Shown: piece after piece, positions 1 through 64,000 of the stretch
How the letters are laid out: every line of letters begins with the position of its first letter
Position numbering within the stretch: position 1 is the first letter of the stretch
Source of the DNA: an uncultured Flavobacteriales bacterium
GTDB taxonomy: Bacteria > Bacteroidota > Bacteroidia > CAIKAF01
Direction of reading: 5' to 3'
Assembly (NCBI GenBank): GCA_903825395.1
Contig: CAIKAF010000004.1
Span: 5,728-69,727 of the forward strand
Length of the DNA stretch: 64,000 nt
The notes under the pieces: generated by a model
Seen by the model: the letters and a program-made list of their open reading frames with translations, nothing else
What the model was told of the DNA's origin: nothing
The model's database searches: none
Made by a program: the position numbers and the translations under genes

Positions 1-208
1 TCTCAGGATTCGAAAAAGTACGTTGATCCATTACCTTACACCATCCGCACCAATCCGTGTATAAATCAATCATCACTGGCCGGGGTTCCTTTTCATTTAA
101 AATCAAGGCCTCTTCAATGGAATACCACGTTAGTGGCTTAGATAGGGTTGCATCTTGAGCATAGCTCAAAAATGGAATGCTTAGCAGCAAATAGAAAACA
201 TATTTCAT
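1..208 (-). CDS. Thioredoxin-family protein (WCGWC), exported; 3' end truncated by window edge
   Basis: Manual translation from ATG at 208: MKYVFYLLLSIPFLSYAQ...PVMIDLYTDWCGWCKVMDQRTFSNPE; signal peptide plus CxxC. Confidence 0.8.
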   Translation of the reverse strand, partial: MKYVFYLLLSIPFLSYAQDATLSKPLTWYSIEEALILNEKEPRPVMIDLYTDWCGWCKVMDQRTFSNPE

Positions 209-588
209 ACCTCAATGATACGAAATTGAAGGCAGTCTTGTTGTGAAAAAAGCGTTAAAGCTCCATCAAAACTACTTCAAAAGACGCTTTTGGAAGTGTC
301 CATGGCTTTAAATGCATTCATCCTTTATGTTTTCAATAAGAACCAGCACCCAATTCTAAGCTAAGCATTTGCAAAATCGAAATGCCCAATCCCCTATGTC
401 TCCTTTTTGCCGACTGGGAGTAATCCTTTGTGGTAAAAACAATCCCCTCGGCATACGAAATAAAAAAACAACCTCGCTCAACCGCACCGCCTTTAAATCA
501 AAAAACCAAGAAACTAAAACCTTCGACAATTATCAACAAAATCTTACCCAGACTTTAAATCCCCCTGTATTAGCCCTTCGTCACCATA

Positions 589-655
589 GTTACGGATATA
601 TAACCATTACGTAATATTTACTTAATCGACCGCCCAATATCCCCATCTATCTTTG
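589..655 (+). promoter_or_regulatory. Bacteroidota -7 promoter element (TATCTTTG) preceded by four 11-bp-spaced half-sites (PhoB/OmpR-like box)
   Basis: GTTAC 589, ATAAC 600, GTAAT 611, TTAAT 622; TATCTTTG 648-655. Confidence 0.5.
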
Positions 656-673
656 CGGCAAAACAAGCAAAAA

Positions 674-2326
674 ATGAAACATTTCTTACACGCCGCAACC
701 CTTCTTTTGGGAACTTCAGTGGCCGTAGCCCAAACGGTTACCGTTACTGACGCCGACATCAATGCCGGCCAAACTGTAAACTGGGTAAACACCAACACTT
801 ATGTTTTGGATGGCCCTGTTTATGTAGAAGCAGGTGCTACCCTGAATATTCAGGCGGGCACCATAATTAAAGGAAAAGCTCAAGCTCAAGGATCTCCAGC
901 TTCAGCCTTATTTATTTCTCGCGGAGGTAAAATCAATGCAGTGGGTACACCAAGCCAGCCGATCATTTTCACCGCTGAGGCAGATGATGTCACCAATCCT
1001 GCCGACTTGGATGAGACCGACCGCGGTTTGTGGGGCGGTGTAGTTATTCTTGGGTACGGCATAACTAAAAACGCCGGGGTTGATACCTTCCAGGTTGAAG
1101 GAGTTGCCGGAAATGAGCCGCGCGCTTTGATGGGCGGCACAGACAACACAGATAATTCTGGAACGCTGAAGTACGTTTCCATCCGCCATGCCGGTTTTGA
1201 AATCGGACCCGGAAACGAATTGAACGGCCTGACTCTTGGAGCCGTAGGCTCAGGAACTACCTTAGAATACATCGAGGTTTTTGCCTGCTCTGACGATGGC
1301 ATCGAGTTCTTCGGCGGCGCCGCCAATTTAAAATATGCTGTTTCTTCCATGAACTCAGATGATTCTTTCGACTGGGATTTAGGCTACCGCGGAAAAGGTC
1401 AGTTTTGGTTCGCCATTCAAGCGGCTGACGAAGGAAATCATTTGTTCGAAGTAGATGGAGCCATCCCAGATGCTGGTCCAGTTTGGTCTCAACCAACGGT
1501 TTTTAACGCCACCCTAATCGGATCTGGAGCCGCAAACACCACCAATTCAAACAACACCATTGCTTTGTTGTGGCGCGACGCTACCGGCGGATACCTGAAC
1601 AATTCGATTGTCTATGATTACGCCAACAAAGGCTTGGAAGTAGAAGACTTAGCCATGGCCTCTGGAATTGACTCTTACAAGCGCATGCAAGATGGAGAAT
1701 TGGCTTTCAACAATAACGTTTGGTTTGCTTTCGGTGCTGGAAACACCCTTGATACAGCTGGTTTTATTAAGGTAACAAACGCTTCTACATCCGAGGATGC
1801 TGACTGCTCTGATTTGATTACCCACCTAGGTTCTAAAGGAAATGCCGTTACCGATCCAGGACTATTAAGCATCGGCCGTACTGCCAACAACATGCTAGAT
1901 CCTCGCCCCGATGGTAACGTAGCTCAAATCACGTCAAATATGTTTACCTATCCAAACAACGACCCATTCTTTACGCCTGTTACCTACAAAGGAGCTTTTG
2001 CTCCAAACGGCACAGAATGGTTGCGCGGTTGGACCGCCTTAGACCAAAACGGATATTTGAAAGTAAATTCATCCATAGCCGTTCAACAAAATCAAGTATC
2101 TGTATTCCCTAACCCTGCTTCTTCTCAGGTGGTTGTTGCCATGCAAGGCGCTTCTGAAAATGCCCGTGTAATGATGACCGACATGACAGGAAAAACAACC
2201 GCAGTAGCCGAAGGGAACAGCAACAACCTTAGCATCGATTTGTCTTCCGTTTCTGCCGGAATGTATGTGCTACATGTGCATACTTCAACCCGCACCGGCA
2301 ACGTAAAACTAGTGGTAAACAAGTAA
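674..2326 (+). CDS. T9SS-secreted beta-helix-like protein with type A CTD; partner of the downstream TonB-dependent receptor
   Basis: ATG 674 with signal peptide; DNSGTLKYVSIRHAG, ELNGLTLGAVGSGT, DDGIEFFGG motifs; C-terminal VFPNPAS...GMYVL...KLVVNK. Confidence 0.8.
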   Translation: MKHFLHAATLLLGTSVAVAQTVTVTDADINAGQTVNWVNTNTYVLDGPVYVEAGATLNIQAGTIIKGKAQAQGSPASALFISRGGKINAVGTPSQPIIFTAEADDVTNPADLDETDRGLWGGVVILGYGITKNAGVDTFQVEGVAGNEPRALMGGTDNTDNSGTLKYVSIRHAGFEIGPGNELNGLTLGAVGSGTTLEYIEVFACSDDGIEFFGGAANLKYAVSSMNSDDSFDWDLGYRGKGQFWFAIQAADEGNHLFEVDGAIPDAGPVWSQPTVFNATLIGSGAANTTNSNNTIALLWRDATGGYLNNSIVYDYANKGLEVEDLAMASGIDSYKRMQDGELAFNNNVWFAFGAGNTLDTAGFIKVTNASTSEDADCSDLITHLGSKGNAVTDPGLLSIGRTANNMLDPRPDGNVAQITSNMFTYPNNDPFFTPVTYKGAFAPNGTEWLRGWTALDQNGYLKVNSSIAVQQNQVSVFPNPASSQVVVAMQGASENARVMMTDMTGKTTAVAEGNSNNLSIDLSSVSAGMYVLHVHTSTRTGNVKLVVNK

Positions 2327-2345
2327 TTATTTCTAATAGGTGTTC

Positions 2346-2380
2346 AGGAAAGAGGCAGACTTCGGTCTGTCTCTTTTCCT
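2346..2380 (+). terminator. Intergenic stem-loop (terminator or mRNA-stabilising hairpin)
   Basis: GGAAAGAGGCAGAC-TTCG-GTCTGTCTCTTTTCC. Confidence 0.7.
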
Positions 2381-2394
2381 ATTAAAACAGGTGT

Positions 2395-5379
2395 ATGAAA
2401 ACAAAAGGATTGGTATTGTTATTTTGGATAAGCGCCTTGCTCCGCATAAACGCCCAGTCGCCCATTGCCATGGGCTCCTCGGCTACCGCAACCATATCGG
2501 GAAAGGTCTTTGATCAAATTAGCGGCGAAGAGGTGCTGTTTGCCACGGTTCAATTGCAAGGCAGCCCCATGATTACTTCTACCGATATGGACGGACGATT
2601 TTTGTTTTCAAAGGTGACATCTGGAACATATTCCCTTGTCATTACAGCTGTAGGCTATCAAAAAGTTAGCTTAACCAATCTGGAAGTGGGCCCTGGTTCA
2701 ACGATTGAAAAAATCATTCCCGTCAAACCGGCCGTAATGGAAATCGAAGAATTTACGATTGAATCAAAAAAAGTAAACAATACGGAGGGCGCTCTCTTGG
2801 CCATGCAAAAAAATGCGGATGCGGTTCAAGATGGAGTATCAAGCCAGGAATTAGGCCGAACCGGAGCCGGAGATGCCGGAGCCGCAATGAAATATGTGAC
2901 CGGCGCCAGTATTGAAGAAAATAAATTTGTTGTGGTTCGTGGATTGGGCGACCGATATTCCGTCACTTCCCTCAATGGCATCACTACACCAAGCTCAGAC
3001 CCATACCGCAATTCTACTTCCCTAGATCTCATTCCCTCAGGAATGCTCGACAATATCATTGTTCGAAAAACATTTACCCCCGATCAGCCCGGAAACTTCA
3101 CCGGCGGCAATGTGGACATTACAACGAAATCATTCCCCGAACGCTTCTATTTCAGCTTTGGAACCGGTATCTCTGTGAACACTCAATCCTCGTTTCAATC
3201 CGACTTTTTATCAGAACCCGGCGGCGCGTTGGATTTTCTAGGAATGGACGACGGAACACGAGCCTTACCCGACATTTATAAGGACCCCGCAACCATTGCC
3301 CTAATGAACAACAACTTCTACTTAAAAGTGCGTTCATTAAATTCCTCGGCCGGAATTCGAGATACCTTCAATCAAACTGCTCGAGGGTTACGAAATACAT
3401 TTGTGCCCATTGAAAAGTTCAGCCCAATGAATCATGCTTTTAATCTGGCTGTCGGAAATGTATTTCAATTCAACAACAAGCAAGAATCCAAATTGGGATA
3501 TTACGTCGGAGCAAACTACGACCGTTCTTATACATACTATTCCAATGCGGTATTGGGCGCCTACCGACTTATGGATACCGCCTCAACTAAACTGCAAGAG
3601 TTTTTTGATTTTACTGACCGCCGTGGACAAGAAACGGTAACCCTAGGCGGCATGGCCTCTCTCACCTTCCGCATCAACGCAGGCAATGAAATTTCAGCCA
3701 ATGCGGTTTACAATCAGTCCGGCGAACAAAACAGCCAAATCAGCAGTGGAAGTGCTCCTCAGATTTTATCTTCCGCCGATTATGATTTTACCACCATGAC
3801 CAACATGTATCAACAGCGCTCTATGTTGAATTTACAGTTGAAGGGTCGGCACGCCGGAGGAGGTTCAGGCCGCTTTGAAGTAGAATGGAATGCCGGACAT
3901 ACGCTAAGCCGCCAAGACCAACCCGACATGAAGCTGTTTGCCTATCAAACAAGCCCAAACGGAACTAATTTCTTGGACAATGGCTCTTTTGATGATCCCT
4001 TCCATTATTATCGAAATTTAGAAGACCAGGCATGGCAAGGAAAGGTAGATTTCTCGGTACGAATCGGTAAAAACGCGGCCAATAAAATTAAAGTAGGCGG
4101 CAATCTAATGCACAAAGACAGAAACTTCAGCGAACAACGCTTTCAAATATCCTGGAATAGCGGAAATGGAAATTATGTAGACCCAACTAATCTGTATTAT
4201 TCCCCTCAGGTCGTTCGCTTAGATGCCGACCCTACCCGTGAATTTTCAGCCTTTTTTAACCCCCTTAATTTTGGCATTGTAGATACCTTGGTCGGGAATC
4301 AATATCCCCAAGGTGGCCGCTATATTCATAGTAATTTTATTACCAACCAGTCTAGAGCCACCAATGCCTACTCTGGGTATGAAACCATTTCTGCCGTCTA
4401 CGCCATGCTGAATTACGAATGGAAACGTTGGAAATTCATCGCAGGAATCCGCGCCGAACATTCGAACATGTTTGTGAAAAGCCAAGATTCAACCATTGCT
4501 GAAGGCCAAATCCAAAAATGGAATGCCTTGCCCGCCGCCAGTGTTGTCTTTAAAATCAACGATGATATGAATCTGAGGGCCGCCATAAGTCAAACCCTAG
4601 CCCGACCCAATTTGCGCGAATTGGCTCCTTTTGTAGCCTACGATATGATTGGAGCCCCCGCATTCAACGGAAACCCCGATTTAAAAATGACCGACATCCT
4701 GAATTTGGATCTACGGTACGAATACTACTTCAATCCCGGCGAAATGATCGCATTCAGCGCCTATGGAAAACAATTTACCAACCCCATTGTACGCAGCTTT
4801 AATCCAACAACCGGTTCTTCAACGGGAGAATTTAAATTCACCAATGTTCCCAGCGCCCGAGTAGGCGGTTTTGAAGTGGATTTCCGATCTAAATTGGGCA
4901 GCTTATTCAAATCCAAATGGGCCGACAACATCAAGTTTGGAGTAAATGCCTCTTTAATATTTTCTGAGGCCGACATCGATAGCCTAGAACTTTCATCTAT
5001 TCTATCGGTGAATCCCGATTTCGGTACTACCCGCCCCTTCCAAGGCCAATCTCCTTATCTATTCAACGCCTCGCTAGGCTACCTGCCCCCAGCCCTACGC
5101 ATGGAAGCGACCTTGAGCCTGAATGTTTTTGGAACGCGCTTATCTGAAAACAGCCAAGCCGGAACTCCTGATATTTATGAGGTGGCACGTCCCATGCTCA
5201 ATGCAACCTTTACCAAATGGCTGGGCAAGGACGATAAACTGGCCTTGAAATTCATGGTTCAAAACCTAACGAATGCCAACTTTCGACGCGTGCAATCCTA
5301 CAAAGACCAAGAGTTTGTGGTTTCCGATTACCAGTTGGGACAAACGTTCAGTTTTTCGTTGACCTATCAGATTCGATAG
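2395..5379 (+). CDS. TonB-dependent receptor with N-terminal carboxypeptidase-regulatory-like domain
   Basis: Plug motif VVVRGLGDRYS...LDLIP...VRKTFTPDQPGNFTGGNVDITTK; RPNLRELAPF/GNPDL; aromatic C-terminal beta-strand. Confidence 0.93.
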   Translation: MKTKGLVLLFWISALLRINAQSPIAMGSSATATISGKVFDQISGEEVLFATVQLQGSPMITSTDMDGRFLFSKVTSGTYSLVITAVGYQKVSLTNLEVGPGSTIEKIIPVKPAVMEIEEFTIESKKVNNTEGALLAMQKNADAVQDGVSSQELGRTGAGDAGAAMKYVTGASIEENKFVVVRGLGDRYSVTSLNGITTPSSDPYRNSTSLDLIPSGMLDNIIVRKTFTPDQPGNFTGGNVDITTKSFPERFYFSFGTGISVNTQSSFQSDFLSEPGGALDFLGMDDGTRALPDIYKDPATIALMNNNFYLKVRSLNSSAGIRDTFNQTARGLRNTFVPIEKFSPMNHAFNLAVGNVFQFNNKQESKLGYYVGANYDRSYTYYSNAVLGAYRLMDTASTKLQEFFDFTDRRGQETVTLGGMASLTFRINAGNEISANAVYNQSGEQNSQISSGSAPQILSSADYDFTTMTNMYQQRSMLNLQLKGRHAGGGSGRFEVEWNAGHTLSRQDQPDMKLFAYQTSPNGTNFLDNGSFDDPFHYYRNLEDQAWQGKVDFSVRIGKNAANKIKVGGNLMHKDRNFSEQRFQISWNSGNGNYVDPTNLYYSPQVVRLDADPTREFSAFFNPLNFGIVDTLVGNQYPQGGRYIHSNFITNQSRATNAYSGYETISAVYAMLNYEWKRWKFIAGIRAEHSNMFVKSQDSTIAEGQIQKWNALPAASVVFKINDDMNLRAAISQTLARPNLRELAPFVAYDMIGAPAFNGNPDLKMTDILNLDLRYEYYFNPGEMIAFSAYGKQFTNPIVRSFNPTTGSSTGEFKFTNVPSARVGGFEVDFRSKLGSLFKSKWADNIKFGVNASLIFSEADIDSLELSSILSVNPDFGTTRPFQGQSPYLFNASLGYLPPALRMEATLSLNVFGTRLSENSQAGTPDIYEVARPMLNATFTKWLGKDDKLALKFMVQNLTNANFRRVQSYKDQEFVVSDYQLGQTFSFSLTYQIR

Positions 5380-5429
5380 TCCATAGTGGTTTGCTTGGCG
5401 TTAGCCCGTCGATGACCTACCTTTGCAGC

Positions 5430-7892
5430 ATGAAGGCAAAGGCCCTGTTATTACTTACGCTTTTCTATTTCCCCTTAAAAGCTCAAACGCCGAGCTCCGG
5501 CGAAATCCTCCTACAACTTCAACGCCTCTCAAACCCCCAACGCGCCCTATACCTCGCCGCACACCCCGACGACGAAAATACCCGACTCATCGCCTGGCTC
5601 GCCAACCATAAAAAGGCTGAAACAGCCTACCTCAGCTTAACCCGAGGCGATGGAGGACAAAACCTGATCGGAGCTGAATTGGGCGACGCCCTCGGACTCA
5701 TTCGCAGTCATGAATTGGTCGAAGCCCGACGCATCGATGCCGGAATGCAATTCTTTTCCCGAGCCCGAGATTTCGGATACTCCAAATCCTACCAAGAAAC
5801 GGAATCCATCTGGAACCGCGATTCCGTGCTGGCCGATATGGTCAAGGTGCTACGCAGCTTCCGACCTCAGGTGGTGATTACACGATTCAGCCCTAAACCC
5901 GGCGGCACCCACGGACACCATACCTCTTCCGCTCGCCTAGGGCTACAAGCCGTTCAGCTGGCCGCACAAAAATCCTACCGACCTGATTTGGGCCCCGCAT
6001 GGCAGGTCTTCCGAACCCTCTGGAATACCTCTTGGTGGTTCTTCCAATCCAACCCCTCCGCCCTTCAGGCCGATTCGTTTTCCTCGGTCTTCGTCGGCCA
6101 TTACATCCCCGAACGGGGCATGACAATCCAAGAAATTGCCGCCCTCGCCAGAAGCCAACACAAAAGCCAAGGATTCGGAACCATGCCCGCTATGCTTGAT
6201 ACCCTAGAATACTTTCAAGTGTTGCAAGGCCCTGCTTTTCAAACCGATCCCCTAGATTTACTGCCCAATCAGCTTAGTAATTGCTCCGGCGGAGAACCCG
6301 CTCAAGCCATCCTTGATTCCATTATTGCTGGGTTCAATCCCCGGGAGCCGCATCTGCACGTTCCCGCCTTATTCCGATTCAGAGCGGCTTTAACCAAACT
6401 GGCCGATACCAGCATGGCCCGGCAAAAGAAACAAGCCACAGAAAGGCTCATTCAACATTGCCTGGGAATTCGACTTCAAGCCCTGGCCTCTCAACCCATT
6501 GCCGCCATAGGCGATACCTTGGAGTTTTCTTTGGATTATGGACAAGGACTGCCCGCCGACGTCCGCATAACCAATATACAATGGTTGGGGAAAGGCTGGC
6601 AAATCATTCCCGGAAAATACGCCCCATTGGGATTCCCTCTTCAGCCCCGCGGCCGCTACTCGGTTAAAGCCAAAGCAAACTCTTCCGCAGGCCTAGCTCA
6701 ACCCTATTGGCTTCAAACTCCGGGTACCGAAGGCGCGTTTTTTGCTTCATCGCCCCAGCATACGCAAGCTGTTGGACAATTTGAGCCTGAATGCCGCATT
6801 CAACTTTCTTGGAACGGTCAAACATGGCACCAATCCCTCCCCCTAATTTTCGTTTCAAAAGATCCCGTCAAAGGCGAACAACAAGAAGCCTTCCGTTTGC
6901 TGCCCCAAGTTACCTTAAACCCCGGCCGTCCCGCCGCCATTGCTCTGACCAACGAAGCGGTGGATATGCCCGTCTTGGTAAAAAACCACAGCAGCCAACC
7001 CTGCAGCGGTCAGCTCCGCCTCGCTTCCGATTCGCATTGGACCATTCAACCAAACTCTACCCGCATTAATTTGCCGGCCGGCAGCAGCACTTCCCTGAAC
7101 CTGAAGCTATTCCCCCGAAAGTTTGACGGTAAAAAGTCCAGCTTACAGCTTCAATTTGTCAGCGACAATGGGCAGGTTTTCCAACGGCAATGGATCGACA
7201 GCCGCTACGACCACATTGGTCACCTGGGCATTTTACCCGAAGCTAACCTGCCGGCTTTGGCCATGCCCGCCACGGCTCAGCCCCGCCGCATTGCTTTTTT
7301 ACCCGGGGCCGGCGAAGCCACGCCCGATTTGCTGCTGGGTGCTGGGCTTGATGTCCGAGTTATTACTGAAAACGAATTTTTGACGGCAGAGCTCAACGCG
7401 GACGTGCTCCTGCTGGGTATCCGAGCCTTAAACATCAGCGCTAAACCCGAGGCGCTAAAGCAACGGCTGTTGGAGTTTGCACAGCAGGGCGGGCATGTTA
7501 TTGTGCAGTACATTACCGTTTCAGGACTCGCCAACAAAGAAATTCTGCCCGGCTTAACGCTGGGCAGGCAACGCATCACCGATGAAAATGCAGCATTAAT
7601 ACCGCAAGCGACGGAACACATCTGCTTAAAAACGCCGTTGGTTCTCACAGAGGCAAGCTGGAAAGGCTGGGTACAGGAGCGGGGGCTCTATTTTGCCGAA
7701 TCCTGGTCCAGCGATTGGCTTCCCGTTCTTCAAGGCGCAGACCCCGGCGAACCGCAGCAATCCGGCATGCTCTTAATCCGCCCGTACGGCAAAGGAAAGC
7801 TCGTGTACACCGGCCTTTCCTTCTTCCGGCAACTCCCCGCAGCCGTCCCCGGCGCCTACGCCCTTCTCTTCAATTTACTGCATCTGCCATAG
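5430..7892 (+). CDS. PIG-L/LmbE family deacetylase with C-terminal GATase-like domain
   Basis: AAHPDDEN, SLTRGDGGQN, RARDFGYSK, HGHH motifs; ATG 5430 lies 4 nt after TACCTTTG. Confidence 0.9.
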   Translation: MKAKALLLLTLFYFPLKAQTPSSGEILLQLQRLSNPQRALYLAAHPDDENTRLIAWLANHKKAETAYLSLTRGDGGQNLIGAELGDALGLIRSHELVEARRIDAGMQFFSRARDFGYSKSYQETESIWNRDSVLADMVKVLRSFRPQVVITRFSPKPGGTHGHHTSSARLGLQAVQLAAQKSYRPDLGPAWQVFRTLWNTSWWFFQSNPSALQADSFSSVFVGHYIPERGMTIQEIAALARSQHKSQGFGTMPAMLDTLEYFQVLQGPAFQTDPLDLLPNQLSNCSGGEPAQAILDSIIAGFNPREPHLHVPALFRFRAALTKLADTSMARQKKQATERLIQHCLGIRLQALASQPIAAIGDTLEFSLDYGQGLPADVRITNIQWLGKGWQIIPGKYAPLGFPLQPRGRYSVKAKANSSAGLAQPYWLQTPGTEGAFFASSPQHTQAVGQFEPECRIQLSWNGQTWHQSLPLIFVSKDPVKGEQQEAFRLLPQVTLNPGRPAAIALTNEAVDMPVLVKNHSSQPCSGQLRLASDSHWTIQPNSTRINLPAGSSTSLNLKLFPRKFDGKKSSLQLQFVSDNGQVFQRQWIDSRYDHIGHLGILPEANLPALAMPATAQPRRIAFLPGAGEATPDLLLGAGLDVRVITENEFLTAELNADVLLLGIRALNISAKPEALKQRLLEFAQQGGHVIVQYITVSGLANKEILPGLTLGRQRITDENAALIPQATEHICLKTPLVLTEASWKGWVQERGLYFAESWSSDWLPVLQGADPGEPQQSGMLLIRPYGKGKLVYTGLSFFRQLPAAVPGAYALLFNLLHLP

Positions 7893-7911
7893 GTTTTGCT
7901 CCTTTTTTGGG

Positions 7912-8055
7912 GGGCGGCAACCGGGCTTTCCGGGCTACTCCGCGGCCAAAAGCGGGCCGGGCAGGGCCAGCGCAGTAGCTCCTCACGTCGCTCTGCCCTG
8001 GCCCGCCCGGCAACCGCTTTCGGCCTTGCGGGGTAGCCTCGTCAATCCCTGCCGC
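7912..8055 (-). repeat. Structured ~143-bp dispersed hairpin element, copy 1 (Flavo-1-like)
   Basis: Minus strand GCGGCAGGGATTGA-CG-A-GGCTAC...GCGAC-GTGA-GGAGC...GTAGCC-CG-GAAAGCCCG...CCGCCC. Confidence 0.9.
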
Positions 8056-8155
8056 AAGCGGAGTTGTACCTATCAATCAACCTAAATTCATCTGAATGGC
8101 CGGAATGGCCCCTTTCAAGACCAAAATCCCTCTGCCAAACCAAAGCGCAGCGGCT

Positions 8156-8938
8156 CTAGCCCATCGAATAATAAATCACCAACGAGCCCACAGCAATCCG
8201 ATACCAACCAAACCAATAAAAACCGTATTTGGTTAAGTATTGAATAAACCCCCGAATGGCCAAAGCGGCCACCAAAAAGGCAATGATGCTTCCAACCAAC
8301 AACAAGGTCAGATTGCTGGCATTAAACAGTTCCGGATGCTCCCCCCACAAATCCCAAGTGCTTTTCGCCGTGGCCCCAAACATGGTGGGCACCGCCAAAA
8401 AAAATGAAAATTCTGCAGCTTGCTTTCTTCCAAACCCCTGCGTTAATCCCCCAATAATGGTGGCAGCCGAACGGCTGACCCCCGGAACCATAGCCAATAC
8501 CTGAAAGCAACCAATGATAAACGCCTTGACCGATGACATGTTTTTCGCAGGCTCCTCGGATGTTTTTAAAAACCACTTGTCCACATTAACCAATACAAAT
8601 CCTCCCAGCAACAGCATACAGCCAATGATAAATGTAGATTCTAAAAACTCATCAATCAGACTTTTAAACAACACCCCAAACACCACCGCAGGAAAAAAGG
8701 CCAGCATTAAATTCCGATAAAAAGGAATTGGATTTGATGTCAAAAACCGCTTTCGGTACAACACCAAAACCGATAAAATAGCGCCCAGCTGAATGGCTAT
8801 TTCAAACAGCTTTACCCAGGAATCCTCGTGAATTCCCATGGCAGCAGAAACCAAAACCATGTGGCCTGTGGAAGATACCGGCAAAAACTCAGTTAGCCCC
8901 TCAACAATAGCAATTACAATAGCTTGCCAAAGTTCCAT
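8156..8938 (-). CDS. uppP: Undecaprenyl-diphosphate phosphatase
   Basis: VEGLTEFLPVSSTGH, PGVSRSAATI, AAEFSFFLAVP. Confidence 0.96.
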   Translation of the reverse strand: MELWQAIVIAIVEGLTEFLPVSSTGHMVLVSAAMGIHEDSWVKLFEIAIQLGAILSVLVLYRKRFLTSNPIPFYRNLMLAFFPAVVFGVLFKSLIDEFLESTFIIGCMLLLGGFVLVNVDKWFLKTSEEPAKNMSSVKAFIIGCFQVLAMVPGVSRSAATIIGGLTQGFGRKQAAEFSFFLAVPTMFGATAKSTWDLWGEHPELFNASNLTLLLVGSIIAFLVAALAIRGFIQYLTKYGFYWFGWYRIAVGSLVIYYSMG

Positions 8939-8941
8939 GCA

Positions 8942-9184
8942 TTAGTTTTTGAACCGCTTCATGATTCCAAAACCAAAAACGGTAAATCCGGCTAAGATCA
9001 ATAAGGGTGCTACCGTTAACCGCTGTGAACTGAAAAGGTCCTCGCTAAATTCGTTGGGATTGTCCGTTCCTCCGCCACTCAAGGCAATAAAACCCCCAAT
9101 CAGCATAGCAATCCCAAGCAACATCAACACATAATTCATTCTGTGAAAATTCAGACCTGTAGGAGCTTCTTTGGATGTTGACAT
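8942..9184 (-). CDS. DUF3098 family membrane protein
   Basis: Two TM segments, LSGGG...F...RLTVAP; usual ftsX-DUF3098-uppP synteny. Confidence 0.8.
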   Translation of the reverse strand: MSTSKEAPTGLNFHRMNYVLMLLGIAMLIGGFIALSGGGTDNPNEFSEDLFSSQRLTVAPLLILAGFTVFGFGIMKRFKN

Positions 9185-9228
9185 AGCGTTAAATTCAAAA
9201 GGTTGAGTTCAAAGATAACCCAATCTTA

Positions 9229-10113
9229 TTAAAGGTGAATGCGGTTTGCCGACAAGCGAAGGAATTTTCGCACCGCCATCCAAGTGCTAAACCAAGTCGA
9301 TGCAAAAGAAAGCAGGGCAATAAGCCCACTCAATACGGCTAAGCCCTGAAAAAAAACAGGGTCATTCAGCTCTGGAGCATGCTGCAATAAATACAAGGCG
9401 GCCAACCAGGTTAAAGCAATTCCCAACAACGAGGAAACCAAGCCCTGCCACCAACCGGCCAATAGAAATGGCTTGCGGATGAACGAGGATGTGGCTCCTA
9501 CCAACTGCATGGTACGAATCAAATGCCTACGGCTATAAATGCTCAAACGAATGGTATTGTTAATTAAAAACAACATGATTAGGGTTAAAATTGCAAGTAT
9601 ACCACCCAAAACCCAACCTGCCAACTGCAAATTTTGGCGCACCTGCTCCCAACTGAACGGATCGCTTTCCAATGCCGAAATTTGCTTTGGCCAGCCCTGA
9701 ATTAAGGCCTTCTCAATGCGGGGCAACGAATCCGCATGCACGTATTCGGCCTTTAATCCCAATTCTATCAGGTGCGGAAATGGATTCACCTCCAACACCT
9801 CACGCACATCGTCCTGATAAAATTCCAAATACTCCTGGGCGGCAGCTTCCGGACTAATATGCTTAGCTTCCCGCACAAACGGTTGGGTTTTTATCCCTTT
9901 TAACAGCGCCGATATGCTTCCCGCCTCTATATCATCCGCCAAAACAAGTTGAATGGTAAATTGCTGCTTGGCCACAATGCTTAAGCGATGGCCCACCAAA
10001 AACAACAAGCCCAAAGCACCTAAAACCATCATAACCAAGGTTACAGAAACCACCGTGGTAAACTGCGCAAATTGAATGCGACGCTTCGATTTTTTTAGTT
10101 CTTCTCCTGCCAT
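9229..10113 (-). CDS. ftsX: Cell division permease FtsX
   Basis: LINNTIRLSIYSRRHLIRTMQLVGATSSFIRKPF. Confidence 0.92.
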   Translation of the reverse strand: MAGEELKKSKRRIQFAQFTTVVSVTLVMMVLGALGLLFLVGHRLSIVAKQQFTIQLVLADDIEAGSISALLKGIKTQPFVREAKHISPEAAAQEYLEFYQDDVREVLEVNPFPHLIELGLKAEYVHADSLPRIEKALIQGWPKQISALESDPFSWEQVRQNLQLAGWVLGGILAILTLIMLFLINNTIRLSIYSRRHLIRTMQLVGATSSFIRKPFLLAGWWQGLVSSLLGIALTWLAALYLLQHAPELNDPVFFQGLAVLSGLIALLSFASTWFSTWMAVRKFLRLSANRIHL

Positions 10114-10243
10114 AGTTCAAAGGTCTGCTCTAGTTTCCATTTCTGCAAGACCATCAAGGTTTCCCAATTAACAACGGGTTGTTAACGCACAATTTTCAAA
10201 TCTATTGAATGCCCTTTCTGACGAATACAGCGGGCATCCAGAC

Positions 10244-11284
10244 TTAAATGTCCCCCAAATTCCACACCAAAGCCAATTTGCCCTGCCGCTCACCACGGGC
10301 AAAGGCCAACATGGTTGACTCAAAATCGGCTACAGAAACTGCCGTGGCCAAGGGCGGACGCAAATACCCATTTTGGGCGCGCTCAGCCATGGTTTTAAGT
10401 CCCTTCAACAGCAATTCTGGACGCTCACGGCCTACATGCAGCATGTTGAGCGTAGCGATGGAACGCGATGCCAGAAGCATAGTGATTGGATTGTAAATCC
10501 CCGAATTCCAAATCATTAAAGCATCACGAATCAAGGATTTACGGCCTGAGCGAACGGCGGCACCATACGACAACAGCACTCCGCCCGGCCGCAAGCGCTT
10601 GTATCCCTGAGCCAAATGAAGTCCGGCCAAGGGGTCGAAAATTCGGTCAAACTTTTGGTCGGCAGAAATCTGGGTCCACCAAGGCTGTTCTGACCTGTTC
10701 AAAACAGCAACCTGCCCCGGAAATTCTTCCGACAAAGCCTGAAGTTTTTCGGGGTTTCGACTGCTAAACCAAACTCGGGCACCCTGTTGTATCGAGTGTT
10801 CCATTAAAGCCCGACCAACGGCACCGGCGGCAGAGTGCACCAAAACCTGATCGCCGGGCTGAACACTTGTCAGAACCTCCGACAAATACCAGGCGGTCAC
10901 ATAGGCTGTAACCAAGGCACAAGCTTGCGGGGAAGAAAGCTGGGTTGGAGCCATTACCACCTGCGATGCAGGAAGGTCAATCATGGAGGAAAATCCGCCG
11001 AAAGGCGTAAAGGCCATGATGCGTTGATGCAGCATTTCAGCCGAAACTCCTTCTCCTATGGCCTGAATGCTTCCCACAACCTCGTAACCGGGAACAAAAG
11101 GGGTTTTGGGAGCGTCCCCATACAACCCTTGCATCATCAAGGCATCGGCGAAATTAATGCCCGAGGCTTCAACCGCAACGCGCACATACCCGGGAGCAGG
11201 CAAAGGGGGTAGCATTCCGGTATTCAATTCCCAAACAGGCAAGGCTGTGTCTGCCTGCACCAAACACCATTGTTTCATTTCCAT
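10244..11284 (-). CDS. MDR-family NADPH:quinone oxidoreductase (VAT-1-like)
   Basis: GINFAD...PFVPGYEVVG; VLVHSAAGAVG nucleotide-binding motif. Confidence 0.85.
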   Translation of the reverse strand: MEMKQWCLVQADTALPVWELNTGMLPPLPAPGYVRVAVEASGINFADALMMQGLYGDAPKTPFVPGYEVVGSIQAIGEGVSAEMLHQRIMAFTPFGGFSSMIDLPASQVVMAPTQLSSPQACALVTAYVTAWYLSEVLTSVQPGDQVLVHSAAGAVGRALMEHSIQQGARVWFSSRNPEKLQALSEEFPGQVAVLNRSEQPWWTQISADQKFDRIFDPLAGLHLAQGYKRLRPGGVLLSYGAAVRSGRKSLIRDALMIWNSGIYNPITMLLASRSIATLNMLHVGRERPELLLKGLKTMAERAQNGYLRPPLATAVSVADFESTMLAFARGERQGKLALVWNLGDI

Positions 11285-11438
11285 GCTTCAAAGGTGTTGA
11301 AAAATTAGGGATTTGATACCAAGGCCAGCCCCGCTACCAATACCTTTGACAACCCATACATCAGCACATTAACACCTTTTTTGCATGAATAGGCCATGCA
11401 AAACGAAATTCATTGCTGTACCTTTGAAAAAAAAGACC

Positions 11439-11849
11439 ATGAAAACGCTATTGACTTTACTTTTTCCTGCCCTGTTGAGTGTAAGTACTGCCGTTGCTCA
11501 AATGGAACTGGGTCCGAAATTTGATGCCAAAGAAATGGAAGTGGACTTTAATTCGGTAAAAACCGGAGGCAAGCACGATGCGGTTTTTGTTTACAAAAAT
11601 GCCGGCAATCAGCCCCTGTTGATTACACAAGCCGAAGGTTCTTGTGGCTGTACTGTTCCTGATTATCCAAAAGGCCCCTTGAAACCCGGTGGAACCGGTC
11701 AGATTAAAATCACCTATGATGCCAAAGCAAAAGGCCCTTTCAATAAGACGGTTACCTTAACCACCAATGAAGTAGAGGGAAAAAACAGCGATGGGCAAAC
11801 CATTTATAAAAAACACGTCATTCAGGTCAGCGGAAACGTGGTAGATTAA
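11439..11849 (+). CDS. DUF1573 domain exported protein
   Basis: ATG 11439, signal peptide, NAGNQPLLI...GSCGCTVP...PGGTGQIKITYD. Confidence 0.88.
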   Translation: MKTLLTLLFPALLSVSTAVAQMELGPKFDAKEMEVDFNSVKTGGKHDAVFVYKNAGNQPLLITQAEGSCGCTVPDYPKGPLKPGGTGQIKITYDAKAKGPFNKTVTLTTNEVEGKNSDGQTIYKKHVIQVSGNVVD

Positions 11850-11911
11850 GCCGGGTTGCCGTTCAGCATTGCGGCAGAATACCTACTTTTGATGCCTAAT
11901 CTAAACATGCT

Positions 11912-13111
11912 ATGCCTACGGTTTCAAACAAGGGCCTTCAAATGCCCGCTTCCCCCATTCGAAAGTTGGTTCCCTTTGCCGAAGAAGCCAAACGAAAGGG
12001 TAGAAAGGTGTATCATTTAAACATAGGGCAGCCCGATATCAAAACTCCAATTCAGGCCTTGAATGCCATTCAGAATTTTGATTTGCCCGTTGTAGAATAC
12101 AGTCATTCTGCCGGGTTTGCCTCCTACCGCGAAAAGCTCGCCGCCTATTACCAAGGATTGAATTTGCCGGTTCGGTCCGAAGACATTTTGATTACCACCG
12201 GAGGCTCAGAGGCGCTGCTGTTTGGACTGATGAGCTGTTTAGATCCCGGAGATGAGGTTATTATTCCTGAGCCATTTTATGCCAATTATGCCGCTTTTGC
12301 TATTGCTGCCGGGGCCCAAATTGTTCCGGTAACTGCGCATATTGAAGATGGGTTTGCCCTGCCTTCACCCTCGGCCTTTGCCGAAAAAATCAGCGCAAAA
12401 ACCAAAGCTATTGTAATTTGCAATCCGGGGAATCCGACCGGAACGGTTTACTCTGCCGAAGCCTTGAATGCCTTGCGTGATTTGGTCATTAAGCATGATT
12501 TGTTTTTGTTTGCCGACGAGGTGTACCGTGAATTTGTGTACGATGGACAGCCCTTTACCAGCACACTTTCATTGGAAGGGTTGGAACAGCATTTGATTTT
12601 GGTGGATTCGGTGTCGAAGCGCTACAGTATGTGTGGAGCCCGAATTGGAGCCATGATTACCCGAAATGCGGAAGTATATCAGGCCGCCTTAAAATTTGCT
12701 CAAGCCAGACTCAGCCCCCCTACCTTTGGTCAGGTGGCCTCTGAAGCTGCTTTGGACGCTCCGGCATCGTACTTTACTGAAGTGGTTCAAGAGTATGTAC
12801 ACCGCAGAAATCTGACGCACCGCTTACTGACTTCCATTCCCGGAGTTACGGCGCCCCTTCCCGGAGGAGCCTTTTACATGGTAGCGGAATTGCCGGTGGA
12901 AGATGCTGAGGATTTTTGTGCCTGGTTGCTCACAGATTTTGATTGGGAAAACCAAACGGTGATGTTGGCACCTGCAGCAGGTTTTTACCGCAGCGCAGGG
13001 GCAGGAAAAAAGCAAGTCCGCATTGCCTACGTATTAAACGAAGCCGATTTGCAAAACGCCATGCGGTGTTTGGAGTTGGGACTGAAAGCATACCAAGCCC
13101 TTGGTCGCTGA
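11912..13111 (+). CDS. PLP-dependent aminotransferase class I/II (aspartate aminotransferase-like)
   Basis: CNPGNPTG, ADEVYREF, DSVSKRYSMCGARIG. Confidence 0.92.
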   Translation: MPTVSNKGLQMPASPIRKLVPFAEEAKRKGRKVYHLNIGQPDIKTPIQALNAIQNFDLPVVEYSHSAGFASYREKLAAYYQGLNLPVRSEDILITTGGSEALLFGLMSCLDPGDEVIIPEPFYANYAAFAIAAGAQIVPVTAHIEDGFALPSPSAFAEKISAKTKAIVICNPGNPTGTVYSAEALNALRDLVIKHDLFLFADEVYREFVYDGQPFTSTLSLEGLEQHLILVDSVSKRYSMCGARIGAMITRNAEVYQAALKFAQARLSPPTFGQVASEAALDAPASYFTEVVQEYVHRRNLTHRLLTSIPGVTAPLPGGAFYMVAELPVEDAEDFCAWLLTDFDWENQTVMLAPAAGFYRSAGAGKKQVRIAYVLNEADLQNAMRCLELGLKAYQALGR

Positions 13112-13164
13112 GGCCAATCCAATGTGCTGCAGCTCCTTTAACTTCTAGTCCCCTTTCGGCAGAT

Positions 13165-15285
13165 TTATTGAACAATCCATTTCACGGACTCTCCTCCATT
13201 GACCGGCACCAAAAAGTACAGACCTGAAGCGAGCAGCATCTTTGGCAATGCCGTCATGGTTTCCGGTTGTGCATCAAAGGCAGCTACCCTTTTGCCCTGT
13301 GAATCTAAAATCCAGATTGTTCCTCCCACATGCTGGGGTGGAGCATAATAATACCCCTCACCTTGAGATGGGTTGGGAAAAACCTGCGCCTTATCTTCAG
13401 CTAAAGGACTAGGCTGGCACCAGTTTTTATCTTCCCAACCTACTTCCGAATTCCAAGTTAATTCCTGATTCAGGCCTTTAAATCTAATCTCAGCAAAGGG
13501 GATTGCCGGTGGTGTTTCATGCCAGTCAGGCCAGCTTATGTTGACACAAGCAATTCCCAGGCACAAGGTGTCGGTATTGCTTCCAGAAACAGAATCGGTC
13601 GATACCCGCTTCCAAATCAAATTGCCCTGGGTATCTAGAATACGCAGCTCGGCTTGTTTAAGCTCGGAGTGGCTATATTGAATGGTGTTTATTGGTGCCG
13701 GATTAATTCGAACATAAGCAGAGCGCAGGTTGTCGGCGGGGTATTCATCGGGCATTCCCTCAGGTAAAATCAGGCGAAGTTCCAGGCTGTCGCTGCCAAG
13801 GGCAAAAGGAATTTTGGGCCGTAAATCCAGCCATAGGGTATCAGAAAAAGCCATGGTACAAGGCTGTTTCCATTTAACAATGCCCTGCTTTGATTTCAAT
13901 TCTAGACCTACAGAATCAGGACAATTTCGACCCCAATGCACAAGACCGGCCAATATGGGTTGCCCCTGGCAATACAAGTTGGGTTCGGGCGCCAGCAATT
14001 CCAAATCTACATCCAAAGCCGCTTGTGGATAATATCCCCCGGGCATAGCTGCAGTTCCCTGCTGAATCGGATCTAGCCAAACACCTAAGCTACGGGCAGA
14101 ATCAAGTCCAGCCCAACCTGCAAACAAGCCTCCATAATAATCTTCCAGCTCGTTGCCACAGGCGGCATAACCTCCACGAAGATGCCCCACCACCTGATTG
14201 GTTTCGGCCTGGATTAATGGACTTCCGCTGGAACCCGGCTCGGTGGTACCCGTGGCCCAACGGTTCACCCTAAGGTAAGCACCTGTTCCTGAAACTACGC
14301 CCAAATAGGTACTGCGTCCCAGTCCATTCATTTCTGCCTTAGAATGCTTAAGTACATCTCCACTGGGATGATGCAAACCATAATATGCAGGCCCCGGTAC
14401 GCTATCGCTTCGATTCCAGCCCGCCCAGAAAGGCTTCCATTGAGGCAGAGGATTGCGATCTAGCTTCCACAATTCTCCATCTGAAATGGAGCTGGAGGCC
14501 AGCTTAACGGCTCCCTGCACCGACCGATTTAAGGCCGCATCGGGCCCACCACAACTTGGACTAAAATAATCAAATACAAAAATGGACTCAGAACTTGTAT
14601 TGCAGTGCCGAGCGGTTAAAATAAGGGGCGAGCCATCTTGAGCAGTATTGTTCAGCAAAGTGCCGGTGCAGCGGCGCGCTCCTGTGGGCGATAAAATTAA
14701 GACCATGGCATCTTTTACCTGATTTTGCCCCAAACATTCAACATCGATGTTGCAGGGTCCGGCGCTTCCAAATCCGCTTTTTTCTGAGCTGGGTTCATAC
14801 CACAGGTGCGAAATTCTCCAATTGGGGGGAATTGCCTGAGTTGTTTCCCAAATCAAACACAAAGAATCTCCTGAAATGGGCGGAACCGCAAAATCGCCGC
14901 GGGAATTGGCATGTCGGAAATCAAAAGGGCCACGCAATTCCCGATTTGACAGCAACCACAATTGCTCTCCTGCTTGAGGGGAAAAACCCTGTAAAACAGG
15001 AACCGTGGCCTTAACCTGATTCATGGTAAAGCCTACACTGTATTGGATTCTATGCCCTTGAGCCTGAGCTGTCCAGGTGCCTTGGCCGGGGAGCAGATTC
15101 ATTACCTGTCCCCAAGGTTGCGTTTTTTCCTGGTTTGGTTCAGAAAGCAGAAGTACGGGATTGGGGGTTAAAACCGTCCAATCTACCCATTCCGGGAAGG
15201 CTGTAGGTTTTGGAGACGTGAATTCCTGAGCGAAAGTGCTCAGTAGCAATCCCAACGCAAATAGTACCGTCCAAACCGATTTCAT
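13165..15285 (-). CDS. Lysyl-endopeptidase-like trypsin serine protease with T9SS CTD
   Basis: CTGTLLNN, LTARHC, HHPSGD, TEPGSSGSPL; C-terminal VFPNPS...GLYFL. Confidence 0.85.
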   Translation of the reverse strand: MKSVWTVLFALGLLLSTFAQEFTSPKPTAFPEWVDWTVLTPNPVLLLSEPNQEKTQPWGQVMNLLPGQGTWTAQAQGHRIQYSVGFTMNQVKATVPVLQGFSPQAGEQLWLLSNRELRGPFDFRHANSRGDFAVPPISGDSLCLIWETTQAIPPNWRISHLWYEPSSEKSGFGSAGPCNIDVECLGQNQVKDAMVLILSPTGARRCTGTLLNNTAQDGSPLILTARHCNTSSESIFVFDYFSPSCGGPDAALNRSVQGAVKLASSSISDGELWKLDRNPLPQWKPFWAGWNRSDSVPGPAYYGLHHPSGDVLKHSKAEMNGLGRSTYLGVVSGTGAYLRVNRWATGTTEPGSSGSPLIQAETNQVVGHLRGGYAACGNELEDYYGGLFAGWAGLDSARSLGVWLDPIQQGTAAMPGGYYPQAALDVDLELLAPEPNLYCQGQPILAGLVHWGRNCPDSVGLELKSKQGIVKWKQPCTMAFSDTLWLDLRPKIPFALGSDSLELRLILPEGMPDEYPADNLRSAYVRINPAPINTIQYSHSELKQAELRILDTQGNLIWKRVSTDSVSGSNTDTLCLGIACVNISWPDWHETPPAIPFAEIRFKGLNQELTWNSEVGWEDKNWCQPSPLAEDKAQVFPNPSQGEGYYYAPPQHVGGTIWILDSQGKRVAAFDAQPETMTALPKMLLASGLYFLVPVNGGESVKWIVQ

Positions 15286-15348
15286 TGCTTAAAGATACGG
15301 CAGGAAACGGAATTCTACCGTTTCGATGCTGATTCGGCAGCCTGATTT

Positions 15349-16368
15349 CTATTTTCTGCGCTGAGGATCTAAGGCCTCGTGTCCTAAATCTGTAAGTCCA
15401 TTCAAAAGGGCAAACAAGGCCGAGGTGGTAATGATACAGCCCATAACCACTGGATAATCCATGGTTTGAATGCCCAATACCAGTGCGCGTCCCAGCCCTT
15501 TCCATCCAAAAATATATTCCACAAATACAGCTCCTGCCAGTAAGCTACCAAACCAGCCTGTAAACGTAGTCCAAACAGGGCCCAGAGAGGCGCGCAGCAG
15601 GTGGACAAACCAAACCCGTTTACTGGGCATGCCCTTGGCTTCTGCGGTGCGTACAAAGAGCAATTCCCGATTGGAGAGCAGGGTGTTTTTGGTCATTTGA
15701 AGCATCACAGATAAGGGGCGTATTCCCAGCGTAACGGCAGGAAGAATCAAATGTTGAAGGGCCAAGTGCCGTTCTCCGCTCAGATTATCTATATAAAACA
15801 AACTTCCCCAAGGGGGCAGGCCAGTAATGTGATGGAGCACAAAACCAAAAATCCAGGCGATTAAAATGGCTGAAAAAAAACTAGGCAATGCCATACCGGC
15901 GGTACTTAGGGTGAGTAGCAGTTTTTCCCACCATTGATTTTCATTTCGTGCGGCTATATATCCCAAAGCGATTCCTCCAAATCCTGCCAGCAGCATAGAG
16001 GCTAGGGCCAATATCAGCGTAGCCGGAAAAGCCGAGGCCACAATATCGCTAACCGCGCGCCCTGTTTGATAGCTTTTGCCAAAAGAGGGCCATTTAAATC
16101 CAAGGGACAAGCCGGAGTCGGGATTCGATTTCAGTCCTATTGGACTAAGGTCGTTCAGGTACCAAGCTACTTGTTTCCAAACGGGCAAATCCAGGCGAAG
16201 TTCCTGTTTAAGAGCAGCAATGGTTGCGGAATCGGTTTGTTGTCCGGCCAGCTCGTACACGGCCTGATCTCGGCTATTGAGCAGACCGAAAAACAACCAT
16301 GAAAGCAGGGTTGCGCTTCCGAAGGCATACAACAAACTTCGTCCAACTATGCTGCCAAGGCGTTTCAA
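15349..16368 (-). CDS. ABC peptide transporter permease (DppB/OppB family)
   Basis: FVRTAEAKG EAA-like loop; LAGAVFVEYIFGWKGLG. Confidence 0.88.
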   Translation of the reverse strand: MKRLGSIVGRSLLYAFGSATLLSWLFFGLLNSRDQAVYELAGQQTDSATIAALKQELRLDLPVWKQVAWYLNDLSPIGLKSNPDSGLSLGFKWPSFGKSYQTGRAVSDIVASAFPATLILALASMLLAGFGGIALGYIAARNENQWWEKLLLTLSTAGMALPSFFSAILIAWIFGFVLHHITGLPPWGSLFYIDNLSGERHLALQHLILPAVTLGIRPLSVMLQMTKNTLLSNRELLFVRTAEAKGMPSKRVWFVHLLRASLGPVWTTFTGWFGSLLAGAVFVEYIFGWKGLGRALVLGIQTMDYPVVMGCIITTSALFALLNGLTDLGHEALDPQRRK

Positions 16369-17798
16369 CGCTGCAGTAAGCTGGACAGATCATCGGGCGA
16401 GGGCAAGTTGCGGGCGGCCCATTTTGCTACCACTTTACCATCCTTAATCAGCACCAAGCCTCCGTTGCTTCGTAGAATGGTTTTAAGGGCTTTTTCATCG
16501 TTAAAACAAACGGGGATGTCCAACTGATTTTCATTTTTAAACTCATTCAGGACTTCGTCAAAATCGGGAGCGGCCAGAAGGTAAAGAATGCCGGCATTGC
16601 GGGCCGTAGGAATAAGCGCTTTTTGGTCTTTCACCACCGAAGCTGAGGCTTCATTCAAATGGTTGTAGGCTCCCAAAAGAACATATCCTTTGGTTTTGAA
16701 CAAGCTATCGCCGTACTCTTCGCCGGAATAGGAATCTCGAAGCGTAATGTCTTTAATACCGGGTTCTTGTCCTTTTTCCAAAATGGTTTGATCTTGTTTC
16801 CAGAACAAGTGGGTTGCTTCGAAGGTCGAATCCAGCCAATCCCAATTGTCGGTAGGTTGGCGAACTTCCAGGCAATCGCTTTTGCGAACGTACACCATTT
16901 GAACCGAAACCCGGTCGGAGACAAAGGTTGCCCCTTCGCGGATGTCTTTCCCCACGGCCCAAGCGCGGTAATCTTTAACCGGTTCAAAGGCCGAACAATA
17001 CAACGAAAATCCGGTGGTAATGACCAGAGCCAGGGCCATTCCCCAATTGGCCCCTGAGCTTGGTTTCCAGGCTCTTCCGGCTTCAAAAATCAAATGAAAT
17101 ACACCCAAAAGCACAGCCGGCAGCCACCAATCAAACTGAAGACCACACAAGGCGGCCATACCGATGCTAGAGGCCGTTAGCATGGCCAACCGGGCGGCGT
17201 TGCTTTCCTTGGCTTTGGCTAAGGTTCTCTGCCAAATAAACAACGGTAAAATGAACACCAACAAGAAAATATCCTTGTAAAACGATTGCCAAGGAGTCAG
17301 CTTTAACGCATCGCCAAAGCAACCGCAATCGGTCACTTTTTCATAATAGGCCGAGTAAAACGTGAGGAAGGAGAAAAAGACGGTCAGCAGCAGCAGGAGC
17401 CAAACACTCCACCGCAAAAAGACACCATGCAGCAGCGACAATCCAAGGGCAATTTCCAGGACGCAAATAAAAATAGCCATGGCTAGGGCATTGTCACCGA
17501 AAAAGGAAAACATATTGAGCAAAAACGGCACACCTGCCGCATAATCCTTTTCTTGCAACTGTATGTCCTCTTTAGAATACATGGCATCTTTGAACGCTTC
17601 GGCACAAGGCTCATCTTTCAATTTTTCCCCGTCTTCGGTCAGTACCATTTCCGTTTTATGCGTCAAATCGTGGGCAAAAACCTCAAAGTACTCTTCCAAC
17701 TTATAGGAAAATCCATGAGGATCATTGGCTTTAATCAAGCCCGACAAAATGAAAATGGTGCCTACAATCAGGCGGGAGGTCCACAACAGTATTTTCAT
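16365..17798 (-). CDS. DoxX/MauE-family membrane protein with C-terminal thioredoxin-like domain (BT_3928-like)
   Basis: SGLIKANDPHGFSYKLEEYF, DCGCFGDALKLTPWQSF, ALKTILRSNGG; ATG 17798. Confidence 0.82.
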   Translation of the reverse strand: MKILLWTSRLIVGTIFILSGLIKANDPHGFSYKLEEYFEVFAHDLTHKTEMVLTEDGEKLKDEPCAEAFKDAMYSKEDIQLQEKDYAAGVPFLLNMFSFFGDNALAMAIFICVLEIALGLSLLHGVFLRWSVWLLLLLTVFFSFLTFYSAYYEKVTDCGCFGDALKLTPWQSFYKDIFLLVFILPLFIWQRTLAKAKESNAARLAMLTASSIGMAALCGLQFDWWLPAVLLGVFHLIFEAGRAWKPSSGANWGMALALVITTGFSLYCSAFEPVKDYRAWAVGKDIREGATFVSDRVSVQMVYVRKSDCLEVRQPTDNWDWLDSTFEATHLFWKQDQTILEKGQEPGIKDITLRDSYSGEEYGDSLFKTKGYVLLGAYNHLNEASASVVKDQKALIPTARNAGILYLLAAPDFDEVLNEFKNENQLDIPVCFNDEKALKTILRSNGGLVLIKDGKVVAKWAARNLPSPDDLSSLLQR

Positions 17799-17875
17799 AA
17801 CTACGAATGTACAACGTCCGAAAAGAGCTTGCAAAAATCTTAACGAAACAATAACAACTTGGCGAGTTTTTAGGT

Positions 17876-18124
17876 TTATCGTCCTTTAAGTGTGCGCACT
17901 GCGGGCAAAAAAATACCGTGCATAGCATCGAACTGTGTTTTTACTTGAGCTAGGAACTCTGGGCTTGCCAGTCGTTTAATTTCGTCGGTATCTGAAGCCA
18001 TTTCGGTGGTAAACTTATACACTTGTTCATAGGGGCCGGCTTCAATTCGGAGCAGCCATTTATCGTTCATCTTTAAAATGGAAATTCGAAATTCAGAATG
18101 GGGAATGGTATCTACAATTCTCAT
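17876..18124 (-). CDS. Conserved hypothetical protein
   Basis: 82-aa ORF overlapping maf stop (ATGA); MRIVDTIPH...EAGPYEQVYK. Confidence 0.7.
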   Translation of the reverse strand: MRIVDTIPHSEFRISILKMNDKWLLRIEAGPYEQVYKFTTEMASDTDEIKRLASPEFLAQVKTQFDAMHGIFLPAVRTLKGR

Positions 18125-18723
18125 GATACGGGTTTAAACTGATTCAAAGCCGAAAACAACAAAACGGTGGGCAAGCCCATAATGGTATAAAAATTTCCTT
18201 CGATGCGTTCAATGCAAGCCATACCAAACCATTCTTGAATGCCATATCCGCCGGCTTTATCAAAGGGTTGGGCTTGGTCCACATACTGTTCAATTTCGGG
18301 TTGAGATAGGGGGCGAACCTGAACCACAGCGGTATCGGTAAAACTTTTAAATCCAGAGGCATGCGCCAAGCAAACGGCGGTACTTACTTGGTGTGTGGTT
18401 CCTTGCAGGTCCATCAACATCTGTATGGCCTGCTGCCGGTTTGCCGGCTTACCGTACATGGCCTTTTCTTTCCACACAACGGTATCGGCTGTAATCACCA
18501 AATGTTGTGGCTGAGCGGACAGTAGATCTTGAAAGGCATGAGCCTTGGTTTTGGCCAGCCATTCTGCGACCTCTTCCACAGGAATGTTGGGAAGTTCCTC
18601 TTCGTTTACGGGGCGGACCATCACCTGAAAATCAAAGCCTAGGGCTTTCAGCAATTCCATGCGCCTGGGCGAGGCAGAACCTAAAATCAGGGAATAGGGG
18701 AACGAAGCGGCTTGTGTGGACAT
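18121..18723 (-). CDS. maf: Maf family nucleotide pyrophosphatase
   Basis: LGSASPRR, ITADTVV, GKP, DKAGGYGIQ. Confidence 0.94.
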   Translation of the reverse strand: MSTQAASFPYSLILGSASPRRMELLKALGFDFQVMVRPVNEEELPNIPVEEVAEWLAKTKAHAFQDLLSAQPQHLVITADTVVWKEKAMYGKPANRQQAIQMLMDLQGTTHQVSTAVCLAHASGFKSFTDTAVVQVRPLSQPEIEQYVDQAQPFDKAGGYGIQEWFGMACIERIEGNFYTIMGLPTVLLFSALNQFKPVS

Positions 18724-18738
18724 TTAAAGTTTAATGCG

Positions 18739-19566
18739 TTAAAAATAAAAATTCCAATAGAGTCCGAATAAGCCCAACAGCATCGACCATTTTAGAAGAG
18801 AGGCTACCCATTTAAAATTTCGGGAAAACAGCAGAAAAGGAATAAGAAGCACATAAGCAACTCCAATAGCGACTCCGCCTTCCCCGTCAACTCTGTGGTG
18901 TGACTCTTTCAGCAAAAGGAAGAAATACCCGGCTGAATAGGCCGCAAGCAAGCATAAGGACAGGATGGACAGGCAGCGGTACAGCCAAACGGGGGGCGGA
19001 GGATAGCGCAGGGGTTTGGCTTGCACATCGCCGGCTCGGTCTTGAAGGCTTTTGAACAATTCCCTTGAAAAATGGACGGCGCCCACGCAAAAGGCACCCC
19101 AATACGCCGCCATAGAATTGGCTGCTGTGTGGCGCATCAAAATGTAGAAAAATCCGGCCAAGACGGCGGACAACCAAAGATTGCCGATTATAGGCATGAA
19201 TTGAAACCGGGTGTTGTACAAATACAGTCCAAATCCTGCGGCGGCGAGCCAAACCGAATGTCGAATTGGCGTAATGAGCAGAAGTAAAACCACACAAATG
19301 GGCCATAAAAAAAGAAAGCCCAAGCGCGCCAATTTAAGCAGGGATTTGTTTTCAAAGGGGTTAGTTCCGGGGCGATTTATGGCATCGGCCTTAACATCGC
19401 AGGCATCGTTGTGCCAGTTGCCTATGAGCATAAACAGCAAGAGCAACCAAGACAGGGGAGAATAAAACAGCCTTGGATTCAAAACAAAAATGCTGAGCAG
19501 AAGAAGGCCCAGGTTTTTTAGGCGTAGGCTATGCACCAGGGGCGAGCGAAAAAAAACAACCATCAA
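18739..19566 (-). CDS. UbiA-family prenyltransferase (DGGGP-synthase-like); start uncertain
   Basis: NDACDVKADAINRPG first Asp motif; RELFKSLQDRAGD; multiple TM segments. Confidence 0.72.
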   Translation of the reverse strand: MMVVFFRSPLVHSLRLKNLGLLLLSIFVLNPRLFYSPLSWLLLLFMLIGNWHNDACDVKADAINRPGTNPFENKSLLKLARLGFLFLWPICVVLLLLITPIRHSVWLAAAGFGLYLYNTRFQFMPIIGNLWLSAVLAGFFYILMRHTAANSMAAYWGAFCVGAVHFSRELFKSLQDRAGDVQAKPLRYPPPPVWLYRCLSILSLCLLAAYSAGYFFLLLKESHHRVDGEGGVAIGVAYVLLIPFLLFSRNFKWVASLLKWSMLLGLFGLYWNFYF

Positions 19567-19607
19567 TTTAGAATAAAAAAATGAAAACAGAATGGGCCTT
19601 GAGGCCT

Positions 19608-19750
19608 GCGGCAGGGATTGAAGAGGCTAGAACGCAAGGGCAGCAGGCCGGGCCACGCCAGCAAAAAAGAGCGACCTTGGAAGCTCCTTTTTTGCGGCTG
19701 TGGCCGGGCCTGCTGACTGCGGACTAGCCCTGAAAGCCCGCAGTCCGCCC
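19608..19750 (+). repeat. Structured ~143-bp dispersed hairpin element, copy 2
   Basis: GCGGCAGGGATTGA-AG-A-GGCTAG...GCGAC-CTTG-GAAGC...CTAGCC-CT-GAAAGCCCG...CCGCCC. Confidence 0.9.
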
Positions 19751-19881
19751 CAAAAAAAAGACAAAAAACGCAGAACACAACAAGGAGCATGGCTTAAAGG
19801 TACAACCTTGCATGGAATTGCAGGGCTAAAAACTGACTTTAAAATTCTATATCTTGCGGTCAAATATAGCAACGTCTCTTT

Positions 19882-21492
19882 ATGAAAATTCGTTTTGTAC
19901 GCTCTTGTGTGGCTCTGTTTTCAGCCGCTTTGCTTTTGGTTATGCCCTTGTCGGCGCAAACCGATGCTCCACCCAAAGATTGGTTCCATTTAAATCAAGA
20001 AGTGGATGGATATGCCGGTGTGAGCAGCAAACAAGCCTATGAATTCTTAAAAAATAAAAAAAGCCGTACTGTGGTTGTGGCGGTCATTGATTCAGGCGTT
20101 GACATAGAACATGAAGATTTAAAAGACGTCATTTGGGTGAACGCGGATGAAATTCCAGGAAATGGAATTGATGACGACAAGAACGGATACATTGACGATG
20201 TGAATGGGTGGAACTTTATTGGTGGCAAAGACGGATCTCAGATTGCCCAAGATGCCCTTGAAATGACCCGTATTGTAGCGGCCTTTGGTCCTCGATTTGC
20301 TGGAAAAGACGAGAAAAGCATCGACAAATCAGATGTAGCCAATTACAAAAACTATACCGCTGCCAAGGCCGTATTGGAGGAAGATTTGGCTGAAGCTCAA
20401 GCCGGATTAAAGCAGTACCAAAGCATTGCCGACAACTTGGATAAAGTTTTAGCTGCTGCCAAGAGTCAAGGGATTGAGGGAATCAAAGGCTCAGACCTTG
20501 AATCGATAAGCGTAGAAGAGGGCAGTGAATTGGCCGAAGCCATGCCCATGGTGAAAATGATTGGCAGCCGAAATCCGGATGTTCCTTTGGCAGAGATTCG
20601 TGGAAGCTTAGACCGGGCATTGGAGTATTTTGGAGGGCAGGTCAACTTTCATCTGAATGTCAATTTTGACCCAAGGGGTATTGTTGGCGACAACTATGCC
20701 AACAGCGATGAACGGTATTATGGAAACAACCTGGTGGAAGGGCCCGATGCCTTTCATGGCACCCATGTGGCCGGAATCATTGCGGCTGTGCGCAACAACG
20801 GAATTGGCATGGACGGCATTGCCGACAACGTACGCATCATGGTATTGCGGGCAGTGCCTGATGGAGATGAGCGCGACAAAGATGTTGCGAATTCCATCCG
20901 CTATGCCGTAGATAACGGAGCGCAAATCATCAACATGAGCTTTGGAAAAGGATTTTCTTGGGATAAAAAAGTGGTGGACGATGCCGTAGCCTATGCCACA
21001 TCAAAAGGAGTTTTGTTGGTGCATGCTGCAGGTAATGAATCGTTGAATGTGGACAAAGAAGATCGTTTTCCAACCAAATATTATGCTACCGGCGGGTCTT
21101 CCAGCACCTGGTTTAACATTGGAGCCGGTTCTTGGAAAAAATCGCCCAAACAAGTGGGTGGTTTTACCAACTATGGCAAAAAGAATGTGGATTTGTTTTC
21201 GCCCGGAGTGGCTATTTACAGCACCATTCCAGACAGCAAATACGACAATGCTCAAGGCACCAGCATGGCCGCTCCTGCAGCAGCCGGCGTAGCGGCAGTA
21301 TTGATGAGCTATTACCCAGCGATGACCGCACAGGATGTCATTGCTGTACTTATGAAGTCGTCCGTAAAGTCGAAGGAAAAAGTAACCTTGCCTGGCAGCG
21401 ACAAAGAAGTAAAATTCAACAGCTTGTCAAAATCAGGTGGTCGCATTGATTTGTACCGGGCGGTGCAAATGGCCGATAAAAAATTCAATTAA
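19882..21492 (+). CDS. S8 family subtilisin-like serine peptidase
   Basis: VAVIDSG, HGTHVAGII, GTSMAAP catalytic triad motifs. Confidence 0.95.
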   Translation: MKIRFVRSCVALFSAALLLVMPLSAQTDAPPKDWFHLNQEVDGYAGVSSKQAYEFLKNKKSRTVVVAVIDSGVDIEHEDLKDVIWVNADEIPGNGIDDDKNGYIDDVNGWNFIGGKDGSQIAQDALEMTRIVAAFGPRFAGKDEKSIDKSDVANYKNYTAAKAVLEEDLAEAQAGLKQYQSIADNLDKVLAAAKSQGIEGIKGSDLESISVEEGSELAEAMPMVKMIGSRNPDVPLAEIRGSLDRALEYFGGQVNFHLNVNFDPRGIVGDNYANSDERYYGNNLVEGPDAFHGTHVAGIIAAVRNNGIGMDGIADNVRIMVLRAVPDGDERDKDVANSIRYAVDNGAQIINMSFGKGFSWDKKVVDDAVAYATSKGVLLVHAAGNESLNVDKEDRFPTKYYATGGSSSTWFNIGAGSWKKSPKQVGGFTNYGKKNVDLFSPGVAIYSTIPDSKYDNAQGTSMAAPAAAGVAAVLMSYYPAMTAQDVIAVLMKSSVKSKEKVTLPGSDKEVKFNSLSKSGGRIDLYRAVQMADKKFN

Positions 21493-21514
21493 GTACTATT
21501 GGTAGCCCTGAGGG

Positions 21515-23923
21515 ATGCAGGTGCCACGGTGGATTTGGATTGCGCTTGGAATGGCCGGCAGCTTAAGCTTGCCGGCGCAGCTTCTTGTGACTGGAAAGAT
21601 TGTGGACGGGCGCACCTCGGCTCCACTGCCCTTTGCTTCGGTTGTTTTAGCCGGAACGGGTAAAGGAGTTGCTGCTGACATCGATGGTCGGTTTCAATTG
21701 AGCGTAGCCAATTCAGAAACCCGATTGGTGGTTTCCTGCATTGGTTACCTGAATGACACCGTCGTAGCGGGCAGCGGCAACCTGCGTATTTCCCTGAAGC
21801 CATCGTCCGTGCGGTTGAAAGAAGTCACCTATTTGGCGGGCATGTCTGAGGCCGAGCGTTGGGTTCGGCGGATTTTGACCAAGCGGGACAGCCTTAACCC
21901 ATTGTCCCTTCCAAAATGGAAAGCCACGGTGTATCAGCGCATCAGCTTGAGTCCACAGGCAGACAGCCTATTGGCCATGACCGACAGCCTGCGGATGAAA
22001 AAGCCGGATAGTGCCTTATTGGAGATAAAATCCATGGCTGAAAAGCAGTATTTCTTTTTGAATGAATCGGTGATCGAGCGGAGGCACTTAAAGCCGGGGC
22101 GGTATCAGGAGACCATAAAAGCCAGTCGGACGTCGGGGCTTCAGAATCCCATAATTTCCACCTTAACCACGCAGATGCAAAGCTTGAGTTTTTATGAAGA
22201 CCGCTTTGAAATTTTGGGGGTATCGTATCAAAATCCCATCAGCAAAGATGGATTGGGCATGTATTATTATGACATTGCCGACACCTTGTATCAGGGGACA
22301 GACACCTTGCTTTTGATTCAGTACTTTCCATTAAAATCGAAAAATTCGAAGGGGATTCAGGGGCAATTGTTCATCAACAGCAGCCGGGTAGCCTTGCAGA
22401 GTGCGGTAGCTTCGCCGGTGGATTCTACAGGAAACAGAGTAGCCATCGTGCAGCGGTATGAGCCTTGCGACAGCATGGCTTGGTTTCCGGTGCAGCAGCA
22501 ATTGGATTTGCATTTAAAATCGGCCAGCATGAATGGCATCCCTTTGGTGGTGCAATCGCGCACCTATTTGCGGAACATAGAGCGACGGGAGCGGATTCGC
22601 CCTTCGGATTTTAGTGCCATGGCCGTAGAGTTGGCTCCGGATTGGGAAGGCAATACCGAAGAATTATTAAATGAGTTTGGGGCGGAAGAACGGGAAGGGG
22701 GTAAAGATTCATTGACCTATCATGTCATAGACAGCGTAGGAAAAGAAATGAACTTAGACCGTAGATTAAAGGGCGTAGAGGCCTTGATAACGGGTAGATT
22801 GAGGACAGGAAAGATCGATTGGAATTTGAATGAGCTCATTCGGGCCAACCAATATGAGGGCTTTCGTTTGGGGATTGGCTTGCAGAGCAATGAGCGCTTG
22901 TTAAAGTGGTGGCAGGTGGGGGGCTATGTAGCCTGGGGCTTTAAAGATGAAGCCTTGAAATGGGGCGTATTTTCGGAATGGCCGTTGCATCAAAAAACAG
23001 CCACGCGCATTCGGTTGAGTTATCGGCAGGATGTCATTGAGCGGGCAGCTACGGACATGGCCATCGTGCCCCCATTGCAATTGAATGATTTGAATCGGCA
23101 GTTGGCGGTATCGGTATTTGACAGCATTCAAGAAACCCGGTTTAGTATAGAGAGTAGTCCGGTGGCCAATGTTCAGGTGCAGGCTTATGGACAGTACCGC
23201 TGGCAAAATCCGACCGATGCATATCGGTTTGTTCAGGGGGCGGATAGTTTGATGCGGTTTAGCTTTACCGAGATTGGGCTGAGTGTGCGTTGGGGTTTGG
23301 GAGAGAAATACATTCCCTTTGGAAGCACTCGGGTTGCCTTGCCAACTCAGCTTCCGGTGCTTTGGTTTCAGGTGGGTCGGGGGATAGAATGGGCGGTTGG
23401 AGGCGTAGCATACACGCGGATGCAGTTTAAAATGGAAGAGCGGTACAGTTGGAAAAAATGGGGGAGGACACAGCTGAGTATTTTAGCGGGTTGGGTACCG
23501 GAGCGGGTTCCGGCGCAGGTATTATTTAATGGTCGGGGCAGTTATACCGATTTCTCGTTGGTGAGCCGCAATGCTTTTGAGACCATGATGCCGGCGGAAT
23601 TTTTGGGCAACTACCATGTATTTGGATTTATAAACCACACCTTTCCGAATTGGGTAAAGTGGCGCAAGGTATTTCGGCCGAATTTGACCTTATTTCAAAA
23701 CATGGGCTGGGGGGGCAGGCAAGATCGAGATGTTCATATTGGAACGGGGGCGAAGAGCTTGGAGGCCGGGTATTTTGAATCGGGTTTAAGCATTGACAAT
23801 CTGTTGGTGTTGAACAATTCCGGGTTTGGGGTTGGGGCTTTTTACCGGTATGGGGCAAACGCCTTGCCCGGCGGTCCGAGCAAGAACGTATTTTTGAAGA
23901 TGAGTATTTCCTTTTTGTTTTAG
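21515..23923 (+). CDS. DUF5686 outer-membrane protein with carboxypeptidase-regulatory-like domain
   Basis: GKIVD...PLPFASV...ADIDGRF; NQYEGFRLG; C-terminal F. Confidence 0.8.
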   Translation: MQVPRWIWIALGMAGSLSLPAQLLVTGKIVDGRTSAPLPFASVVLAGTGKGVAADIDGRFQLSVANSETRLVVSCIGYLNDTVVAGSGNLRISLKPSSVRLKEVTYLAGMSEAERWVRRILTKRDSLNPLSLPKWKATVYQRISLSPQADSLLAMTDSLRMKKPDSALLEIKSMAEKQYFFLNESVIERRHLKPGRYQETIKASRTSGLQNPIISTLTTQMQSLSFYEDRFEILGVSYQNPISKDGLGMYYYDIADTLYQGTDTLLLIQYFPLKSKNSKGIQGQLFINSSRVALQSAVASPVDSTGNRVAIVQRYEPCDSMAWFPVQQQLDLHLKSASMNGIPLVVQSRTYLRNIERRERIRPSDFSAMAVELAPDWEGNTEELLNEFGAEEREGGKDSLTYHVIDSVGKEMNLDRRLKGVEALITGRLRTGKIDWNLNELIRANQYEGFRLGIGLQSNERLLKWWQVGGYVAWGFKDEALKWGVFSEWPLHQKTATRIRLSYRQDVIERAATDMAIVPPLQLNDLNRQLAVSVFDSIQETRFSIESSPVANVQVQAYGQYRWQNPTDAYRFVQGADSLMRFSFTEIGLSVRWGLGEKYIPFGSTRVALPTQLPVLWFQVGRGIEWAVGGVAYTRMQFKMEERYSWKKWGRTQLSILAGWVPERVPAQVLFNGRGSYTDFSLVSRNAFETMMPAEFLGNYHVFGFINHTFPNWVKWRKVFRPNLTLFQNMGWGGRQDRDVHIGTGAKSLEAGYFESGLSIDNLLVLNNSGFGVGAFYRYGANALPGGPSKNVFLKMSISFLF

Positions 23924-23941
23924 GGGGGGAGTTCCTCCTAA

Positions 23942-24715
23942 TTATGGAATTACATTAAACTCGATTACAGAAAGTCCTTTTACGTTTCCTCCGGCTTGTA
24001 GGGTAGTTCCGGCGGGCAGCCACATGGGGAGGGATGTGGAGATTTGGGGGCGGACTCGATCCATTCGGGAGAGTGCTGAGGTGGCACCAGAACTACCCAC
24101 AAAATTTCTCCAGTCATTATTTACAGTATAACAGCACCCGCATGAATTCGTTGCGTTGTACGTTTCAACAATTTGTGCCCCATTGGCAAGATTCACCACT
24201 ATCCTATATTCAGATGCCCCCCCCGATGTTTGATTTACAGCCATCAACCAAAAATTCCAACGATCAATTTCATTGTTTCCGGGCGAAGGTGGTGTGAAGG
24301 TAGCTACCGTGGTAAATTGGTTGTAGGTATTGTTCAATGGAGAGCTGGAATTGTCTTGGTCAATAGCCGAACCGCTTCCACTTCCCAGAAACCGCATGCG
24401 AATAACAGTGTTGCAAATTTGCCCTCGGGCCTGCACCTCCACCGAAGTCACATTTTCCCATCGGCTTACATTGTAGGAATCGTAGCCAAGTACAATGGTA
24501 TCTCCATTTACGTAAAAGGTAGGCGAGACGCGAATGCCTTGAGACAGGCCCAGCATGGCGCTTTCTACCTTCCAGACCTTATTTTGGGGTACGGAATCGA
24601 GGGCTTGAATCAGTTTTACCTGATTGAATTGAAGGCTGCCTTGGGCGAATACCGAGCCGCCGAGGGCGATGCAGAGGAAAGCGAGGCTAGATTTAAGAAG
24701 GGGAAATGAATGCAT
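23942..24715 (-). CDS. Exported hypothetical protein
   Basis: ATG 24715 gives signal peptide MHSFPLLK...VFAQ; QFNQVKL..VPQNKVWKVES and PMWLPAGTTL..VIEFNV. Confidence 0.7.
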   Translation of the reverse strand: MHSFPLLKSSLAFLCIALGGSVFAQGSLQFNQVKLIQALDSVPQNKVWKVESAMLGLSQGIRVSPTFYVNGDTIVLGYDSYNVSRWENVTSVEVQARGQICNTVIRMRFLGSGSGSAIDQDNSSSPLNNTYNQFTTVATFTPPSPGNNEIDRWNFWLMAVNQTSGGASEYRIVVNLANGAQIVETYNATNSCGCCYTVNNDWRNFVGSSGATSALSRMDRVRPQISTSLPMWLPAGTTLQAGGNVKGLSVIEFNVIP

Positions 24716-24834
24716 GAGATAAAAATAAAGAATGTTTTTTGGAGTACCGCCGCGGTGGTGTGCGGGCAGATAAAGGTAACATTTGGCTAATAATTGGATT
24801 AAATTCGTACCTTGCATTAAATAACCGTTTAACC

Positions 24835-26895
24835 ATGCTAAAAAATTACATTTTACCCGTAGCACTGCTTGCCGTTGCAGGCGTTGCACAAGGCCAAAAA
24901 GCAAGTCCTCAGCGGACAGTTGCTGGTCTGTATGAGTTGCCATTTACCGGTGGAGGTCATTCCACGGAGGGCGCTTCGAATTTCTTTTCATCTGTGGTTT
25001 ACTCTGAGACCTGGAGCTTTGGCTTTGCAGGAGAGATGGGTCCATGGACCAATCCATTGAAGCAATCTACCGGCTCCAATGGCTTGGAAAACGACAACGA
25101 TGCCGCTTGGGAATACCGAGGTCCCAGCACAGTTCCAGATGTGACTGTTGGTGGTCGTGGCGCGTGTGAGCCTTCTTTAATTACTTCTACAACAGCCGCC
25201 AATGGCTTTGTTATTTTTGATTCAAACTGGTTGGATGACCAAGGTTCTAGCTGTGCTGGTGCGTTGGGTTCAGGACCTGCTCCTGCTCCACAGCGTTCTA
25301 TTTTGACTTCTCCTGTCATTAACTTGTCGAACAATCCGGTTGTAGGTTTGGCTTTCGAGCATTACACTCGTGTGTTCCAAGGAAACCGGGTGGTAGAAAT
25401 TTCTACCAACAACGGAACAACTTGGACTCAAGTGTGGGCAGCAGGAACAACGCCTAACAGCATTGACTCCGGTACCATTTATGTGCCATTGACGGTAGGT
25501 GGTTCTCCTAGCTTCCAATTCCGTTTTGTATGGGATTCTGACTACTATTCATGGATGATTGATGACATCTATTTGGGTGTTCCATTGAACTATGAGATTG
25601 CTCAAAGTGACCCACAGTTTTCATTTGATTTCTTAAATGCAACTGCTTTCACTGGAGGAGACACACTTCATACCAAGTTGTTTCAAGCGACGCCAACAAT
25701 CACTGCTGGTTTAGATTCAATGTATTGGGGAACAACTGTTTCAAATATGGGAGGCATGAACCAAAACGTTACTGTTTCGGTTAAACTTCTTGATATGGCA
25801 AATACAGTATTGGGACAAGATAGCCGTACGTTCAACCTTGCCGCTGGTGCTACCCGTGTTATTCGTGGTTATTCTGCCATTGCTGCCCCTACTGCTTTAG
25901 GAACCTATCGTGTTGAGATTGAATCGCAAGGTGCCAACGCCGATATGATTAACCCCAACGACAATAAGTTTCAGCATACCGTTGTGATTAACGATACTAT
26001 TTATGCCATGGAAGGCTTGCCAAAGGTCAATCCTGTAGCTGGAACTGATTATCAGTTTGTTTTCCATAACAATACTGCGGCATCTATTCCAAATGCCCCG
26101 AACGAGCAGAAATACCACTTAATGACCAAATTTGAGTCGGTTAACCAAGATATGGTCTATTTCATTGAAACGTATTTGGTTGCTAGCGCTGCCACTCAAA
26201 CATCTCCTGGTCGCGTTACAACTCCAGGAACACAATTGTCTGGATTCTTAGCCAATCGTTCTCAATCAGGTCTAGATATTTTTGGGTTCCCAGATGACAT
26301 TCACACTGTTGCTCCATGGGCCCAGGGTGAAACCGGTCGTTACATCCGTATGAAGATTTTCCCAACTCAAATTCCTCCTACCGATAGTACTACTCAGTTC
26401 TATGGTGGTGTAATGTTGGAGTCTTCTCAAACTGCAGTGAATGATTTGAATGGCAAATTTGTGATTCCTGGAATTTCTGGTGACCGTCACCAAGGTCAAA
26501 CCACCTTGTACTGGGCTCCTGCGGACTACACCTATTACATTTATTCTGGCAATGCGGTTGCTACCGTTCGTTTAGGTCTTCAGCCTTTGGGCACTAGCAA
26601 TGCTATTCCTACTGAGATTGGTGATTTCAGCAGCTTCTTGTTGAGTGAAATGTATCCAAATCCTGCTCAAGAGGTATCGAACCTAGAGTTCACCTTGAAT
26701 GAGCCAGGAATGGTAGAAATTTATACCCGCGATTTGAATGGCCGCGATGTGGCTGCTCCAGTTCAAGGTATGATGCAGACAGGTACTCACCATCATGTTG
26801 TAAATACCTCTGCATTGGCTTCTGGAGTTTACCATGTAACCTTTATTGCTCATGGCAAAACGGTTACTCGTAAACTGATTGTAGCTGCAAAATAA
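24835..26895 (+). CDS. T9SS-secreted protein with type A CTD
   Basis: ATG 24835, signal peptide; LTSPVINLS...WMIDDI; MYPNPA...SGVYHV...RKLIV. Confidence 0.85.
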   Translation: MLKNYILPVALLAVAGVAQGQKASPQRTVAGLYELPFTGGGHSTEGASNFFSSVVYSETWSFGFAGEMGPWTNPLKQSTGSNGLENDNDAAWEYRGPSTVPDVTVGGRGACEPSLITSTTAANGFVIFDSNWLDDQGSSCAGALGSGPAPAPQRSILTSPVINLSNNPVVGLAFEHYTRVFQGNRVVEISTNNGTTWTQVWAAGTTPNSIDSGTIYVPLTVGGSPSFQFRFVWDSDYYSWMIDDIYLGVPLNYEIAQSDPQFSFDFLNATAFTGGDTLHTKLFQATPTITAGLDSMYWGTTVSNMGGMNQNVTVSVKLLDMANTVLGQDSRTFNLAAGATRVIRGYSAIAAPTALGTYRVEIESQGANADMINPNDNKFQHTVVINDTIYAMEGLPKVNPVAGTDYQFVFHNNTAASIPNAPNEQKYHLMTKFESVNQDMVYFIETYLVASAATQTSPGRVTTPGTQLSGFLANRSQSGLDIFGFPDDIHTVAPWAQGETGRYIRMKIFPTQIPPTDSTTQFYGGVMLESSQTAVNDLNGKFVIPGISGDRHQGQTTLYWAPADYTYYIYSGNAVATVRLGLQPLGTSNAIPTEIGDFSSFLLSEMYPNPAQEVSNLEFTLNEPGMVEIYTRDLNGRDVAAPVQGMMQTGTHHHVVNTSALASGVYHVTFIAHGKTVTRKLIVAAK

Positions 26896-26914
26896 TCTAT
26901 AAACCAAACGGTTG

Positions 26915-26941
26915 AAAAAGGGGGCTTCGGCCCCCTTTTTT
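26915..26941. terminator. Bidirectional rho-independent terminator
   Basis: AAAAAGGGGGC-TTCG-GCCCCCTTTTTT. Confidence 0.88.
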
Positions 26942-27016
26942 GTTTATGGATGTTGCGGTTGAATGTTGATTTGAGCTTGGCCGCGAAATAGGAAGAGCGG
27001 GGCAAGGAAGGAGGCT

Positions 27017-27158
27017 GCGGCAGGGATTGAATGGGGTAGCACGCAAGGCCATAAGCCCCCAGCCCGCGCGCAGCGGAGGCGACCTTGGGAGCCCCCGCAA
27101 TGCCGCTGGGCTGGTGGCTTATGGACGCGGACTACCCATGAAAGCCCGTTTGCCGCCC
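27017..27158 (+). repeat. Structured ~143-bp dispersed hairpin element, copy 3
   Basis: GCGGCAGGGATTGA-AT-G-GGGTAG...GCGAC-CTTG-GGAGC...CTACCC-AT-GAAAGCCCG...CCGCCC. Confidence 0.9.
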
Positions 27159-27216
27159 AAACCATCCATGCGATTCATATGCGGCAGCGTTAAGGTGTGG
27201 GAAAGGTACAGCGGCC

Positions 27217-27987
27217 TTATTCGGGGCGGAATTGAGGGAAATCGGGGGGCCAGATGGGAGATTGTGGCTGTTGCAACTCCATGTTGAAGACGCTTTGGAG
27301 CGCTTCGACTGTTTGCTGAACTACGCGGGGATATGAAACGCCTTCCACTTCTAAATGAAGGCTGGTTACGCCTTTGTCGGGGATGCCGCAGGGGACGATA
27401 TAGGAGAATGGGCTGAGATCGGCGCAAATGTTAAAGGCGAAGCCGTGCATGGTTACCCAGCGGCTGGTGTGCACTCCGATGGCGCAGATTTTTCGAGCTT
27501 TGGAAGGAACATCGGCATCTAGCCAAACGCCGGTTAGGCCCTCGATTCTGGAGCCATTTAGACCGTATTCTTTTAATACCATGATAATTGCTTCTTCGAG
27601 CAGGCGCAGGTATTTTCCGATATCGGTGAAAAAATTTGCCAGATCTAGAATGGGGTATGCGGTTAGCTGGCCTGGTCCGTGGTAGGTAATGTCTCCTCCG
27701 CGGTTAATGGGCAGAAAGTCCACACCTTTGGACTGGAGCATGTGCTCATTGAGGAGCAAATTACCGGGATTTCCGCTTTTTCCCAGCGTAAAAACGGGAT
27801 TGTGTTCGCAGAGCAGCAGGAAATTTTCTGTGGCTTGCAGGGCTTGAGGCTCGCGTTTACGGTTGTCCAGCTTTTGCTCGACAATGCGGGCGTGCAAATG
27901 TTGTTGCAAGGCCCAAGCGGAGCGGTATTCCACATGCCCCATATTGCAGAGCCATACTTTCGTGTTTTTAGGAGGCAGGTGCTCCAT
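27217..27987 (-). CDS. lipB: Lipoyl(octanoyl) transferase
   Basis: EHNPVFTLGK, RGGDITYHGPGQ, KICAIGV, HGFAFN, PCGI. Confidence 0.96.
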   Translation of the reverse strand: MEHLPPKNTKVWLCNMGHVEYRSAWALQQHLHARIVEQKLDNRKREPQALQATENFLLLCEHNPVFTLGKSGNPGNLLLNEHMLQSKGVDFLPINRGGDITYHGPGQLTAYPILDLANFFTDIGKYLRLLEEAIIMVLKEYGLNGSRIEGLTGVWLDADVPSKARKICAIGVHTSRWVTMHGFAFNICADLSPFSYIVPCGIPDKGVTSLHLEVEGVSYPRVVQQTVEALQSVFNMELQQPQSPIWPPDFPQFRPE

Positions 27988-28973
27988 TAGCCCTTGGCCA
28001 GAGTTCCCTTCAGGTAATCGATAACCTTCACTTCCATTACATCGACTTGGCGCATTTCAGACAAAAAGAAAGATGCCCAATCGGTGAGGTGAATCAGGTG
28101 CAACCCTTGTTCCACCGGGTGATTTCCTTTTGCGATCAGTTCAATGGTGTTGGGCGTGTATTTTTTAAAAATATCCTTCATGATATCCATGCGGGTTTGG
28201 TTGCGCGGATAATCGTTGGAGGTGCGCATAAGGACAGGGGCCAGGTGGTTGGTTCCTCCGGCCCAGCCTACCAACTCGTTGTGGTTCATTTCAGGAACGG
28301 CATGATGCCAGCAGAGGTCTTTTGCATTTTCATTGATTTGCTGCCGAAAGCGAACGGCCATACCTTCGATGGAGGCTTCGGCATAAATTACCGCCATTTT
28401 TCCATTTAAGTGGTTGGCGAGCTTTTTGCCTTCTTGCATGTAGTAATCGGCATTGTTGCGCAAATTTTGAATCATTTCGCCCATTTTTTGGCGGTAATCT
28501 GTGGGCAGGCAGCCCAGCCAAACGAATACATCCACCAATTGGGTTAAGGAATAGCCCAGGCATGCGCGTGGGGGGAATCCGCCTGGGATTTTTCTGAAAT
28601 CGTAGCCATGTTGGATGGCAAATTTTTCGAGTTCGCCTCCGCTGGTAATGCAGAGAATTGAGGCTCCTGCTTGGCGGGCCTTTTCTACGGCCTCAAGGGT
28701 TTCTTCGGTATTTCCGCTGTAAGAGCAAGCGATAAACAGGGTTTTTTCGTTTACGCAAGCGGGTAAGCTGTAGTCTTTATTTACCAGAACGGGGATTTGG
28801 GCGTGAGGTCTGGACCAATCGGCGACCATTGTACCTCCGATTCCCGAACCACCTAATCCAGAGATGACAATTAGGGAAGGATTTTTAAGGGTGTTTTTTA
28901 GTGGACTTGCATCGGCAATGCCAAGGCTGGTTTCAATTTGTCCGGGGAAACCGGCGATCAACTCGTTCATCAT
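27987..28973 (-). CDS. Bifunctional phosphoglucose/phosphomannose isomerase (SIS)
   Basis: GLGGSGIGG, SYSGNTEET, QQINENAK, PEMNHNE. Confidence 0.9.
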   Translation of the reverse strand: MMNELIAGFPGQIETSLGIADASPLKNTLKNPSLIVISGLGGSGIGGTMVADWSRPHAQIPVLVNKDYSLPACVNEKTLFIACSYSGNTEETLEAVEKARQAGASILCITSGGELEKFAIQHGYDFRKIPGGFPPRACLGYSLTQLVDVFVWLGCLPTDYRQKMGEMIQNLRNNADYYMQEGKKLANHLNGKMAVIYAEASIEGMAVRFRQQINENAKDLCWHHAVPEMNHNELVGWAGGTNHLAPVLMRTSNDYPRNQTRMDIMKDIFKKYTPNTIELIAKGNHPVEQGLHLIHLTDWASFFLSEMRQVDVMEVKVIDYLKGTLAKG

Positions 28974-29040
28974 AACGTATTATTTCAATTGCATTGCAAA
29001 TATACCCTTTTACTTATGGCTTATCAAGGGTAAGGCGGGC

Positions 29041-29571
29041 CTATTTCTTTGCGGGGATTTTGTTTTCCAGCAAATCGCTGTAAGAAACCGACAGTAAATC
29101 TTCCGCTTGAATATTCAGTTTTTGCATCCAAAACCGGCATTGTTCCTGTAGGTACTCTTTGCCCAACGTATGGTCTTTATCGATGGCCTCTATTTCGAGG
29201 AATTCTCCCAAGTTGTTCACTCGGTCGATGTGAAATTTCACATTGTCTACAAAATAGATTTCTCTGTGTTTATCCACTTCATTCCAAGTGCCCAATGCAT
29301 TTGTCAAAAAGGCCTTTAAGGGTGTATTGGGCTTGGTTTCAAGCAGAGACACTTCTGATGTTTTGGGTCCGGGCATATCGGATCTCCGGTAAAAAATCAA
29401 ATGGTTTTCAATGTTTCCTTCTCGGAGTTTGAGTCGTCCGGATGGGACGTTAAAATAGGTGTCAATTTGGTGGTCTTCTCCAACAAATCGTGCATTGGCT
29501 TGCTGTAAAATCGTTCTGGCGAAAGCGGCATCTGGGCAGTGCGCCTTGATTTCAACATTTAAATGTTCCAT
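29041..29571 (-). CDS. CYTH domain protein (class IV adenylate cyclase-like)
   Basis: VEIKA, DTYF, GRLKLRE, LGEFLEIE, SYSDLL. Confidence 0.88.
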   Translation of the reverse strand: MEHLNVEIKAHCPDAAFARTILQQANARFVGEDHQIDTYFNVPSGRLKLREGNIENHLIFYRRSDMPGPKTSEVSLLETKPNTPLKAFLTNALGTWNEVDKHREIYFVDNVKFHIDRVNNLGEFLEIEAIDKDHTLGKEYLQEQCRFWMQKLNIQAEDLLSVSYSDLLENKIPAKK

Positions 29572-29590
29572 AATTGGGTCTCCTTTCGGA

Positions 29591-30712
29591 TTAAGGCCGT
29601 TTGAATTCCTTCAGCCAATCGGCAAAGGACTTTAGATCGCCCGGAGCGGCGGGCAGGTATCGAACGGAGGGCTGTTCTTCGTGTACGCTATCCCATTCCA
29701 CTTCAAATGATGGGGTTTCCATGGATTCAGCGGGTTCCGGCTCAGGCGTCTGACTTACCACGGGTTCTTCCTCTGTAGGTACAAAAGGAGGAATTAGGGC
29801 CAATATATGAGGTTCGGGGTTGGAATCCGGAGATTCTACAGAGGTGGACCCGGGCTGTTCTGATTCAGCATTATTCTCCTCGTTTTCATTGGGAAGGTTC
29901 TCTTCCTGTGGGGAAGGTGTCTGGGTTAATTCAGAATCTTGAGCGCGTTCTGGATCAACATGGGAGGAGTTGGGGACTTGGGCTTGAAGGTCTTCGGTTG
30001 GAACTGGGGTTGTAGGCTCCTGTTTCTTTTGCGTTTCTTCCTCTACATCGGTTGAGGTATTGGCTTTTCGTTGCCTTAATTCTTCGAGATAGGCTTGAAT
30101 GGCTTTCCGATTTTCTTCTGCGGATTTGGCTCCTTTCAAGGCTTCTTCCACTTTTTGGCCCACCTGTTCTGGAGATAGATTTCCATTGGATTCGGTTTGA
30201 GATTCGGGGGGGGTAGGTGTTGATTTTGGAGGCTCCGGTGGTGTTTCTGATTTGGTTTCCTGCGGGGCAAGAGCCTCCTCAGATTTGGTTGGTTCTGATG
30301 GAAGTTCCTGAGTGCTCTGTTCTGGCTCGGCCGAAGGCTTATGGTCATCGTCTTGGCTGCCCTTATGGGATTGAGGATGCGGGCTAGGCAGCTCGTCTTG
30401 TATGGCAATTTCCTCTACTGCGTTGGGGTTGGTTGAGTTCTCGGGTTCAATTGGGGCAAAGGGGACTTGGGGGGCGAATCGCTGTTCATCCTTATCCTCT
30501 AGTTTGGGGTTTTCGGTGGGTAGATGAATTGAGAGGGCGTCCTTTTTAGATCTTTGCTTACGGAAAATAACAATAACCAGCAGAACAAAAGCGAGAATGA
30601 GTAGGCCAATGGCTATTCCCATGAGCAGAAAAAGTTCCTGTCTGTCTTGCTGTAAGGTCTGAAGCCGTTCAGTGGGAGAGACATAGAGCAAGTGCAAAAG
30701 GGACAAGGGCAT
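29591..30712 (-). CDS. Single-TM protein with long acidic Pro/Glu-rich disordered region
   Basis: TM near the N-terminus, low-complexity body, C-terminal SFADWLK. Confidence 0.7.
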   Translation of the reverse strand: MPLSLLHLLYVSPTERLQTLQQDRQELFLLMGIAIGLLILAFVLLVIVIFRKQRSKKDALSIHLPTENPKLEDKDEQRFAPQVPFAPIEPENSTNPNAVEEIAIQDELPSPHPQSHKGSQDDDHKPSAEPEQSTQELPSEPTKSEEALAPQETKSETPPEPPKSTPTPPESQTESNGNLSPEQVGQKVEEALKGAKSAEENRKAIQAYLEELRQRKANTSTDVEEETQKKQEPTTPVPTEDLQAQVPNSSHVDPERAQDSELTQTPSPQEENLPNENEENNAESEQPGSTSVESPDSNPEPHILALIPPFVPTEEEPVVSQTPEPEPAESMETPSFEVEWDSVHEEQPSVRYLPAAPGDLKSFADWLKEFKRP

Positions 30713-30858
30713 GGAATCGTTGAATTTGTAATTTTACCGCGCAAAGGGGAACTGCTTTTGAAAAACCAAACGTGGTTCCCAAGAGGCAAAATAACAAAAA
30801 AGCATGCAATGCCGACAGAGAATCTAGGGTTAAGCCTTCAAAATGTTCGAAAGAAGCC

Positions 30859-31788
30859 ATGTTGATTGCGTGGGTACGCCGGCAACGGGAATGGAACTTT
30901 ATGCTTTCGGCTTTCATTGCCGTGGTTTTGTCCTTATTGAATTCGGCGGCCATCCCCATTCACATCCCGGGTTTAGAGGGGATTGTTGAAAAGCTTGTGT
31001 TTGGCGTGGGGATATGGCTGTTGGCTCAGGGGTATCATGCTGTATTGACGCGTATAAACTTGTTTGAGGCCACCAGTCAGTTTCCGGTGGTATTGATGGT
31101 ATTGTTGTTGTCTGCCTTCCCGGGAGCTCCTATGGATTGGCTGTTTTTGGGGAGTACGGCTTTGTGGATATGTGTGTTGTACAATGTATTGCGTGCTCCG
31201 GGGGAGGTTCGGAGCCATGCTGCAGTTTTCAATGCCGGTTTTTTTGCCGGCAGCCTGATTTTGCTTGTTCCGGCCTACTTTTATTTTATCCTTTTTGTGT
31301 GGTTGTATTTGGGATTGAGTGGGCCGTACAGTTTCAGGCAAGGAGTAATTACAGGCCTTGGGTATGTATTGCCACCGCTGTATTTTATTTGTTTTGATTA
31401 CATTTTATTTGGGGGTGTTGGTTCCTCCTTGTGGTTGCGTTCGGGTCTGGCTCCCTATTCGGGCCTGGTTTCCTTTTCAGTGGTACTGGGAGTGGTATTG
31501 GGTATTTGGTTGCTGTTGGTAATGGGCTGGACGCTGGCTTCGGTTCGTCAAAATGCTGGTCTTAAAAAACATCAGCGCCAGGTGTTACAGCTATCCTATC
31601 TTCATTTATTGTCGTTGATGCCCTTGGTATTTTGGTTGCCGAATTCTGAAGTGCGGATTTTATCGATTGGGGCCTTCAGTTTGGCAGTAATTGGGTCGTT
31701 TTATTTCATGATTGGGCCGGTAAATCGGGCGAAGGATGTTTTGTTTTGGCTTTTGCTGGGGTTTAGTGTTGTGGTGGTTTGGTTGTAG
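30859..31788 (+). CDS. Multi-pass membrane protein (DUF6427-like)
   Basis: About 9 hydrophobic segments; FNAGF motif; start chosen at ATG 30859. Confidence 0.65.
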   Translation: MLIAWVRRQREWNFMLSAFIAVVLSLLNSAAIPIHIPGLEGIVEKLVFGVGIWLLAQGYHAVLTRINLFEATSQFPVVLMVLLLSAFPGAPMDWLFLGSTALWICVLYNVLRAPGEVRSHAAVFNAGFFAGSLILLVPAYFYFILFVWLYLGLSGPYSFRQGVITGLGYVLPPLYFICFDYILFGGVGSSLWLRSGLAPYSGLVSFSVVLGVVLGIWLLLVMGWTLASVRQNAGLKKHQRQVLQLSYLHLLSLMPLVFWLPNSEVRILSIGAFSLAVIGSFYFMIGPVNRAKDVLFWLLLGFSVVVVWL

Positions 31789-31842
31789 AGCCAAGGCATG
31801 CCTTGGCTGTACGGGGTGAGCCAAGGCATGCCTTGGCTCTAC
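31785..31842. repeat. GTAG-type REP doublet
   Basis: GTAGAGCCAAGGCATGCCTTGGCTGTAC-GGG-GTGAGCCAAGGCATGCCTTGGCTCTAC. Confidence 0.82.
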
Positions 31843-31859
31843 GCAACGGGGGGAATAAT

Positions 31860-31948
<89 letters not shown>

Positions 31949-32014
31949 AAAAATAAAATAGCTTCAGGGACTGAAACGGGAGGCGAAAATACAAAAAAAG
32001 CGACAGGATTGGGT

Positions 32015-33046
32015 TTACTCACTGAATTCCCCTGCCAGGTTTTGCTTCATTACTTCGGCCATCCCTAATCTTGTTTTGGTCCTGCCCAAGGCATGCATGC
32101 ACTTTACCATGGCAGATTCAAATGTTAAATCTTTACCGTTGAACACGCCCATTTCCATCATTGCCATCCCTGTTTTATACTTTCCGGGCGCCAAACTTCC
32201 GTGCCAGCACTGACTGATTTGCATAACGAAAATATCTTTGTTCATCCAATCCGAGAGGGTATTCAACAACTCGGTATCAAAAGGGGCATTTCCAAATCCA
32301 AAGGTTTCAAGGACAACCGCACGAACGCCATCGGCAGGCTTAATGGATTGGAGCATCTTCGCAGAAATGCCCGGGAAAAGGCGGAGGGGCATAACGGATG
32401 GATCCATGTTTGGGTAAAATGAAAGCTGGTCTTGTTTCGGAATCCACAAAGCAGACGTATTGAATTGAATGTCTACACCGGCCTCGGCCAAAACAGGATA
32501 ATTTGGAGATACATAGGCATGAAAATGCTCGGTGCTGTATTTTCGGATTCGATTGCCTCTGAATAATTTGTATTCAAAATAAACAGCGACCTCTTGCAGC
32601 AGGGGCTTCCCGTTCCGTTGTGCGGCTGCGACTTCAATAGCAGACAGCACATTTTCCTTCCCGTCGGTCCGAATTTTCCCAATGGGCAATTGGCTTCCTG
32701 TTAAAATTACAGGTTTTTTCAGCCCCTGAAGCATAAAGCTAAGGGCTGAAGCAGTGTAGGCCATGGTATCGGTTCCGTGCAGCAAGACAAACCCATCGAC
32801 ATAATCATGCGTGGCCGCAATGTGAGCGGCGATAGCGGCCCAATCGTCCGGTCGCATGTCTGAACTGTCTTTGGGTTCGGCCACCGATACCACCTCAATA
32901 TCCACATCTAAGCGACTTAATTCCGGAATGTGCGTATTCAGGTGTGCAAAATCAATGGGATGCAATCCACCTCTATTTGGCATTTCAATGCTACCGATGG
33001 TTCCGCCGGTATAAATTAGATGAATCAATGGTCGGTTTTCGGACAT
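32015..33046 (-). CDS. ansA: Type I L-asparaginase
   Basis: IYTGGTIG, HGTDTMAY, LTGSQLP, LETFGFGNAP; start ATG 33046 preferred. Confidence 0.9.
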   Translation of the reverse strand: MSENRPLIHLIYTGGTIGSIEMPNRGGLHPIDFAHLNTHIPELSRLDVDIEVVSVAEPKDSSDMRPDDWAAIAAHIAATHDYVDGFVLLHGTDTMAYTASALSFMLQGLKKPVILTGSQLPIGKIRTDGKENVLSAIEVAAAQRNGKPLLQEVAVYFEYKLFRGNRIRKYSTEHFHAYVSPNYPVLAEAGVDIQFNTSALWIPKQDQLSFYPNMDPSVMPLRLFPGISAKMLQSIKPADGVRAVVLETFGFGNAPFDTELLNTLSDWMNKDIFVMQISQCWHGSLAPGKYKTGMAMMEMGVFNGKDLTFESAMVKCMHALGRTKTRLGMAEVMKQNLAGEFSE

Positions 33047-33112
33047 TTTTGAGGAGTTTTTTAGTTGCTTCAATCTGGGTTATTGAGTCGAAAAAGCCTG
33101 GGATTATAGGGT

Positions 33113-33892
33113 CTAATTCTGCAATTTGGGGTACACGGTCAATGCATTTTGAAACGTAGTTTCAATGACGCGTTGCGGATGGCAACGGCAGGCTTGAGCG
33201 ATGGTATGCACGACCTCGGTTAACCAAGAAGGTTCATTCCGTTTGCCTCGGTGTGGAACAGGTGGCAGGTATGGACTATCGGTTTCTAAAACCACCCTGT
33301 TCAATCCGACTTTAGCTAAGACCTCGCGCAGTTCCGTTTGCTTGTAGGTCACTACCCCTCCAATACCGATGTACATGTCTAAATCAAACACCTGAACTGC
33401 CTCAGAATAATTCCCAGTAAAACAATGAAAAACCCCTCCGGCGGGTGGTCTTAGCCTCTGTAAAGATGCCACCGTTTCCGCATGTGCATTTCGGGTGTGC
33501 AAGCATACTGGCAAATCCATTTCGGCGGCCTTAATTAATTGCCAATCCAGAGCGTCTTGTTGCCGACTGAGGGAGGTTTTATCCCAATATAAATCCAAAC
33601 CAATTTCGCCAATGGCGACCCAATTGACCTGATTTGAATGCTGCCAAATGGCATTTAGCTGCTCTTGCCAGTTTTCCTCTACCGAGCATGGGTGCAAGCC
33701 CAGCATACCGAAGCACCACTTGGGTTCCGATGACACATATTTTTGCACCTCGGGCAAGGTATCAACATCCACGTTTGGGAGAATGGTTGCGACGACTCCT
33801 TGGTCTTTTGCTCGTTGGCGCATCTCTGCCCAATCCTCCTTAAAACGGGCATCATTTAAATGTGCATGGGTATCAATAATACCGAGATTCAT
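33113..33892 (-). CDS. tatD: TatD family hydrolase
   Basis: IDTHAH, GLHP, AIGEIGLD, FHCF, LETDSPYL. Confidence 0.94.
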   Translation of the reverse strand: MNLGIIDTHAHLNDARFKEDWAEMRQRAKDQGVVATILPNVDVDTLPEVQKYVSSEPKWCFGMLGLHPCSVEENWQEQLNAIWQHSNQVNWVAIGEIGLDLYWDKTSLSRQQDALDWQLIKAAEMDLPVCLHTRNAHAETVASLQRLRPPAGGVFHCFTGNYSEAVQVFDLDMYIGIGGVVTYKQTELREVLAKVGLNRVVLETDSPYLPPVPHRGKRNEPSWLTEVVHTIAQACRCHPQRVIETTFQNALTVYPKLQN

Positions 33893-34089
33893 GCTCCAAA
33901 CCTACGCAGAAAACCGGCATTGAAGCCGAGTCTTGGCCGGAATTTGTTAAAAGTCCTGAAAAACAATCCTGTTGTGTATATTTGTAGTCTGTTTCAAAAA
34001 CTCCGGCCTATAGAACACCTATATCCCACCAAACAGTTGTATTTCTTCCCTTTGGGGAATTTTTTAGACGTATAGGATATTTTTGCCGG

Positions 34090-34683
34090 ATGATTACCCA
34101 TTTGAACGGTTCCTTTGTAGAAGTTACACCTACCCATGCTGTGGTTGAATGCCAAGGCGTGGGCTATCAGGTATTTATTTCATTGCAGACCTATGACATC
34201 ATTCAGTCTTGGAAGCAAGGGAAGCTGTTGGTTCATCAAATAATTCGCGAGGATGCGCACCAATTGTTCGGTTTTGCGGAAGAGCGTGAGCGTGACATGT
34301 TTCGGTTGTTGATTGGTGTTTCAGGGGTAGGCGCGACGACGGCTCGCATGATCCTTTCCGCTAGTTCTGTGGCCGATTTGCAACGAATAATATTAACGGA
34401 GGATGTAGGTTCTTTGAAGCGAATCAAAGGCATAGGAGCCAAGTCGGCCGAACGCATCATTGTAGATTTAAAAGACAAGGTGGGAAAGGTGCAGGCCTTT
34501 GATGCCGTTTCAGTGGGTGGCGGGCAGAATGGAGGGGCGGTTCGTCAAGAGGCCACCTTGGCCTTGCTGGCCCTTGGTTTTACTCGACCTGTGATTGAAA
34601 AAGCCTTGGATCGGGTATCAAAGGAATTGGAGGGCGGGGAACCCGTAGAGGCTTGGATTCGAAAAGCATTAAATTATTTGTAG
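34090..34683 (+). CDS. ruvA: Holliday junction branch migration protein RuvA
   Basis: GVGY, IREDA..LFGF, VSGVGA, KGIGAKSAERIIVDLKDK. Confidence 0.96.
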   Translation: MITHLNGSFVEVTPTHAVVECQGVGYQVFISLQTYDIIQSWKQGKLLVHQIIREDAHQLFGFAEERERDMFRLLIGVSGVGATTARMILSASSVADLQRIILTEDVGSLKRIKGIGAKSAERIIVDLKDKVGKVQAFDAVSVGGGQNGGAVRQEATLALLALGFTRPVIEKALDRVSKELEGGEPVEAWIRKALNYL

Positions 34684-37600
34684 TTGTACAAAGGGTGAGG
34701 TTGTTCTGTGCACATACCAAATGGTTTAAGCAAAAGGCGCTTCAGGCCTGCCTTATGTTTGCTTTTGTCGTATTTACATCAACAGCTCTGGCTCAGGTGG
34801 ATACAAATAACCATCGGTTTATGGGCGGGGTTGGTGCCACCGAAGAAGAAGTTTCGTACGATCCGGATTTAAAGCAATATCTAATTGTAAAAAAGATTGG
34901 AGGGGCTGAGATTTCGAGGCAATATTTATCGGAAAAGGAATACCGCACCCGTCAATCTGCCCGTGAAATCATGGATTATTGGAAGAAAAAAGAGAAGGAA
35001 AAATCCTCGGGCAAAGAAAGCAATTCCCTGATTCCAAAAATAAATTTGGCCAACATCCCGGCTGGACTTGGGAAAATTGATATTCGGGCCACGGGCTCAG
35101 CGGAATTGATTATGGGGATTCGAGTAAACACGAATCAGAACCCAAGCATTCCACTGGCGCAACGCACCATTACCACCTTCCAGTTTGACCAGAACATTCA
35201 GGTGAATGTTACGGGGTCCATTGGAGACAAAATCAAGTTGGGAACGAATTTCAATACGGAGGCCGTATTTGCTTTTGAAAACCAGTTGGATTTAAAGTAC
35301 GAAGGCGGTGAGGATGATATTCTTCAGCTTCTTGAATTTGGCAATGTCAACATGGGATTGACCGGTCAGCTTATTCAAGGCTCCTCCTCCTTGTTTGGGG
35401 TGAAAAACAAATTAAAATTTGGACGATGGGAAATTACCAGCGTATTTAGTCAGCAGCAAGGTCAGCGCCAAAACATCACCGTTCAGGGTGGAGCTCAGGT
35501 AACAGAATTTGATTTGCCGGCAGCAAAATATGAAGCCAACCGGCACTATTTTTTGGGTGATTACTTTAAAAACAACTACGACCAAGCCAATCAAACCTTA
35601 CCCTACATAACCTCGCCCGTAAATATTACGCGCATTGAAGTTTGGGTAACCAACCGCATAAATGCCACTGAAAATATTCGGAATGTAGTGGCCATTTTAC
35701 CTTTGGGAGAGAACCTTCCCAATCCTTCCGGTTACCCTTCAAATGGAGTCAATGGTTTCGACCCTGCAGGCTTGGCTCCCCAGGTGCGTGATATCACCTC
35801 GCAATACTTGTTCAACCAACTGAACAATGGGACTCAGATTGAGAAACTTACTAATGCCCGCCTGCTTGCCCAAAATGAATACACCTTTCACCCCCTACTT
35901 GGCTACATTTCCCTAAACCAGGCTCTGAATGCGGATGAAGTTTTGGCCGTATCGTACGAATTTACGGCAGGGGGACAGACCTACAAAGTGGGGGAATTCT
36001 CTCAGGATTTATCTAGCCCCTCCGCTCTGGTAGTTAAGTTATTAAAATCTTCCAATCTCGACATCAATGAGGCCAACTGGCCCTGGATGATGAAAAACAT
36101 ATATTCCATCGGAGGATTTAATATCGGCCAACAGGACTTCACCTTAAATATATTGTATCAAGATACAGAAACCGGGGTCAAAGTAAACTACTTTCCAAAT
36201 GCGCCCGGAGTGAGTGGTACACCTCTGCTTCAGTTGTTTAATTTGGACCGGCTGAATCCACAAGGCGACCAACAAAAAGATGGGTTTTTTGACTTTTTAG
36301 AGGGCAAAACCATTATCGCTCAAAATGGGCGGATTATTTTCCCTGTTGCTGAGCCTTTTTCAACCCGATATTTGGCTCAGATATTTACCAAAGCCAATCA
36401 ATCCAATCCCGGCATAGATATTCAAGCGATGACGGAACGCTATGCCTTTGATCAGTTGTACGAAAATATTCAGGAGCTGGCCGAATTAAACCAAGAGAAA
36501 AACAGGTTTTATTTGGGAGGCAGCTATAAAGGTGCCAGTGGATCGGAGATTAGCCTGAATGCCTTTAACGTTCCACAAGGTTCGGTTACCGTTACCGCGG
36601 GGGGGCAAACCCTTCTTGAAAACACCCATTATACGGTGGATTATGCCATTGGCCGGGTTCGTATCATCGATGATGGCATTTTAAGTTCTGGACTTCCCAT
36701 CAACATCTCGATGGAGAACAATGCCACATTCAACATACAGCAGAAGCGGCTGATGGGCACCCACGTAGATTACAAACTCAGTAAAAATTTAGTTGCCGGG
36801 GCCACCATCATGAATTTGAGTGAGCTGCCCTTAACCCAAAAAATTGACATTGGAAATGAGCCGGTGAACAACACCATTTGGGGTGTGGATCTAAACTTCA
36901 GCCGAGAATTGCCCTTTGTTACCCGTCTAGTAGATAAAATTCCGGGGATAGACACCAAGGCCCCCTCCTTGTTGACCTTCAATGGTGAATTTGCCCATTT
37001 GATTCCTGGATTTAATGGGGTGATTGATGCCAATGGGGAGAACGGGGTTTCTTACATTGATGACTTTGAGGCGGCGGAAACGGCCATTGAGATTAAAAGC
37101 CCGCTTCAGTGGAAAATTGGCTCGGTTCCTCAAGACAATCCCGCCTTTCCAAACGGTGGATTTTTCGATGATTTGCGGTATGGGTTTAATCGGGCCAAAC
37201 TGACCTGGTTCACCTTAGACCCGCTTTTCTTCCGGCAAAACACCCAAACTCCGGCCAACGTTTCCAATGACCCTTTGATGCGCGCCAACAACTACCTGCG
37301 TGAGGTGCGCCCGATGGAGGTTTTTCCGGGGTTTCAACCCAATTATACTCAGCAACAAATCAATCAGCAAGTATTTGATATCCATTTTTACCCGGGAGAA
37401 AGGGGCCCATATAATTTTGACATCAATAATTTTGATGAAAGCATTTCGGACCGGATTGCCTTAAAAAATCTCAAATCCAACTTTGGTTTGTTGATGCGGC
37501 GGATGGAAACCACCAACTGGGATGCCGCCAATATTGCCTACATTGAATTTTGGATGATGGACCCCTACCAAGCCAATGACTTGAATCAATTAAAGGAATG

Positions 37601-40600
37601 GGATGTGGGTACTCCTGGAGCCACCAACAGAAACTTATTGCCTGGGGGCGGCGGAGATTTGCTGCTTCAAGTGGGTAATTTGAATGAAGATTTTTTGCGC
37701 GATGGTCGCATGAGTTACGAAAATGGTCTCCCCACGCCTGAGGAGTCCAGACCAACCATTGAAACCGCTTGGGGTAAAATTCCATTGCTACAACCCATAA
37801 ATCAGAACTTTGACAATTTACCCGCCAACCGTGACCTTCAAGATGTAGGTTACGATGGGTTGAATGACCAAGAGGAAGGCAGTTTTTTTCAGGCCTTTAT
37901 GAACGATGTGGAGCTTAAATTTGCAGGAAATCCGTCGGCGCTGCAGGATTTAAGAGATGACCCGGCGGGTGACAACTTCAGGCATTATGCCGGATTAAGC
38001 TACGACAACAGCACCAACATTCCCGGAGAGAACTACATTCACAACCGATACAAGCATTTTCTTGGCCCCGACGGGAATAGTCCGGCAGAAAACAACACCG
38101 AGGCCTATGGTGTAGTTCCGAATAGCGAGGACATTAATGTCAACTATACCTTAGACCAACCTGAAAGTTATTATCAATACCGCATTAGTCTAAGGCAAAA
38201 TGACCTGGACGATATCGGAGAAAACTTTATTACAGACATTTTAAATACCACCGTTTCGGTACCTGGACCTTCTGGCGGCACCATCAATAAACCGGTGAAG
38301 TGGATTCAGTTCCGAGTACCCATTTATGCGGAACAACGGGAACGCTTTGGCAACATCTCAGATTTCCGTTCCATTCGTTTTATGCGAATGGCCTTGAAGG
38401 AATTTGATGACGATGTGTTTTTGCGCATGGCCACCATGCAATTGGTTCGCTCCGACTGGCGGGTATTTCAGGGCCTAATTGCCGATGTAGCCGATATTTG
38501 GCAGGAAGGTGCTGACTTCAACTCTACCACGGTAAATATTGAAGAAAATACACAAAAGGCTCCATTCCCCTATGTACTGCCTCCGGGCATTACCCGAGAA
38601 ATTGATCCAGCAAACCCCCAGCTTCAGCAACTGAATGAACAGTCGTTGGTGCTGAACGCCTGCGACCTTAAAGATGGGGAAGGAAAGGCCGTCTTCAAAA
38701 ACTCGGAACTGGATTTAAGGGCATATAGATATGTACGTATGAATACTCACTTGGAGTCGCGCGACAACTCCATTTTAGATAGCAACGACGTATCGATTTT
38801 TGTTCGCTTGGGAATGGACGCCTCAGAAAATTATTATGAGTACGAAATTCCTTTAAAGCCCTCGGACGTTTCCATTCAGCCGAATGCTGCCAGCGGAGAC
38901 CCCAACAAAGACTTTGCCTATCGGGAAAACGTATGGCCTGCCGATAATTTGGTGAGCATTGAGCTAAAGCTATTGGCCGATTTGAAACTGCGGAGGAATA
39001 CTGAAGGGGAAAACCCCAATTTAATTTACAGCGATCTGATTGATGGGGCCCGCATTTCGGTTCGAGGAAATCCAAACTTAGCCAATGTTCGAACCATTTT
39101 AATTGGAGTAAGAAACCCCTCCAAGAAAAATAACCCTTGGCAAACAGGGCAACCACAGCCGGACGATGGAATGGCGAAATGCGTTCAAGTTTGGGTGAAT
39201 GAACTTCGTGCCACCGACTACTTTGAATCGGGAGGTTGGGCCGCACTGGCTCGCACTACACTTGATCTATCAGATTTTGGTCAAGTTGGCCTTTCTGTCG
39301 GTACCACTCGTTTTGGTTTTGGTTCTATCGAACAACGGCCTCAAGACAGAAGCCGCGAAAACACCACCAATCTGGATTTAACCACCAAATTTGAATTGGG
39401 CAAGTTTTTTGGAAAAGAGGCCGGGGTAAGTATTCCCGTATTTTTCGGGTATTCAGGCAGCATTGCCAGTCCTCAATTTAATCCCTTAGATCCAGACATT
39501 CTGTTCACCGATGCCCTTGGAGCCTTACCCACTGATTTTTCACGTGACTCCCTGAGCCGTTTGGTGGAAGAAGTAACCGACCGAAAAAGTTTCAACATCA
39601 ACAATATGCGAAAGCAGAGGGGGAAAGATGCTGGCAAACCAAAGCTGTATGATATATCCAACTTCTCGGCCTCCTATTCTTATACCGAGGAATTGTTTCG
39701 CGATACCAAAACAGAATTCAACAACACCTTTCAGCACAAAGCCAGCCTAACCTATGGATTTAGCCCCACCGTAACCTATTGGGAACCCTTTAAACGGAGT
39801 AAAAAACTCAAATCGCCCTGGTTGAAATTTGTTAAAGATTTCAATTTAAGTTTCATGCCCAAACGGCTTGGCTTTAGTGCAAATGTACTTCGAGACTGGA
39901 ATGAGTTTAAGCTTAGAAACACGACCCGTTACGATTTATTGATTGAAACTACCTATCGGAAAAACTTTACTTGGACACGCAATTATGAGTTCCAATACAA
40001 TCCAACCCGAGCCCTAACATTAACCTTCTCTGCCACCAACAATTCCAGAATTGATGAGCCCGAAATGCCCTTAGATAGCCTTGTGCGCCCTCGTACCTCA
40101 TTCTTAGGTCGCAATACCCGTTATACGCATCGTTTTGACGCCAACTATTCCGTTCCAATCAATAAATTTCCGTGGTTTGATTGGGTAAATGTAACCGCCG
40201 GATATGGTGGTGATTTCTCTTGGACGGCGAGCAATCTAGAGCAAACTCCTCAGTCCGGACAATTCACATTGGGCCGCTGGGGGAATGTGGTGCAAAACAA
40301 TCAAACCTTAAAATTGAATGGGCAATTCAATATGAATACCCTGTACCGGAAATCAGACTATTTGAAAAAACTTCACGCTACTCCACAGAAGAACAAAGAA
40401 AAAGATGACGAGCCCATCACCGATTCCAGCAAAGTCAAAATCAAAATCGTTAGCTGGAAATCTCCAAAACCTTTGTCGTTTAAAAAGGATAGGAAGCGTA
40501 CCATCAAGCATCAGTTAAAAACCGAAGATGTAGAAGTGGTCGTGCTGGCACAGAACGGCGACACGGTTAAAGGGAAAGTCGAAGTGGTAGATGACCGTCG

Positions 40601-42080
40601 GATTCGCTTCATAGCTGCCTCTGATGCCAGTGGTGCTGCAGTTTCTATAACAGGAAAACGCATTCGGAAAAAAATGGATTGGGGTGTCATTCCCAACACC
40701 TTAGTAAAAGTGGCCACCGGATTTAAAAACATTTCCGTTAGCTATACCCAAACCAATGGAACTGTACTGCCTGGATACGCTGCAGGTACTGATTTGCTGG
40801 GAATGAATTTGGGCGGAGCCTCCATCGGACCTGATTTTGCTTTCGGGCGGCAATACGACGACCAAGATTTACAAAACAAAATTGTGCAGGACGCCTGGTT
40901 GGTTCGGGATTCTACTCTGAACCAAATGTTTATGCGTACCCATTCCTCAACGCTGAGCGGGAATGCCACCTATGAGCCATTCCGAGGATTCCGAATAACC
41001 TTCAATGCCGACCGCACCTATTCAGAAAACTACCAAACGAACTATCGGTATGTGCCCAGTGAAAACGACTTCCGAACCCAAAACCCCTTGACAATGGGTA
41101 ATTTTAGCATGTCGTACATGACCTTGGGTTCCTTCTTTGATGGCTTAGGGCCTAATTTCAGTTCGCCCACCTTCGACCGCATGCTTCAACACCGCAGTAT
41201 ACTTTCTAAACGGCTTGCCGAACAAAACCCAAACAGCAATGTAAATCCGAACGCCATCTATCAACTTGGGTTTGGAGGCAACCAAACCGATGTATTGTAT
41301 TATTCATTTATTAGTGCATATACCGGCGTTGATGCAGAAGCACAGTCGTTAAACATGTTCCCTCAAATTCCCATTCCCAATTGGAGATTGCAGTTTGATG
41401 GATTGAAAAACATACCGTTTTTCGCAGACCGATTCAAAAACATTGTACTAACGCACAGCTACAAATCGACCTTGGGCGTATCGGGATTCCAATCCAACAA
41501 CGTTTACAACAACTTGAGTTCCGCCTATTGGCAATCCAATCCATTTGGCTACAGTGAATTTGGGGCAGATGGCAACTACATCAGCCGTTTCTTCTTGAAT
41601 TCCGTTAGCATTCAAGAGCAGTTCCAGCCCCTCATCAAGGTTGACATGACCTTCAAAAACGAAGTTCAAACAGCCGTTGAAGTAAAAAGCAGCCGAAATG
41701 TTAGCCTAAACTTCCCGAACAATCAGGTAACCGAAACCAACTCGTTCGAGGTTAGCGTAGGCGCCGGCTACAAAGTGGCCAAGTTTAAATTGCCTTTCCT
41801 CATTAACGGAAGGCGCTTAGAAAATGGATTTAATGTACGGGCAGATATTGGCTGGCGCGACAATTCTACCATCATCCGTAAAATCCAAGAAGAAGTACAG
41901 CAAATCACCGCTGGTCAACAACAAATCACCATCAAGATTTTCGCGGAATACGAACTGAGCAAATCCATCACCGCTCGGGCATTTGTAGACCATATGGGTA
42001 CAAATCCATTCGTATCAAATCAGTTTCCGAACAGCACCACCAACGGGGGCATTAGCGTACGCTTTACCTTGCAGCCATAA
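34653..42080 (+). CDS. sprA: T9SS outer-membrane translocon SprA/Sov (true start probably 34695-34755)
   Basis: About 2450 aa; FDQNIQVNVTGSIGDK, YEANRHYFL, SYIDDFE, DFRSIRFMRM, VWVNELR; ruvA-sprA synteny. Confidence 0.93.
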   Translation: MDSKSIKLFVVVQRVRLFCAHTKWFKQKALQACLMFAFVVFTSTALAQVDTNNHRFMGGVGATEEEVSYDPDLKQYLIVKKIGGAEISRQYLSEKEYRTRQSAREIMDYWKKKEKEKSSGKESNSLIPKINLANIPAGLGKIDIRATGSAELIMGIRVNTNQNPSIPLAQRTITTFQFDQNIQVNVTGSIGDKIKLGTNFNTEAVFAFENQLDLKYEGGEDDILQLLEFGNVNMGLTGQLIQGSSSLFGVKNKLKFGRWEITSVFSQQQGQRQNITVQGGAQVTEFDLPAAKYEANRHYFLGDYFKNNYDQANQTLPYITSPVNITRIEVWVTNRINATENIRNVVAILPLGENLPNPSGYPSNGVNGFDPAGLAPQVRDITSQYLFNQLNNGTQIEKLTNARLLAQNEYTFHPLLGYISLNQALNADEVLAVSYEFTAGGQTYKVGEFSQDLSSPSALVVKLLKSSNLDINEANWPWMMKNIYSIGGFNIGQQDFTLNILYQDTETGVKVNYFPNAPGVSGTPLLQLFNLDRLNPQGDQQKDGFFDFLEGKTIIAQNGRIIFPVAEPFSTRYLAQIFTKANQSNPGIDIQAMTERYAFDQLYENIQELAELNQEKNRFYLGGSYKGASGSEISLNAFNVPQGSVTVTAGGQTLLENTHYTVDYAIGRVRIIDDGILSSGLPINISMENNATFNIQQKRLMGTHVDYKLSKNLVAGATIMNLSELPLTQKIDIGNEPVNNTIWGVDLNFSRELPFVTRLVDKIPGIDTKAPSLLTFNGEFAHLIPGFNGVIDANGENGVSYIDDFEAAETAIEIKSPLQWKIGSVPQDNPAFPNGGFFDDLRYGFNRAKLTWFTLDPLFFRQNTQTPANVSNDPLMRANNYLREVRPMEVFPGFQPNYTQQQINQQVFDIHFYPGERGPYNFDINNFDESISDRIALKNLKSNFGLLMRRMETTNWDAANIAYIEFWMMDPYQANDLNQLKEWDVGTPGATNRNLLPGGGGDLLLQVGNLNEDFLRDGRMSYENGLPTPEESRPTIETAWGKIPLLQPINQNFDNLPANRDLQDVGYDGLNDQEEGSFFQAFMNDVELKFAGNPSALQDLRDDPAGDNFRHYAGLSYDNSTNIPGENYIHNRYKHFLGPDGNSPAENNTEAYGVVPNSEDINVNYTLDQPESYYQYRISLRQNDLDDIGENFITDILNTTVSVPGPSGGTINKPVKWIQFRVPIYAEQRERFGNISDFRSIRFMRMALKEFDDDVFLRMATMQLVRSDWRVFQGLIADVADIWQEGADFNSTTVNIEENTQKAPFPYVLPPGITREIDPANPQLQQLNEQSLVLNACDLKDGEGKAVFKNSELDLRAYRYVRMNTHLESRDNSILDSNDVSIFVRLGMDASENYYEYEIPLKPSDVSIQPNAASGDPNKDFAYRENVWPADNLVSIELKLLADLKLRRNTEGENPNLIYSDLIDGARISVRGNPNLANVRTILIGVRNPSKKNNPWQTGQPQPDDGMAKCVQVWVNELRATDYFESGGWAALARTTLDLSDFGQVGLSVGTTRFGFGSIEQRPQDRSRENTTNLDLTTKFELGKFFGKEAGVSIPVFFGYSGSIASPQFNPLDPDILFTDALGALPTDFSRDSLSRLVEEVTDRKSFNINNMRKQRGKDAGKPKLYDISNFSASYSYTEELFRDTKTEFNNTFQHKASLTYGFSPTVTYWEPFKRSKKLKSPWLKFVKDFNLSFMPKRLGFSANVLRDWNEFKLRNTTRYDLLIETTYRKNFTWTRNYEFQYNPTRALTLTFSATNNSRIDEPEMPLDSLVRPRTSFLGRNTRYTHRFDANYSVPINKFPWFDWVNVTAGYGGDFSWTASNLEQTPQSGQFTLGRWGNVVQNNQTLKLNGQFNMNTLYRKSDYLKKLHATPQKNKEKDDEPITDSSKVKIKIVSWKSPKPLSFKKDRKRTIKHQLKTEDVEVVVLAQNGDTVKGKVEVVDDRRIRFIAASDASGAAVSITGKRIRKKMDWGVIPNTLVKVATGFKNISVSYTQTNGTVLPGYAAGTDLLGMNLGGASIGPDFAFGRQYDDQDLQNKIVQDAWLVRDSTLNQMFMRTHSSTLSGNATYEPFRGFRITFNADRTYSENYQTNYRYVPSENDFRTQNPLTMGNFSMSYMTLGSFFDGLGPNFSSPTFDRMLQHRSILSKRLAEQNPNSNVNPNAIYQLGFGGNQTDVLYYSFISAYTGVDAEAQSLNMFPQIPIPNWRLQFDGLKNIPFFADRFKNIVLTHSYKSTLGVSGFQSNNVYNNLSSAYWQSNPFGYSEFGADGNYISRFFLNSVSIQEQFQPLIKVDMTFKNEVQTAVEVKSSRNVSLNFPNNQVTETNSFEVSVGAGYKVAKFKLPFLINGRRLENGFNVRADIGWRDNSTIIRKIQEEVQQITAGQQQITIKIFAEYELSKSITARAFVDHMGTNPFVSNQFPNSTTNGGISVRFTLQP

Positions 42081-42928
42081 AGCCAATTATTGAGGCGTAT
42101 ACAGAGAGAATTTTATGGCTTCCCGTTTAATCTCACTGACCCAATTTCGACCCTTTTTTTTAAGGAAAATGGAGGTGTTCAAGGGCCAGATTAAACCTGC
42201 CTTTTCATAAAATTCATAGTTTACATGTAGATTTTTGTTCGCCCCCCCTTATTCTCAACCGTTGAGTAAAACTTAAAAAATCATTTTTTTGAAATTACCC
42301 AAACTGCCTTCTGCCTTTATTTAGCACGCCCTTTGGAAATTTTAATCCATGAAAATGTCTGTTCCTAAACCAAAAAAATGGCCTTCCACCTTGAAACTTT
42401 GATAATCCTCGCGTAAATTCGTAGTTCATCGATGAAACGTTAAAAAGGAACACTTCGTCACGTATTTGGGGTGGCGAAGAATAGTTAGGGCACTTTTTGG
42501 AGTGAACTACGGGAATCTGGGGAAGTTGAAAAATGGAACCAGGTTCGCCTTGGGGAGTCTCAGAAAAGCTTTCTGAATCGTGCAAAGGAAACTTTGCTGG
42601 TGCGGGAAGCGGGAGCATGGGAATGAGACTGGATGAACTGGCAAATTCATCCTTTTTACAGGAGGGAAAATTGGAAGGGGATTTGAGGAGGAGGGGAAAG
42701 AGGAGGGGGTCAAATAAAATTTCAAGTTTCCTTTACGTCGGGGAAAACGTTGGCGACCCGAAGGGCGCGAGGCAACCTTTTTTGGGTAAAGCTTAAGCGC
42801 AGCCTTCAGGAAATCGCTATTGGCGGCAACCTCATTTCCCCAAAAAGGGAAGCCCGACCCCATTCCCCCCAAGCCCCCCAACACCTCCAACACAAAGTTC
42901 AACCCACCATAAAAGCCAGGAGTAGGCC

Positions 42929-43070
42929 GCGGCAGGGATTGAACAGGGTAGCACGCAGGGGGGCGGAGCCTGGCCCGCGCGGCGCGGAGGCGACTTTAGG
43001 AGCCCCCGCAAGCCCGCTGGGCCAGCCTCCCGCCCCACGCGGACTACCCGTGAAAGCCCGTCAGCCGCCC
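42929..43070 (+). repeat. Structured ~143-bp dispersed hairpin element, copy 4
   Basis: GCGGCAGGGATTGA-AC-A-GGGTAG...GCGAC-TTTA-GGAGC...CTACCC-GT-GAAAGCCCG...CCGCCC. Confidence 0.9.
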
Positions 43071-43156
43071 AAATCACCCCATTCCCACACCGCTTGAACC
43101 GCGAAAATCTGCTCAGCTCTGCCATTAAATCCATACCTTTGTGCAAAATTATCCTC

Positions 43157-44557
43157 ATGAATTCCTTTCAGGTTGTTGTTATTGGATCGGGGCCTGGCGG
43201 CTACGTTGCGGCAATCCGTTGCGCCCAATTGGGGCTCAAAACTGCGCTGATTGAAAAATATTCCACCTTAGGCGGAACCTGCCTGAATGTGGGGTGCATC
43301 CCATCTAAAGCGCTGCTAGACAGCTCGGAACATTATTACAATGCCAGCCATACCTTTGCCGAGCACGGAATTGAACTGTCGAACGTGTCGGTGAATTTCG
43401 GACAAATGATCGCCCGGAAAAATGAGGTGGTGGCCCAAACTTGTGCCGGTGTAGCGGGTCTGATGAAAAAAAATGGAGTCACCGTATTTCATGGCATGGG
43501 TTCTTTCAAATCCAAAGGCATCATTCAGGTGCAGGGCAGCGATGGCAGCACCGAATTGAGCTATGAAAAAGCCATTATTGCGACGGGCTCTAAGCCGTCC
43601 GGCCTTCCCGGCATTGTGCCCGACAAAAAACGCATCATCACTTCGACCGAGGCCTTGAATCTGAAAGAAATTCCCTCGCATTTGCTGGTCATTGGCGGCG
43701 GAGTCATTGGATTGGAAATGGGTTCGGTGTATGCGCGACTGGGCTCAAAGCTCAGCATTGTAGAGTTCGCCGACCGACTCATTCCCGGTTTTGACAGTGC
43801 CATGAGCAAAGATTTGGCTCGGGTAATGAAAAAACTGGGGGCCGACATTTACACTGAAACTCGGGTAACTTCCGTAAAAAATAAGGGCAAACAAGTGGTG
43901 GTGACGGCGGAAAACAAAAAGGGGGAGACCTTCGAGTGGAATGTGCCGTACTGCTTGGTTTCCGTGGGCCGCAAGCCGTACACCGAGGGATTGAATTTGA
44001 GCGCCTTGGGGCTCGCCACCGATGAGCGGGGGCGGATTCCGGTGAATGACCACTTGCAAACGGCAGATGCTTCCGTATATGCCATTGGAGACGTGGTGCG
44101 GGGTGCGATGCTGGCGCACAAGGCCGAAGAAGAGGGCATGTTGGTGGCTGAAATCATTGCGGGGCAGCAGCCGCACATCAATTATTTGCTCATTCCGAAC
44201 GTGGTGTACACCTGGCCTGAAGTGGCTTCGGTGGGGCATACGGAAGAGGAGTTGAAGTCGGCAGGTCGGGCGTACAAAGTGGGCAGTTTCCCCTTCCGAG
44301 CCAGTGGTCGGGCGCGCGCAAGCATGGATTTAGACGGTCAGGTTAAAGTACTGGCTGACAAAGAGAATGACGAAATTTTGGGGGTTCATATCATTGGTCC
44401 TCGGGCGGCCGACATGATTGCTGAGGCCGTAGTGGCCATGGAATATCGGGCTACGGCCGAGGACATTGCACGGATGAGCCATGCGCACCCCACCTATACC
44501 GAGTCGTTCCGCGAGGCTTGCTTGGCGGCCACAGAGAATCGGGCGATTCACATTTAA
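43157..44557 (+). CDS. lpdA: Dihydrolipoyl dehydrogenase
   Basis: GSGPGGY, GGTCLNVGCIPSK, GGGVIGLE, HAHPT; ATG 43157. Confidence 0.97.
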   Translation: MNSFQVVVIGSGPGGYVAAIRCAQLGLKTALIEKYSTLGGTCLNVGCIPSKALLDSSEHYYNASHTFAEHGIELSNVSVNFGQMIARKNEVVAQTCAGVAGLMKKNGVTVFHGMGSFKSKGIIQVQGSDGSTELSYEKAIIATGSKPSGLPGIVPDKKRIITSTEALNLKEIPSHLLVIGGGVIGLEMGSVYARLGSKLSIVEFADRLIPGFDSAMSKDLARVMKKLGADIYTETRVTSVKNKGKQVVVTAENKKGETFEWNVPYCLVSVGRKPYTEGLNLSALGLATDERGRIPVNDHLQTADASVYAIGDVVRGAMLAHKAEEEGMLVAEIIAGQQPHINYLLIPNVVYTWPEVASVGHTEEELKSAGRAYKVGSFPFRASGRARASMDLDGQVKVLADKENDEILGVHIIGPRAADMIAEAVVAMEYRATAEDIARMSHAHPTYTESFREACLAATENRAIHI

Positions 44558-44583
44558 ATTAAACATTCAGGGGGTATTTAGTG

Positions 44584-44725
44584 GGGCGGCGGACGGGCTT
44601 TCAGGGCTAATCCGCGGTTGCCGGCGGCTGTCCCAGCGGGCTTGCGGTGGCTCCCAAGGTCGCCTCCGCGCCACGCGGGCCAGGCGCCGCCACCCTTGCG
44701 GGTTAGCCTCTTCAATCCCTGCCGC
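44584..44725 (-). repeat. Structured ~143-bp dispersed hairpin element, copy 5
   Basis: Minus strand GCGGCAGGGATTGA-AG-A-GGCTAA...GCGAC-CTTG-GGAGC...TTAGCC-CT-GAAAGCCCG...CCGCCC. Confidence 0.9.
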
Positions 44726-44865
44726 GGGGGTGGTCATAAGTACACTGTGCTCGGTTTATAATCCAGCCGGTGAGATTTCTTGATTTTAGGCGGCTTTTAA
44801 ACCTGGCTGACAGCAGTTGTAATACCCAATTTAACGGGCTGGGGGTTTGGATTTGGGTTTAAATC

Positions 44866-44938
44866 AGGTATAATTTTAGCTAAACCTCATGAATCTCTGA
44901 GGAACCTCAGTCCGCTCCAGTACAAACAAAAACAATAG
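44866..44938 (+). pseudogene. Possible IS3-family transposase C-terminal remnant
   Basis: RYNFS-(frameshift)-KPHESLRNLSPLQY* resembles the YN..RPHxSL..xP motif. Confidence 0.4.
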
Positions 44939-45063
44939 CAGTCATTAGGTTTTTAAAGGCATACAGCACAAAGAATAAGTCCGAATAAAATGCGACGACA
45001 AAGTCAGCGCATTAAAAGAGAAGATTCTCCGTGACCGAATCAATATCCCTGACGGGTTGCTCC

Positions 45064-45402
45064 TCAGCAGAGCCCGTTTCCGTTTCTTGATTGGCAAAAT
45101 GAAATTAAACACAAATTTGTATAATTAAAACCTGTCCTAAAAATGGGGTGGTTACAACAGGAAATTGATTTTTTGGCCCCGCCCAAAACTCCGATGGGTG
45201 GACCACGGGAGCCGAAGATTTCAAGCGTAATGAGCTTACCTTTTTTGCAGCAGGGGCAACGGCGGTGTAGACTTTGTACAACCGCAACGGCAGGAGCAGC
45301 CTCACTTAGTTGTTTCTGCAAAACTGGTAGGCGTCTGGCCTTGGCTGTGATGCTCAAAAAGCCATAATGCCTAATGCGTGCGAAGCCCTTGGGGAATGTC
45401 AA
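45064..45402 (-). mobile_element. IS91-family (Y2 HUH) transposase, C-terminal fragment only
   Basis: PKGFARIRHYGFLS, CPCCKKG, RGPP; N-terminal HUH part absent. Confidence 0.85.
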
Positions 45403-45462
45403 AAAATGGGGTATTTTTGAGAGGATTATTTATTTAAATAAGGAGTTTTTAGAGGAACTGCC

Positions 45463-45472
45463 GTTAGGTGCC
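45463..45472 (+). other. Cassette 1 start core site GTTAGGTGCC
   Basis: Exact reverse complement of GGCACCTAAC at 46086-46095. Confidence 0.75.
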
Positions 45473-45494
45473 ATTCCGGAAGCCTATAGATAAG

Positions 45495-46082
45495 ATGACA
45501 ATAAGTGAAGCAAAAAGTATTTTAGGTTTAACGCAAGGGGCACAATGCCCGAGTGATTTGAAAAAAACATTCAAAAAGTTAATGCTTCAGTGGCACCCTG
45601 ACATTGCCATCAACAAAGGAATTTCATCTCAAGAGGCGACAGAAAAAAGTCAACAAATCATTTTAGCGTATGAAATCTTGTCTGAAAATTTAGCCTCATT
45701 AGATGGCGAGACATTTGAATACACTTATCAATCGTATTATCAGTATAAAACTGCGACAAAGAAAAACTATAAGCAATATTACGACCACAACATAGACGAA
45801 ATTGACGCAAGTTTCGTAAATAGGATTACTGTAAAATCTTCAAATGTCAAGTGGATCGATTATATCAGAGATTTGCAGATATTGGTGGTTCGATTCAAAG
45901 GAAGTTCAGGATATTATCTCTACTATGACGTTCCTGAAAATATCTTTGAAAAATTTCGTACGACGGAGTCTCCTGGGCGATTTGTGCATCAATATTTGCG
46001 TGGATATAAATACGATTCTTATGGTATATATGCTGATTGGCTGAATGTCTATAAAAGTTTGAGTGAAATAACAGACAATTAG
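45495..46082 (+). CDS. J-domain (DnaJ) - KTSC domain fusion protein; cassette 1 cargo
   Basis: ILGL...LKKTFKKLMLQWHPD...I..AYEIL; VKSSNVKWIDY...LVVRFK...YLYYDVP...SPGRFVHQYLR; ATG 45495. Confidence 0.82.
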   Translation: MTISEAKSILGLTQGAQCPSDLKKTFKKLMLQWHPDIAINKGISSQEATEKSQQIILAYEILSENLASLDGETFEYTYQSYYQYKTATKKNYKQYYDHNIDEIDASFVNRITVKSSNVKWIDYIRDLQILVVRFKGSSGYYLYYDVPENIFEKFRTTESPGRFVHQYLRGYKYDSYGIYADWLNVYKSLSEITDN

Positions 46083-46085
46083 AGC

Positions 46086-46201
46086 GGCACCTAACAGCAC
46101 CTTTGCAAAAAAGCGGTAATGTACGTTGAAGTGAACATTTTTAAAAGAACAATTGCGGTTCGCAATCCGCTTCTTCGCAATGCTGCAAACCGTTGGCAAT
46201 C
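46086..46201 (+). other. attC-like recombination site 1
   Basis: ACCTAAC 6 nt after stop...GTTGGCA; inner pairing CAGCA/TGCTG, TTGC/GCAA, AAGCGG/CCGCTT; about 110 bp. Confidence 0.75.
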
Positions 46202-46223
46202 CAAACAAAAAACCTAAACCACC

Positions 46224-46254
46224 TTGTAAATTAGAAAATAATCCTATAAATTTG
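46224..46254 (+). promoter_or_regulatory. Bacteroidota housekeeping promoter inside the TA cassette
   Basis: TTG(46224)-N20-TAAATTTG(46247). Confidence 0.7.
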
Positions 46255-46276
46255 TTACCTAAATAGACAACACCGT

Positions 46277-46510
46277 GTGCCGACTGTAAAAACGATTGAT
46301 AACATAAAGATTGACATTTACTCGCGCGACCATCCACCACCGCACGTTCATGCGAAATTCGCTGAATTTGAAGAGTTGATAGAAATTGAAACGTTGGAGA
46401 CTTATGCGGGAAAAATACCCAAAGCACAGAGAAAAAAAGTAACAGACTGGGCGGCAAACAACCAAAAATTCCTTTTGGAGATTTTCAATAAATTAAATCC
46501 AAGGCCATGA
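46277..46510 (+). CDS. DUF4160 domain protein (putative toxin)
   Basis: IYSRDHPPPHVHA motif; 77 aa; ATGA overlap with partner gene. Confidence 0.85.
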   Translation: MPTVKTIDNIKIDIYSRDHPPPHVHAKFAEFEELIEIETLETYAGKIPKAQRKKVTDWAANNQKFLLEIFNKLNPRP

Positions 46511-47028
46511 GACAGAAAATTAAGATACCCAGAATAGTAAAAATCGAAAAGATTTCAGGACATAAAATCCAATGCATGTTTAACAACGGTGAGTCCCGAT
46601 TGCTTGACTTTGAAAAAATTTTCAAACAATGGAATGTAACCGAAAACGATTTTGAATATCCGCTCCTTGACGAAAAAAAATTTAAGAAAGTAAAACTCAG
46701 AAATTATACCTTATCATGGCCAAACATTGAAATTAAAGTAAATGGAGAAAACGGGGAAAACTTGAACGTGCCCTACGAAATCGGGGCTGATGTTCTTTTC
46801 GAACTTAGCGAAGATGTTAAAGAGCCTTCAAAATACCGATACGGCAGACTGATAAGAAGTGCCAGATTAAAGGCAGGATTGACGCAAGAGCAATTAGCCA
46901 TGAAAAGCGGGACAACAAGATTTTATATTTCACGCATAGAAAATGATAAGACCGACCTTGAGATGTCGACATTTCGAAAGATCGTGGAAGCTGGACTTGG
47001 AAAGAGACTTAAATTGACTATCGAATAA
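46507..47028 (+). CDS. DUF2442 - XRE HTH fusion (putative antitoxin)
   Basis: I..FNNGE.R.LDF...TLSWPN...D.L; ARLKAGLTQEQLA...YISRIEN. Confidence 0.82.
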   Translation: MRQKIKIPRIVKIEKISGHKIQCMFNNGESRLLDFEKIFKQWNVTENDFEYPLLDEKKFKKVKLRNYTLSWPNIEIKVNGENGENLNVPYEIGADVLFELSEDVKEPSKYRYGRLIRSARLKAGLTQEQLAMKSGTTRFYISRIENDKTDLEMSTFRKIVEAGLGKRLKLTIE

Positions 47029-47033
47029 ATTAC

Positions 47034-47094
47034 GATTGCCAACAGCTCATCTTTCGGGCGGCGCATAGCGCCCAACATGAAAGATTCGTTGAAC
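47034..47094. other. attC-like recombination site 2 (58-61 bp hairpin)
   Basis: GATTGCCAAC (reverse complement of GTTGGCAATC 46192-46201); ATCTTTC/GAAAGAT and GCGC/GCGC stems; GTTGAAC. Confidence 0.7.
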
Positions 47095-47166
47095 GAACCG
47101 CTGCATTCCCCCTATGGGTTTTTCTATATGATTTTAGAGGTGTAGAGGTCAGCCTTTCGGGCGATA

Positions 47167-47295
47167 ATGACCTCAATGCCCTTTGGAGTAGAGGTTTTTA
47201 CGGAAAACTTAACTTCATGAATCAAGGTGATAAATTACGCGTGCTCTATTGTATTTGTTGCGGTTGATGAGCAGGGAAGTAAAAGGAAACTTCAG
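47167..47295 (+). pseudogene. Acyl-CoA thioesterase (hot-dog fold) C-terminal remnant
   Basis: MTSMPFGVEVFTENLTS*IKVINYACSIVFVAVDEQG with in-frame TGA at 47218. Confidence 0.55.
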
Positions 47296-47570
47296 GTATT
47301 AAACGTATCCCACACGAATAACACCCCGCCCAGACCTTCCTTCATATTGAGGGCTCGATTTTTCCTCCAAGGGGAAAATGCCGGCAGCCTTGATTCAGGC
47401 AAGGAAAACCTATGTGCTGTTGGAATTAATCTCGGCTGCCTGAAAAGTTCAACCGTGCCCACCCAACCCCACCCACTTCATTTTGATTAAAAAAGTACCC
47501 CCAACACAAAAATTACCCCCAAAATCAATTTGGCATTATGCACATATCGCATTATATTTGCACCCTCAAT

Positions 47571-47641
47571 TGCCCGATCGTCTAACGGTAGGACCGCAGT
47601 TTTTGGTACTGCTTGTGGTGGTTCGAATCCATCTCGGGCAA
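47571..47641 (+). tRNA. tRNA-Gln (TTG)
   Basis: TGCCCGA/TCGGGCA acceptor stem, GCAGT-TTTTGGT-ACTGC anticodon arm, GTTCGAATCC; promoter TATATTTG 47553. Confidence 0.96.
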
Positions 47642-47644
47642 CGA

Positions 47645-47669
47645 AAGCGCTCTTCGGAGCGCTTTTTTT
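47645..47669 (+). terminator. Rho-independent terminator after tRNA-Gln
   Basis: AAAGCGCTC-TTCG-GAGCGCTTTTTTT. Confidence 0.88.
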
Positions 47670-47757
47670 GTTATCCCCCAACTTAAACCCAATCTTAACA
47701 AAGAAATCAGCCTGCCTCACATTGGTTTTTAGTATCTTGAACCCAAATATTATTGGA

Positions 47758-50700
47758 ATGATTCGATTTGTGCTCCTTTGGCTCTTAATGCCAATCTGCG
47801 TTTTCGCCCAAACCGATACCGAATTTTGGTTTGTGGCTCCAGAAGTTCAGCAAAGCCATGGAGACCGACCCATTACTGTTCGCCTATCCACGGCTCAACA
47901 GGCCGCTTCCGTTCAAATTACTATGCCCATCAACCCGGGATTCCCACCCATTAACGCCATCATCCCCCCCAATACTACCCAATCGTTCGACCTTACTCTT
48001 TGGGTAGATTTACTGGAAAATAAACCCGCCGATGTGGTTTTGGATAAGGCCCTACGTATCGTTTCTTCCTCCCCCATAACCGCATATTATGAAGTGGTAA
48101 CCTCCTGCAACTGCAATCCGGATATTTTTACGCTTAAAGGCCGAAATGCCCTCGGCACGTCCTTCATGCTGCCCTTTCAAACATTCCTCAATAACGGAGT
48201 GGGAAATGCCTGGAGTGGGTTTGATATTGTTGCCACTCAGCCCAATACCAGCATTACCATTACCCCTACCGCAGCCATTGTAGGCCACCCTGCAGGTGTT
48301 CCATTCACCATCACACTAAACATGGGCGAAACTTGGAGCGGGGTATCAACTTCTCAAAGTTTCACACAACGCCCTAGCGGTACCACCATTACCTCCGATA
48401 AGCCCATCGCGGTTACCATTAAAGACGATTCCATGAATGGAGGCGTTTATGGAGGCTGTGCCGATTTGATGGGCGACCAAATGATTCCGTTGCCCCTGCT
48501 CGGTACCGAATACATTACCATCAAAGGATACTTAAATGGTCCCGACCGGGTTTTTGTTATGGCCACCCAAAACAACACTCAAGTTACCATTGATGGCACT
48601 GTGGTTGGCACCATCAACGCAGGACAAAGCTATACCCACATACAATCTGCAAATACGGCATTCATTCAAACCAGCTTGCCCGTTTATGTGCTGCATACTA
48701 CTGGCTTTGGCTGCGAAGTCGGAGGCGCCGTGCTTCCTACCATCGTTTGCACCGGAAGCCAACAGATTGGTTTTACCCGAAGTACCACTGAGTTTTTTGC
48801 CTTAAATCTAATGGTTAAAACCGGCGGAGAAGGAAATTTCACCCTCAATGGCAATCCCAACCTGATTACAGCCGGAAACTTCGCCCAAGTCCCGGGCTCC
48901 AACGGAAATTGGATGTACGCTCAAATTCAATTCAATACCACAGACATCCCCCAAGGACAGGCTAGCCTAATCTCGAACTCTTCGCATTTGTTCCATATGG
49001 GGGTAATAAATGGAGGTGCCTCCTCCGGGTGTCGATATGGATATTTTTCAGATTATTCCGCTTATCAGTTTGATGCAAGTTCCACCACCGATTCCCTCTG
49101 CCAGGGCGGAAATTTAATTTTAAGCGCCAACCCTTTAAGCGGTGCAGTATATCAGTGGACCGGCCCCAATAACTTTTCAAGTTCAAATCAAATTGATACG
49201 CTATTCAATGTAACCCCAAGCATTTCAGGTTTATACCATTTAACCGGTTCGGTAGGGGCCTGTCCCGTTATTTCCGATAGCGTTTTTGTTTTCATTCAGC
49301 CCACCCCCGCTCCTGCCGTTGCTGCTCCCATTGGTCCCGTTTGCGCCGGCGATACTGCATTTTTAGCCGCTTCAGGTCCCGGAGGCGCTATTTACCAATG
49401 GTCTGGTCCCGGCGGGTTTCAGGCCCAAGGCCAACAAAGCCAAGTGGTAAATATCAATTCTCTTCAGTCCGGTTGGTACACCGTGGTCCCCCTGGTGAAC
49501 GGCTGCCCGGGCGACAGCGATCAGGTTTGGGTGCCTGTAGATTCAGTCGCATTAAACGCACAAGCCCTATCGCCTTTATGCAACAATGGATCCACCGGCA
49601 GCATTGTTCTTAGCATCCAATCCGGAATCGCTCCGTTCAGCTACGCATGGAATGGAAATTTACCCCCGCAACCGCAACAAACAAACTTAAGCCCCGGAAG
49701 CTATTCGGTGTTGGTGACCGATTCCAACGGCTGTACTGCAACTTATGCAGTTACCCTGGCCAACCCTACCGCCATTTCGGTTTCGTTAAATGCAACTCCT
49801 GCCACCTGTCCAACCTCCATAGATGGCGTATTGCAGGCTCAAGCCGGAGGAGGAACCGGTCCGCTGACCTTTCAATGGAGCCATGGCCCAACCAGCTTAA
49901 ATCCCCCCTCTGTTGCCGGTGGATGGTACTTCTTAACGGCCACCGACAGCAATGGCTGCGTAAAGACCGATTCGATTTTGGTGCCGGCCCCTCCGCCCCT
50001 GCAAGCTGTTTTTGATTCGGTTGTTGGCCCTCAATGTTTTGGCGATTCAAATGGATTCATTTCGTTGGCGGCCAGCGGAGGCCCCGGAGGATATGCGTAT
50101 GCATGGATTGGGACAGGATATACCCAATCCAGCCAAAACGGTTTGGCTGCAGGCAATTATCAAATTGTGCTCACCGATGGCTTGGGCTGCGACACGCTAT
50201 TTTTAGATACCACCCTACAAGCTCCGCCTCCTGTGGTAGTGAACGCTTCTGCTCCAAGCCCGATTTGCCAAGGATATTCCTTTAACCTAACTGCCTCTGG
50301 CGCTCAATCCTACCTTTGGAACGGAGGAAATACCACTGGAAATTCGAACGACACGGTGAGTACGAGCCTGCAACAAACCACTGTATTTACTGTCATTGGT
50401 TCTATTGGACCTTGTTCAGATACGGCCGAGGTTCAAGTGGCGGTTCTTCCTTCTCCGCAAGCAAACATCAACTGGACCTCCGCCTGCGTCAACGATACCG
50501 TAATGCTGGATGGAAGCGGAAGTCAGGTTGGCAATCCGGCACAGCTTACCCAATGGCTCTGGGATTTGAACGGCGACGGTCAACATGACGCTCAACAAGC
50601 CTCTATTGGACATGTGTTTTCAAGTTCTGGTTCCAAGCCCATTCGTTTGATTATACAGGCCGACAATGGCTGCATAGATACCGTTTTTGCTTCGGCGATA

Positions 50701-51492
50701 GTACATCCATTGCCATTGGCGGGGTTTGTTCCCGATGTGGTTTGCTTTGGTCAAGCCTTCCAGCCCCAAAACACCAGTTCCATTTCAACAGGACAAATCC
50801 AGAACTATTCTTGGAGTTTTGGAGACGGTAGTGGAGGAAGCGGACAAAACCCATCTTATTCCTACGCCGATACCGGGTGGTTTCAAGTTGAACTGGTGGT
50901 AGCCTCAGATGAAGGATGCCTAGACACAAGCAAAGTACCGATCTATGTCTCTCCTGGACCGGAAATTCAGGCCAGCGTCAACCCCGGCTGCTTCGGTCAA
51001 GTAGAATTCTCTCTGCTTCAGCTGCATGGCGACTCGCTCCTGCCACCGGCAGTATGGAATACAGGAGAAAACACTGAGGCTACAGGAAACCCGGCCATCT
51101 ACCAATACCAAAGCGGACCTGGCAGCTATCCTGTTTTGGCGGTGGTTTATGACATATACGGCTGTCGGGGAGAAGACCAGATAACCGCGGATGTTCCTGA
51201 CACCAAAACCTGGGATGACATCTCCTTTCCAAATGTCATTACTCCCAATGGCGACGGACTTAATGATGCCCTGATTTTTGATGCAGACATCGAAAACTGC
51301 TCGCCCTATTTCATCTGGATTTACAACCGTTGGGGCCGGCTGGTTTTTGAAGGAAATTCCGGTGGAGCTGTTTTCAACGGATACAGCCTGGATGGTTCAA
51401 AGTTAGAAGACGGTGTTTACCAATACATTGTTCGGGCAGAAGATGGATCCTTTGAGCGGGTAAACATCCTGAGCCTGTTTGGCCAACCATAA
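47758..51492 (+). CDS. T9SS type B CTD surface protein (IgGFc-binding domain, SprB repeats, PKD domains)
   Basis: ATG 47758 with signal peptide; DTEFWFVAP; YSVLVTDSNGC repeats; WSFGDG; FPNVITPNGDGLND...IYNRWG. Confidence 0.88.
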   Translation: MIRFVLLWLLMPICVFAQTDTEFWFVAPEVQQSHGDRPITVRLSTAQQAASVQITMPINPGFPPINAIIPPNTTQSFDLTLWVDLLENKPADVVLDKALRIVSSSPITAYYEVVTSCNCNPDIFTLKGRNALGTSFMLPFQTFLNNGVGNAWSGFDIVATQPNTSITITPTAAIVGHPAGVPFTITLNMGETWSGVSTSQSFTQRPSGTTITSDKPIAVTIKDDSMNGGVYGGCADLMGDQMIPLPLLGTEYITIKGYLNGPDRVFVMATQNNTQVTIDGTVVGTINAGQSYTHIQSANTAFIQTSLPVYVLHTTGFGCEVGGAVLPTIVCTGSQQIGFTRSTTEFFALNLMVKTGGEGNFTLNGNPNLITAGNFAQVPGSNGNWMYAQIQFNTTDIPQGQASLISNSSHLFHMGVINGGASSGCRYGYFSDYSAYQFDASSTTDSLCQGGNLILSANPLSGAVYQWTGPNNFSSSNQIDTLFNVTPSISGLYHLTGSVGACPVISDSVFVFIQPTPAPAVAAPIGPVCAGDTAFLAASGPGGAIYQWSGPGGFQAQGQQSQVVNINSLQSGWYTVVPLVNGCPGDSDQVWVPVDSVALNAQALSPLCNNGSTGSIVLSIQSGIAPFSYAWNGNLPPQPQQTNLSPGSYSVLVTDSNGCTATYAVTLANPTAISVSLNATPATCPTSIDGVLQAQAGGGTGPLTFQWSHGPTSLNPPSVAGGWYFLTATDSNGCVKTDSILVPAPPPLQAVFDSVVGPQCFGDSNGFISLAASGGPGGYAYAWIGTGYTQSSQNGLAAGNYQIVLTDGLGCDTLFLDTTLQAPPPVVVNASAPSPICQGYSFNLTASGAQSYLWNGGNTTGNSNDTVSTSLQQTTVFTVIGSIGPCSDTAEVQVAVLPSPQANINWTSACVNDTVMLDGSGSQVGNPAQLTQWLWDLNGDGQHDAQQASIGHVFSSSGSKPIRLIIQADNGCIDTVFASAIVHPLPLAGFVPDVVCFGQAFQPQNTSSISTGQIQNYSWSFGDGSGGSGQNPSYSYADTGWFQVELVVASDEGCLDTSKVPIYVSPGPEIQASVNPGCFGQVEFSLLQLHGDSLLPPAVWNTGENTEATGNPAIYQYQSGPGSYPVLAVVYDIYGCRGEDQITADVPDTKTWDDISFPNVITPNGDGLNDALIFDADIENCSPYFIWIYNRWGRLVFEGNSGGAVFNGYSLDGSKLEDGVYQYIVRAEDGSFERVNILSLFGQP

Positions 51493-51498
51493 GGCAAA

Positions 51499-52617
51499 TT
51501 ATCGGATTAATTCAATGACCACCCGCCGGTTCAAATACCGGCCCTCTGAGGTGCTATTGTCAGCCGCCGGTCGATGCGGACCAAACCATTGGGTTAAAAT
51601 TCTAGAGGGGTGCAGGCCGTTTCTAAGCAAATAGTTTTTTACTTCCAGCGTTCGGAGTTCAGATAAATTCATGTTGTAATCGTCCCCCCCCACACTATCT
51701 GTATGCCCACCAAGCATCAGTCTTAGTCTGGGTTTTTTCTGTAAATGAAGCAACAACTTTTTAAGTCGGGCCTCCATATCTGGAGAAAGCTCGAACCGGT
51801 CATGATCAAAATGAACCTGTGTCATTAAATCTACATCCTCCAACTGCTGCTGAACTTCAATTTTAAGTTCCGGATTCAAGGGCTCCAAAGAAACATCATC
51901 CAATAAATAATACGCTCGTTGCCGGGTATTGTACAAAAGGTCTTGAATGTTGCTCCCCGTTGTTCCCCTGTCTTTTTTTGGCGTTTCTGAATCTTCTCTG
52001 AAATTGCCTATCGTCAAATAGTGGTAGGGTTGATTGGGAACAAGGGTGTCTTGAATTAAAATCCACCGGTCGGCACGATCTAAAATCGCTTTAAATTCAA
52101 TTTGAGGAGATAATCTCAATTTTTTAAAAGAATCTTGTTTCACTGGCTTTTCCGAAAAATAAAAGCCCAAATTTCCCGCTGCACAAGGGCTGTTTTTATG
52201 CAAACGAACCCAGGCTTTAAGTAAATACGGTTCACCCGGCACTAAGGGCGCCGCCAAATCCGTTTGAATGTATTCTCTCCAAGCTCCATGAGGCGGACTA
52301 ACTCCGTAGGTAAAGATGCCTATCATGCTTTGACCTCGATGAGCAGAAACCCCCACAATGCTATTCCCCGCCCCGGCAAAATTAGGACATTGCTCATTTT
52401 GAAAAGAGGTGAAAATGTCGGCTGTTGTATAGGTGGGCAGTGTCCAATTGTTCAATGTGAATTCACTGATTTTGGCAACCCATCCACAGGGAACTTCGCC
52501 TTTAAACACCTCAAATCCACCGTTATAAATTAAATTTTGGGAGCGGACAACGGAGCCAACCCCAACAAAAAAAAGAATCAACCACACGGCTTTTGTATGA
52601 TGTTGCTTCTTTTTCAT
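51499..52617 (-). CDS. OmpA C-terminal domain protein
   Basis: HFDHD...GHTDSVG...YNMNLSELR...NRRV; N-terminal QNLIYNGGFE domain. Confidence 0.87.
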   Translation of the reverse strand: MKKKQHHTKAVWLILFFVGVGSVVRSQNLIYNGGFEVFKGEVPCGWVAKISEFTLNNWTLPTYTTADIFTSFQNEQCPNFAGAGNSIVGVSAHRGQSMIGIFTYGVSPPHGAWREYIQTDLAAPLVPGEPYLLKAWVRLHKNSPCAAGNLGFYFSEKPVKQDSFKKLRLSPQIEFKAILDRADRWILIQDTLVPNQPYHYLTIGNFREDSETPKKDRGTTGSNIQDLLYNTRQRAYYLLDDVSLEPLNPELKIEVQQQLEDVDLMTQVHFDHDRFELSPDMEARLKKLLLHLQKKPRLRLMLGGHTDSVGGDDYNMNLSELRTLEVKNYLLRNGLHPSRILTQWFGPHRPAADNSTSEGRYLNRRVVIELIR

Positions 52618-53540
52618 CGCCGATATTCCGCATGATTGCTTTCCAGCATCTGGAGGTAATTTTTAAACCGGTCTGCATGAATTGTTCCCGCGGCCACCTC
52701 AGATATAACGGCACATCCAGGCTCATTGGTATGCAAACAATCGGAATATCTACACCCCTTTTTGGCCCTGAATATCTCCGGAAAAAAATCCCCGAGCTGG
52801 GCATCTTCGATGTCATACAGCCCAAATTCCTTTATTCCAGGAGTATCAATAATTCGGGTTTTAGAATTTAAAAAAAGCATTTCTGCAAAAGTGGTGGTAT
52901 GTTTCCCCTTCTGGTGCTTGTCAGATAGCTCTCCCGTCCTTAAGCTTAAGTCCGGCTTAAGTGCATTTATAAGCGTTGATTTTCCAACACCCGAATGCCC
53001 ACACACCAGGGTGGTTTTACCCAAAAGCCATTCTTCAAGGGGGTGTATTCCTTCTCCTGTTTGAGCAGAAACGGCAAAAACAGGATAGGGCAGACCTTGA
53101 AAATGGGCAAGAAATTGGTCGGCTTCATCCGGATGCTTAACCCATAAATCTGATTTATTAACAACAATGCATGCAGGAATGGAATAGGCCTCTGCCGTCA
53201 CCAAAATACGGTCGATAAACCCCGTACTGGTTCTGGGATTCAACACAGATGCCACCACCCATAAACCATCCAGATTGCTTGCCAAAATATGGGTTTGCTT
53301 ATCTAGCCGCGTTGAAGTTCGAATTAAATAATTTTTTCGGTCTTTAATCTCCTCTATGGTTTGTGGTTGGCCAGGAATGGGATTGGATAAGCGCACCTCG
53401 TCTCCCACCGCAACAGGATTGGTGTGCTTCAGCCCATGCATTCTTATTTTTCCGGCCAATTGAGCCACAACAAATCCTTGAGTGTGGGGCAGCCAAATGA
53501 GATAGTGATTTCCTGTTGAGCGCGTTACAATGCCGTCCAT
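52614..53540 (-). CDS. rsgA: Ribosome small subunit-dependent GTPase A
   Basis: NKSD, GHSGVGKST, GKHTTT, DTPG, CRYSDCLHTNEPGC. Confidence 0.96.
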   Translation of the reverse strand: MDGIVTRSTGNHYLIWLPHTQGFVVAQLAGKIRMHGLKHTNPVAVGDEVRLSNPIPGQPQTIEEIKDRKNYLIRTSTRLDKQTHILASNLDGLWVVASVLNPRTSTGFIDRILVTAEAYSIPACIVVNKSDLWVKHPDEADQFLAHFQGLPYPVFAVSAQTGEGIHPLEEWLLGKTTLVCGHSGVGKSTLINALKPDLSLRTGELSDKHQKGKHTTTFAEMLFLNSKTRIIDTPGIKEFGLYDIEDAQLGDFFPEIFRAKKGCRYSDCLHTNEPGCAVISEVAAGTIHADRFKNYLQMLESNHAEYRR

Positions 53541-53959
53541 AATGAAGAACTAGGATAGGCCAACGCAATGTAAATGAATAAACAAAGGCTCGAAAGTAAA
53601 ATATATCCAAGAAGTGTGCCCAACACCCCGCCGATAAGGCTCCCTGCTTTCCCCTTAAATACTATGGTAACTAGAAGATCTATGCCCAACCCTATTCCCA
53701 ACAGCGACAATGCGTGCAGAATCATATTGGTTTGCAATTCTAGTTTAAACCACAACAATACTCCAACACTAAGCCAAGACAGCAAGCCTCCCGCCAGTCC
53801 GACCCAAAAGGAACGATACAAAGAGTGGTATTCAGACCATTGTAAAATAGATGCCCGAATAAGTACAAATAAAAGAAAGGCAGATCCTGCAATTAGCCCA
53901 TTCAACGGATCTCCAATAAATTGGTCAAAGGCCTCAAACAATATGGAACTCGGCTTCAT
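53525..53959 (-). CDS. Hypothetical membrane protein
   Basis: Four hydrophobic segments; sits between valS and rsgA. Confidence 0.6.
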   Translation of the reverse strand: MKPSSILFEAFDQFIGDPLNGLIAGSAFLLFVLIRASILQWSEYHSLYRSFWVGLAGGLLSWLSVGVLLWFKLELQTNMILHALSLLGIGLGIDLLVTIVFKGKAGSLIGGVLGTLLGYILLSSLCLFIYIALAYPSSSLWTAL

Positions 53960-53983
53960 CGTGGTAAGTTACACTTTTTACGA

Positions 53984-56641
53984 TTATTCTTTCCTCCAAT
54001 CTTTGAGTTGCTTTTCTAGGGCCTCAAGCTTGGCCTGTGCATCGGCCTCTTTTTGACGTTCTATGGCCACGACTTCAGGTTTGGCATTCGCCACAAATCG
54101 TTCGTTGCTCAGTTTCTTTCGCACACTTTCTATAAAGCCCATTAGATATTCCTGTTCCTTTTCAATCCGTTCCATTTCGGCTTTGGTGTCTATAAAACCC
54201 TCTGCAGGAATAGAACAGGTCCATTGCTTCACCTGAAAGGAAAATACTTCCCGAGGAGGGGCCTGACCCGTTTCAACCCGTTCAATAAACGCCAAATGGA
54301 AAAGCAGTGGCTCAAGTTCCGAATTCCATTGTATTTGTTCGGTCCCCGAGACATATAGGGTTAGGGGCAATTTCGATCCAATACCATGCTGCTGTCGGAT
54401 AGCCCGAACTTGGGTGATGACCTCAAAAAGCAATTCCATGTTCAATAAAACATCTGGGTCAGCGCTACCATTAAATCGCGGTTGCTGTTCGGTCACTAAA
54501 CTTTGCCCCGATTGCCGTAAGCGCAAACCCTGCCAAATTTCCTCCGTTATAAAAGGAATAAACGGGTGCAATAGGGTACACAATTGTTCCAAACGAGTTG
54601 TTGCTGCTTCAACCAACGCAGCAGAGGGGTTGAATCCTGTTTGAGGCTTTAACATTTCAAGGTACCAGCTGCAGAAATCATCCCAGGTTAACTTATACAA
54701 AGTCATTAAGGCTTCATTGATTCGAAACTGCTCGAACTGATGATTCAGCTTCGAAGCAACATCCTGAATGCGCGCATCCATCCAACGGTCGGTAAGCCGT
54801 ATGCGAACCTGTTCAGATTCGTCTATTGTACCTGTTTGCTCTTCTGCCTGGGCTTTCCAATGCATCACCAAACGATAGGCGTTCCAAAGTTTATGAGTGA
54901 AATTCTTTCCTTGTTGGCACAAGTTTTCATTAAATAAAAGGTCATTCCCGGCGGGGGCACTCAACAGCATGCCTACCCGAACTCCGTCCGCCCCATGAAT
55001 GCGAATTAAATCCAGGGGGTCGGGAGAATTACCTAAACTCTTTGACATTTTTCTTCGTTGCTCGTCTCGAACAATGCCAGTAAAGTAAACGTTTTTAAAC
55101 GGAGCCTTGCCTTGAAAAGCATAGCCGGCCATGATCATCCGTGCCACCCAAAAGAACATAATTTCAGGGGCCGTAACCAAATCATTGGTAGGATAATAAT
55201 ATTGAATTTCGGGGTTTCCCGGAGTTTTAAATCCATCAAAAACCGATATCGGCCACAGCCAGGAGCTAAACCAGGTGTCCAATACATCCTCATCCTGAGA
55301 AATTTGTTTAAATCCCGGATGAATGGATGCCATTTTAATCTTTGCCTCCGATTCCGTCAAGGCCACCACTACATTTCCCTGCTCATCATACCAGGCAGGA
55401 ATGCGCTGCCCCCACCACAACTGACGACTAATGCACCAATCTTTGATGTTCTCAATCCAGTGTCGATAGGTGTTTTTAAACTTGGCCGGATGAAATTGAA
55501 TTTCATCCTGCATAACCGCATCCAGCACCTGAGGATATTTTTGCATGAAAGCCTTCATGTCCACAAACCACTGCATCGAAAGCCTCGGCTCAATAACGGC
55601 CTGTGTGCGTTCAGAATGACCCAATTGTTGTAGGTATTCCTCCGTTTTAACCAAAAGACCTGATTCGTCGGCTGCTTTTACCACCGCCTTTCGGCCTTCG
55701 AATCGATCTAATCCCGCAAATTGGCCCGCCAAATCTGTTAGATGGCCGGTTTCGGTTAAGGAATCGGGAGCGGGCAACTGATGCCGTTGCCCCAAGGCAT
55801 AATCGTTGGGGTCGTGGGCTGGAGTTACTTTTAAGCATCCCGTACCGAAATCGGCACTAACATAATCATCCGCAATAACAGGCACCCAAAGATCGGTTAG
55901 CGGTACCCGGACTTTTTTCCCCACCCAGTTTGTGTACCGCTCATCGGAAGGATTCACGCAAACCGCTACATCGGCAAAAATGGTTTCTGGCCGGCTTGTG
56001 GCTACCACTAAGAATGTACCAGGATCTTCGCCCTCATACTTCAAATGAAATAGAGCCCCTGCCACTTCCTTATGAATAACCTCTTCATCAGACAAGGCCG
56101 TTCTTCCTACAGGATCCCAGTTTACCATACGCACTCCACGGTAAATAAGCCCTTGATCGTGAAGCTGCACAAAAACCTCTTGCACCGCTTGGCTCAAATC
56201 CGGTTCCATAGTAAATCGGGTTCTGTCCCAATCGCAAGAGGCACCTAATTTTTTAAGTTGTTCGAGAATAATTCCTCCATATTTTTCTTTCCAATCCCAA
56301 GCATGCTTTAAAAATTCGTCCCGCCCAATTTCATTCTTTTTTATCCCCTGTTCTTTTAACAAGGCCACAACTTTCGCTTCTGTGGCAATAGAGGCATGGT
56401 CTGTGCCCGGCACCCAACACGCATTTTTAGATTGCATCCTGGCCCGTCGTATCAACACATCCTGAATGGTGTTATTCAGCATATGCCCCATATGCAACAC
56501 CCCTGTTACATTGGGCGGAGGAATTACTATGGTATAGGATTCCCTATCATCTGGGGTTGATTTAAAAAAACCGTTTTTTAACCAGTAGGAGTACCAGTAA
56601 TCTTCGCGCTGATTTGATTCAAACTGCTTAGCAATATCCAT
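53984..56641 (-). CDS. valS: Valine--tRNA ligase
   Basis: PPPNVTGVLHMGH, DWCISRQLWWG, KMSKS, C-terminal coiled coil. Confidence 0.97.
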   Translation of the reverse strand: MDIAKQFESNQREDYWYSYWLKNGFFKSTPDDRESYTIVIPPPNVTGVLHMGHMLNNTIQDVLIRRARMQSKNACWVPGTDHASIATEAKVVALLKEQGIKKNEIGRDEFLKHAWDWKEKYGGIILEQLKKLGASCDWDRTRFTMEPDLSQAVQEVFVQLHDQGLIYRGVRMVNWDPVGRTALSDEEVIHKEVAGALFHLKYEGEDPGTFLVVATSRPETIFADVAVCVNPSDERYTNWVGKKVRVPLTDLWVPVIADDYVSADFGTGCLKVTPAHDPNDYALGQRHQLPAPDSLTETGHLTDLAGQFAGLDRFEGRKAVVKAADESGLLVKTEEYLQQLGHSERTQAVIEPRLSMQWFVDMKAFMQKYPQVLDAVMQDEIQFHPAKFKNTYRHWIENIKDWCISRQLWWGQRIPAWYDEQGNVVVALTESEAKIKMASIHPGFKQISQDEDVLDTWFSSWLWPISVFDGFKTPGNPEIQYYYPTNDLVTAPEIMFFWVARMIMAGYAFQGKAPFKNVYFTGIVRDEQRRKMSKSLGNSPDPLDLIRIHGADGVRVGMLLSAPAGNDLLFNENLCQQGKNFTHKLWNAYRLVMHWKAQAEEQTGTIDESEQVRIRLTDRWMDARIQDVASKLNHQFEQFRINEALMTLYKLTWDDFCSWYLEMLKPQTGFNPSAALVEAATTRLEQLCTLLHPFIPFITEEIWQGLRLRQSGQSLVTEQQPRFNGSADPDVLLNMELLFEVITQVRAIRQQHGIGSKLPLTLYVSGTEQIQWNSELEPLLFHLAFIERVETGQAPPREVFSFQVKQWTCSIPAEGFIDTKAEMERIEKEQEYLMGFIESVRKKLSNERFVANAKPEVVAIERQKEADAQAKLEALEKQLKDWRKE

Positions 56642-56713
56642 GTAACGAAATCGTTTGTAGGTTCAAAAGTAAAAAGGATTTTCCGGCATCTTTCCCAGAA
56701 ACGGGTTGAATTG

Positions 56714-57469
56714 TTATCCATTCCAAATTTCAGCCCATACTGTATCGGAAAGAAGCTCCCCGGCTAGGCTGCTGGCACCAATTCTAAAGGTAGCCGGAGC
56801 AATGTCCCAATTCAATTCCTTTTCAACCAAAGAAATGTACTCCAATGCCGTTTGTTTATCGCGAATTCCACCAGAAACCTTGATGCCTGCAGAAGAATTC
56901 GGCTGACTTTTTAAAGCAGAACAAAAAACCTGAACCGCCGACCTAGTAGCCCCAACAGGTATTTTCCCTGTGGAAGTCTTAAGGAAATTGGCGCCCCCCA
57001 ACAGCGCTTGATTGGCCATTTTCAACAACAGGTCTTGATTTTGAATCTGACCGCTTTCCAAAATTACTTTTAGGGATACAAGGCCACAGGCTTCGCGAGC
57101 AAATCGCACCTCTTCATACACCGATTCCCCATCGCTTTCAATGGCCGCGCCTCGATCAACCACCCAATCTATCTCTTGGGCTCCGGCATCAATAGCCCGC
57201 TTTGTTTCATCTACTTTAAGCCCAATCTCAGCCTTTCCGGAAGGAAAATTTCCGGTAACAGCAGCCAATGGTATAGAAAGCCCCCCAATTCCTTGCTTTG
57301 CCGCTTTGATTAAGGTAGAATAAACACAAATGGCCGCAGGCTTAAATTGTCCTTCAGACGCCTCAGATACCCGAGCTATTTTTTGACTCCATTGGCGTAT
57401 TCCAGATTCCGTATCCAAATCGCCCAACGATGTTATATCTAAAAGACCAAATATTTGTTCATCTTTCAT
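56714..57469 (-). CDS. deoC: Deoxyribose-phosphate aldolase
   Basis: LDITSL, FPSG, LKVILESG, FLKTSTGK, IKVSGGIR, RIGASS. Confidence 0.92.
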   Translation of the reverse strand: MKDEQIFGLLDITSLGDLDTESGIRQWSQKIARVSEASEGQFKPAAICVYSTLIKAAKQGIGGLSIPLAAVTGNFPSGKAEIGLKVDETKRAIDAGAQEIDWVVDRGAAIESDGESVYEEVRFAREACGLVSLKVILESGQIQNQDLLLKMANQALLGGANFLKTSTGKIPVGATRSAVQVFCSALKSQPNSSAGIKVSGGIRDKQTALEYISLVEKELNWDIAPATFRIGASSLAGELLSDTVWAEIWNG

Positions 57470-57582
57470 GCCGCAAAATTATTCTTTAATCCATGGCTCT
57501 AAATGAAAAGTCTGAAATTAAAACGGGGAAACTTGGTTTGTTGTTAAATTTAAAATAACTTAACACTCGGAAAAAATACGGG

Positions 57583-58446
57583 ATGCCAAACTCTGCCATA
57601 CGCTTATATGTACCAAATTACTTTTATAAAGTAGGGCTAGAACGCATGCTGAAAGTTCGCCTTGAAGGTATGGCTCTTCCTTCTCAAGTAAATCACGCCT
57701 TGGGATCAGAGCTGTCGGGCGCCGATGGTTTTATTGCTGGCATTGAGGCTCTGCATTCGGGCGAAATTGATGCTCTGGCTTGCAGTGGAAGGCACTTGCC
57801 TTTAAAATTGCCCGCCGGACTTAATATTGCCGGAGCCCTTTTTGGAAGTTCAAGAAACATGGCCGTTACCGGAGATGCATCCCATCCCGACTTTTTTTAT
57901 TGCAGCGACCTTACCGGAACCATCGCCTATCAGAATGCGTTTCCTTCCGCCATTCGCCTTGGCGGATACAATCATGCTCCACAAGCCGGAACCGGCGTTG
58001 CTGTGCACCGTCTTTTAAGCCAATCTGAACTGGATTTAACCGGCGTTTCTGAAAGTCAATACCGCTTGTTGGATTGGCTGGTACCCCATCCCGGTGCTGG
58101 ACTATGGGTGTTGCTTACCTTACGCCGAAGGGTAGAGAAAAAGTGGCCCCTACTCGCCATTTCAGACCCCCTGGCGCTATTGGTACTAAAAATGGAGCGT
58201 CGAATAGCTCGATACCTTGAAAAAAAACACCGTTTGTACTCGGGAGTACAACTAATCCCCGATGCAAAAGGAAATAGAATGAATTTGAGGGTGTGTATTC
58301 CTTCCAGCGACCAACACAAATCATTTCATTACAGCACAAGCATCCCCTTTCAACATGCCGATAAATGGGTGGAAAAGGCCCTTGAAGAAATGGAAGTTAT
58401 GGGGGTTCACCGCCATACCCGCCGGGCATTTGTTCATTACTCTTAA
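57583..58446 (+). CDS. Divergent HemC (porphobilinogen deaminase)-like protein lacking catalytic residues
   Basis: FIAGIEALHSGEIDALACSGRHLPLKLPAGL; LDWLVPHPGAG; MERRIARYLE. Confidence 0.6.
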   Translation: MPNSAIRLYVPNYFYKVGLERMLKVRLEGMALPSQVNHALGSELSGADGFIAGIEALHSGEIDALACSGRHLPLKLPAGLNIAGALFGSSRNMAVTGDASHPDFFYCSDLTGTIAYQNAFPSAIRLGGYNHAPQAGTGVAVHRLLSQSELDLTGVSESQYRLLDWLVPHPGAGLWVLLTLRRRVEKKWPLLAISDPLALLVLKMERRIARYLEKKHRLYSGVQLIPDAKGNRMNLRVCIPSSDQHKSFHYSTSIPFQHADKWVEKALEEMEVMGVHRHTRRAFVHYS

Positions 58447-58464
58447 GGCTGCGATCTTTGCGGC

Positions 58465-59355
58465 ATGAATATCGCCGTTTGGGCTCTAATTGCCGTTAAT
58501 GTTTTATATGGCATCAATTATGCCGTAGCTAAAACCATTATGCCTGAGCCCATCCTTCCTTCGGGCATCATCTTTTTACGCTCCGCCGGAGCCCTTCTGC
58601 TGTTTTGGCTGTCCTCTTTTTTCCTGAACTCTAAAACCAAAATTGAAAAGAAAGATTGGATTCGATTGTTCCTCTGCGGCCTATTTGGCGTTATGCTAAA
58701 CCAAACTTTATTCTTTGAAGGTCTTAGCCGAAGTAGTCCGGTCGAGGCAGCACTCGTCATGACCATTAATCCTGTTTTGGTGCTTATAATCTCCGCCATG
58801 TTGGGATATGAACACATGAAAAAAATGAAATGGCTGGGAATCGCGCTCAGCGGTGCTGGAGCTGCGGCACTAATTCTACAGCGCCAAGAAGGCTTGATTT
58901 TTTCAGAAAGCCACGGGTTTGGAAATCTTTTGGTGTTGCTCAATGCGGCATCGTATGCGGTCTTTCTTGTTTTGGTCAAACCCTTGATGAGGAAATATCC
59001 CCCTTTATTGGTAATTACCTGGGTGTTTACATTTGGAATGCCCCTGACTGCGATTCTTGGAATACCCAACCTGGCTCCCAGTCAGCCGGACCTATGGTCG
59101 GCCTCGGTATGGTGGGCCTTGGCATTTGTTATAGTAGGGGTAACATTCCTGGCTTATCTGCTAAATGTGTACGCCTTGAAGCAGGTTAACGCAAGTGTGG
59201 TGAGCGCCTTTATTTATTTGCAACCATTGGTGGCCGGAATTATTCAATTGATCTTCGCTGATTTTTATTTTTCATGGACTCTATTCCTGGGTAGTATTTC
59301 TATATTTCTAGGACTTTATTTGGTGGTCTATTCTCCAAATGTTAAGGGTTTGTAA
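58465..59355 (+). CDS. DMT/EamA family transporter
   Basis: About 10 TM segments; LFFEGL, VVSAFIYLQPL. Confidence 0.9.
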   Translation: MNIAVWALIAVNVLYGINYAVAKTIMPEPILPSGIIFLRSAGALLLFWLSSFFLNSKTKIEKKDWIRLFLCGLFGVMLNQTLFFEGLSRSSPVEAALVMTINPVLVLIISAMLGYEHMKKMKWLGIALSGAGAAALILQRQEGLIFSESHGFGNLLVLLNAASYAVFLVLVKPLMRKYPPLLVITWVFTFGMPLTAILGIPNLAPSQPDLWSASVWWALAFVIVGVTFLAYLLNVYALKQVNASVVSAFIYLQPLVAGIIQLIFADFYFSWTLFLGSISIFLGLYLVVYSPNVKGL

Positions 59356-59766
59356 CTGATATCAACACAGAAAAACCCCTTTACTTTTGGCTAATAAAGA
59401 CTCAATCGCCATCCCTTTTCTAAGACCCCAACATCCCCTACAAATGCAACTTTTGCTGCGCCTTTATGACAAGAAAACAAGGGCATAAATCCCCCCTTGA
59501 TTTACAAAATAGGTTTGAATACCCTGTTAAAAGGGTCTATCCAATTTGACCATTGGCTTGCCCATCCCTGAACACAGAATCACACACCAAGCAGATTCCC
59601 TGTTCGTTTGGATATGCCCAGATCCCCTCCCTCCTGCCAATACCCTGCAACAAGTCCCCGTCTCCCGATTCCCAAATGCCTATGGAATCCCCACCGCATA
59701 CTACGGTTGGTTCTTGCCCACAAATCTCAATGAGGATCCCTAAGCCCTTCGTTTGACCAAAAATCG

Positions 59767-60141
59767 CTACGATTGAGGCATTTGCTGCTTATGCACTAAG
59801 GCAAAATGAGCCGCATCCGCCTCCGTTTTCAACCCAATATCATAACAGAAGTACTTGATAGGCCCTTCATTCGCTACAACTACCTCCGTGGCAAAACCAA
59901 AGGCAAAACCCATAATCTCCAGCTCCTCTAAACTCGCTCGTACTCGCCCAGAATCCATCAAACGCTTTAAAATTTTTCGATTCTGCTTTAAAATCCGATT
60001 GATCCGCCGAAATTCGTTCCGCTCCTTTACGTTTAGTTTGTTGAAGAACGAGCATCGACAAGCGTCCGAACAAAATTTTTTGTCAATCCGACCAATTAAA
60101 GGCTCTTTACATACTTTACAGTTGCTTTTTTTCATACGCAT
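59767..60141 (-). CDS. Conserved Bacteroidota zinc-ribbon protein
   Basis: CKVCKEPLIGRIDKKFCSDACR...NRILKQNRKIL...FCYDIG. Confidence 0.78.
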   Translation of the reverse strand: MRMKKSNCKVCKEPLIGRIDKKFCSDACRCSFFNKLNVKERNEFRRINRILKQNRKILKRLMDSGRVRASLEELEIMGFAFGFATEVVVANEGPIKYFCYDIGLKTEADAAHFALVHKQQMPQS

Positions 60142-60425
60142 CCCAGATGTTAATGTTTCCCAAAAGAAAGATACACGATGCCGCGGAAAGTCGCAAGTGT
60201 TTTTGTTAAAAATACCTCACTTTTTTTCGACAAAAAAACACAATATTCTGTATATCAGTCATTTAAAATCACAACTCCTCCTCTGCCTAAAAACCAGAAA
60301 TACCTATCCCCCATTTCCCCATTATTCGGTTAGCCTACGTACCTTTGAGCCCTGTTGTTTCTAGAATTTGAAATTACATTTACATTGATTACACCTCAAT
60401 TAAATGGCTTTTTTGCTCGCATAAA

Positions 60426-63005
60426 ATGAACCTGCATGCCCTCCTCTTCTTACTGGTGCTTTGCCCTGGCTTTCTATTCGCGCAAACTACCATTGTTCGG
60501 GGTATCGTTTACGATGGAGACCCCTCCGTAGCAAAAAAAACGCCCCTAATTGGAGCCAACGTTCTACTAAAAGGAACCCAAATTGGAGCCATTACAGATT
60601 TAGAAGGCCGTTTTGAACTGAAAACAGATCAAAAGCCCAGCTACCTCCGAATTCAAATGCTGAATTACGCCGACACCCTGATTAAAATCCGGCCCGGAAC
60701 CATTAATGAGGTCAAATTAACCCTCCCCATGACCGGAATTTCCATCAAGGAATTCAATTTCAAATACAAACGAACCCGAAATCCAGCCCTGGTTGTTATC
60801 GACTCCGTTAAAAAATACAGAAGAGAAAATGACCCCTTCCGCTTTGAAAGCGTTGAAGCTACTGTATATGTTAAAAATAAGCTGGATGCCTACAATCTGC
60901 CCGAGAAAATTCGGAAATCGAAGGTGGGTAAAATCTTCCAATCCTTTTATGACCTTGGCTACCAAGACACCCTCCGCGGAGACACTACGGTCTATTACCC
61001 TTTCATGCTCATTGAAATGGTTTCAAATATCCACCGAAAAAGAGGGTTCTCCATTCGTGAAGTAATCCACAAATTCGAAATTACTGGAGTAGAAAACGAC
61101 AACTTTGCCACCATGCTGGGGGCTACTTTTCAAAATTTTAATTTCTACGACGACAATCAACTAATCCTCGGAAAAAACTTCGTGGGCCCATTGTCTCCGT
61201 TCGGATCCGCATACTATAAATACGTGCTGGAAGACTCCCTGATGATTGGCAACATGCGCTGCTACCAGATTTCCTTCCGCCCCCTAGATGCCGTCCCACG
61301 CGAAATGGTCTACGACGGCAAAATGTGGGTGCACGATAAAACATGGGGCGTTCGAAAGGTGGAATTAAAAATGAACCGAAAAGCAAATGTGAATTTCATC
61401 GCCGGATTCCGCATTTCTCAAGAATTTGAACTCGATAGCGCCAACAATACATGGATTCTTCGCCGCGATGACGCCTCCCTTGATATTAACCCAAAAGATT
61501 TTGTTGACTTCACCCTGAATATCGGCGATAAAGACACCAATTATCAAATCGTTCTACACCGAACTCGCCACTTTAAAAATTACATCTACAATCAGTCCCC
61601 CTCCGCTATTTTCCCAACACCAGGGGCAGAAATCACCATTTTAAACAATGTCCACAAAAGCAAAGCCGAATGGGATTCATTACGGCCCATCTCTTTATCT
61701 GCATCCGAAGGTAAAATCGATAGCATCACCGAAGACCTAAAGCGCAACACCATCTTTCGATCCATTTACCGGATTGGAGATCTGGTAGCCTCAGGATTTT
61801 GGAATTTTGGATGGTTTGGAATTGGCCCCATTTATGAACTTTGGTCAATGAACGAAATCGAAGGCCATCGAATTAAGTTTGGCGGCAGAACCTCCGATTC
61901 CATCTCTAAACGCTTTTTCCTAGAATCCCATATCATTTATGGAACCTTAGACCAACGATTTAAATGGGATTTCTCAGGAATATATCACATCAATAAAGAC
62001 AAAGATCCCTGGCGAATGATCGGTTGGAAATTCCGACAAGACGTGGAACAACTCGGCCTTTCTACCAACCAATGGCGCCCCGATAACCTGCTAGGCACTT
62101 TCCTCCGCCGCCGACGCCTAGCCGATCTGTCTTACATCGACGAAGGGTTTGCCTATTATGAACACGATTGGTTCACCGGACTCAATAGCAAAATCACCCT
62201 CAATTGGATGCGCGTATACGATACCGGAACCCTACGCTTTGGCTTGCTTGATCAACAAAATCAAATTTATAAATACGAAAACAACTTCGCCCGAGCAGAA
62301 ATGCGCCTGGAAACCGAATTCGCCTATGGCCAACAATGGCTCCGTGGACGCGTAAAACGACGCGCCCTTCGAGGCGAATACCCCGTTGTGAAACTGGAAT
62401 ATACCCTTGGCGTCAGCGGAGTCCTCGGATCCGATTACAATTACCATGCGCTACGCTGCTCCATCGCCGACCGATTCCGCGTCCGACCCCTTGGATACAC
62501 GGATTGGGAAATCAAAGCCGGGAAAATATTCGGCGTGGTTCCATACCCCCTCATGGAAATCCACCTTGGAAACGACACCTACATGTTCGACCGATTTGGC
62601 TTCAACCTGATGAACTACTTCGAATTCGTCAGCGACCAATGGGTGACCGTTCGATTTGAACACTTTTTTGACGGCCTGTTTTTCAATAAAATTCCCGGAC
62701 TTAGAAAGCTGAAGTGGAGAGAAACTGTAGGCGTTAGAGCCGTCGTTGGCAGCATCAGTGAAGCAAATCGACAACACATGGCCTTGCCCCCAAACACCTA
62801 CGAGTTGGTCGACCAACGCACCGGAAGCATCATGCCCTACGTCGAAATGAACGTCGGAATAGAAAATATTTTCAATGTACTTCGGTTTGACTTTCACTAT
62901 CGATTTACCCATCAAAATGGTCCAGACCCTTTAAATCCAGGGAAAGAACTCTACCCAGGAGCCCCCAACTGGGGAATCACCGCCCAAATTTCAGTGAAAA
63001 TTTAA
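60426..63005 (+). CDS. DUF5686 outer-membrane protein with carboxypeptidase-regulatory-like domain
   Basis: GANV...TDLEGRF; NEIEGHR; [13 protein letters not shown]; GIENIF. Confidence 0.85.
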
Positions 63006-63006
63006 G

Positions 63007-63747
63007 ATGAATCTGCGCACGGAACACCTGGAAAAATCCTACCGAAACCGCATGGTGGTTAACCAGGTGAGCATTGAAGTCAACCAAGGAGAAATTGTAG
63101 GCCTTTTGGGGCCAAACGGAGCTGGAAAAACCACCACCTTTTACATGGTGACAGGCATGATTGCTCCCGATGCCGGACGGATTTTCCTCAACGACCTGGA
63201 TATTACAAATTTACCCATGTACCAGCGAGCCCGTAAAGGAATTGGGTATTTGCCACAAGAAGCATCCGTATTCCGACGCCTTAGCGTTGAAGACAATATT
63301 TTGGCCGTTCTTGAACACATGCCCCTCAGCAAAGCCGAACAACGTGAACGCTGCGAAACCTTACTGAACGAATTTGGCCTATATCGCGTTCGAAAAACCA
63401 AGGGAAATCTCCTCTCAGGCGGAGAACGCCGCCGCACAGAAATTGCTCGTGCACTCGCAACCAACCCCGGATTTATTCTGCTGGACGAACCCTTTGCCGG
63501 CGTCGACCCCATCGCCGTAGAAGACATCCAATCCATCGTCTATTCTCTAAAAGAACGCAACATCGGCATCCTCATCACCGATCACAACGTCCAAGAAACG
63601 CTTTCCATCACCGATCGGGCATACCTGCTGTTCGAAGGAAAAATCCTTAAAGCCGGTACCGCCAGCGAACTGGCCAACGATGAACAGGTGCGCCGCGTGT
63701 ATCTAGGACAAAATTTCGTGCTCAGCCAACGAACGCCTCGAAGCTAA
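63007..63747 (+). CDS. lptB: LPS export ABC transporter ATP-binding protein
   Basis: [42 protein letters not shown]. Confidence 0.96.
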
Positions 63748-63884
63748 ATCAAATCGGCAGCCGGACGCTTCCTCTAGGATGTCTAATCTTATACCGCAAA
63801 ACAAAGCACCACTCCTTACTCCTTAACCGAGAGCCATCTGCCTTGCGCTCTTTATCCTTCCTGACCTGTCCATTTCCACATCCC

Positions 63885-63993
63885 CTCTGTGCCCTTTGCG
63901 CCAACATGGTGATCTCTGTGGTAAAAAAACACCAAGGCCCAACGGCCATTTTTCACCACTAAGACCACAAAGGGAGCCGCAATGTGCGCAAAG
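63885..63993. repeat. Divergent doublet of ACCAC-initiated heptamer repeats
   Basis: Minus strand ACCACAGAG-AT-CACCATG-TTGG-CGCAAAG-GG-CACAGAG; plus strand ACCACTAAG-AC-CACAAAG-GGAGC-CGCAATG-TG-CGCAAAG. Confidence 0.6.
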
Positions 63994-64000
63994 GAGCCCC

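What the first reader, a model, noticed from the sequence alone, without database searches (positions are those of the whole stretch)
7912..44725. Five dispersed 142-144 nt hairpin elements with fixed length and base-pair covariation
Seen: copies at 7912-8055(-), 19608-19750(+), 27017-27158(+), 42929-43070(+) and 44584-44725(-). Shared frame: GCGGCAGGGAUUGA-NN-R-GGSUAN-NN-CGCA...variable stem...RGC-GA-C-NNNN-G-RA-GCY...GCGGA-NUASCC-NN-GAAAGCCCG...CCGCCC, then an A-rich run. The NN/NN pair covaries (CG/CG, AG/CU, AU/AU, AC/GU, AG/CU). The next helix covaries (GGCUAC/GUAGCC, GGCUAG/CUAGCC, GGGUAG/CUACCC, GGCUAA/UUAGCC). The middle stem differs strongly in sequence yet stays paired, and total length is kept within 2 nt. 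Tandem GA/GA juxtapositions and GUGA or CUUG tetraloops occur on this strand only, which suggests the functional strand. Copies lie between convergent, divergent and tandem genes, so a riboswitch role is unlikely. From memory, the ends resemble the Flavo-1 motif of unknown function. Inference: selection maintains a rod that holds a conserved base and a conserved apical loop at a fixed distance, as expected for a multicopy ncRNA family or a non-autonomous ssDNA/RNA mobile element.
Basis: partly seen in the sequence, partly recalled or inferred. Interest (0 to 1): 0.8.

Follow-up and report, generated by a model that had tools for sequence, protein, structure and literature searches.

The report
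GC-rich hairpin repeat, Flavo-1 relative
The five hairpins belong to a family of about 220 copies of a 142-base GC-rich palindromic repeat in this small Bacteroidota genome; it is related at its base to the orphan "Flavo-1" motif, behaves like structured repeat DNA more than like an RNA gene, and is unusually well conserved where it sits.

Summary
All five copies are real. The genome (2.63 Mb, 46% G+C) holds about 220 full-length copies of 139-145 nt and ~71% G+C. Covariation is very strong: 93.6% of cells paired against 71% in shuffles, and 46 of 53 pairs change on both sides. Pairing is almost purely Watson-Crick (G·U 1.3%, A·C 0.8%; tRNA control 10.5%), and both strands fold equally well, which indicates a DNA palindrome, not an RNA helix.

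No copy reaches any Rfam threshold. The basal module (GGGAUUGA…GAAAGCCC) is shared with genuine Flavo-1 (RF01705) hits, and divergent copies match both models.

- Neighbouring copies point in opposite directions (132 against 57; 44 against 2 within 5 kb).
- There is no target duplication. The 5' flank prefers GCCY, which mimics the element's GCCC end.
- Orthologous copies persist across species with compensation in place.
- Copies evolve more slowly than coding DNA (1.3% against 2.8%).
- No mobilising enzyme tracks the family.

Most likely this is a long-stem, genus-restricted branch of the Flavo-1 repeat superfamily, REPIN-like and copied through a folded single strand. It is now mostly resident and constrained. 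This scan already noted the family in other windows of the same genome.

The parts
7912..8055 (-). Copy 1 of the 142-nt hairpin repeat (144 nt). Its 3' end lies 20 nt after the stop codon of the 833-aa ORF 5391-7892.
   Evidence: R1 116.7 bits, full length 1-142. An orthologous copy in the same orientation is present in G006 (L101 4001-4143). None was found in G001, where the genes on its two sides lie 14 kb apart in opposite orientation on one contig.
19608..19750 (+). Copy 2 (143 nt), in a divergent intergenic region, with a distinctive A6/T6 apical stem.
   Evidence: R1 138.6 bits. Orthologous copies at the same place and in the same orientation in G001 and G006 are 83-85% identical, where the neighbouring genes are ~76% identical. 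6 of the 10 changed pairs are double Watson-Crick changes.
27017..27158 (+). Copy 3 (142 nt), between convergent ORFs 24739-26895(+) and 27217-27987(-).
   Evidence: R1 161.1 bits, the best hit in the genome.
42929..43070 (+). Copy 4 (142 nt), 24 nt upstream of the pyridine-nucleotide disulphide oxidoreductase gene 43094-44557. It forms an inverted pair with copy 5 around that gene.
   Evidence: R1 136.2 bits. Identical in G003. The G001 and G006 orthologous loci have no copy within 1.5 kb. G005 has a 158-nt variant at this position and in this orientation. Pfam for the gene.
44584..44725 (-). Copy 5 (142 nt). Its 3' end lies 27 nt after the stop codon of gene 43094-44557.
   Evidence: R1 148.2 bits. 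Present in G003. G002 has a 158-nt variant at this position and in this orientation.

Best explanation
The five hairpins are members of a genus-restricted, high-copy family of structured palindromic DNA repeats: about 220 copies, or 1.2% of the genome. The family is a long-stem branch of the repeat superfamily that includes the Rfam motif Flavo-1.

Shown:
- The copied unit is exactly the 142-nt hairpin GCGGC...GCCGCCC.
- Pairing is kept as Watson-Crick complementarity on both strands.
- The conserved parts are asymmetric internal loops at the base and apex, held a fixed stem length apart.
- Copies have no target-site duplication.
- Copies prefer a 5' flank ending GCCY, which mimics the element's own GCCC end.
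- Close neighbours are almost never in direct orientation.
- Resident copies persist at orthologous loci across species, with compensation in place, and change more slowly than coding DNA.

Inferred:
- Copies were made through a folded single strand of DNA that a structure-specific enzyme recognises at the conserved base and apex. The enzyme would be of the HUH/Y1 type (REP/RAYT or IS200/IS605-like), cutting after GCCY in the left flank and after GCCC at the element's right end.
- The family is now copying slowly or not at all in this lineage.
- Direct-oriented neighbours have been purged because recombination between them deletes the DNA in between, whereas inverted neighbours only flip it.
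- The surviving copies are under host-level constraint for a role not yet identified.
For: Copy number and unit:
- R1 finds at least 150 full-length hits, which is the scoring cap.
- Iterated nhmmer finds 240 hits, 220 of them near full length.
- Among the 50 youngest pairs (>=93% identical), similarity drops to background immediately outside the element.

DNA-level pairing:
- 92% of cells are Watson-Crick; G·U+U·G 87 and A·C+C·A 52 of 6,641 cells.
- Mean RNA folding energy is -86.2 on the + strand and -85.4 on the - strand; + is better in 114 of 220 copies.
- The tRNA control has 10.5% G·U.

No target-site duplication above control.

Flank tag:
- GCCC, GCCT or GCTT precedes 105 of 220 copies, against ~0.45% genome-wide for each tetramer.
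- 197 of 220 copies end in GCCC.

Orientation:
- Neighbours are opposite in 132 and same in 57 pairs (P=5e-8).
- 44 against 2 within 5 kb, and 21 against 0 within 3 kb.
- There is no orientation bias relative to genes in tandem regions (51 against 51).

Copying after speciation: 81 of 220 copies have a paralog at >=90% identity (maximum 97.2%, none identical), whereas orthologs across species are 83-85% identical.

Persistence and constraint:
- Copy 2 is kept in three species, with 6 of 10 changed pairs doubly compensated.
- 9 of 9 assessable copies are shared with G003.
- Copies differ at 17 of 1,281 positions, genes at 858 of 30,679 and other intergenic DNA at 173 of 2,780; Fisher P=8e-4 and 5e-14.

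Link to Flavo-1:
- The basal module is shared with hits above the Rfam cut-off (L064, L062).
- L012 and L014 match both R1 (58-63 bits) and RF01705 (24-31 bits).
- Canonical Flavo-1 is itself a multicopy repeat of lineage-specific length, 70-119 nt.
- It has the same T-rich / tag ... tag / A-run layout and low G·U.

Restriction: 6 of 6 congeners carry the family, 2 of 18 genomes of other genera in the family (1-2 weak matches each), and 0 of 16 genomes of other families.
Against: No mobilising enzyme is identified.
- The RAYT-like gene with a copy 158 nt upstream (G000 C26; YIHQNP motif as in TnpA_REP subclass 2.6 of PMC6006769) has a close ortholog only in G003.
- G006 has a high copy number and is 99% complete, yet it has no homolog at E<=1e-5.
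- G001 and G006 have no PF01797 match at E<=0.001.
- RAYT-like genes and Flavo-1 do not co-occur in the 16 other-family genomes: both 2, Flavo-1 only 5, RAYT-like only 4, neither 5.

No clean empty site was recovered. The one candidate is a synteny breakpoint.

There is no replichore-style orientation bias of the kind expected for IS200/IS605-type insertion into the lagging-strand template.

Purifying constraint on resident copies is not expected of purely selfish DNA and points to a host role.

Some features are typical of RNA motifs:
- tandem G·A juxtapositions and CUUG/GNRA apical loops;
- purine-purine mismatches on this strand outnumber pyrimidine-pyrimidine ones, 295 against 81.

The low divergence between G000 and G003 copies could be slightly inflated if the assemblies blur repeats.
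Confidence: 0.55

Rival explanations
1. The hairpins work as RNA. Either they are stand-alone small RNAs (as Rfam files Flavo-1), or, more plausibly, they are very stable hairpins in the 3' untranslated ends of neighbouring transcripts that block exonucleases or stop read-through in both directions. Watson-Crick-only pairing would then follow because the hairpin must fold in transcripts from either strand.
For: - Copies are enriched between convergent genes: 74 of 213 copies, and 27% of convergent intergenic regions hold a copy against 7% of tandem ones.
- The element's 3' end lies a median of 22 nt from the stop codon of a gene reading into it, 80 of 125 within 30 nt.
- Resident copies are under purifying constraint, with compensation in place.
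- There are CUUG/GNRA loops and tandem G·A.
- Contigs of family members occur in metatranscriptome assemblies, though DNA carry-over is not excluded.
Against: - G·U is 1.3-1.4% against 10.5% in the tRNA control.
- There is no shared promoter.
- On both strands the T-rich run comes before the hairpin and the A-rich run after it, the reverse of an intrinsic terminator.
- Divergent (promoter-only) regions are not depleted: 37 of 213, 17%, against 14% of intergenic regions.
- In Flavobacterium psychrophilum, Flavo-1 hits lay sense or antisense to transcribed regions and many were untranscribed (PMC9723704; passage read).
- An RNA role does not explain why direct-oriented neighbours are avoided.
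Confidence: 0.2
2. The copies are host-used DNA sites. They would be binding or extrusion sites for a chromosomal protein (as REP/BIME clusters bind gyrase and IHF in E. coli; recalled), or substrates of a recombinase that flips the DNA between inverted copies. The family would be kept by the host and would not be copying itself.
For: - In-place constraint is stronger than on coding DNA.
- The conserved base and apex sit at a fixed distance, as if both were read by one protein.
- Close neighbours are almost strictly inverted.
- Copies are enriched where convergent transcription meets.
- Several rearrangement junctions between this genome and G001/G006 coincide with a copy. By my reading, this holds for 4 of 6 adjacency changes against G006 in a 20-kb stretch.
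Against: - No partner protein is identified.
- One inversion in the same stretch (window ~15348-17860 against G001/G006) has no copy at its junction in any of the three genomes.
- Paralogs more alike than cross-species orthologs show that copies were made at new places.
- The junction count is small and its events are not independent.
Confidence: 0.17
3. The family is a retro-mobilised, SINE-like element. The hairpin would be transcribed, given an A-rich tail, reverse-transcribed and inserted at T-rich sites.
For: - An A-rich, G-poor run of variable sequence follows the element and is not inherited between young copies.
- The upstream flank is T-rich.
Against: - There is no target-site duplication.
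- There are no 5'-truncated copies: 220 of 240 hits are near full length.
- It does not explain the conserved GCCY 5' flank.
- No reverse transcriptase was searched for or linked.
- G·U is not used.
Confidence: 0.03

Closest known systems
Flavo-1 RNA motif (Rfam RF01705; Weinberg et al. 2010, PMC2864571: I saw only its Table 1 row)
   Same: - The basal module is shared: three G-C pairs, an A·G mismatch, UU/AA pairs, a GA-rich internal loop and then a short helix. Ours reads GGGAUUGA-NN...NN-GAAAGCCC; the Rfam consensus reads ccGAUuGaAGc...gCGgAaAGCgg.
- Some genuine hits have an identical base (L064) or the same extra outer helix with an asymmetric loop (L062).
- Both are multicopy, dispersed and found on both strands, with lineage-specific lengths.
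- Both have a T-rich 5' flank, a short tag repeated at the 3' end and an A-run after it, and both have low G·U.
- Both occur in the same bacterial class.
- Function is unknown for both.
   Different: - No copy reaches the Rfam cut-off of 42 bits, and none of the scored candidates reached even E<=10.
- It is 142 nt against ~76 nt.
- The stem is ~71% G+C, where canonical Flavo-1 has an A/U-rich stem.
- The second module differs: GGSUAN/NUASCC plus NN/GA here, GGAAAUCC/GAUUGUAGC in Flavo-1.
- It has a conserved apical module (RGCGAC-loop-GGAGCY) that Flavo-1 lacks.
- The tags differ: GCCY/GCCC here, TAGC/TAGC in G083.
REPINs and REP/BIME elements with RAYT (TnpA_REP) transposases (Bertels & Rainey 2011, PMC3116915, abstract seen; Quentin et al. 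2018, PMC6006769, passages and supplement 2 part 5 read)
   Same: - Both are high-copy extragenic palindromic repeats that fold into a hairpin and persist for long periods with vertical inheritance.
- Both cluster in alternating orientation and are enriched at gene 3' ends.
- Both lack a target duplication.
- A RAYT-like gene with the subclass 2.6 Tyr motif (YIHQNP) has a copy 158 nt upstream in this genome, and so does a 44%-identical homolog in G001.
- Subclass 2.6 is described as mostly from Bacteroidetes, with 'atypical secondary structures' that also occur elsewhere in the genome.
   Different: - There is no GT[AG]G tag.
- The unit is one 142-nt rod with conserved asymmetric loops and apex, not a doublet of short REPs.
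- The RAYT-like gene does not track the family.
- The subclass 2.6 structures listed in that paper's table, in the part I read, do not contain the GATTGA...GAAAGC signature.
IS200/IS605-family ends and their non-autonomous derivatives (mechanism recalled; abstract of PMC6006769 seen)
   Same: - Both rely on recognition of a folded single strand.
- Both insert without duplication, 3' of a short target that resembles the element's own 3' cleavage site. Here that is GCCY in the flank and GCCC at the end.
   Different: - Those elements carry two different subterminal hairpins and show an orientation bias with replication.
- Here the whole element is one hairpin, and orientation alternates locally.
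Integron attC sites (recalled, not tested)
   Same: - Both are imperfect palindromes of up to ~140 nt.
- In both, the stem sequence varies while pairing, unpaired bases and the foot are conserved.
- attC sites act as one folded DNA strand.
   Different: - attC sites sit in same-orientation arrays next to an integron integrase. Here copies are scattered among housekeeping genes in alternating orientation.
- Only two full tyrosine-recombinase genes are present. One has a copy ~120 nt before the domain match (L073 939-1080 against a match starting at 1501), which may be chance at one copy per ~12 kb.

Membership tests
Flavo-1 (Rfam RF01705) | Scores at or above the family's gathering threshold (42 bits) with the Rfam covariance model | tested here: not met
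   No hit in the window at gathering. No Flavo-1 hit at E<=10 around copy 1. In the whole genome there were 0 hits over the cut-off; the best was 27.6 bits, at a place that is not a family member. Of the 8 weak hits, only 1 overlaps any of my 240 nhmmer hits. Only 150 of 453 first-look candidates were scored.
Flavo-1 (Rfam RF01705) | Basal module: G-C helix, A·G, UU/AA, GA-rich internal loop, 2-bp helix (ccGAUuGaAGc ... gCGgAaAGCgg) | tested here: met
   Family consensus GGGAUUGA-NN ... NN-GAAAGCCC, compared with the Rfam consensus and with hits above the cut-off in L064, L062 and L063.
Flavo-1 (Rfam RF01705) | Second module and short A/U-rich stem (GGAAAUCC-UUUU...AAAA-GAUUGUAGC), total ~76 nt | tested here: not met
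   Here there is a GGSUAN/NUASCC helix, a CGC/GCG helix, a ~45-nt-per-arm G+C-rich stem and a conserved apex; the total is 139-145 nt.
Flavo-1 (Rfam RF01705) | Intermediate sequences that link the two families | tested here: met
   L012 and L014 (same genome) match R1 full length at 57.6 and 63.4 bits and RF01705 full length at 30.7 and 24.1 bits. Genuine Flavo-1 hits range from 70 to 119 nt by lineage.
REPIN / REP with RAYT | A cognate RAYT gene flanked by the repeat and co-occurring with it | tested here: inconclusive
   There is a copy 158 nt upstream of a RAYT-like gene in G000 and ~450 nt upstream of a 44%-identical homolog in G001. G006 has no homolog, and G001 and G006 have no PF01797 match.
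REPIN / REP with RAYT | 5' GT[AG]G tetranucleotide at the foot of the hairpin | tested here: not met
   The 5' flank tetramers are GCCC 55, GCCT 28 and GCTT 22 of 220, and the element starts GCGGC.
MITE of a DDE transposon | Target-site duplication and terminal inverted repeats | tested here: not met
   No direct repeat of 3-8 nt at any of 100 offset combinations exceeded the mismatched-flank control (best 10 of 220 against 8 of 220).
Stand-alone small RNA gene | Own promoter and terminator, wobble pairs on the sense strand, discrete transcript | tested here: inconclusive
   Promoter: TAnnTTTG in 13 of 220 upstream regions. No U-run after the hairpin. G·U 1.3-1.4% against 10.5% in tRNAs. Transcript: only assembled metatranscriptome contigs were available, which cannot show ends or levels.
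Integron attC array | Same-orientation array of sites separated by cassettes, next to an integron integrase | tested here: not met
   Copies are dispersed at a median spacing of 9.8 kb, and neighbours are mostly inverted.

The most novel reading that the evidence does not exclude
The resident copies are not just relics of a selfish repeat. They would be a host-kept, transposase-independent system of about 220 rigid 142-nt rods, each maintained by selection at its own locus, with compensation in place and change slower than in coding DNA. They would have to fold on both strands, which explains the Watson-Crick-only pairing, and they would act at the ends of transcription units. Possible roles are two-way barriers to read-through or RNA decay, or extruded DNA structures that relieve or mark supercoiling between converging genes. 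The rule that neighbours must be inverted would then be part of how the chromosome tolerates them. If so, the whole Flavo-1 superfamily, filed for 15 years as an orphan 'sRNA', would be a new class of functional structured DNA/RNA punctuation in Bacteroidota.
Probability: 0.25. Interest if true: 0.75.

Novelty: new variant of a known kind. Interest (0 to 1): 0.55.

Why it matters
Flavo-1 has been an orphan motif since 2010 and is filed as an sRNA with no known role. This genome has an extreme branch of the same superfamily, making up 1.2% of a streamlined 2.6-Mb genome, and its size allows tests that the 76-nt form does not.

Those tests indicate a DNA-level palindrome with a strand-specific recognition surface, a flank tag like that of single-strand (HUH-type) transposition, strict avoidance of direct-oriented neighbours, and purifying constraint in place. 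Each of these is a concrete, testable hypothesis about what Flavo-1-type elements are.

There are practical consequences too. These repeats break short-read assemblies of such genomes: many contigs of the congener G003 end inside a copy. They also sit at several rearrangement junctions, and standard Rfam annotation misses them.

Tried and rejected
- Rfam at gathering and at permissive thresholds gave only tRNAs, plus miRNA-precursor noise on the hairpin.
- Helix extension into the flanks: a copy's own flanks pair no better than mismatched flanks (-6.8 against -7.0 kcal/mol, P=0.71). The flank signal is therefore composition or consensus. The test is weak for low-complexity T and A runs.
- Target-site duplication: none.
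- Bacteroidota-type promoter upstream: not general (13 of 220).
- RAYT as mobiliser: adjacency in two genomes but no co-occurrence.
- Tyrosine recombinases: only two full genes. One has a copy nearby, which may be chance.
- Clean empty site: the candidate at window ~11284-11385 turned out to be a synteny breakpoint with an unrelated left flank.
- Recent gain or loss against G003: none in 9 of 9 assessable copies. The tenth fell in a part of the query with no G003 match.
- RNA evidence: four runs kept as assembled contigs were laid. The contigs touching the elements are short and of low depth, and they run on into other copies. That says nothing about transcription, ends or strand.
- Pattern scan of viral contigs: 114 stretches matched the two half-sites, but 0 of the 80 listed loci matched R1, so these are chance matches.
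12 of the 80 listed loci matched R1, all in records labelled Bacteroidetes, Bacteroidia, Bacteroidales, Bacteroidota or Flavobacterium. The hits in other phyla are chance.
- A sequence-only HMM alignment scrambled the variable stem and was replaced by the Infernal alignment.
- The first ORF-based gene context was contaminated by spurious ORFs inside the G+C-rich repeats and was redone with the repeats masked.
- NCBIfam classification of the Y1 proteins failed on my wrong coordinates and was not repeated.
- Not searched: reverse transcriptase, TnpB/IscB, IS110 and IS91 families.

Full report
**1. The observation**

The five stretches align over their whole length with 78% mean column identity. 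They fold into one long rod of 53 pairs, 23 of which already show compensatory changes among the five. A covariance model built from them (R1) recovers exactly these five places in the window and no others, at 116.7-161.1 bits.

**2. Size of the family**

The window lies in a genome of 2,625,067 bases in 33 contigs with 46.4% G+C.

- R1 finds at least 150 full-length matches, which is the scoring cap, out of 477 first-look candidates.
- nhmmer iterated once finds 240 hits, 220 of them near full length.
- Lengths: 142 nt in 94 copies, 143 in 66, 141 in 32, 144 in 20, 140 in 6, and 139 and 145 in one each.
- Strands: 118 copies on one and 102 on the other.
- At ~71% G+C, the copies make up about 31 kb, or 1.2% of the genome.

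**3. Structure and covariation**

I used an Infernal alignment of 126 copies. This is a subset: the copies in the window plus 40 copy-dense stretches that I fetched.

| Measure | Observed | Shuffled control |
|---|---|---|
| Cells forming a standard pair | 93.6% of 6,641 | 71.1% (0 of 500 shuffles reach it) |
| Same, with 3' partners slid by 1-3 columns | n/a | 35-49% |
| Pairs with changes on both sides | 46 of 53 | 35.2 |
| Cells with a double change | 1,301 | 371 |

The alignment was fitted to the model's structure, which favours it, but the margin is very large.

The conserved parts are the base (GCGGC-A-GGG-A-UU-GA-NN ... NN-GA-AA-G-CCC-NNNN-GCCGC-CC) and the apex (RGCGAC-loop-GGAGCY in 123 of 126 copies). 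Each arm between them varies in length by only ±1-2 nt.

**4. RNA or DNA?**

- Pair types: G-C 47.9%, C-G 27.0%, U-A 10.3%, A-U 7.0%. G·U+U·G total 87 cells (1.3%) and A·C+C·A total 52 (0.8%).
- Mean RNA folding energy is -86.2 kcal/mol on the given strand and -85.4 on the complement. The given strand is the more stable in 114 of 220 copies.
- In single-sequence folds, G·U makes up 1.4% of pairs on the given strand and 5.2% on the complement. This genome's 36 tRNAs, as a control, give 10.5% on the sense strand and 4.8% on the antisense.

So the helices are kept as Watson-Crick complementarity that holds on both strands. That is what a DNA palindrome shows and what RNA helices normally do not.

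Some asymmetry remains. The conserved internal loops are purine-rich on this strand. Among mismatched cells, purine-purine pairs (GG 95, GA 86, AG 74, AA 40) outnumber pyrimidine-pyrimidine ones (CU 24, UU 23, CC 17, UC 17). The reverse strand scores only 32-41 bits with R1. A single strand of this polarity, DNA or RNA, is therefore probably what is recognised.

**5. Flanks and the copied unit**

- Upstream is T/G-rich and ends in S-G-C-C-Y. Downstream begins C/A, followed by an A-rich stretch with G at or below 0.10 for about 20 nt.
- A copy's own flanks pair no better than mismatched flanks.
- Among the 50 pairs of copies that are >=93% identical, identity falls to the random-pair level immediately outside GCGGC...GCCGCCC. 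Only position -3 is raised, 0.76 against 0.47. So the copied unit is the hairpin itself, and the flanks reflect target choice or later selection.
- No target-site duplication is seen.
- GCCC, GCCT or GCTT precedes 105 of 220 copies, while each tetramer has a genome frequency of ~0.45%. The element ends in GCCC in 197 of 220 copies. The match is not copy-specific, so it is not a duplication.
- From general knowledge of IS200/IS605 and related HUH enzymes (recalled), this layout is characteristic of single-strand transposition: insertion 3' of a short target that resembles the element's own 3' cleavage site.

**6. Orientation**

Of 189 neighbouring pairs on the same contig, 132 are in opposite orientation and 57 in the same (binomial P=5e-8).

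| Spacing | Opposite | Same |
|---|---|---|
| Within 10 kb | 77 | 18 |
| Within 5 kb | 44 | 2 |
| Within 3 kb | 21 | 0 |

All 7 pairs closer than 1 kb are head-to-head. Orientation is not tied to gene direction: tandem gene pairs carry 51 copies in each orientation.

The simplest reading (inference) is that direct-oriented neighbours are lost or selected against because recombination between them deletes the DNA in between, whereas inverted neighbours only invert it.

**7. Gene context**

With the repeats masked before ORF calling (a crude greedy ORF call, not a gene finder), 74 copies lie between convergent genes, 102 in tandem regions and 37 between divergent genes. Seven are at contig edges.

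Of all intergenic regions, 271 are convergent, 1,444 tandem and 275 divergent. Convergent regions are therefore enriched, but promoter-side regions are not avoided.

The element's 3' end lies a median of 22 nt from the stop codon of a gene reading towards it (80 of 125 within 30 nt). The 5' end lies a median of 74 nt from such a stop codon. I have no firm explanation for this asymmetry.

**8. Age, turnover and constraint**

- Nearest-paralog identity has a median of 87.5% and a maximum of 97.2%. 81 of 220 copies have a paralog at >=90%, and none is identical.
- Copy 2 is present at the same place and in the same orientation in G001 and G006, where the neighbouring genes are ~76% identical. The copies are 83-85% identical to the window copy and share its unusual A6/T6 apical stem. 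Of the 10 pairs that differ between G000 and G001, 6 are double changes that restore a Watson-Crick pair.
- Copy 1 is kept in G006 and was not found in G001.
- G001 and G006 share a copy 13-14 nt upstream of the ortholog of gene 11385-11849, where this genome has none. Those two copies differ at 3 of 142 positions, while 300 nt on either side are 83% and 93% identical.
- Against the close relative G003, 9 of 9 assessable copies are present.
- In that comparison the copies differ at 17 of 1,281 positions (1.3%), long ORFs at 858 of 30,679 (2.8%) and other intergenic DNA at 173 of 2,780 (6.2%). Fisher P=8e-4 and 5e-14.

In short, copies were still being made after the species split, because paralogs are closer than cross-species orthologs. 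There has been no gain or loss since the split from G003. Resident copies are constrained where they sit. Template-switch correction within a hairpin could produce double changes without selection (recalled mechanism), but it would not lower the overall rate.

**9. Rearrangements**

- In G001 the orthologs of the genes on the two sides of copy 1 lie 14 kb apart in opposite orientation on one contig.
- By my reading, 4 of the 6 adjacency changes against G006 in this 20-kb stretch have a copy at the junction in at least one genome.
- One inversion (window ~15348-17860) has none.
- This is suggestive only. One of the four junctions involves contig ends in G006 and could be an insertion.

**10. 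Distribution**

- R1 matches all 6 other species of the genus. Three match strongly and three more weakly, including 158-nt variants.
- It matches 2 of 18 genomes of other genera in the family (1-2 weak matches each), and 0 of 16 genomes of other families in the class.
- A pattern scan for the two basal half-sites found family members only in records labelled as Bacteroidota (12 of 80 listed loci), and none in 80 listed viral loci.

**11. Relation to Flavo-1**

- RF01705 has no hit above its 42-bit cut-off in this genome, and none at E<=10 on copy 1.
- The Rfam consensus and several hits above the cut-off in other genomes nevertheless carry the same base. L064 reads GGGAUUGAAG...GUAAAGCCCGA. 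L062 has the same outer helix and asymmetric loop.
- Two divergent long-stem repeats of this genome match both models.
- Genuine Flavo-1 is itself multicopy: at least 41 scored hits in two genomes, 31 and 23 in others. Its length is lineage-specific, from 70 to 119 nt.
- In G083 its layout is T-rich, TAGC | hairpin ... TAGC | TCCTGAAAA, and its G·U usage is low.
- Guérin et al. 2021 (PMC9723704; one passage read) report that Flavo-1 hits lie sense or antisense to transcribed regions and that many are not transcribed.

I therefore place the family in a Flavo-1 superfamily, but not in the Rfam family as currently modelled.

**12. Mobiliser**

The genome has three Y1-transposase-like loci.

- The C26 gene (210 aa; HUH DHFH, WQ, YIHQNP) fits the Tyr motif of TnpA_REP subclass 2.6 of Quentin et al. 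2018. That paper describes the subclass as mostly from Bacteroidetes and flanked by atypical structures that recur in the genome. This gene has a copy 158 nt upstream, and a 44%-identical homolog in G001 has one ~450 nt upstream.
- However, G006 has no homolog, and G001 and G006 have no PF01797 match.
- RAYT-like genes and Flavo-1 do not co-occur across 16 other-family genomes.
- That paper's listed subclass 2.6 structures, in the part I read, lack the GATTGA...GAAAGC signature.

No mobiliser is established.

**13. Literature**

Full-text searches for 'Flavo-1' (6 papers), for RAYT/REPIN/Bacteroidetes and for Flavobacteria plus repeat terms found no description of this long-stem family and no assigned function for Flavo-1. 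Supplements of the 2010 paper, which hold the motif's alignment and comments, were not opened.

**14. Earlier notes of this scan**

Four earlier notes describe the same family in other windows of this genome. Three called it REPIN-like, and one called it a long-stem Flavo-1 branch with opposed neighbours. My tests agree with both readings and add the following:

- the Watson-Crick-only pairing with a tRNA control;
- the definition of the copied unit;
- the GCCY/GCCC tag;
- the genome-wide orientation statistics;
- the compensation in place;
- the rate comparison;
- the negative co-occurrence tests for a RAYT.

**15. Verdict**

The feature is real and striking, and is best described as a new long-stem variant of a known but unexplained repeat kind. 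The mechanism remains inferred.

Noticed in passing
window 42360-42825: A separate ~460-bp sequence between the 2475-aa ORF and copy 4 is multicopy in the congeners G003 and G006 (at least 15 places at 80-95% identity). Its ORFs have no Pfam match and it has no Rfam match. In one metatranscriptome assembly, contigs at 42492-42629 have word depths of 50-280, against 2-11 on the neighbouring gene. It may be an abundant small RNA or a small gene.
   Followed up: partly
G000 C23:193449-193570 (L012) and C22:34854-34984 (L014): A second, rarer long-stem repeat type of about 139 nt in the same genome, with a more Flavo-1-like base (CCCCGAUUGCAGCGG...GCGGAAAGCGG). It is matched by both R1 and RF01705 below threshold. 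About 20 weaker nhmmer hits covering only model positions ~9-129 or ~51-129 may belong to such variants.
   Followed up: partly
G000 C5:11035-11382 with flank to ~C5:11850 (L070 1468-2320): A RAYT-like gene (184 aa) with the YIKNNP motif, as in TnpA_REP subclass 2.4. Next to it is a cluster of short palindromic repeats of a different type.
   Followed up: partly
G000 C28:29201-29545: An IS200-type Y1 transposase match (78.4 bits, 154-aa frame) close to a contig end.
   Followed up: no
window ~15348-17860: The block holding ORFs 15349-16368 and 16365-17834 is inverted relative to its right-hand neighbour in both G001 and G006. No hairpin copy lies at that junction in any of the three genomes.
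   Followed up: partly
L128-L167 (G083): Canonical Flavo-1 copies in this distant genome share conserved sequence beyond the 3' end of the Rfam model (TCCTRAAAA) and an A-rich patch at -10 to -8. The repeated unit there is therefore longer than the 76-nt model.
   Followed up: partly
window 34653-42080: A very long ORF (2,475 aa) lies just upstream of the region with copies 4 and 5. I did not examine it.
   Followed up: no
G003 contig ends (table): Many contigs of the congener G003 begin or end inside a copy of the hairpin repeat or of the 460-bp repeat, so these repeats fragment short-read assemblies.
   Followed up: no

Follow-up and report, generated by a model that had tools for sequence, protein, structure and literature searches.

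Positions 45463-47043 of the 64,000-nt stretch analysed here (the window; contig CAIKAF010000004.1 of an uncultured Flavobacteriales bacterium) probably constitute an orphan, decayed array of a non-canonical integron-like system in Bacteroidota. The two cassettes preserved there would belong to a system common in this Bacteroidota class, whose modules start with TT-N7 and end with N7'-AAC, both ends being complementary. In intact arrays, each module would be followed by a long imperfect hairpin extending up to the G of the GTT that follows. The module ends would pair in a circle and lengthen this hairpin, like in an integron attC, and the site may work as a single strand. Cutting and joining at G|TT would be performed by tyrosine recombinases of the integron-like subgroup which lack the IntI-specific insert.

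Cassettes and their boundaries

Cassette 1 covers 45463..46095 on the + strand, from R' GTTAGGTGCC (45463-45472) to R'' GGCACCTAAC (46086-46095), and cassette 2 covers 46192..47043 on the + strand, from R' GTTGGCAATC (46192-46201) to R'' GATTGCCAAC (47034-47043). An earlier interpretation made from the letters alone (the sequence-only reading) had described two perfect 10-bp GTT...AAC inverted repeats starting at 45463/46086 and 46192/47034, and both were found exactly there. The distances from stop codon to closing repeat hold as well, i.e. 3 nt in cassette 1 (TAG, 46080-46082) and 5 nt in cassette 2 (TAA, 47026-47028). The R'' boxes end in AAC, the R' boxes begin with G|TT, and the first bases of a cassette are complementary to its own R''; the crossover would lie within the GTT. 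Base composition confirmed that the cargo is AT-richer than its surroundings, with a GC content of 35-38% in the cassettes vs 49-57% in the flanks.

The ORF of cassette 1 is listed at 45468-46082 (+), with a conserved ATG at 45495, and encodes a protein with DnaJ (37.9 bits) and KTSC (52.8 bits) domains, for which no match at E ≤ 1e-10 was obtained among 300 other class genomes. A Chitinophagaceae record (L065) shares 79% amino acid identity with it, and the DNA common to both is confined to the segment TTAG.TGCC through GGCAC.TAAC, that is, from TT to AAC. In other relatives of cassette 1 (L066-L068), complementarity of the ends is weak (~7/10 by eye), and a relaxed inverted-repeat search on cassette 1 relatives (A/GTT heads, 1 mismatch) returned noise only.

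Cassette 2 carries two overlapping ORFs on the + strand, which are a putative toxin-antitoxin pair. ORF 1 (46277-46510) is a DhiT-like DUF4160 protein: Pfam DUF4160 scored 55.7 bits, over the cut-off, while the DhiT model NF048015 reached 60.3 bits against a cut-off of 100, which leaves the protein outside that family. ORF 2 (46507-47028) combines HTH_3 (44.2 bits) with DUF2442 (20.3 bits, under the cut-off of 23.9). A σ70 promoter scan performed no better than shuffles, with 7 promoters found vs 6.2 expected. Bacteroidota promoters use motifs other than the σ70 type. A TAnnTTTG-like motif was noticed at ~46247, by eye only.

Relatives of cassette 2 were compared at 19 metagenome loci. Homology extends beyond 47046 on the right in 0/19, and 11 of the 19 end at 47042-47046; on the left, none extends beyond 46161, and seven start at 46184-46194. 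The flanks are different in all 19 loci and mostly consist of other hairpins. R' and R'' change jointly in these relatives (GTTGGCAAGC/GCTTGCCAAC in L096; GTTGGCATTC/AATGCCAAC in L101). Taken with the Chitinophagaceae record, the homology of both cassettes stops at the GTT/AAC boundaries, where the sequence-only reading had placed the expected breakpoints.

Hairpin sites

The candidate attC of cassette 1 (46096..46191, +) is an array-type recombination-site hairpin of the form AAC-(A)-long imperfect stem-loop-(C)AAACC-GTT. Folding of 46086-46201 gave -17.2 kcal/mol for the + strand (z -1.4) and -20 kcal/mol for the - strand (z -2.3), which is just modestly better than shuffles; a separate fold of 46093-46194 (+ strand) gave -16.6 kcal/mol. 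The spacer layout of 1 nt on the AAC side and 5 nt on the GTT side is common to this site and to sites in contig C1 of the same genome (G000 C1), G149 and G011. Elsewhere, spacers are 2/3 nt (G254) or 5/3 nt (G175) and the sites measure 120-220 nt; the overall range is 4 to ~220 nt, one junction in G017 having only TGAC between AAC and GTT. Canonical attC sites consist of R and L boxes with a two-sided central spacer of ~5/6 nt and extrahelical bases, and span ~57-141 nt. The one-sided spacers of 1 vs 5 nt and the 4-nt junction depart from this fold, in line with the earlier statement that the inner structure is non-canonical. In L089 and L095, the sites preceding the cassette 2 relatives share about 30 nt with the 3' arm of the hairpin. 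Unlike a true attC, which moves together with its cassette, the hairpin after AAC is not conserved among the cassette relatives here. An Rfam scan of 42000-49000 (E ≤ 10) yielded one tRNA and chance hits, but no attC-like or matching family, the attC covariance model not being among the Rfam families scanned. A site finder based on ungapped stems was dropped, as it missed most true sites including that of the window.

The second hairpin (hairpin H; 47044..47091, -) joins the AAC of cassette 2 directly. It is homologous to hairpins following IS91 transposase genes or gene fragments in G017, G149, G315 and G000 C1, and represents the conserved 3'-terminal hairpin of a mobile unit composed of a tyrosine recombinase gene and an IS91 transposase gene. 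Across eight copies, 9 of its 15 pairs show compensatory changes, and it carries an invariant unpaired (bulged) A. Judged from these nine pairs and the bulged A, the hairpins are functional structures. The region 47044-47091 was considered as the attC of cassette 2 and rejected, since it is the end hairpin of an oppositely oriented recombinase-IS91 unit. Hence, of the two bracketing hairpins claimed originally, 46096-46191 does fold as an imperfect hairpin, but 47044-47091 is not cassette 2's own site; the locus has two hairpin sites and no IntI, and one of the two belongs to the IS91 unit.

Insertion sequence remnants

The left edge of the locus is a stack of IS fragments. The outermost is a terminal fragment of a multi-copy IS (44990..45156, no strand assigned), which matches the first 140-168 nt of contigs C7, C8, C9, C24, C28 and C31 and the end of C3 at 98-99% identity. 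It is called IS3-like, as the same IS end precedes an orfA-like start in contig C1, and its last 40 nt recur in G017 beside a hairpin. It ends exactly where a probable C-terminal fragment of an IS91-family Y2/HUH transposase begins (45157..45393, -). The ~80 residues of this fragment are 70% identical to residues 234-312 of P0002, a protein matching NF033538 (IS91) with 375.6 bits and Pfam Y2_Tnp with 196.8 bits, which fits the adjoining IS91/Y2 transposase fragment reported before. On the fragment itself, Pfam (Y2, PF04986) gave no match. Its DNA has matches in G017 and G011, and it is the sole copy in this genome. It appears to be a remnant of a recombinase-IS91 unit. The 67 nt that follow (45396..45462, +) are the right end of an IS1182-like element, 89.6% identical to positions 1632-1697 of a 1697-bp IS, and the IS terminus ...GAACTGCC immediately precedes the GTT that opens cassette 1; an attI or attC at the left boundary was therefore rejected. 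The same IS1182-like end abuts the GTT of two other cassettes in contig C1, where an IS is inserted exactly at the recombination point of a cassette site (AAAC|IS|GTT).

To the right of hairpin H, 47092..47156 (-) is a remnant of the inverted-repeat end of a recombinase-IS91 unit (GTTGAACGAACC...), the remainder of which is missing; positions 47039-47156 are 89% identical to 6015-6132 of contig C1. Units in G149 and G315 start with GTTGAAC/GTTGCAC and end with ..TTCAAC/..TGCAAC plus the hairpin, and the unit is multi-copy and near-identical within genomes, with 4-5 copies at 99-100% in G149.

Recurrence in other loci and genomes

The sequence-only reading predicted similar sites elsewhere, and the same design was met in contig C1, G017, G149, G254 and G175. 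Perfect 10-mers were found in 2/2 cassettes of contig C1, and the five cassettes of G017 show end complementarity of 9-10/10. In the complete genome G149, the array comprises at least 110 candidate repeats, 40 of which were scored: complementarity of at least 9/10 was found in 9/9 consecutive cassettes vs 9/94 non-adjacent pairs. Chained perfect cassettes number eight in G254 and five in G175. Of five GTT sites anchored by an IS end in the present genome, three (contig C13) lack a complementary partner. Among six further recombinase loci sampled beyond G149, arrays were found in only two; the other four (L082-L085) had no array.

Recombinases

That no intI is present was confirmed for the whole genome, the best match to TIGR02249 reaching 78 bits vs a cut-off of 265. 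None of the five array-bearing genomes had a match over the cut-off, and among 401 class genomes there was just one (G296, 421.9 bits), whose 12-kb neighbourhood contains no repeated sites usable as a same-class reference. Array ends were inspected in three genomes. The recombinase gene is located beside the array in G149 and G254 and two genes away in G175; in G149, recombinases without the insert occur at both ends. At the array head, where checked (G149, G254), the gene is co-oriented with the cassette ORFs. These recombinases match TIGR02249 with 186-207 bits in two stretches, and the IntI insert is therefore missing in them. In an alignment of the recombinase P0001 with VchIntIA, 35 residues are found where IntI has 67. 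Thus, the IntI-specific additional domain was found neither in this genome and the five array-bearing relatives nor in the recombinases near arrays. In 9/9 loci whose recombinase shares ≥ 42% identity with P0001, the gene is followed on the same strand by that of an IS91 transposase. According to a preprint (10.1101/542381), IS91-borne recombinases fall in the integron-like subgroup and lack the IntI insert.

Proposed explanation

The module boundaries, together with recurrence beside recombinases lacking the insert, support the core of the sequence-only reading, namely integron-like cassettes joined at G|TT. Its further claim of a circular-cassette footprint stands for the G|TT/AAC boundaries, whereas the circles themselves are inferred. 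A non-IntI tyrosine recombinase and/or an HUH enzyme, as suggested there, is probably involved, large arrays adjoining IntI-like recombinases without the insert. In relatives, such recombinases occur both at the array head and as the first gene of the two-gene mobile unit with an IS91 (HUH/Y2) transposase, a unit whose own structure resembles that of a cassette. As both enzymes are missing from this genome, its arrays (the one in the window, that in contig C1 and a more degraded one in C13) are regarded as orphans. Decay would have involved an IS91 unit which inserted in reverse orientation at the AAC closing cassette 2 and subsequently lost most of its length, apart from the hairpin and ~65 nt; on the left, an IS1182-like end, the IS91 transposase fragment and an IS3-like end would have accumulated.

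A wider proposal is advanced tentatively, and we would put it somewhat below even chances: Bacteroidota may possess their own integron analogue, with arrays of up to more than 100 cassettes run by integron-like tyrosine recombinases lacking the insert, of which one lineage may form a self-mobile 'recombinase cassette' jointly with an IS91 HUH transposase. If true, this analogue would be invisible to IntegronFinder, it could be the ancestral or sister state of integrons, and the rolling-circle transposase may supply the single-stranded DNA needed for hairpin-site recombination.

Alternative explanations

Two unrelated 10-bp inverted repeats and terminator-like hairpins could have come to lie beside IS debris by chance. 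The repeats alone do not exceed chance, because perfect 10-bp GTT..AAC pairs, counted up to 6 kb apart, number 537 in the 2.63-Mb genome and form 13 two-pair chains (gap 20-160 nt), with other trinucleotide heads giving 1-66 chains; the z-scores of the attC1 fold are also weak. The weight of the cassette reading therefore comes from the comparative results. Coincidence is already contradicted by homology that breaks off at the repeats (19 metagenome loci, one genome record), by the co-variation of R' and R'', and by the recurrence of the pattern in 9/9, eight and five chained cassettes elsewhere, and its probability is considered almost nil. A second alternative is an ordinary CALIN, i.e. canonical attC cassettes originating from a canonical IntI, either lost since or acting from a different replicon, with the IS91 units and IS1182-like elements as mere insertion sequences targeting attC sites. 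AAC/GTT cores, own-end complementarity, mostly single co-oriented ORFs, a toxin-antitoxin cassette and AT-rich cargo are classic integron traits, certain IS families and introns are known to target attC (IS1111-attC, group IIC-attC), and one class genome (G296) does have a true IntI. Integrons in Bacteroidota are listed in reviews. Against this, the IntegronFinder 2.0 paper gives only In0 and one complete integron for Bacteroidetes, canonical IntI is confined to 1/401 class genomes and absent from the five with arrays, the complete genome with the array of at least 110 repeats has recombinases without the insert at both array ends and no IntI, spacers and site lengths lie outside the canonical values, and Rfam holds no matching family. 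An ordinary CALIN is thus judged quite improbable.

Another possibility, unlikely but of more weight, is that the IS91-family HUH (Y2) transposase moves the cassettes as single-stranded, hairpin-ended mini-elements inserting beside NAAC. The tyrosine recombinase would then have another role, e.g. resolution, and the complementary ends would bring two cleavage sites together in ssDNA. Every hairpin H end abuts NAAC with N being T, C or A (CTAAC, CCAAC, CAAAC), and the target preference of the IS91 family at the ori end is GAAC/CAAG. The NAAC is similar to this target, not identical with it, so insertions of the unit itself, at least, could be accounted for by an HUH enzyme. In the sense of their ORFs, cassettes end like the 3' end of the unit (AAC-short spacer-hairpin-5 nt-GTT), and the unit is multi-copy in G149. 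In contig C15 of G017, a hairpin end lies within an apparent surface-protein gene, which suggests insertion outside any cassette. However, the arrays of G254 and G175 have a tyrosine recombinase beside or close to them, and the 20-kb stretches inspected there contained no IS91 transposase. Furthermore, the seven variable bases of R'/R'' differ between cassettes yet stay complementary, which is more in keeping with a recombinase that reads structure than with a sequence-specific HUH nuclease. Finally, capture by IS91 and ISCR elements takes DNA beside the ter end, not discrete single-gene modules.

Relation to known systems

With integrons and CALINs, the proposed integron-like system shares the TT.. 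start, the ..AAC end, complementary ends, a hairpin between AAC and the next GTT, mostly single, co-oriented and AT-rich ORFs including toxin-antitoxin cassettes, orphan arrays without integrase, and neighbouring recombinases of the integron-like subgroup. It differs in that these lack the IntI-specific insert, the complementary ends measure 9-11 bp vs 7, the unpaired spacer is one-sided and site lengths vary widely, hairpin and cassette are not conserved together, the recombinase gene can sit inside a cassette-like unit, and the recombinase gene at the array head points the same way as the cassette ORFs (G149, G254).

One ISfinder subgroup of the IS91 family carries a tyrosine recombinase gene. 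The units found here resemble such elements in their two-gene layout, where the recombinase gene precedes that of the Y2/HUH transposase and a hairpin lies past the latter, in a short conserved GTT/AAC at the hairpin end, and in being present in multiple copies within genomes. In contrast to them, they have inverted-repeat ends of 7 to ~27 bp (GTTGAAC...GTTCAAC). The unit looks like a cassette because of these ends and its seat at the G|TT of cassette-array hairpins; a literature search found no paper tying recombinase-IS91 units to cassette arrays.

The IS1111-attC group and group IIC-attC introns target attC sites. The IS91 unit and the IS1182-like IS likewise sit exactly at the recombination point, but represent other IS families in a non-canonical host system. 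The pdif modules of Acinetobacter plasmids are small modules bracketed by inverse 28-bp XerC/XerD sites and moved by Xer-type recombinases, which also lack the IntI insert and are not encoded as a dedicated integrase beside the module; those sites are double-stranded and without hairpin, whereas long hairpins with AAC/GTT cores are found here and arrays can exceed 100. Elements of the IS200/IS605 family (HUH, hairpin ends, tetranucleotide target) are similar in their end hairpins, in insertion beside a short specific sequence and in bulged bases that may matter. Their transposase is a Y1 and not a Y2 HUH enzyme, with no recombinase partner and no cassette array.

Integron biology has been built on IntI, a single family of enzymes credited with reading folded attC hairpins by means of their additional domain. 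Here, arrays with integron hallmarks (G|TT/AAC boundaries, self-complementary ends, hairpin sites) occur in genomes without IntI, beside close IntI relatives lacking the insert, and in a phylum where hardly any integrons are reported by the standard detection tool. Should the cassettes be moved by these recombinases, the origin of integrons would be testable with living intermediates, aquatic Bacteroidota would hold a large hidden reservoir of mobile genes, and the unexplained recombinase gene of many IS91-family elements would gain a candidate role. Cargo types named for such arrays are toxin-antitoxin pairs, Fic, ATPase, PLD-like and similar proteins.

State of the locus

The variable region 44558-47527 has tRNA-Gln (47571..47642, +) as its right landmark. 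In the same-genus genome G001, lpdA and tRNA-Gln are separated by unrelated small membrane-protein genes, and this locus was therefore rejected as an empty site. The joints 45462|46193 and 46191|47092, which are the expected excision points, were absent among Logan contigs, a result without weight in either direction, as contigs drop rare variants. A joint that goes back 2006 letters with 94 letters between (X6, X9) was not counted as a circle, being readable as a circle, a tandem copy or direct hairpin-backbone repeats flanking a segment (cf. G017). Three further joints in Logan contigs (45156>47041, 45161>46186, 45367>46164) rest on sides just 27-34 letters long, with multi-copy ends taking part. 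In run X9, a contig breaks at 46193/46222, which hints that cassette 2 may have alternative neighbours. Nothing in this genome is demonstrably active, because no recombinase of either kind is present. The locus is an inactive relic, which is stable in metagenome contigs: contigs from four studies carry it at ≥ 99% identity.

Cassettes in the window

The four 10-mers recognized by the sequence-only reading were each found at the position claimed for them. Cassette 1 (45463-46095) starts with R' GTTAGGTGCC at 45463 and ends with R'' GGCACCTAAC at 46086, 3 nt past the stop codon; cassette 2 (46192-47043) starts with R' GTTGGCAATC at 46192 and ends with R'' GATTGCCAAC at 47034, 5 nt past the stop codon. 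Cassette 1 carries a single ORF with DnaJ and KTSC domains and cassette 2 an overlapping DUF4160 / DUF2442+HTH gene pair. As had been noticed, the cargo is AT-richer than its surroundings (35-38% GC versus 49-57% in the flanks). The own genome contains 537 perfect 10-bp GTT..AAC pairs spaced within 6 kb, and chains of two such pairs with a 20-160-nt gap occur 13 times, compared to 1-66 times for other trinucleotide heads. By themselves, the 10-bp repeats are unremarkable; since they do not exceed chance, the case rests on comparison.

Cassette boundaries in homologues

Metagenome contigs were scanned with the larger query available from cassette 2, its 173-aa protein, which gave 36 loci, and the 19 closest (L088-L106) were aligned against window positions 45901-47400. 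DNA homology left of 46161 or beyond 47046 was found in none of the 19. Homology started at 46184-46194 in seven loci (GTT starts at 46192) and ended at 47042-47046 in eleven (AAC ends at 47043); two extended ~30 nt into the arm of the preceding hairpin, and the rest showed later starts or truncation by the contig end. The flanks of these relatives were all unlike one another and consisted mostly of other long hairpins. R' and R'' covary, GTTGGCAAGC being paired with GCTTGCCAAC in locus L096 and GTTGGCATTC with AATGCCAAC in L101. For cassette 1, genome records yielded four relatives. The nearest, a Chitinophagaceae record with 79% amino acid identity, has DNA homology limited to the stretch from (G/A)|TTAG.TGCC to GGCAC.TAAC and none outside; end complementarity was weak in the other three. 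The GTT/AAC limits proposed earlier thus held for both cassettes, with no flanks common to the homologues beyond them.

A relative of the cassette 1 protein (76% identity) is encoded on a contig binned to a cyanobacterium (Synechococcus MAG record L066), which reflects either spread of the cassette across phyla or a binning error. The hairpins flanking L088, L089, L095, L096 and L102, as well as window positions 46150-46191, contain an internal motif near GCCCGCAA(A)TCCGC..ACTG. The outer stems of hairpins flanking cassette 2 relatives differ yet still pair (e.g. L089 versus L090). The common motif points to a putative site family widespread in freshwater metagenomes.

Site structure and the recombinase+IS91 unit

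A hairpin had been proposed after each AAC. For cassette 1 this was confirmed by fold computation, 46096-46191 (attC1) forming a long imperfect hairpin. The hairpin at 47044-47091 (hairpin H) is not cassette 2's own: together with 47092-47156 it represents the end of a recombinase+IS91 unit, so that the original site of cassette 2 was lost to insertion. Truncation of the unit followed. Hairpin H has 15 pairs with compensatory changes in nine, and its unpaired A is invariant (8 copies, 4 genera). The unit of the complete genome G149 has the 5' end GTTGAACTAAACC and the 3' end GGTTCCGTTCAAC-AG-hairpin-TAATT, followed by GTT, and that of G315 is bounded by a ~27-bp inverted repeat; unit ends of this type occur in at least seven genera. 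Judged by these ends, the unit seems to be cassette-like in build itself. In array hairpins, units lie at G|TT and run opposite to the cassette ORFs.

Four sites, namely attC1, the site on contig C1 of the own genome, the G149 repeat and a site of genome G011, have a common layout when read along the cassette ORF. A single nucleotide separates AAC from a long imperfect stem-loop, and a 5-nt spacer (CAAAC, AAACC or AAAAC) leads from there to GTT. In the complete genomes G254 and G175 the spacers are 2/3 nt and 5/3 nt, respectively. The sites follow attC logic without canonical attC geometry; the non-canonical inner structure suspected earlier is borne out by the 1-nt versus 5-nt spacers of the four sites. 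Rfam contains no family resembling them.

Arrays of the same design in other genomes

Similar sites are present elsewhere, namely on contig C1 and in G017, G149, G254 and G175. On contig C1, one cassette, GTTATAACCA...TGGTTATAAC, has a hairpin behind it, and after a second, GTTGGGGTTA(A)...(T)TAACCCCAAC, there is a copy of hairpin H at 90% identity. G017 (same family, different genus) has five cassettes with ends complementary at 9-10 of 10 positions; their cargo comprises a Fic-type gene, a 649-aa ATPase, a PLD-like pair, a 416-aa ORF and a 778-aa ORF. In G149 (same class), cassettes are spaced by a ~125-nt repeat, for which at least 110 candidates were detected and 40 scored; nearly all lie on the same strand, in a zone across the origin of the record. 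Within a 16-kb stretch, the ends of all nine consecutive cassettes are complementary at 9 or more of 10 positions; among non-adjacent pairs, this holds for 9 of 94. Chains of eight and five cassettes with perfect 10-mers and sites 120-220 nt long occur in G254 and G175, respectively, which belong to other families.

Between two G017 cassettes with perfect 10-bp end repeats (L016, 4792-4815), only TGAC and no hairpin is present. The G149 array zone (L069, L070) has near-duplicate blocks at both ends, each with ssb and the gene of a recombinase without the IntI insert (368 and 378 aa).

Recombinases and mechanism

The sequence-only reading had noted that the window contains no intI, and no integron integrase was found across the entire 2.63-Mb, 100%-complete own genome. 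Canonical IntI, defined as a TIGR02249 match above 265 bits, was absent from all five array-bearing genomes and present in one of 401 genomes of the class. Two kinds of IntI-like recombinase were found. Array-head genes are the two of G149 beside the duplicated ssb (identical 136-aa protein at both array ends), and those of G254 (289 aa) and G175 (404 aa); a relative in G017 (538 aa) is located at a contig end with no array seen beside it. The recombinases of G149, G254 and G017 passed NF040815 (‘site-specific tyrosine recombinase/integron integrase’) at 221-227 bits; that of G175 scored 185.6, below the cut-off of 220. Array-head-type recombinases match TIGR02249 only as two stretches (186-218 bits), therefore the IntI insert is missing. 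The second kind is P0001, a 291-aa recombinase followed by the IS91 transposase P0002. An IS91 transposase lies downstream on the same strand in all nine loci with a recombinase at least 42% identical to P0001, and also follows in one more locus at 36% identity. Aligned to VchIntIA, P0001 has 35 residues in the place of 67 in IntI. According to passages of a preprint (10.1101/542381), recombinases of IS91 and IS3 elements fall within the integron-like subgroup and have no IntI insert.

We consider it probable that the mechanism is integron-like and that the own genome holds orphan, IS-riddled relics. Cassettes would leave as circles and join at G|TT, insert-less integron-like tyrosine recombinases acting on the hairpin sites. 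The main alternative, an IS91 HUH transposase working on hairpin-ended single strands beside NAAC, is judged unlikely for the arrays, and such an enzyme may well account for movement of the recombinase+IS91 unit itself. An ordinary CALIN produced by a canonical IntI agrees with the general form of the array but is hard to reconcile with how rare IntI is, with the recombinases at the array heads and with the site geometry; we regard it as quite improbable.

No paper found by full-text search connects cassette arrays with recombinases that are IS91-borne or lack the insert; some of the present arrays may be listed as CALINs in supplementary tables. For Bacteroidetes, the IntegronFinder 2.0 paper gives nothing beyond In0 and a single complete integron, in Salinibacter ruber. 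A preprint of 2024 places Bacteroidota with the clades in which integrons had formerly not been found, and two papers name Bacteroidota among integron-bearing phyla. A term search in the 2016 IntegronFinder paper gave no hit for Bacteroidetes or IS91.

Insertion sequences and locus variability

The left edge of cassette 1 adjoins the terminal 67 nt (45396-45462) of a 1697-bp IS1182-like IS. Left of it lie a terminal piece of an IS3-like multi-copy element and the adjoining IS91 transposase fragment, which was verified as the C-terminal ~80 codons at 45157-45393 (-). On contig C1, the IS1182-like IS interrupts a cassette site precisely where its 5-nt spacer meets GTT (...CCAAAC|IS|GTT...). C1 (L078) contains two copies (607-2303 and 3268-4964; 1697 bp, 96.8% identical) with the ends GTCAGACTGTC... 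and ...GAACTGCC, the second being the copy at this junction. An end of this IS also adjoins GTT sites in G017 and G315, and the element may target cassette sites. Contig C13 (L079, ~37300-41900) has four right-end fragments (126-326 bp) of the IS, 1.3-1.7 kb apart; GTT directly follows at least three, with a complementary ..AAC partner for none of the three. C13 also holds a partial hairpin H and may be a more degraded array.

The region 44558-47527 varies between species, with unrelated small genes in the same-genus genome G001. In G003, both flanks are 98-99% identical on contigs C107 and C28, which end at window positions 44946 and 47463, and cassettes 1 and 2 have no match anywhere in this 250-contig assembly of 94% completeness; their presence may vary at the strain level. 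A GC-rich repeat of ~145-160 bp is inverted either side of lpdA (43094-44557), at 43000-43073 (-) and 44576-44738 (+). It has many 81-93% copies in the same-genus genomes G001, G003 and G006 and one on contig C8 of the own genome, and resembles a MITE or REP-type element.

Population data

The window stretch is present in sequencing runs from nine studies, two runs being possibly the source of this DNA. The arrangement transposase fragment-cassette 1-cassette 2-hairpin was recovered at ≥ 99% identity in Logan contigs from four other studies, at a depth similar to that of the flanks. No excision junction was found among the listed contig joints; contigs cannot exclude one. The contigs of run X9 are interrupted at 46193/46222, where cassette 1 borders on cassette 2, a hint of alternative neighbours. 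A 2129-nt contig of X6 and X9 consists of 47110-47162, 94 other letters and 45157-47138 and returns on itself; possible explanations are a circle, a tandem copy and direct repeats of the hairpin backbone.
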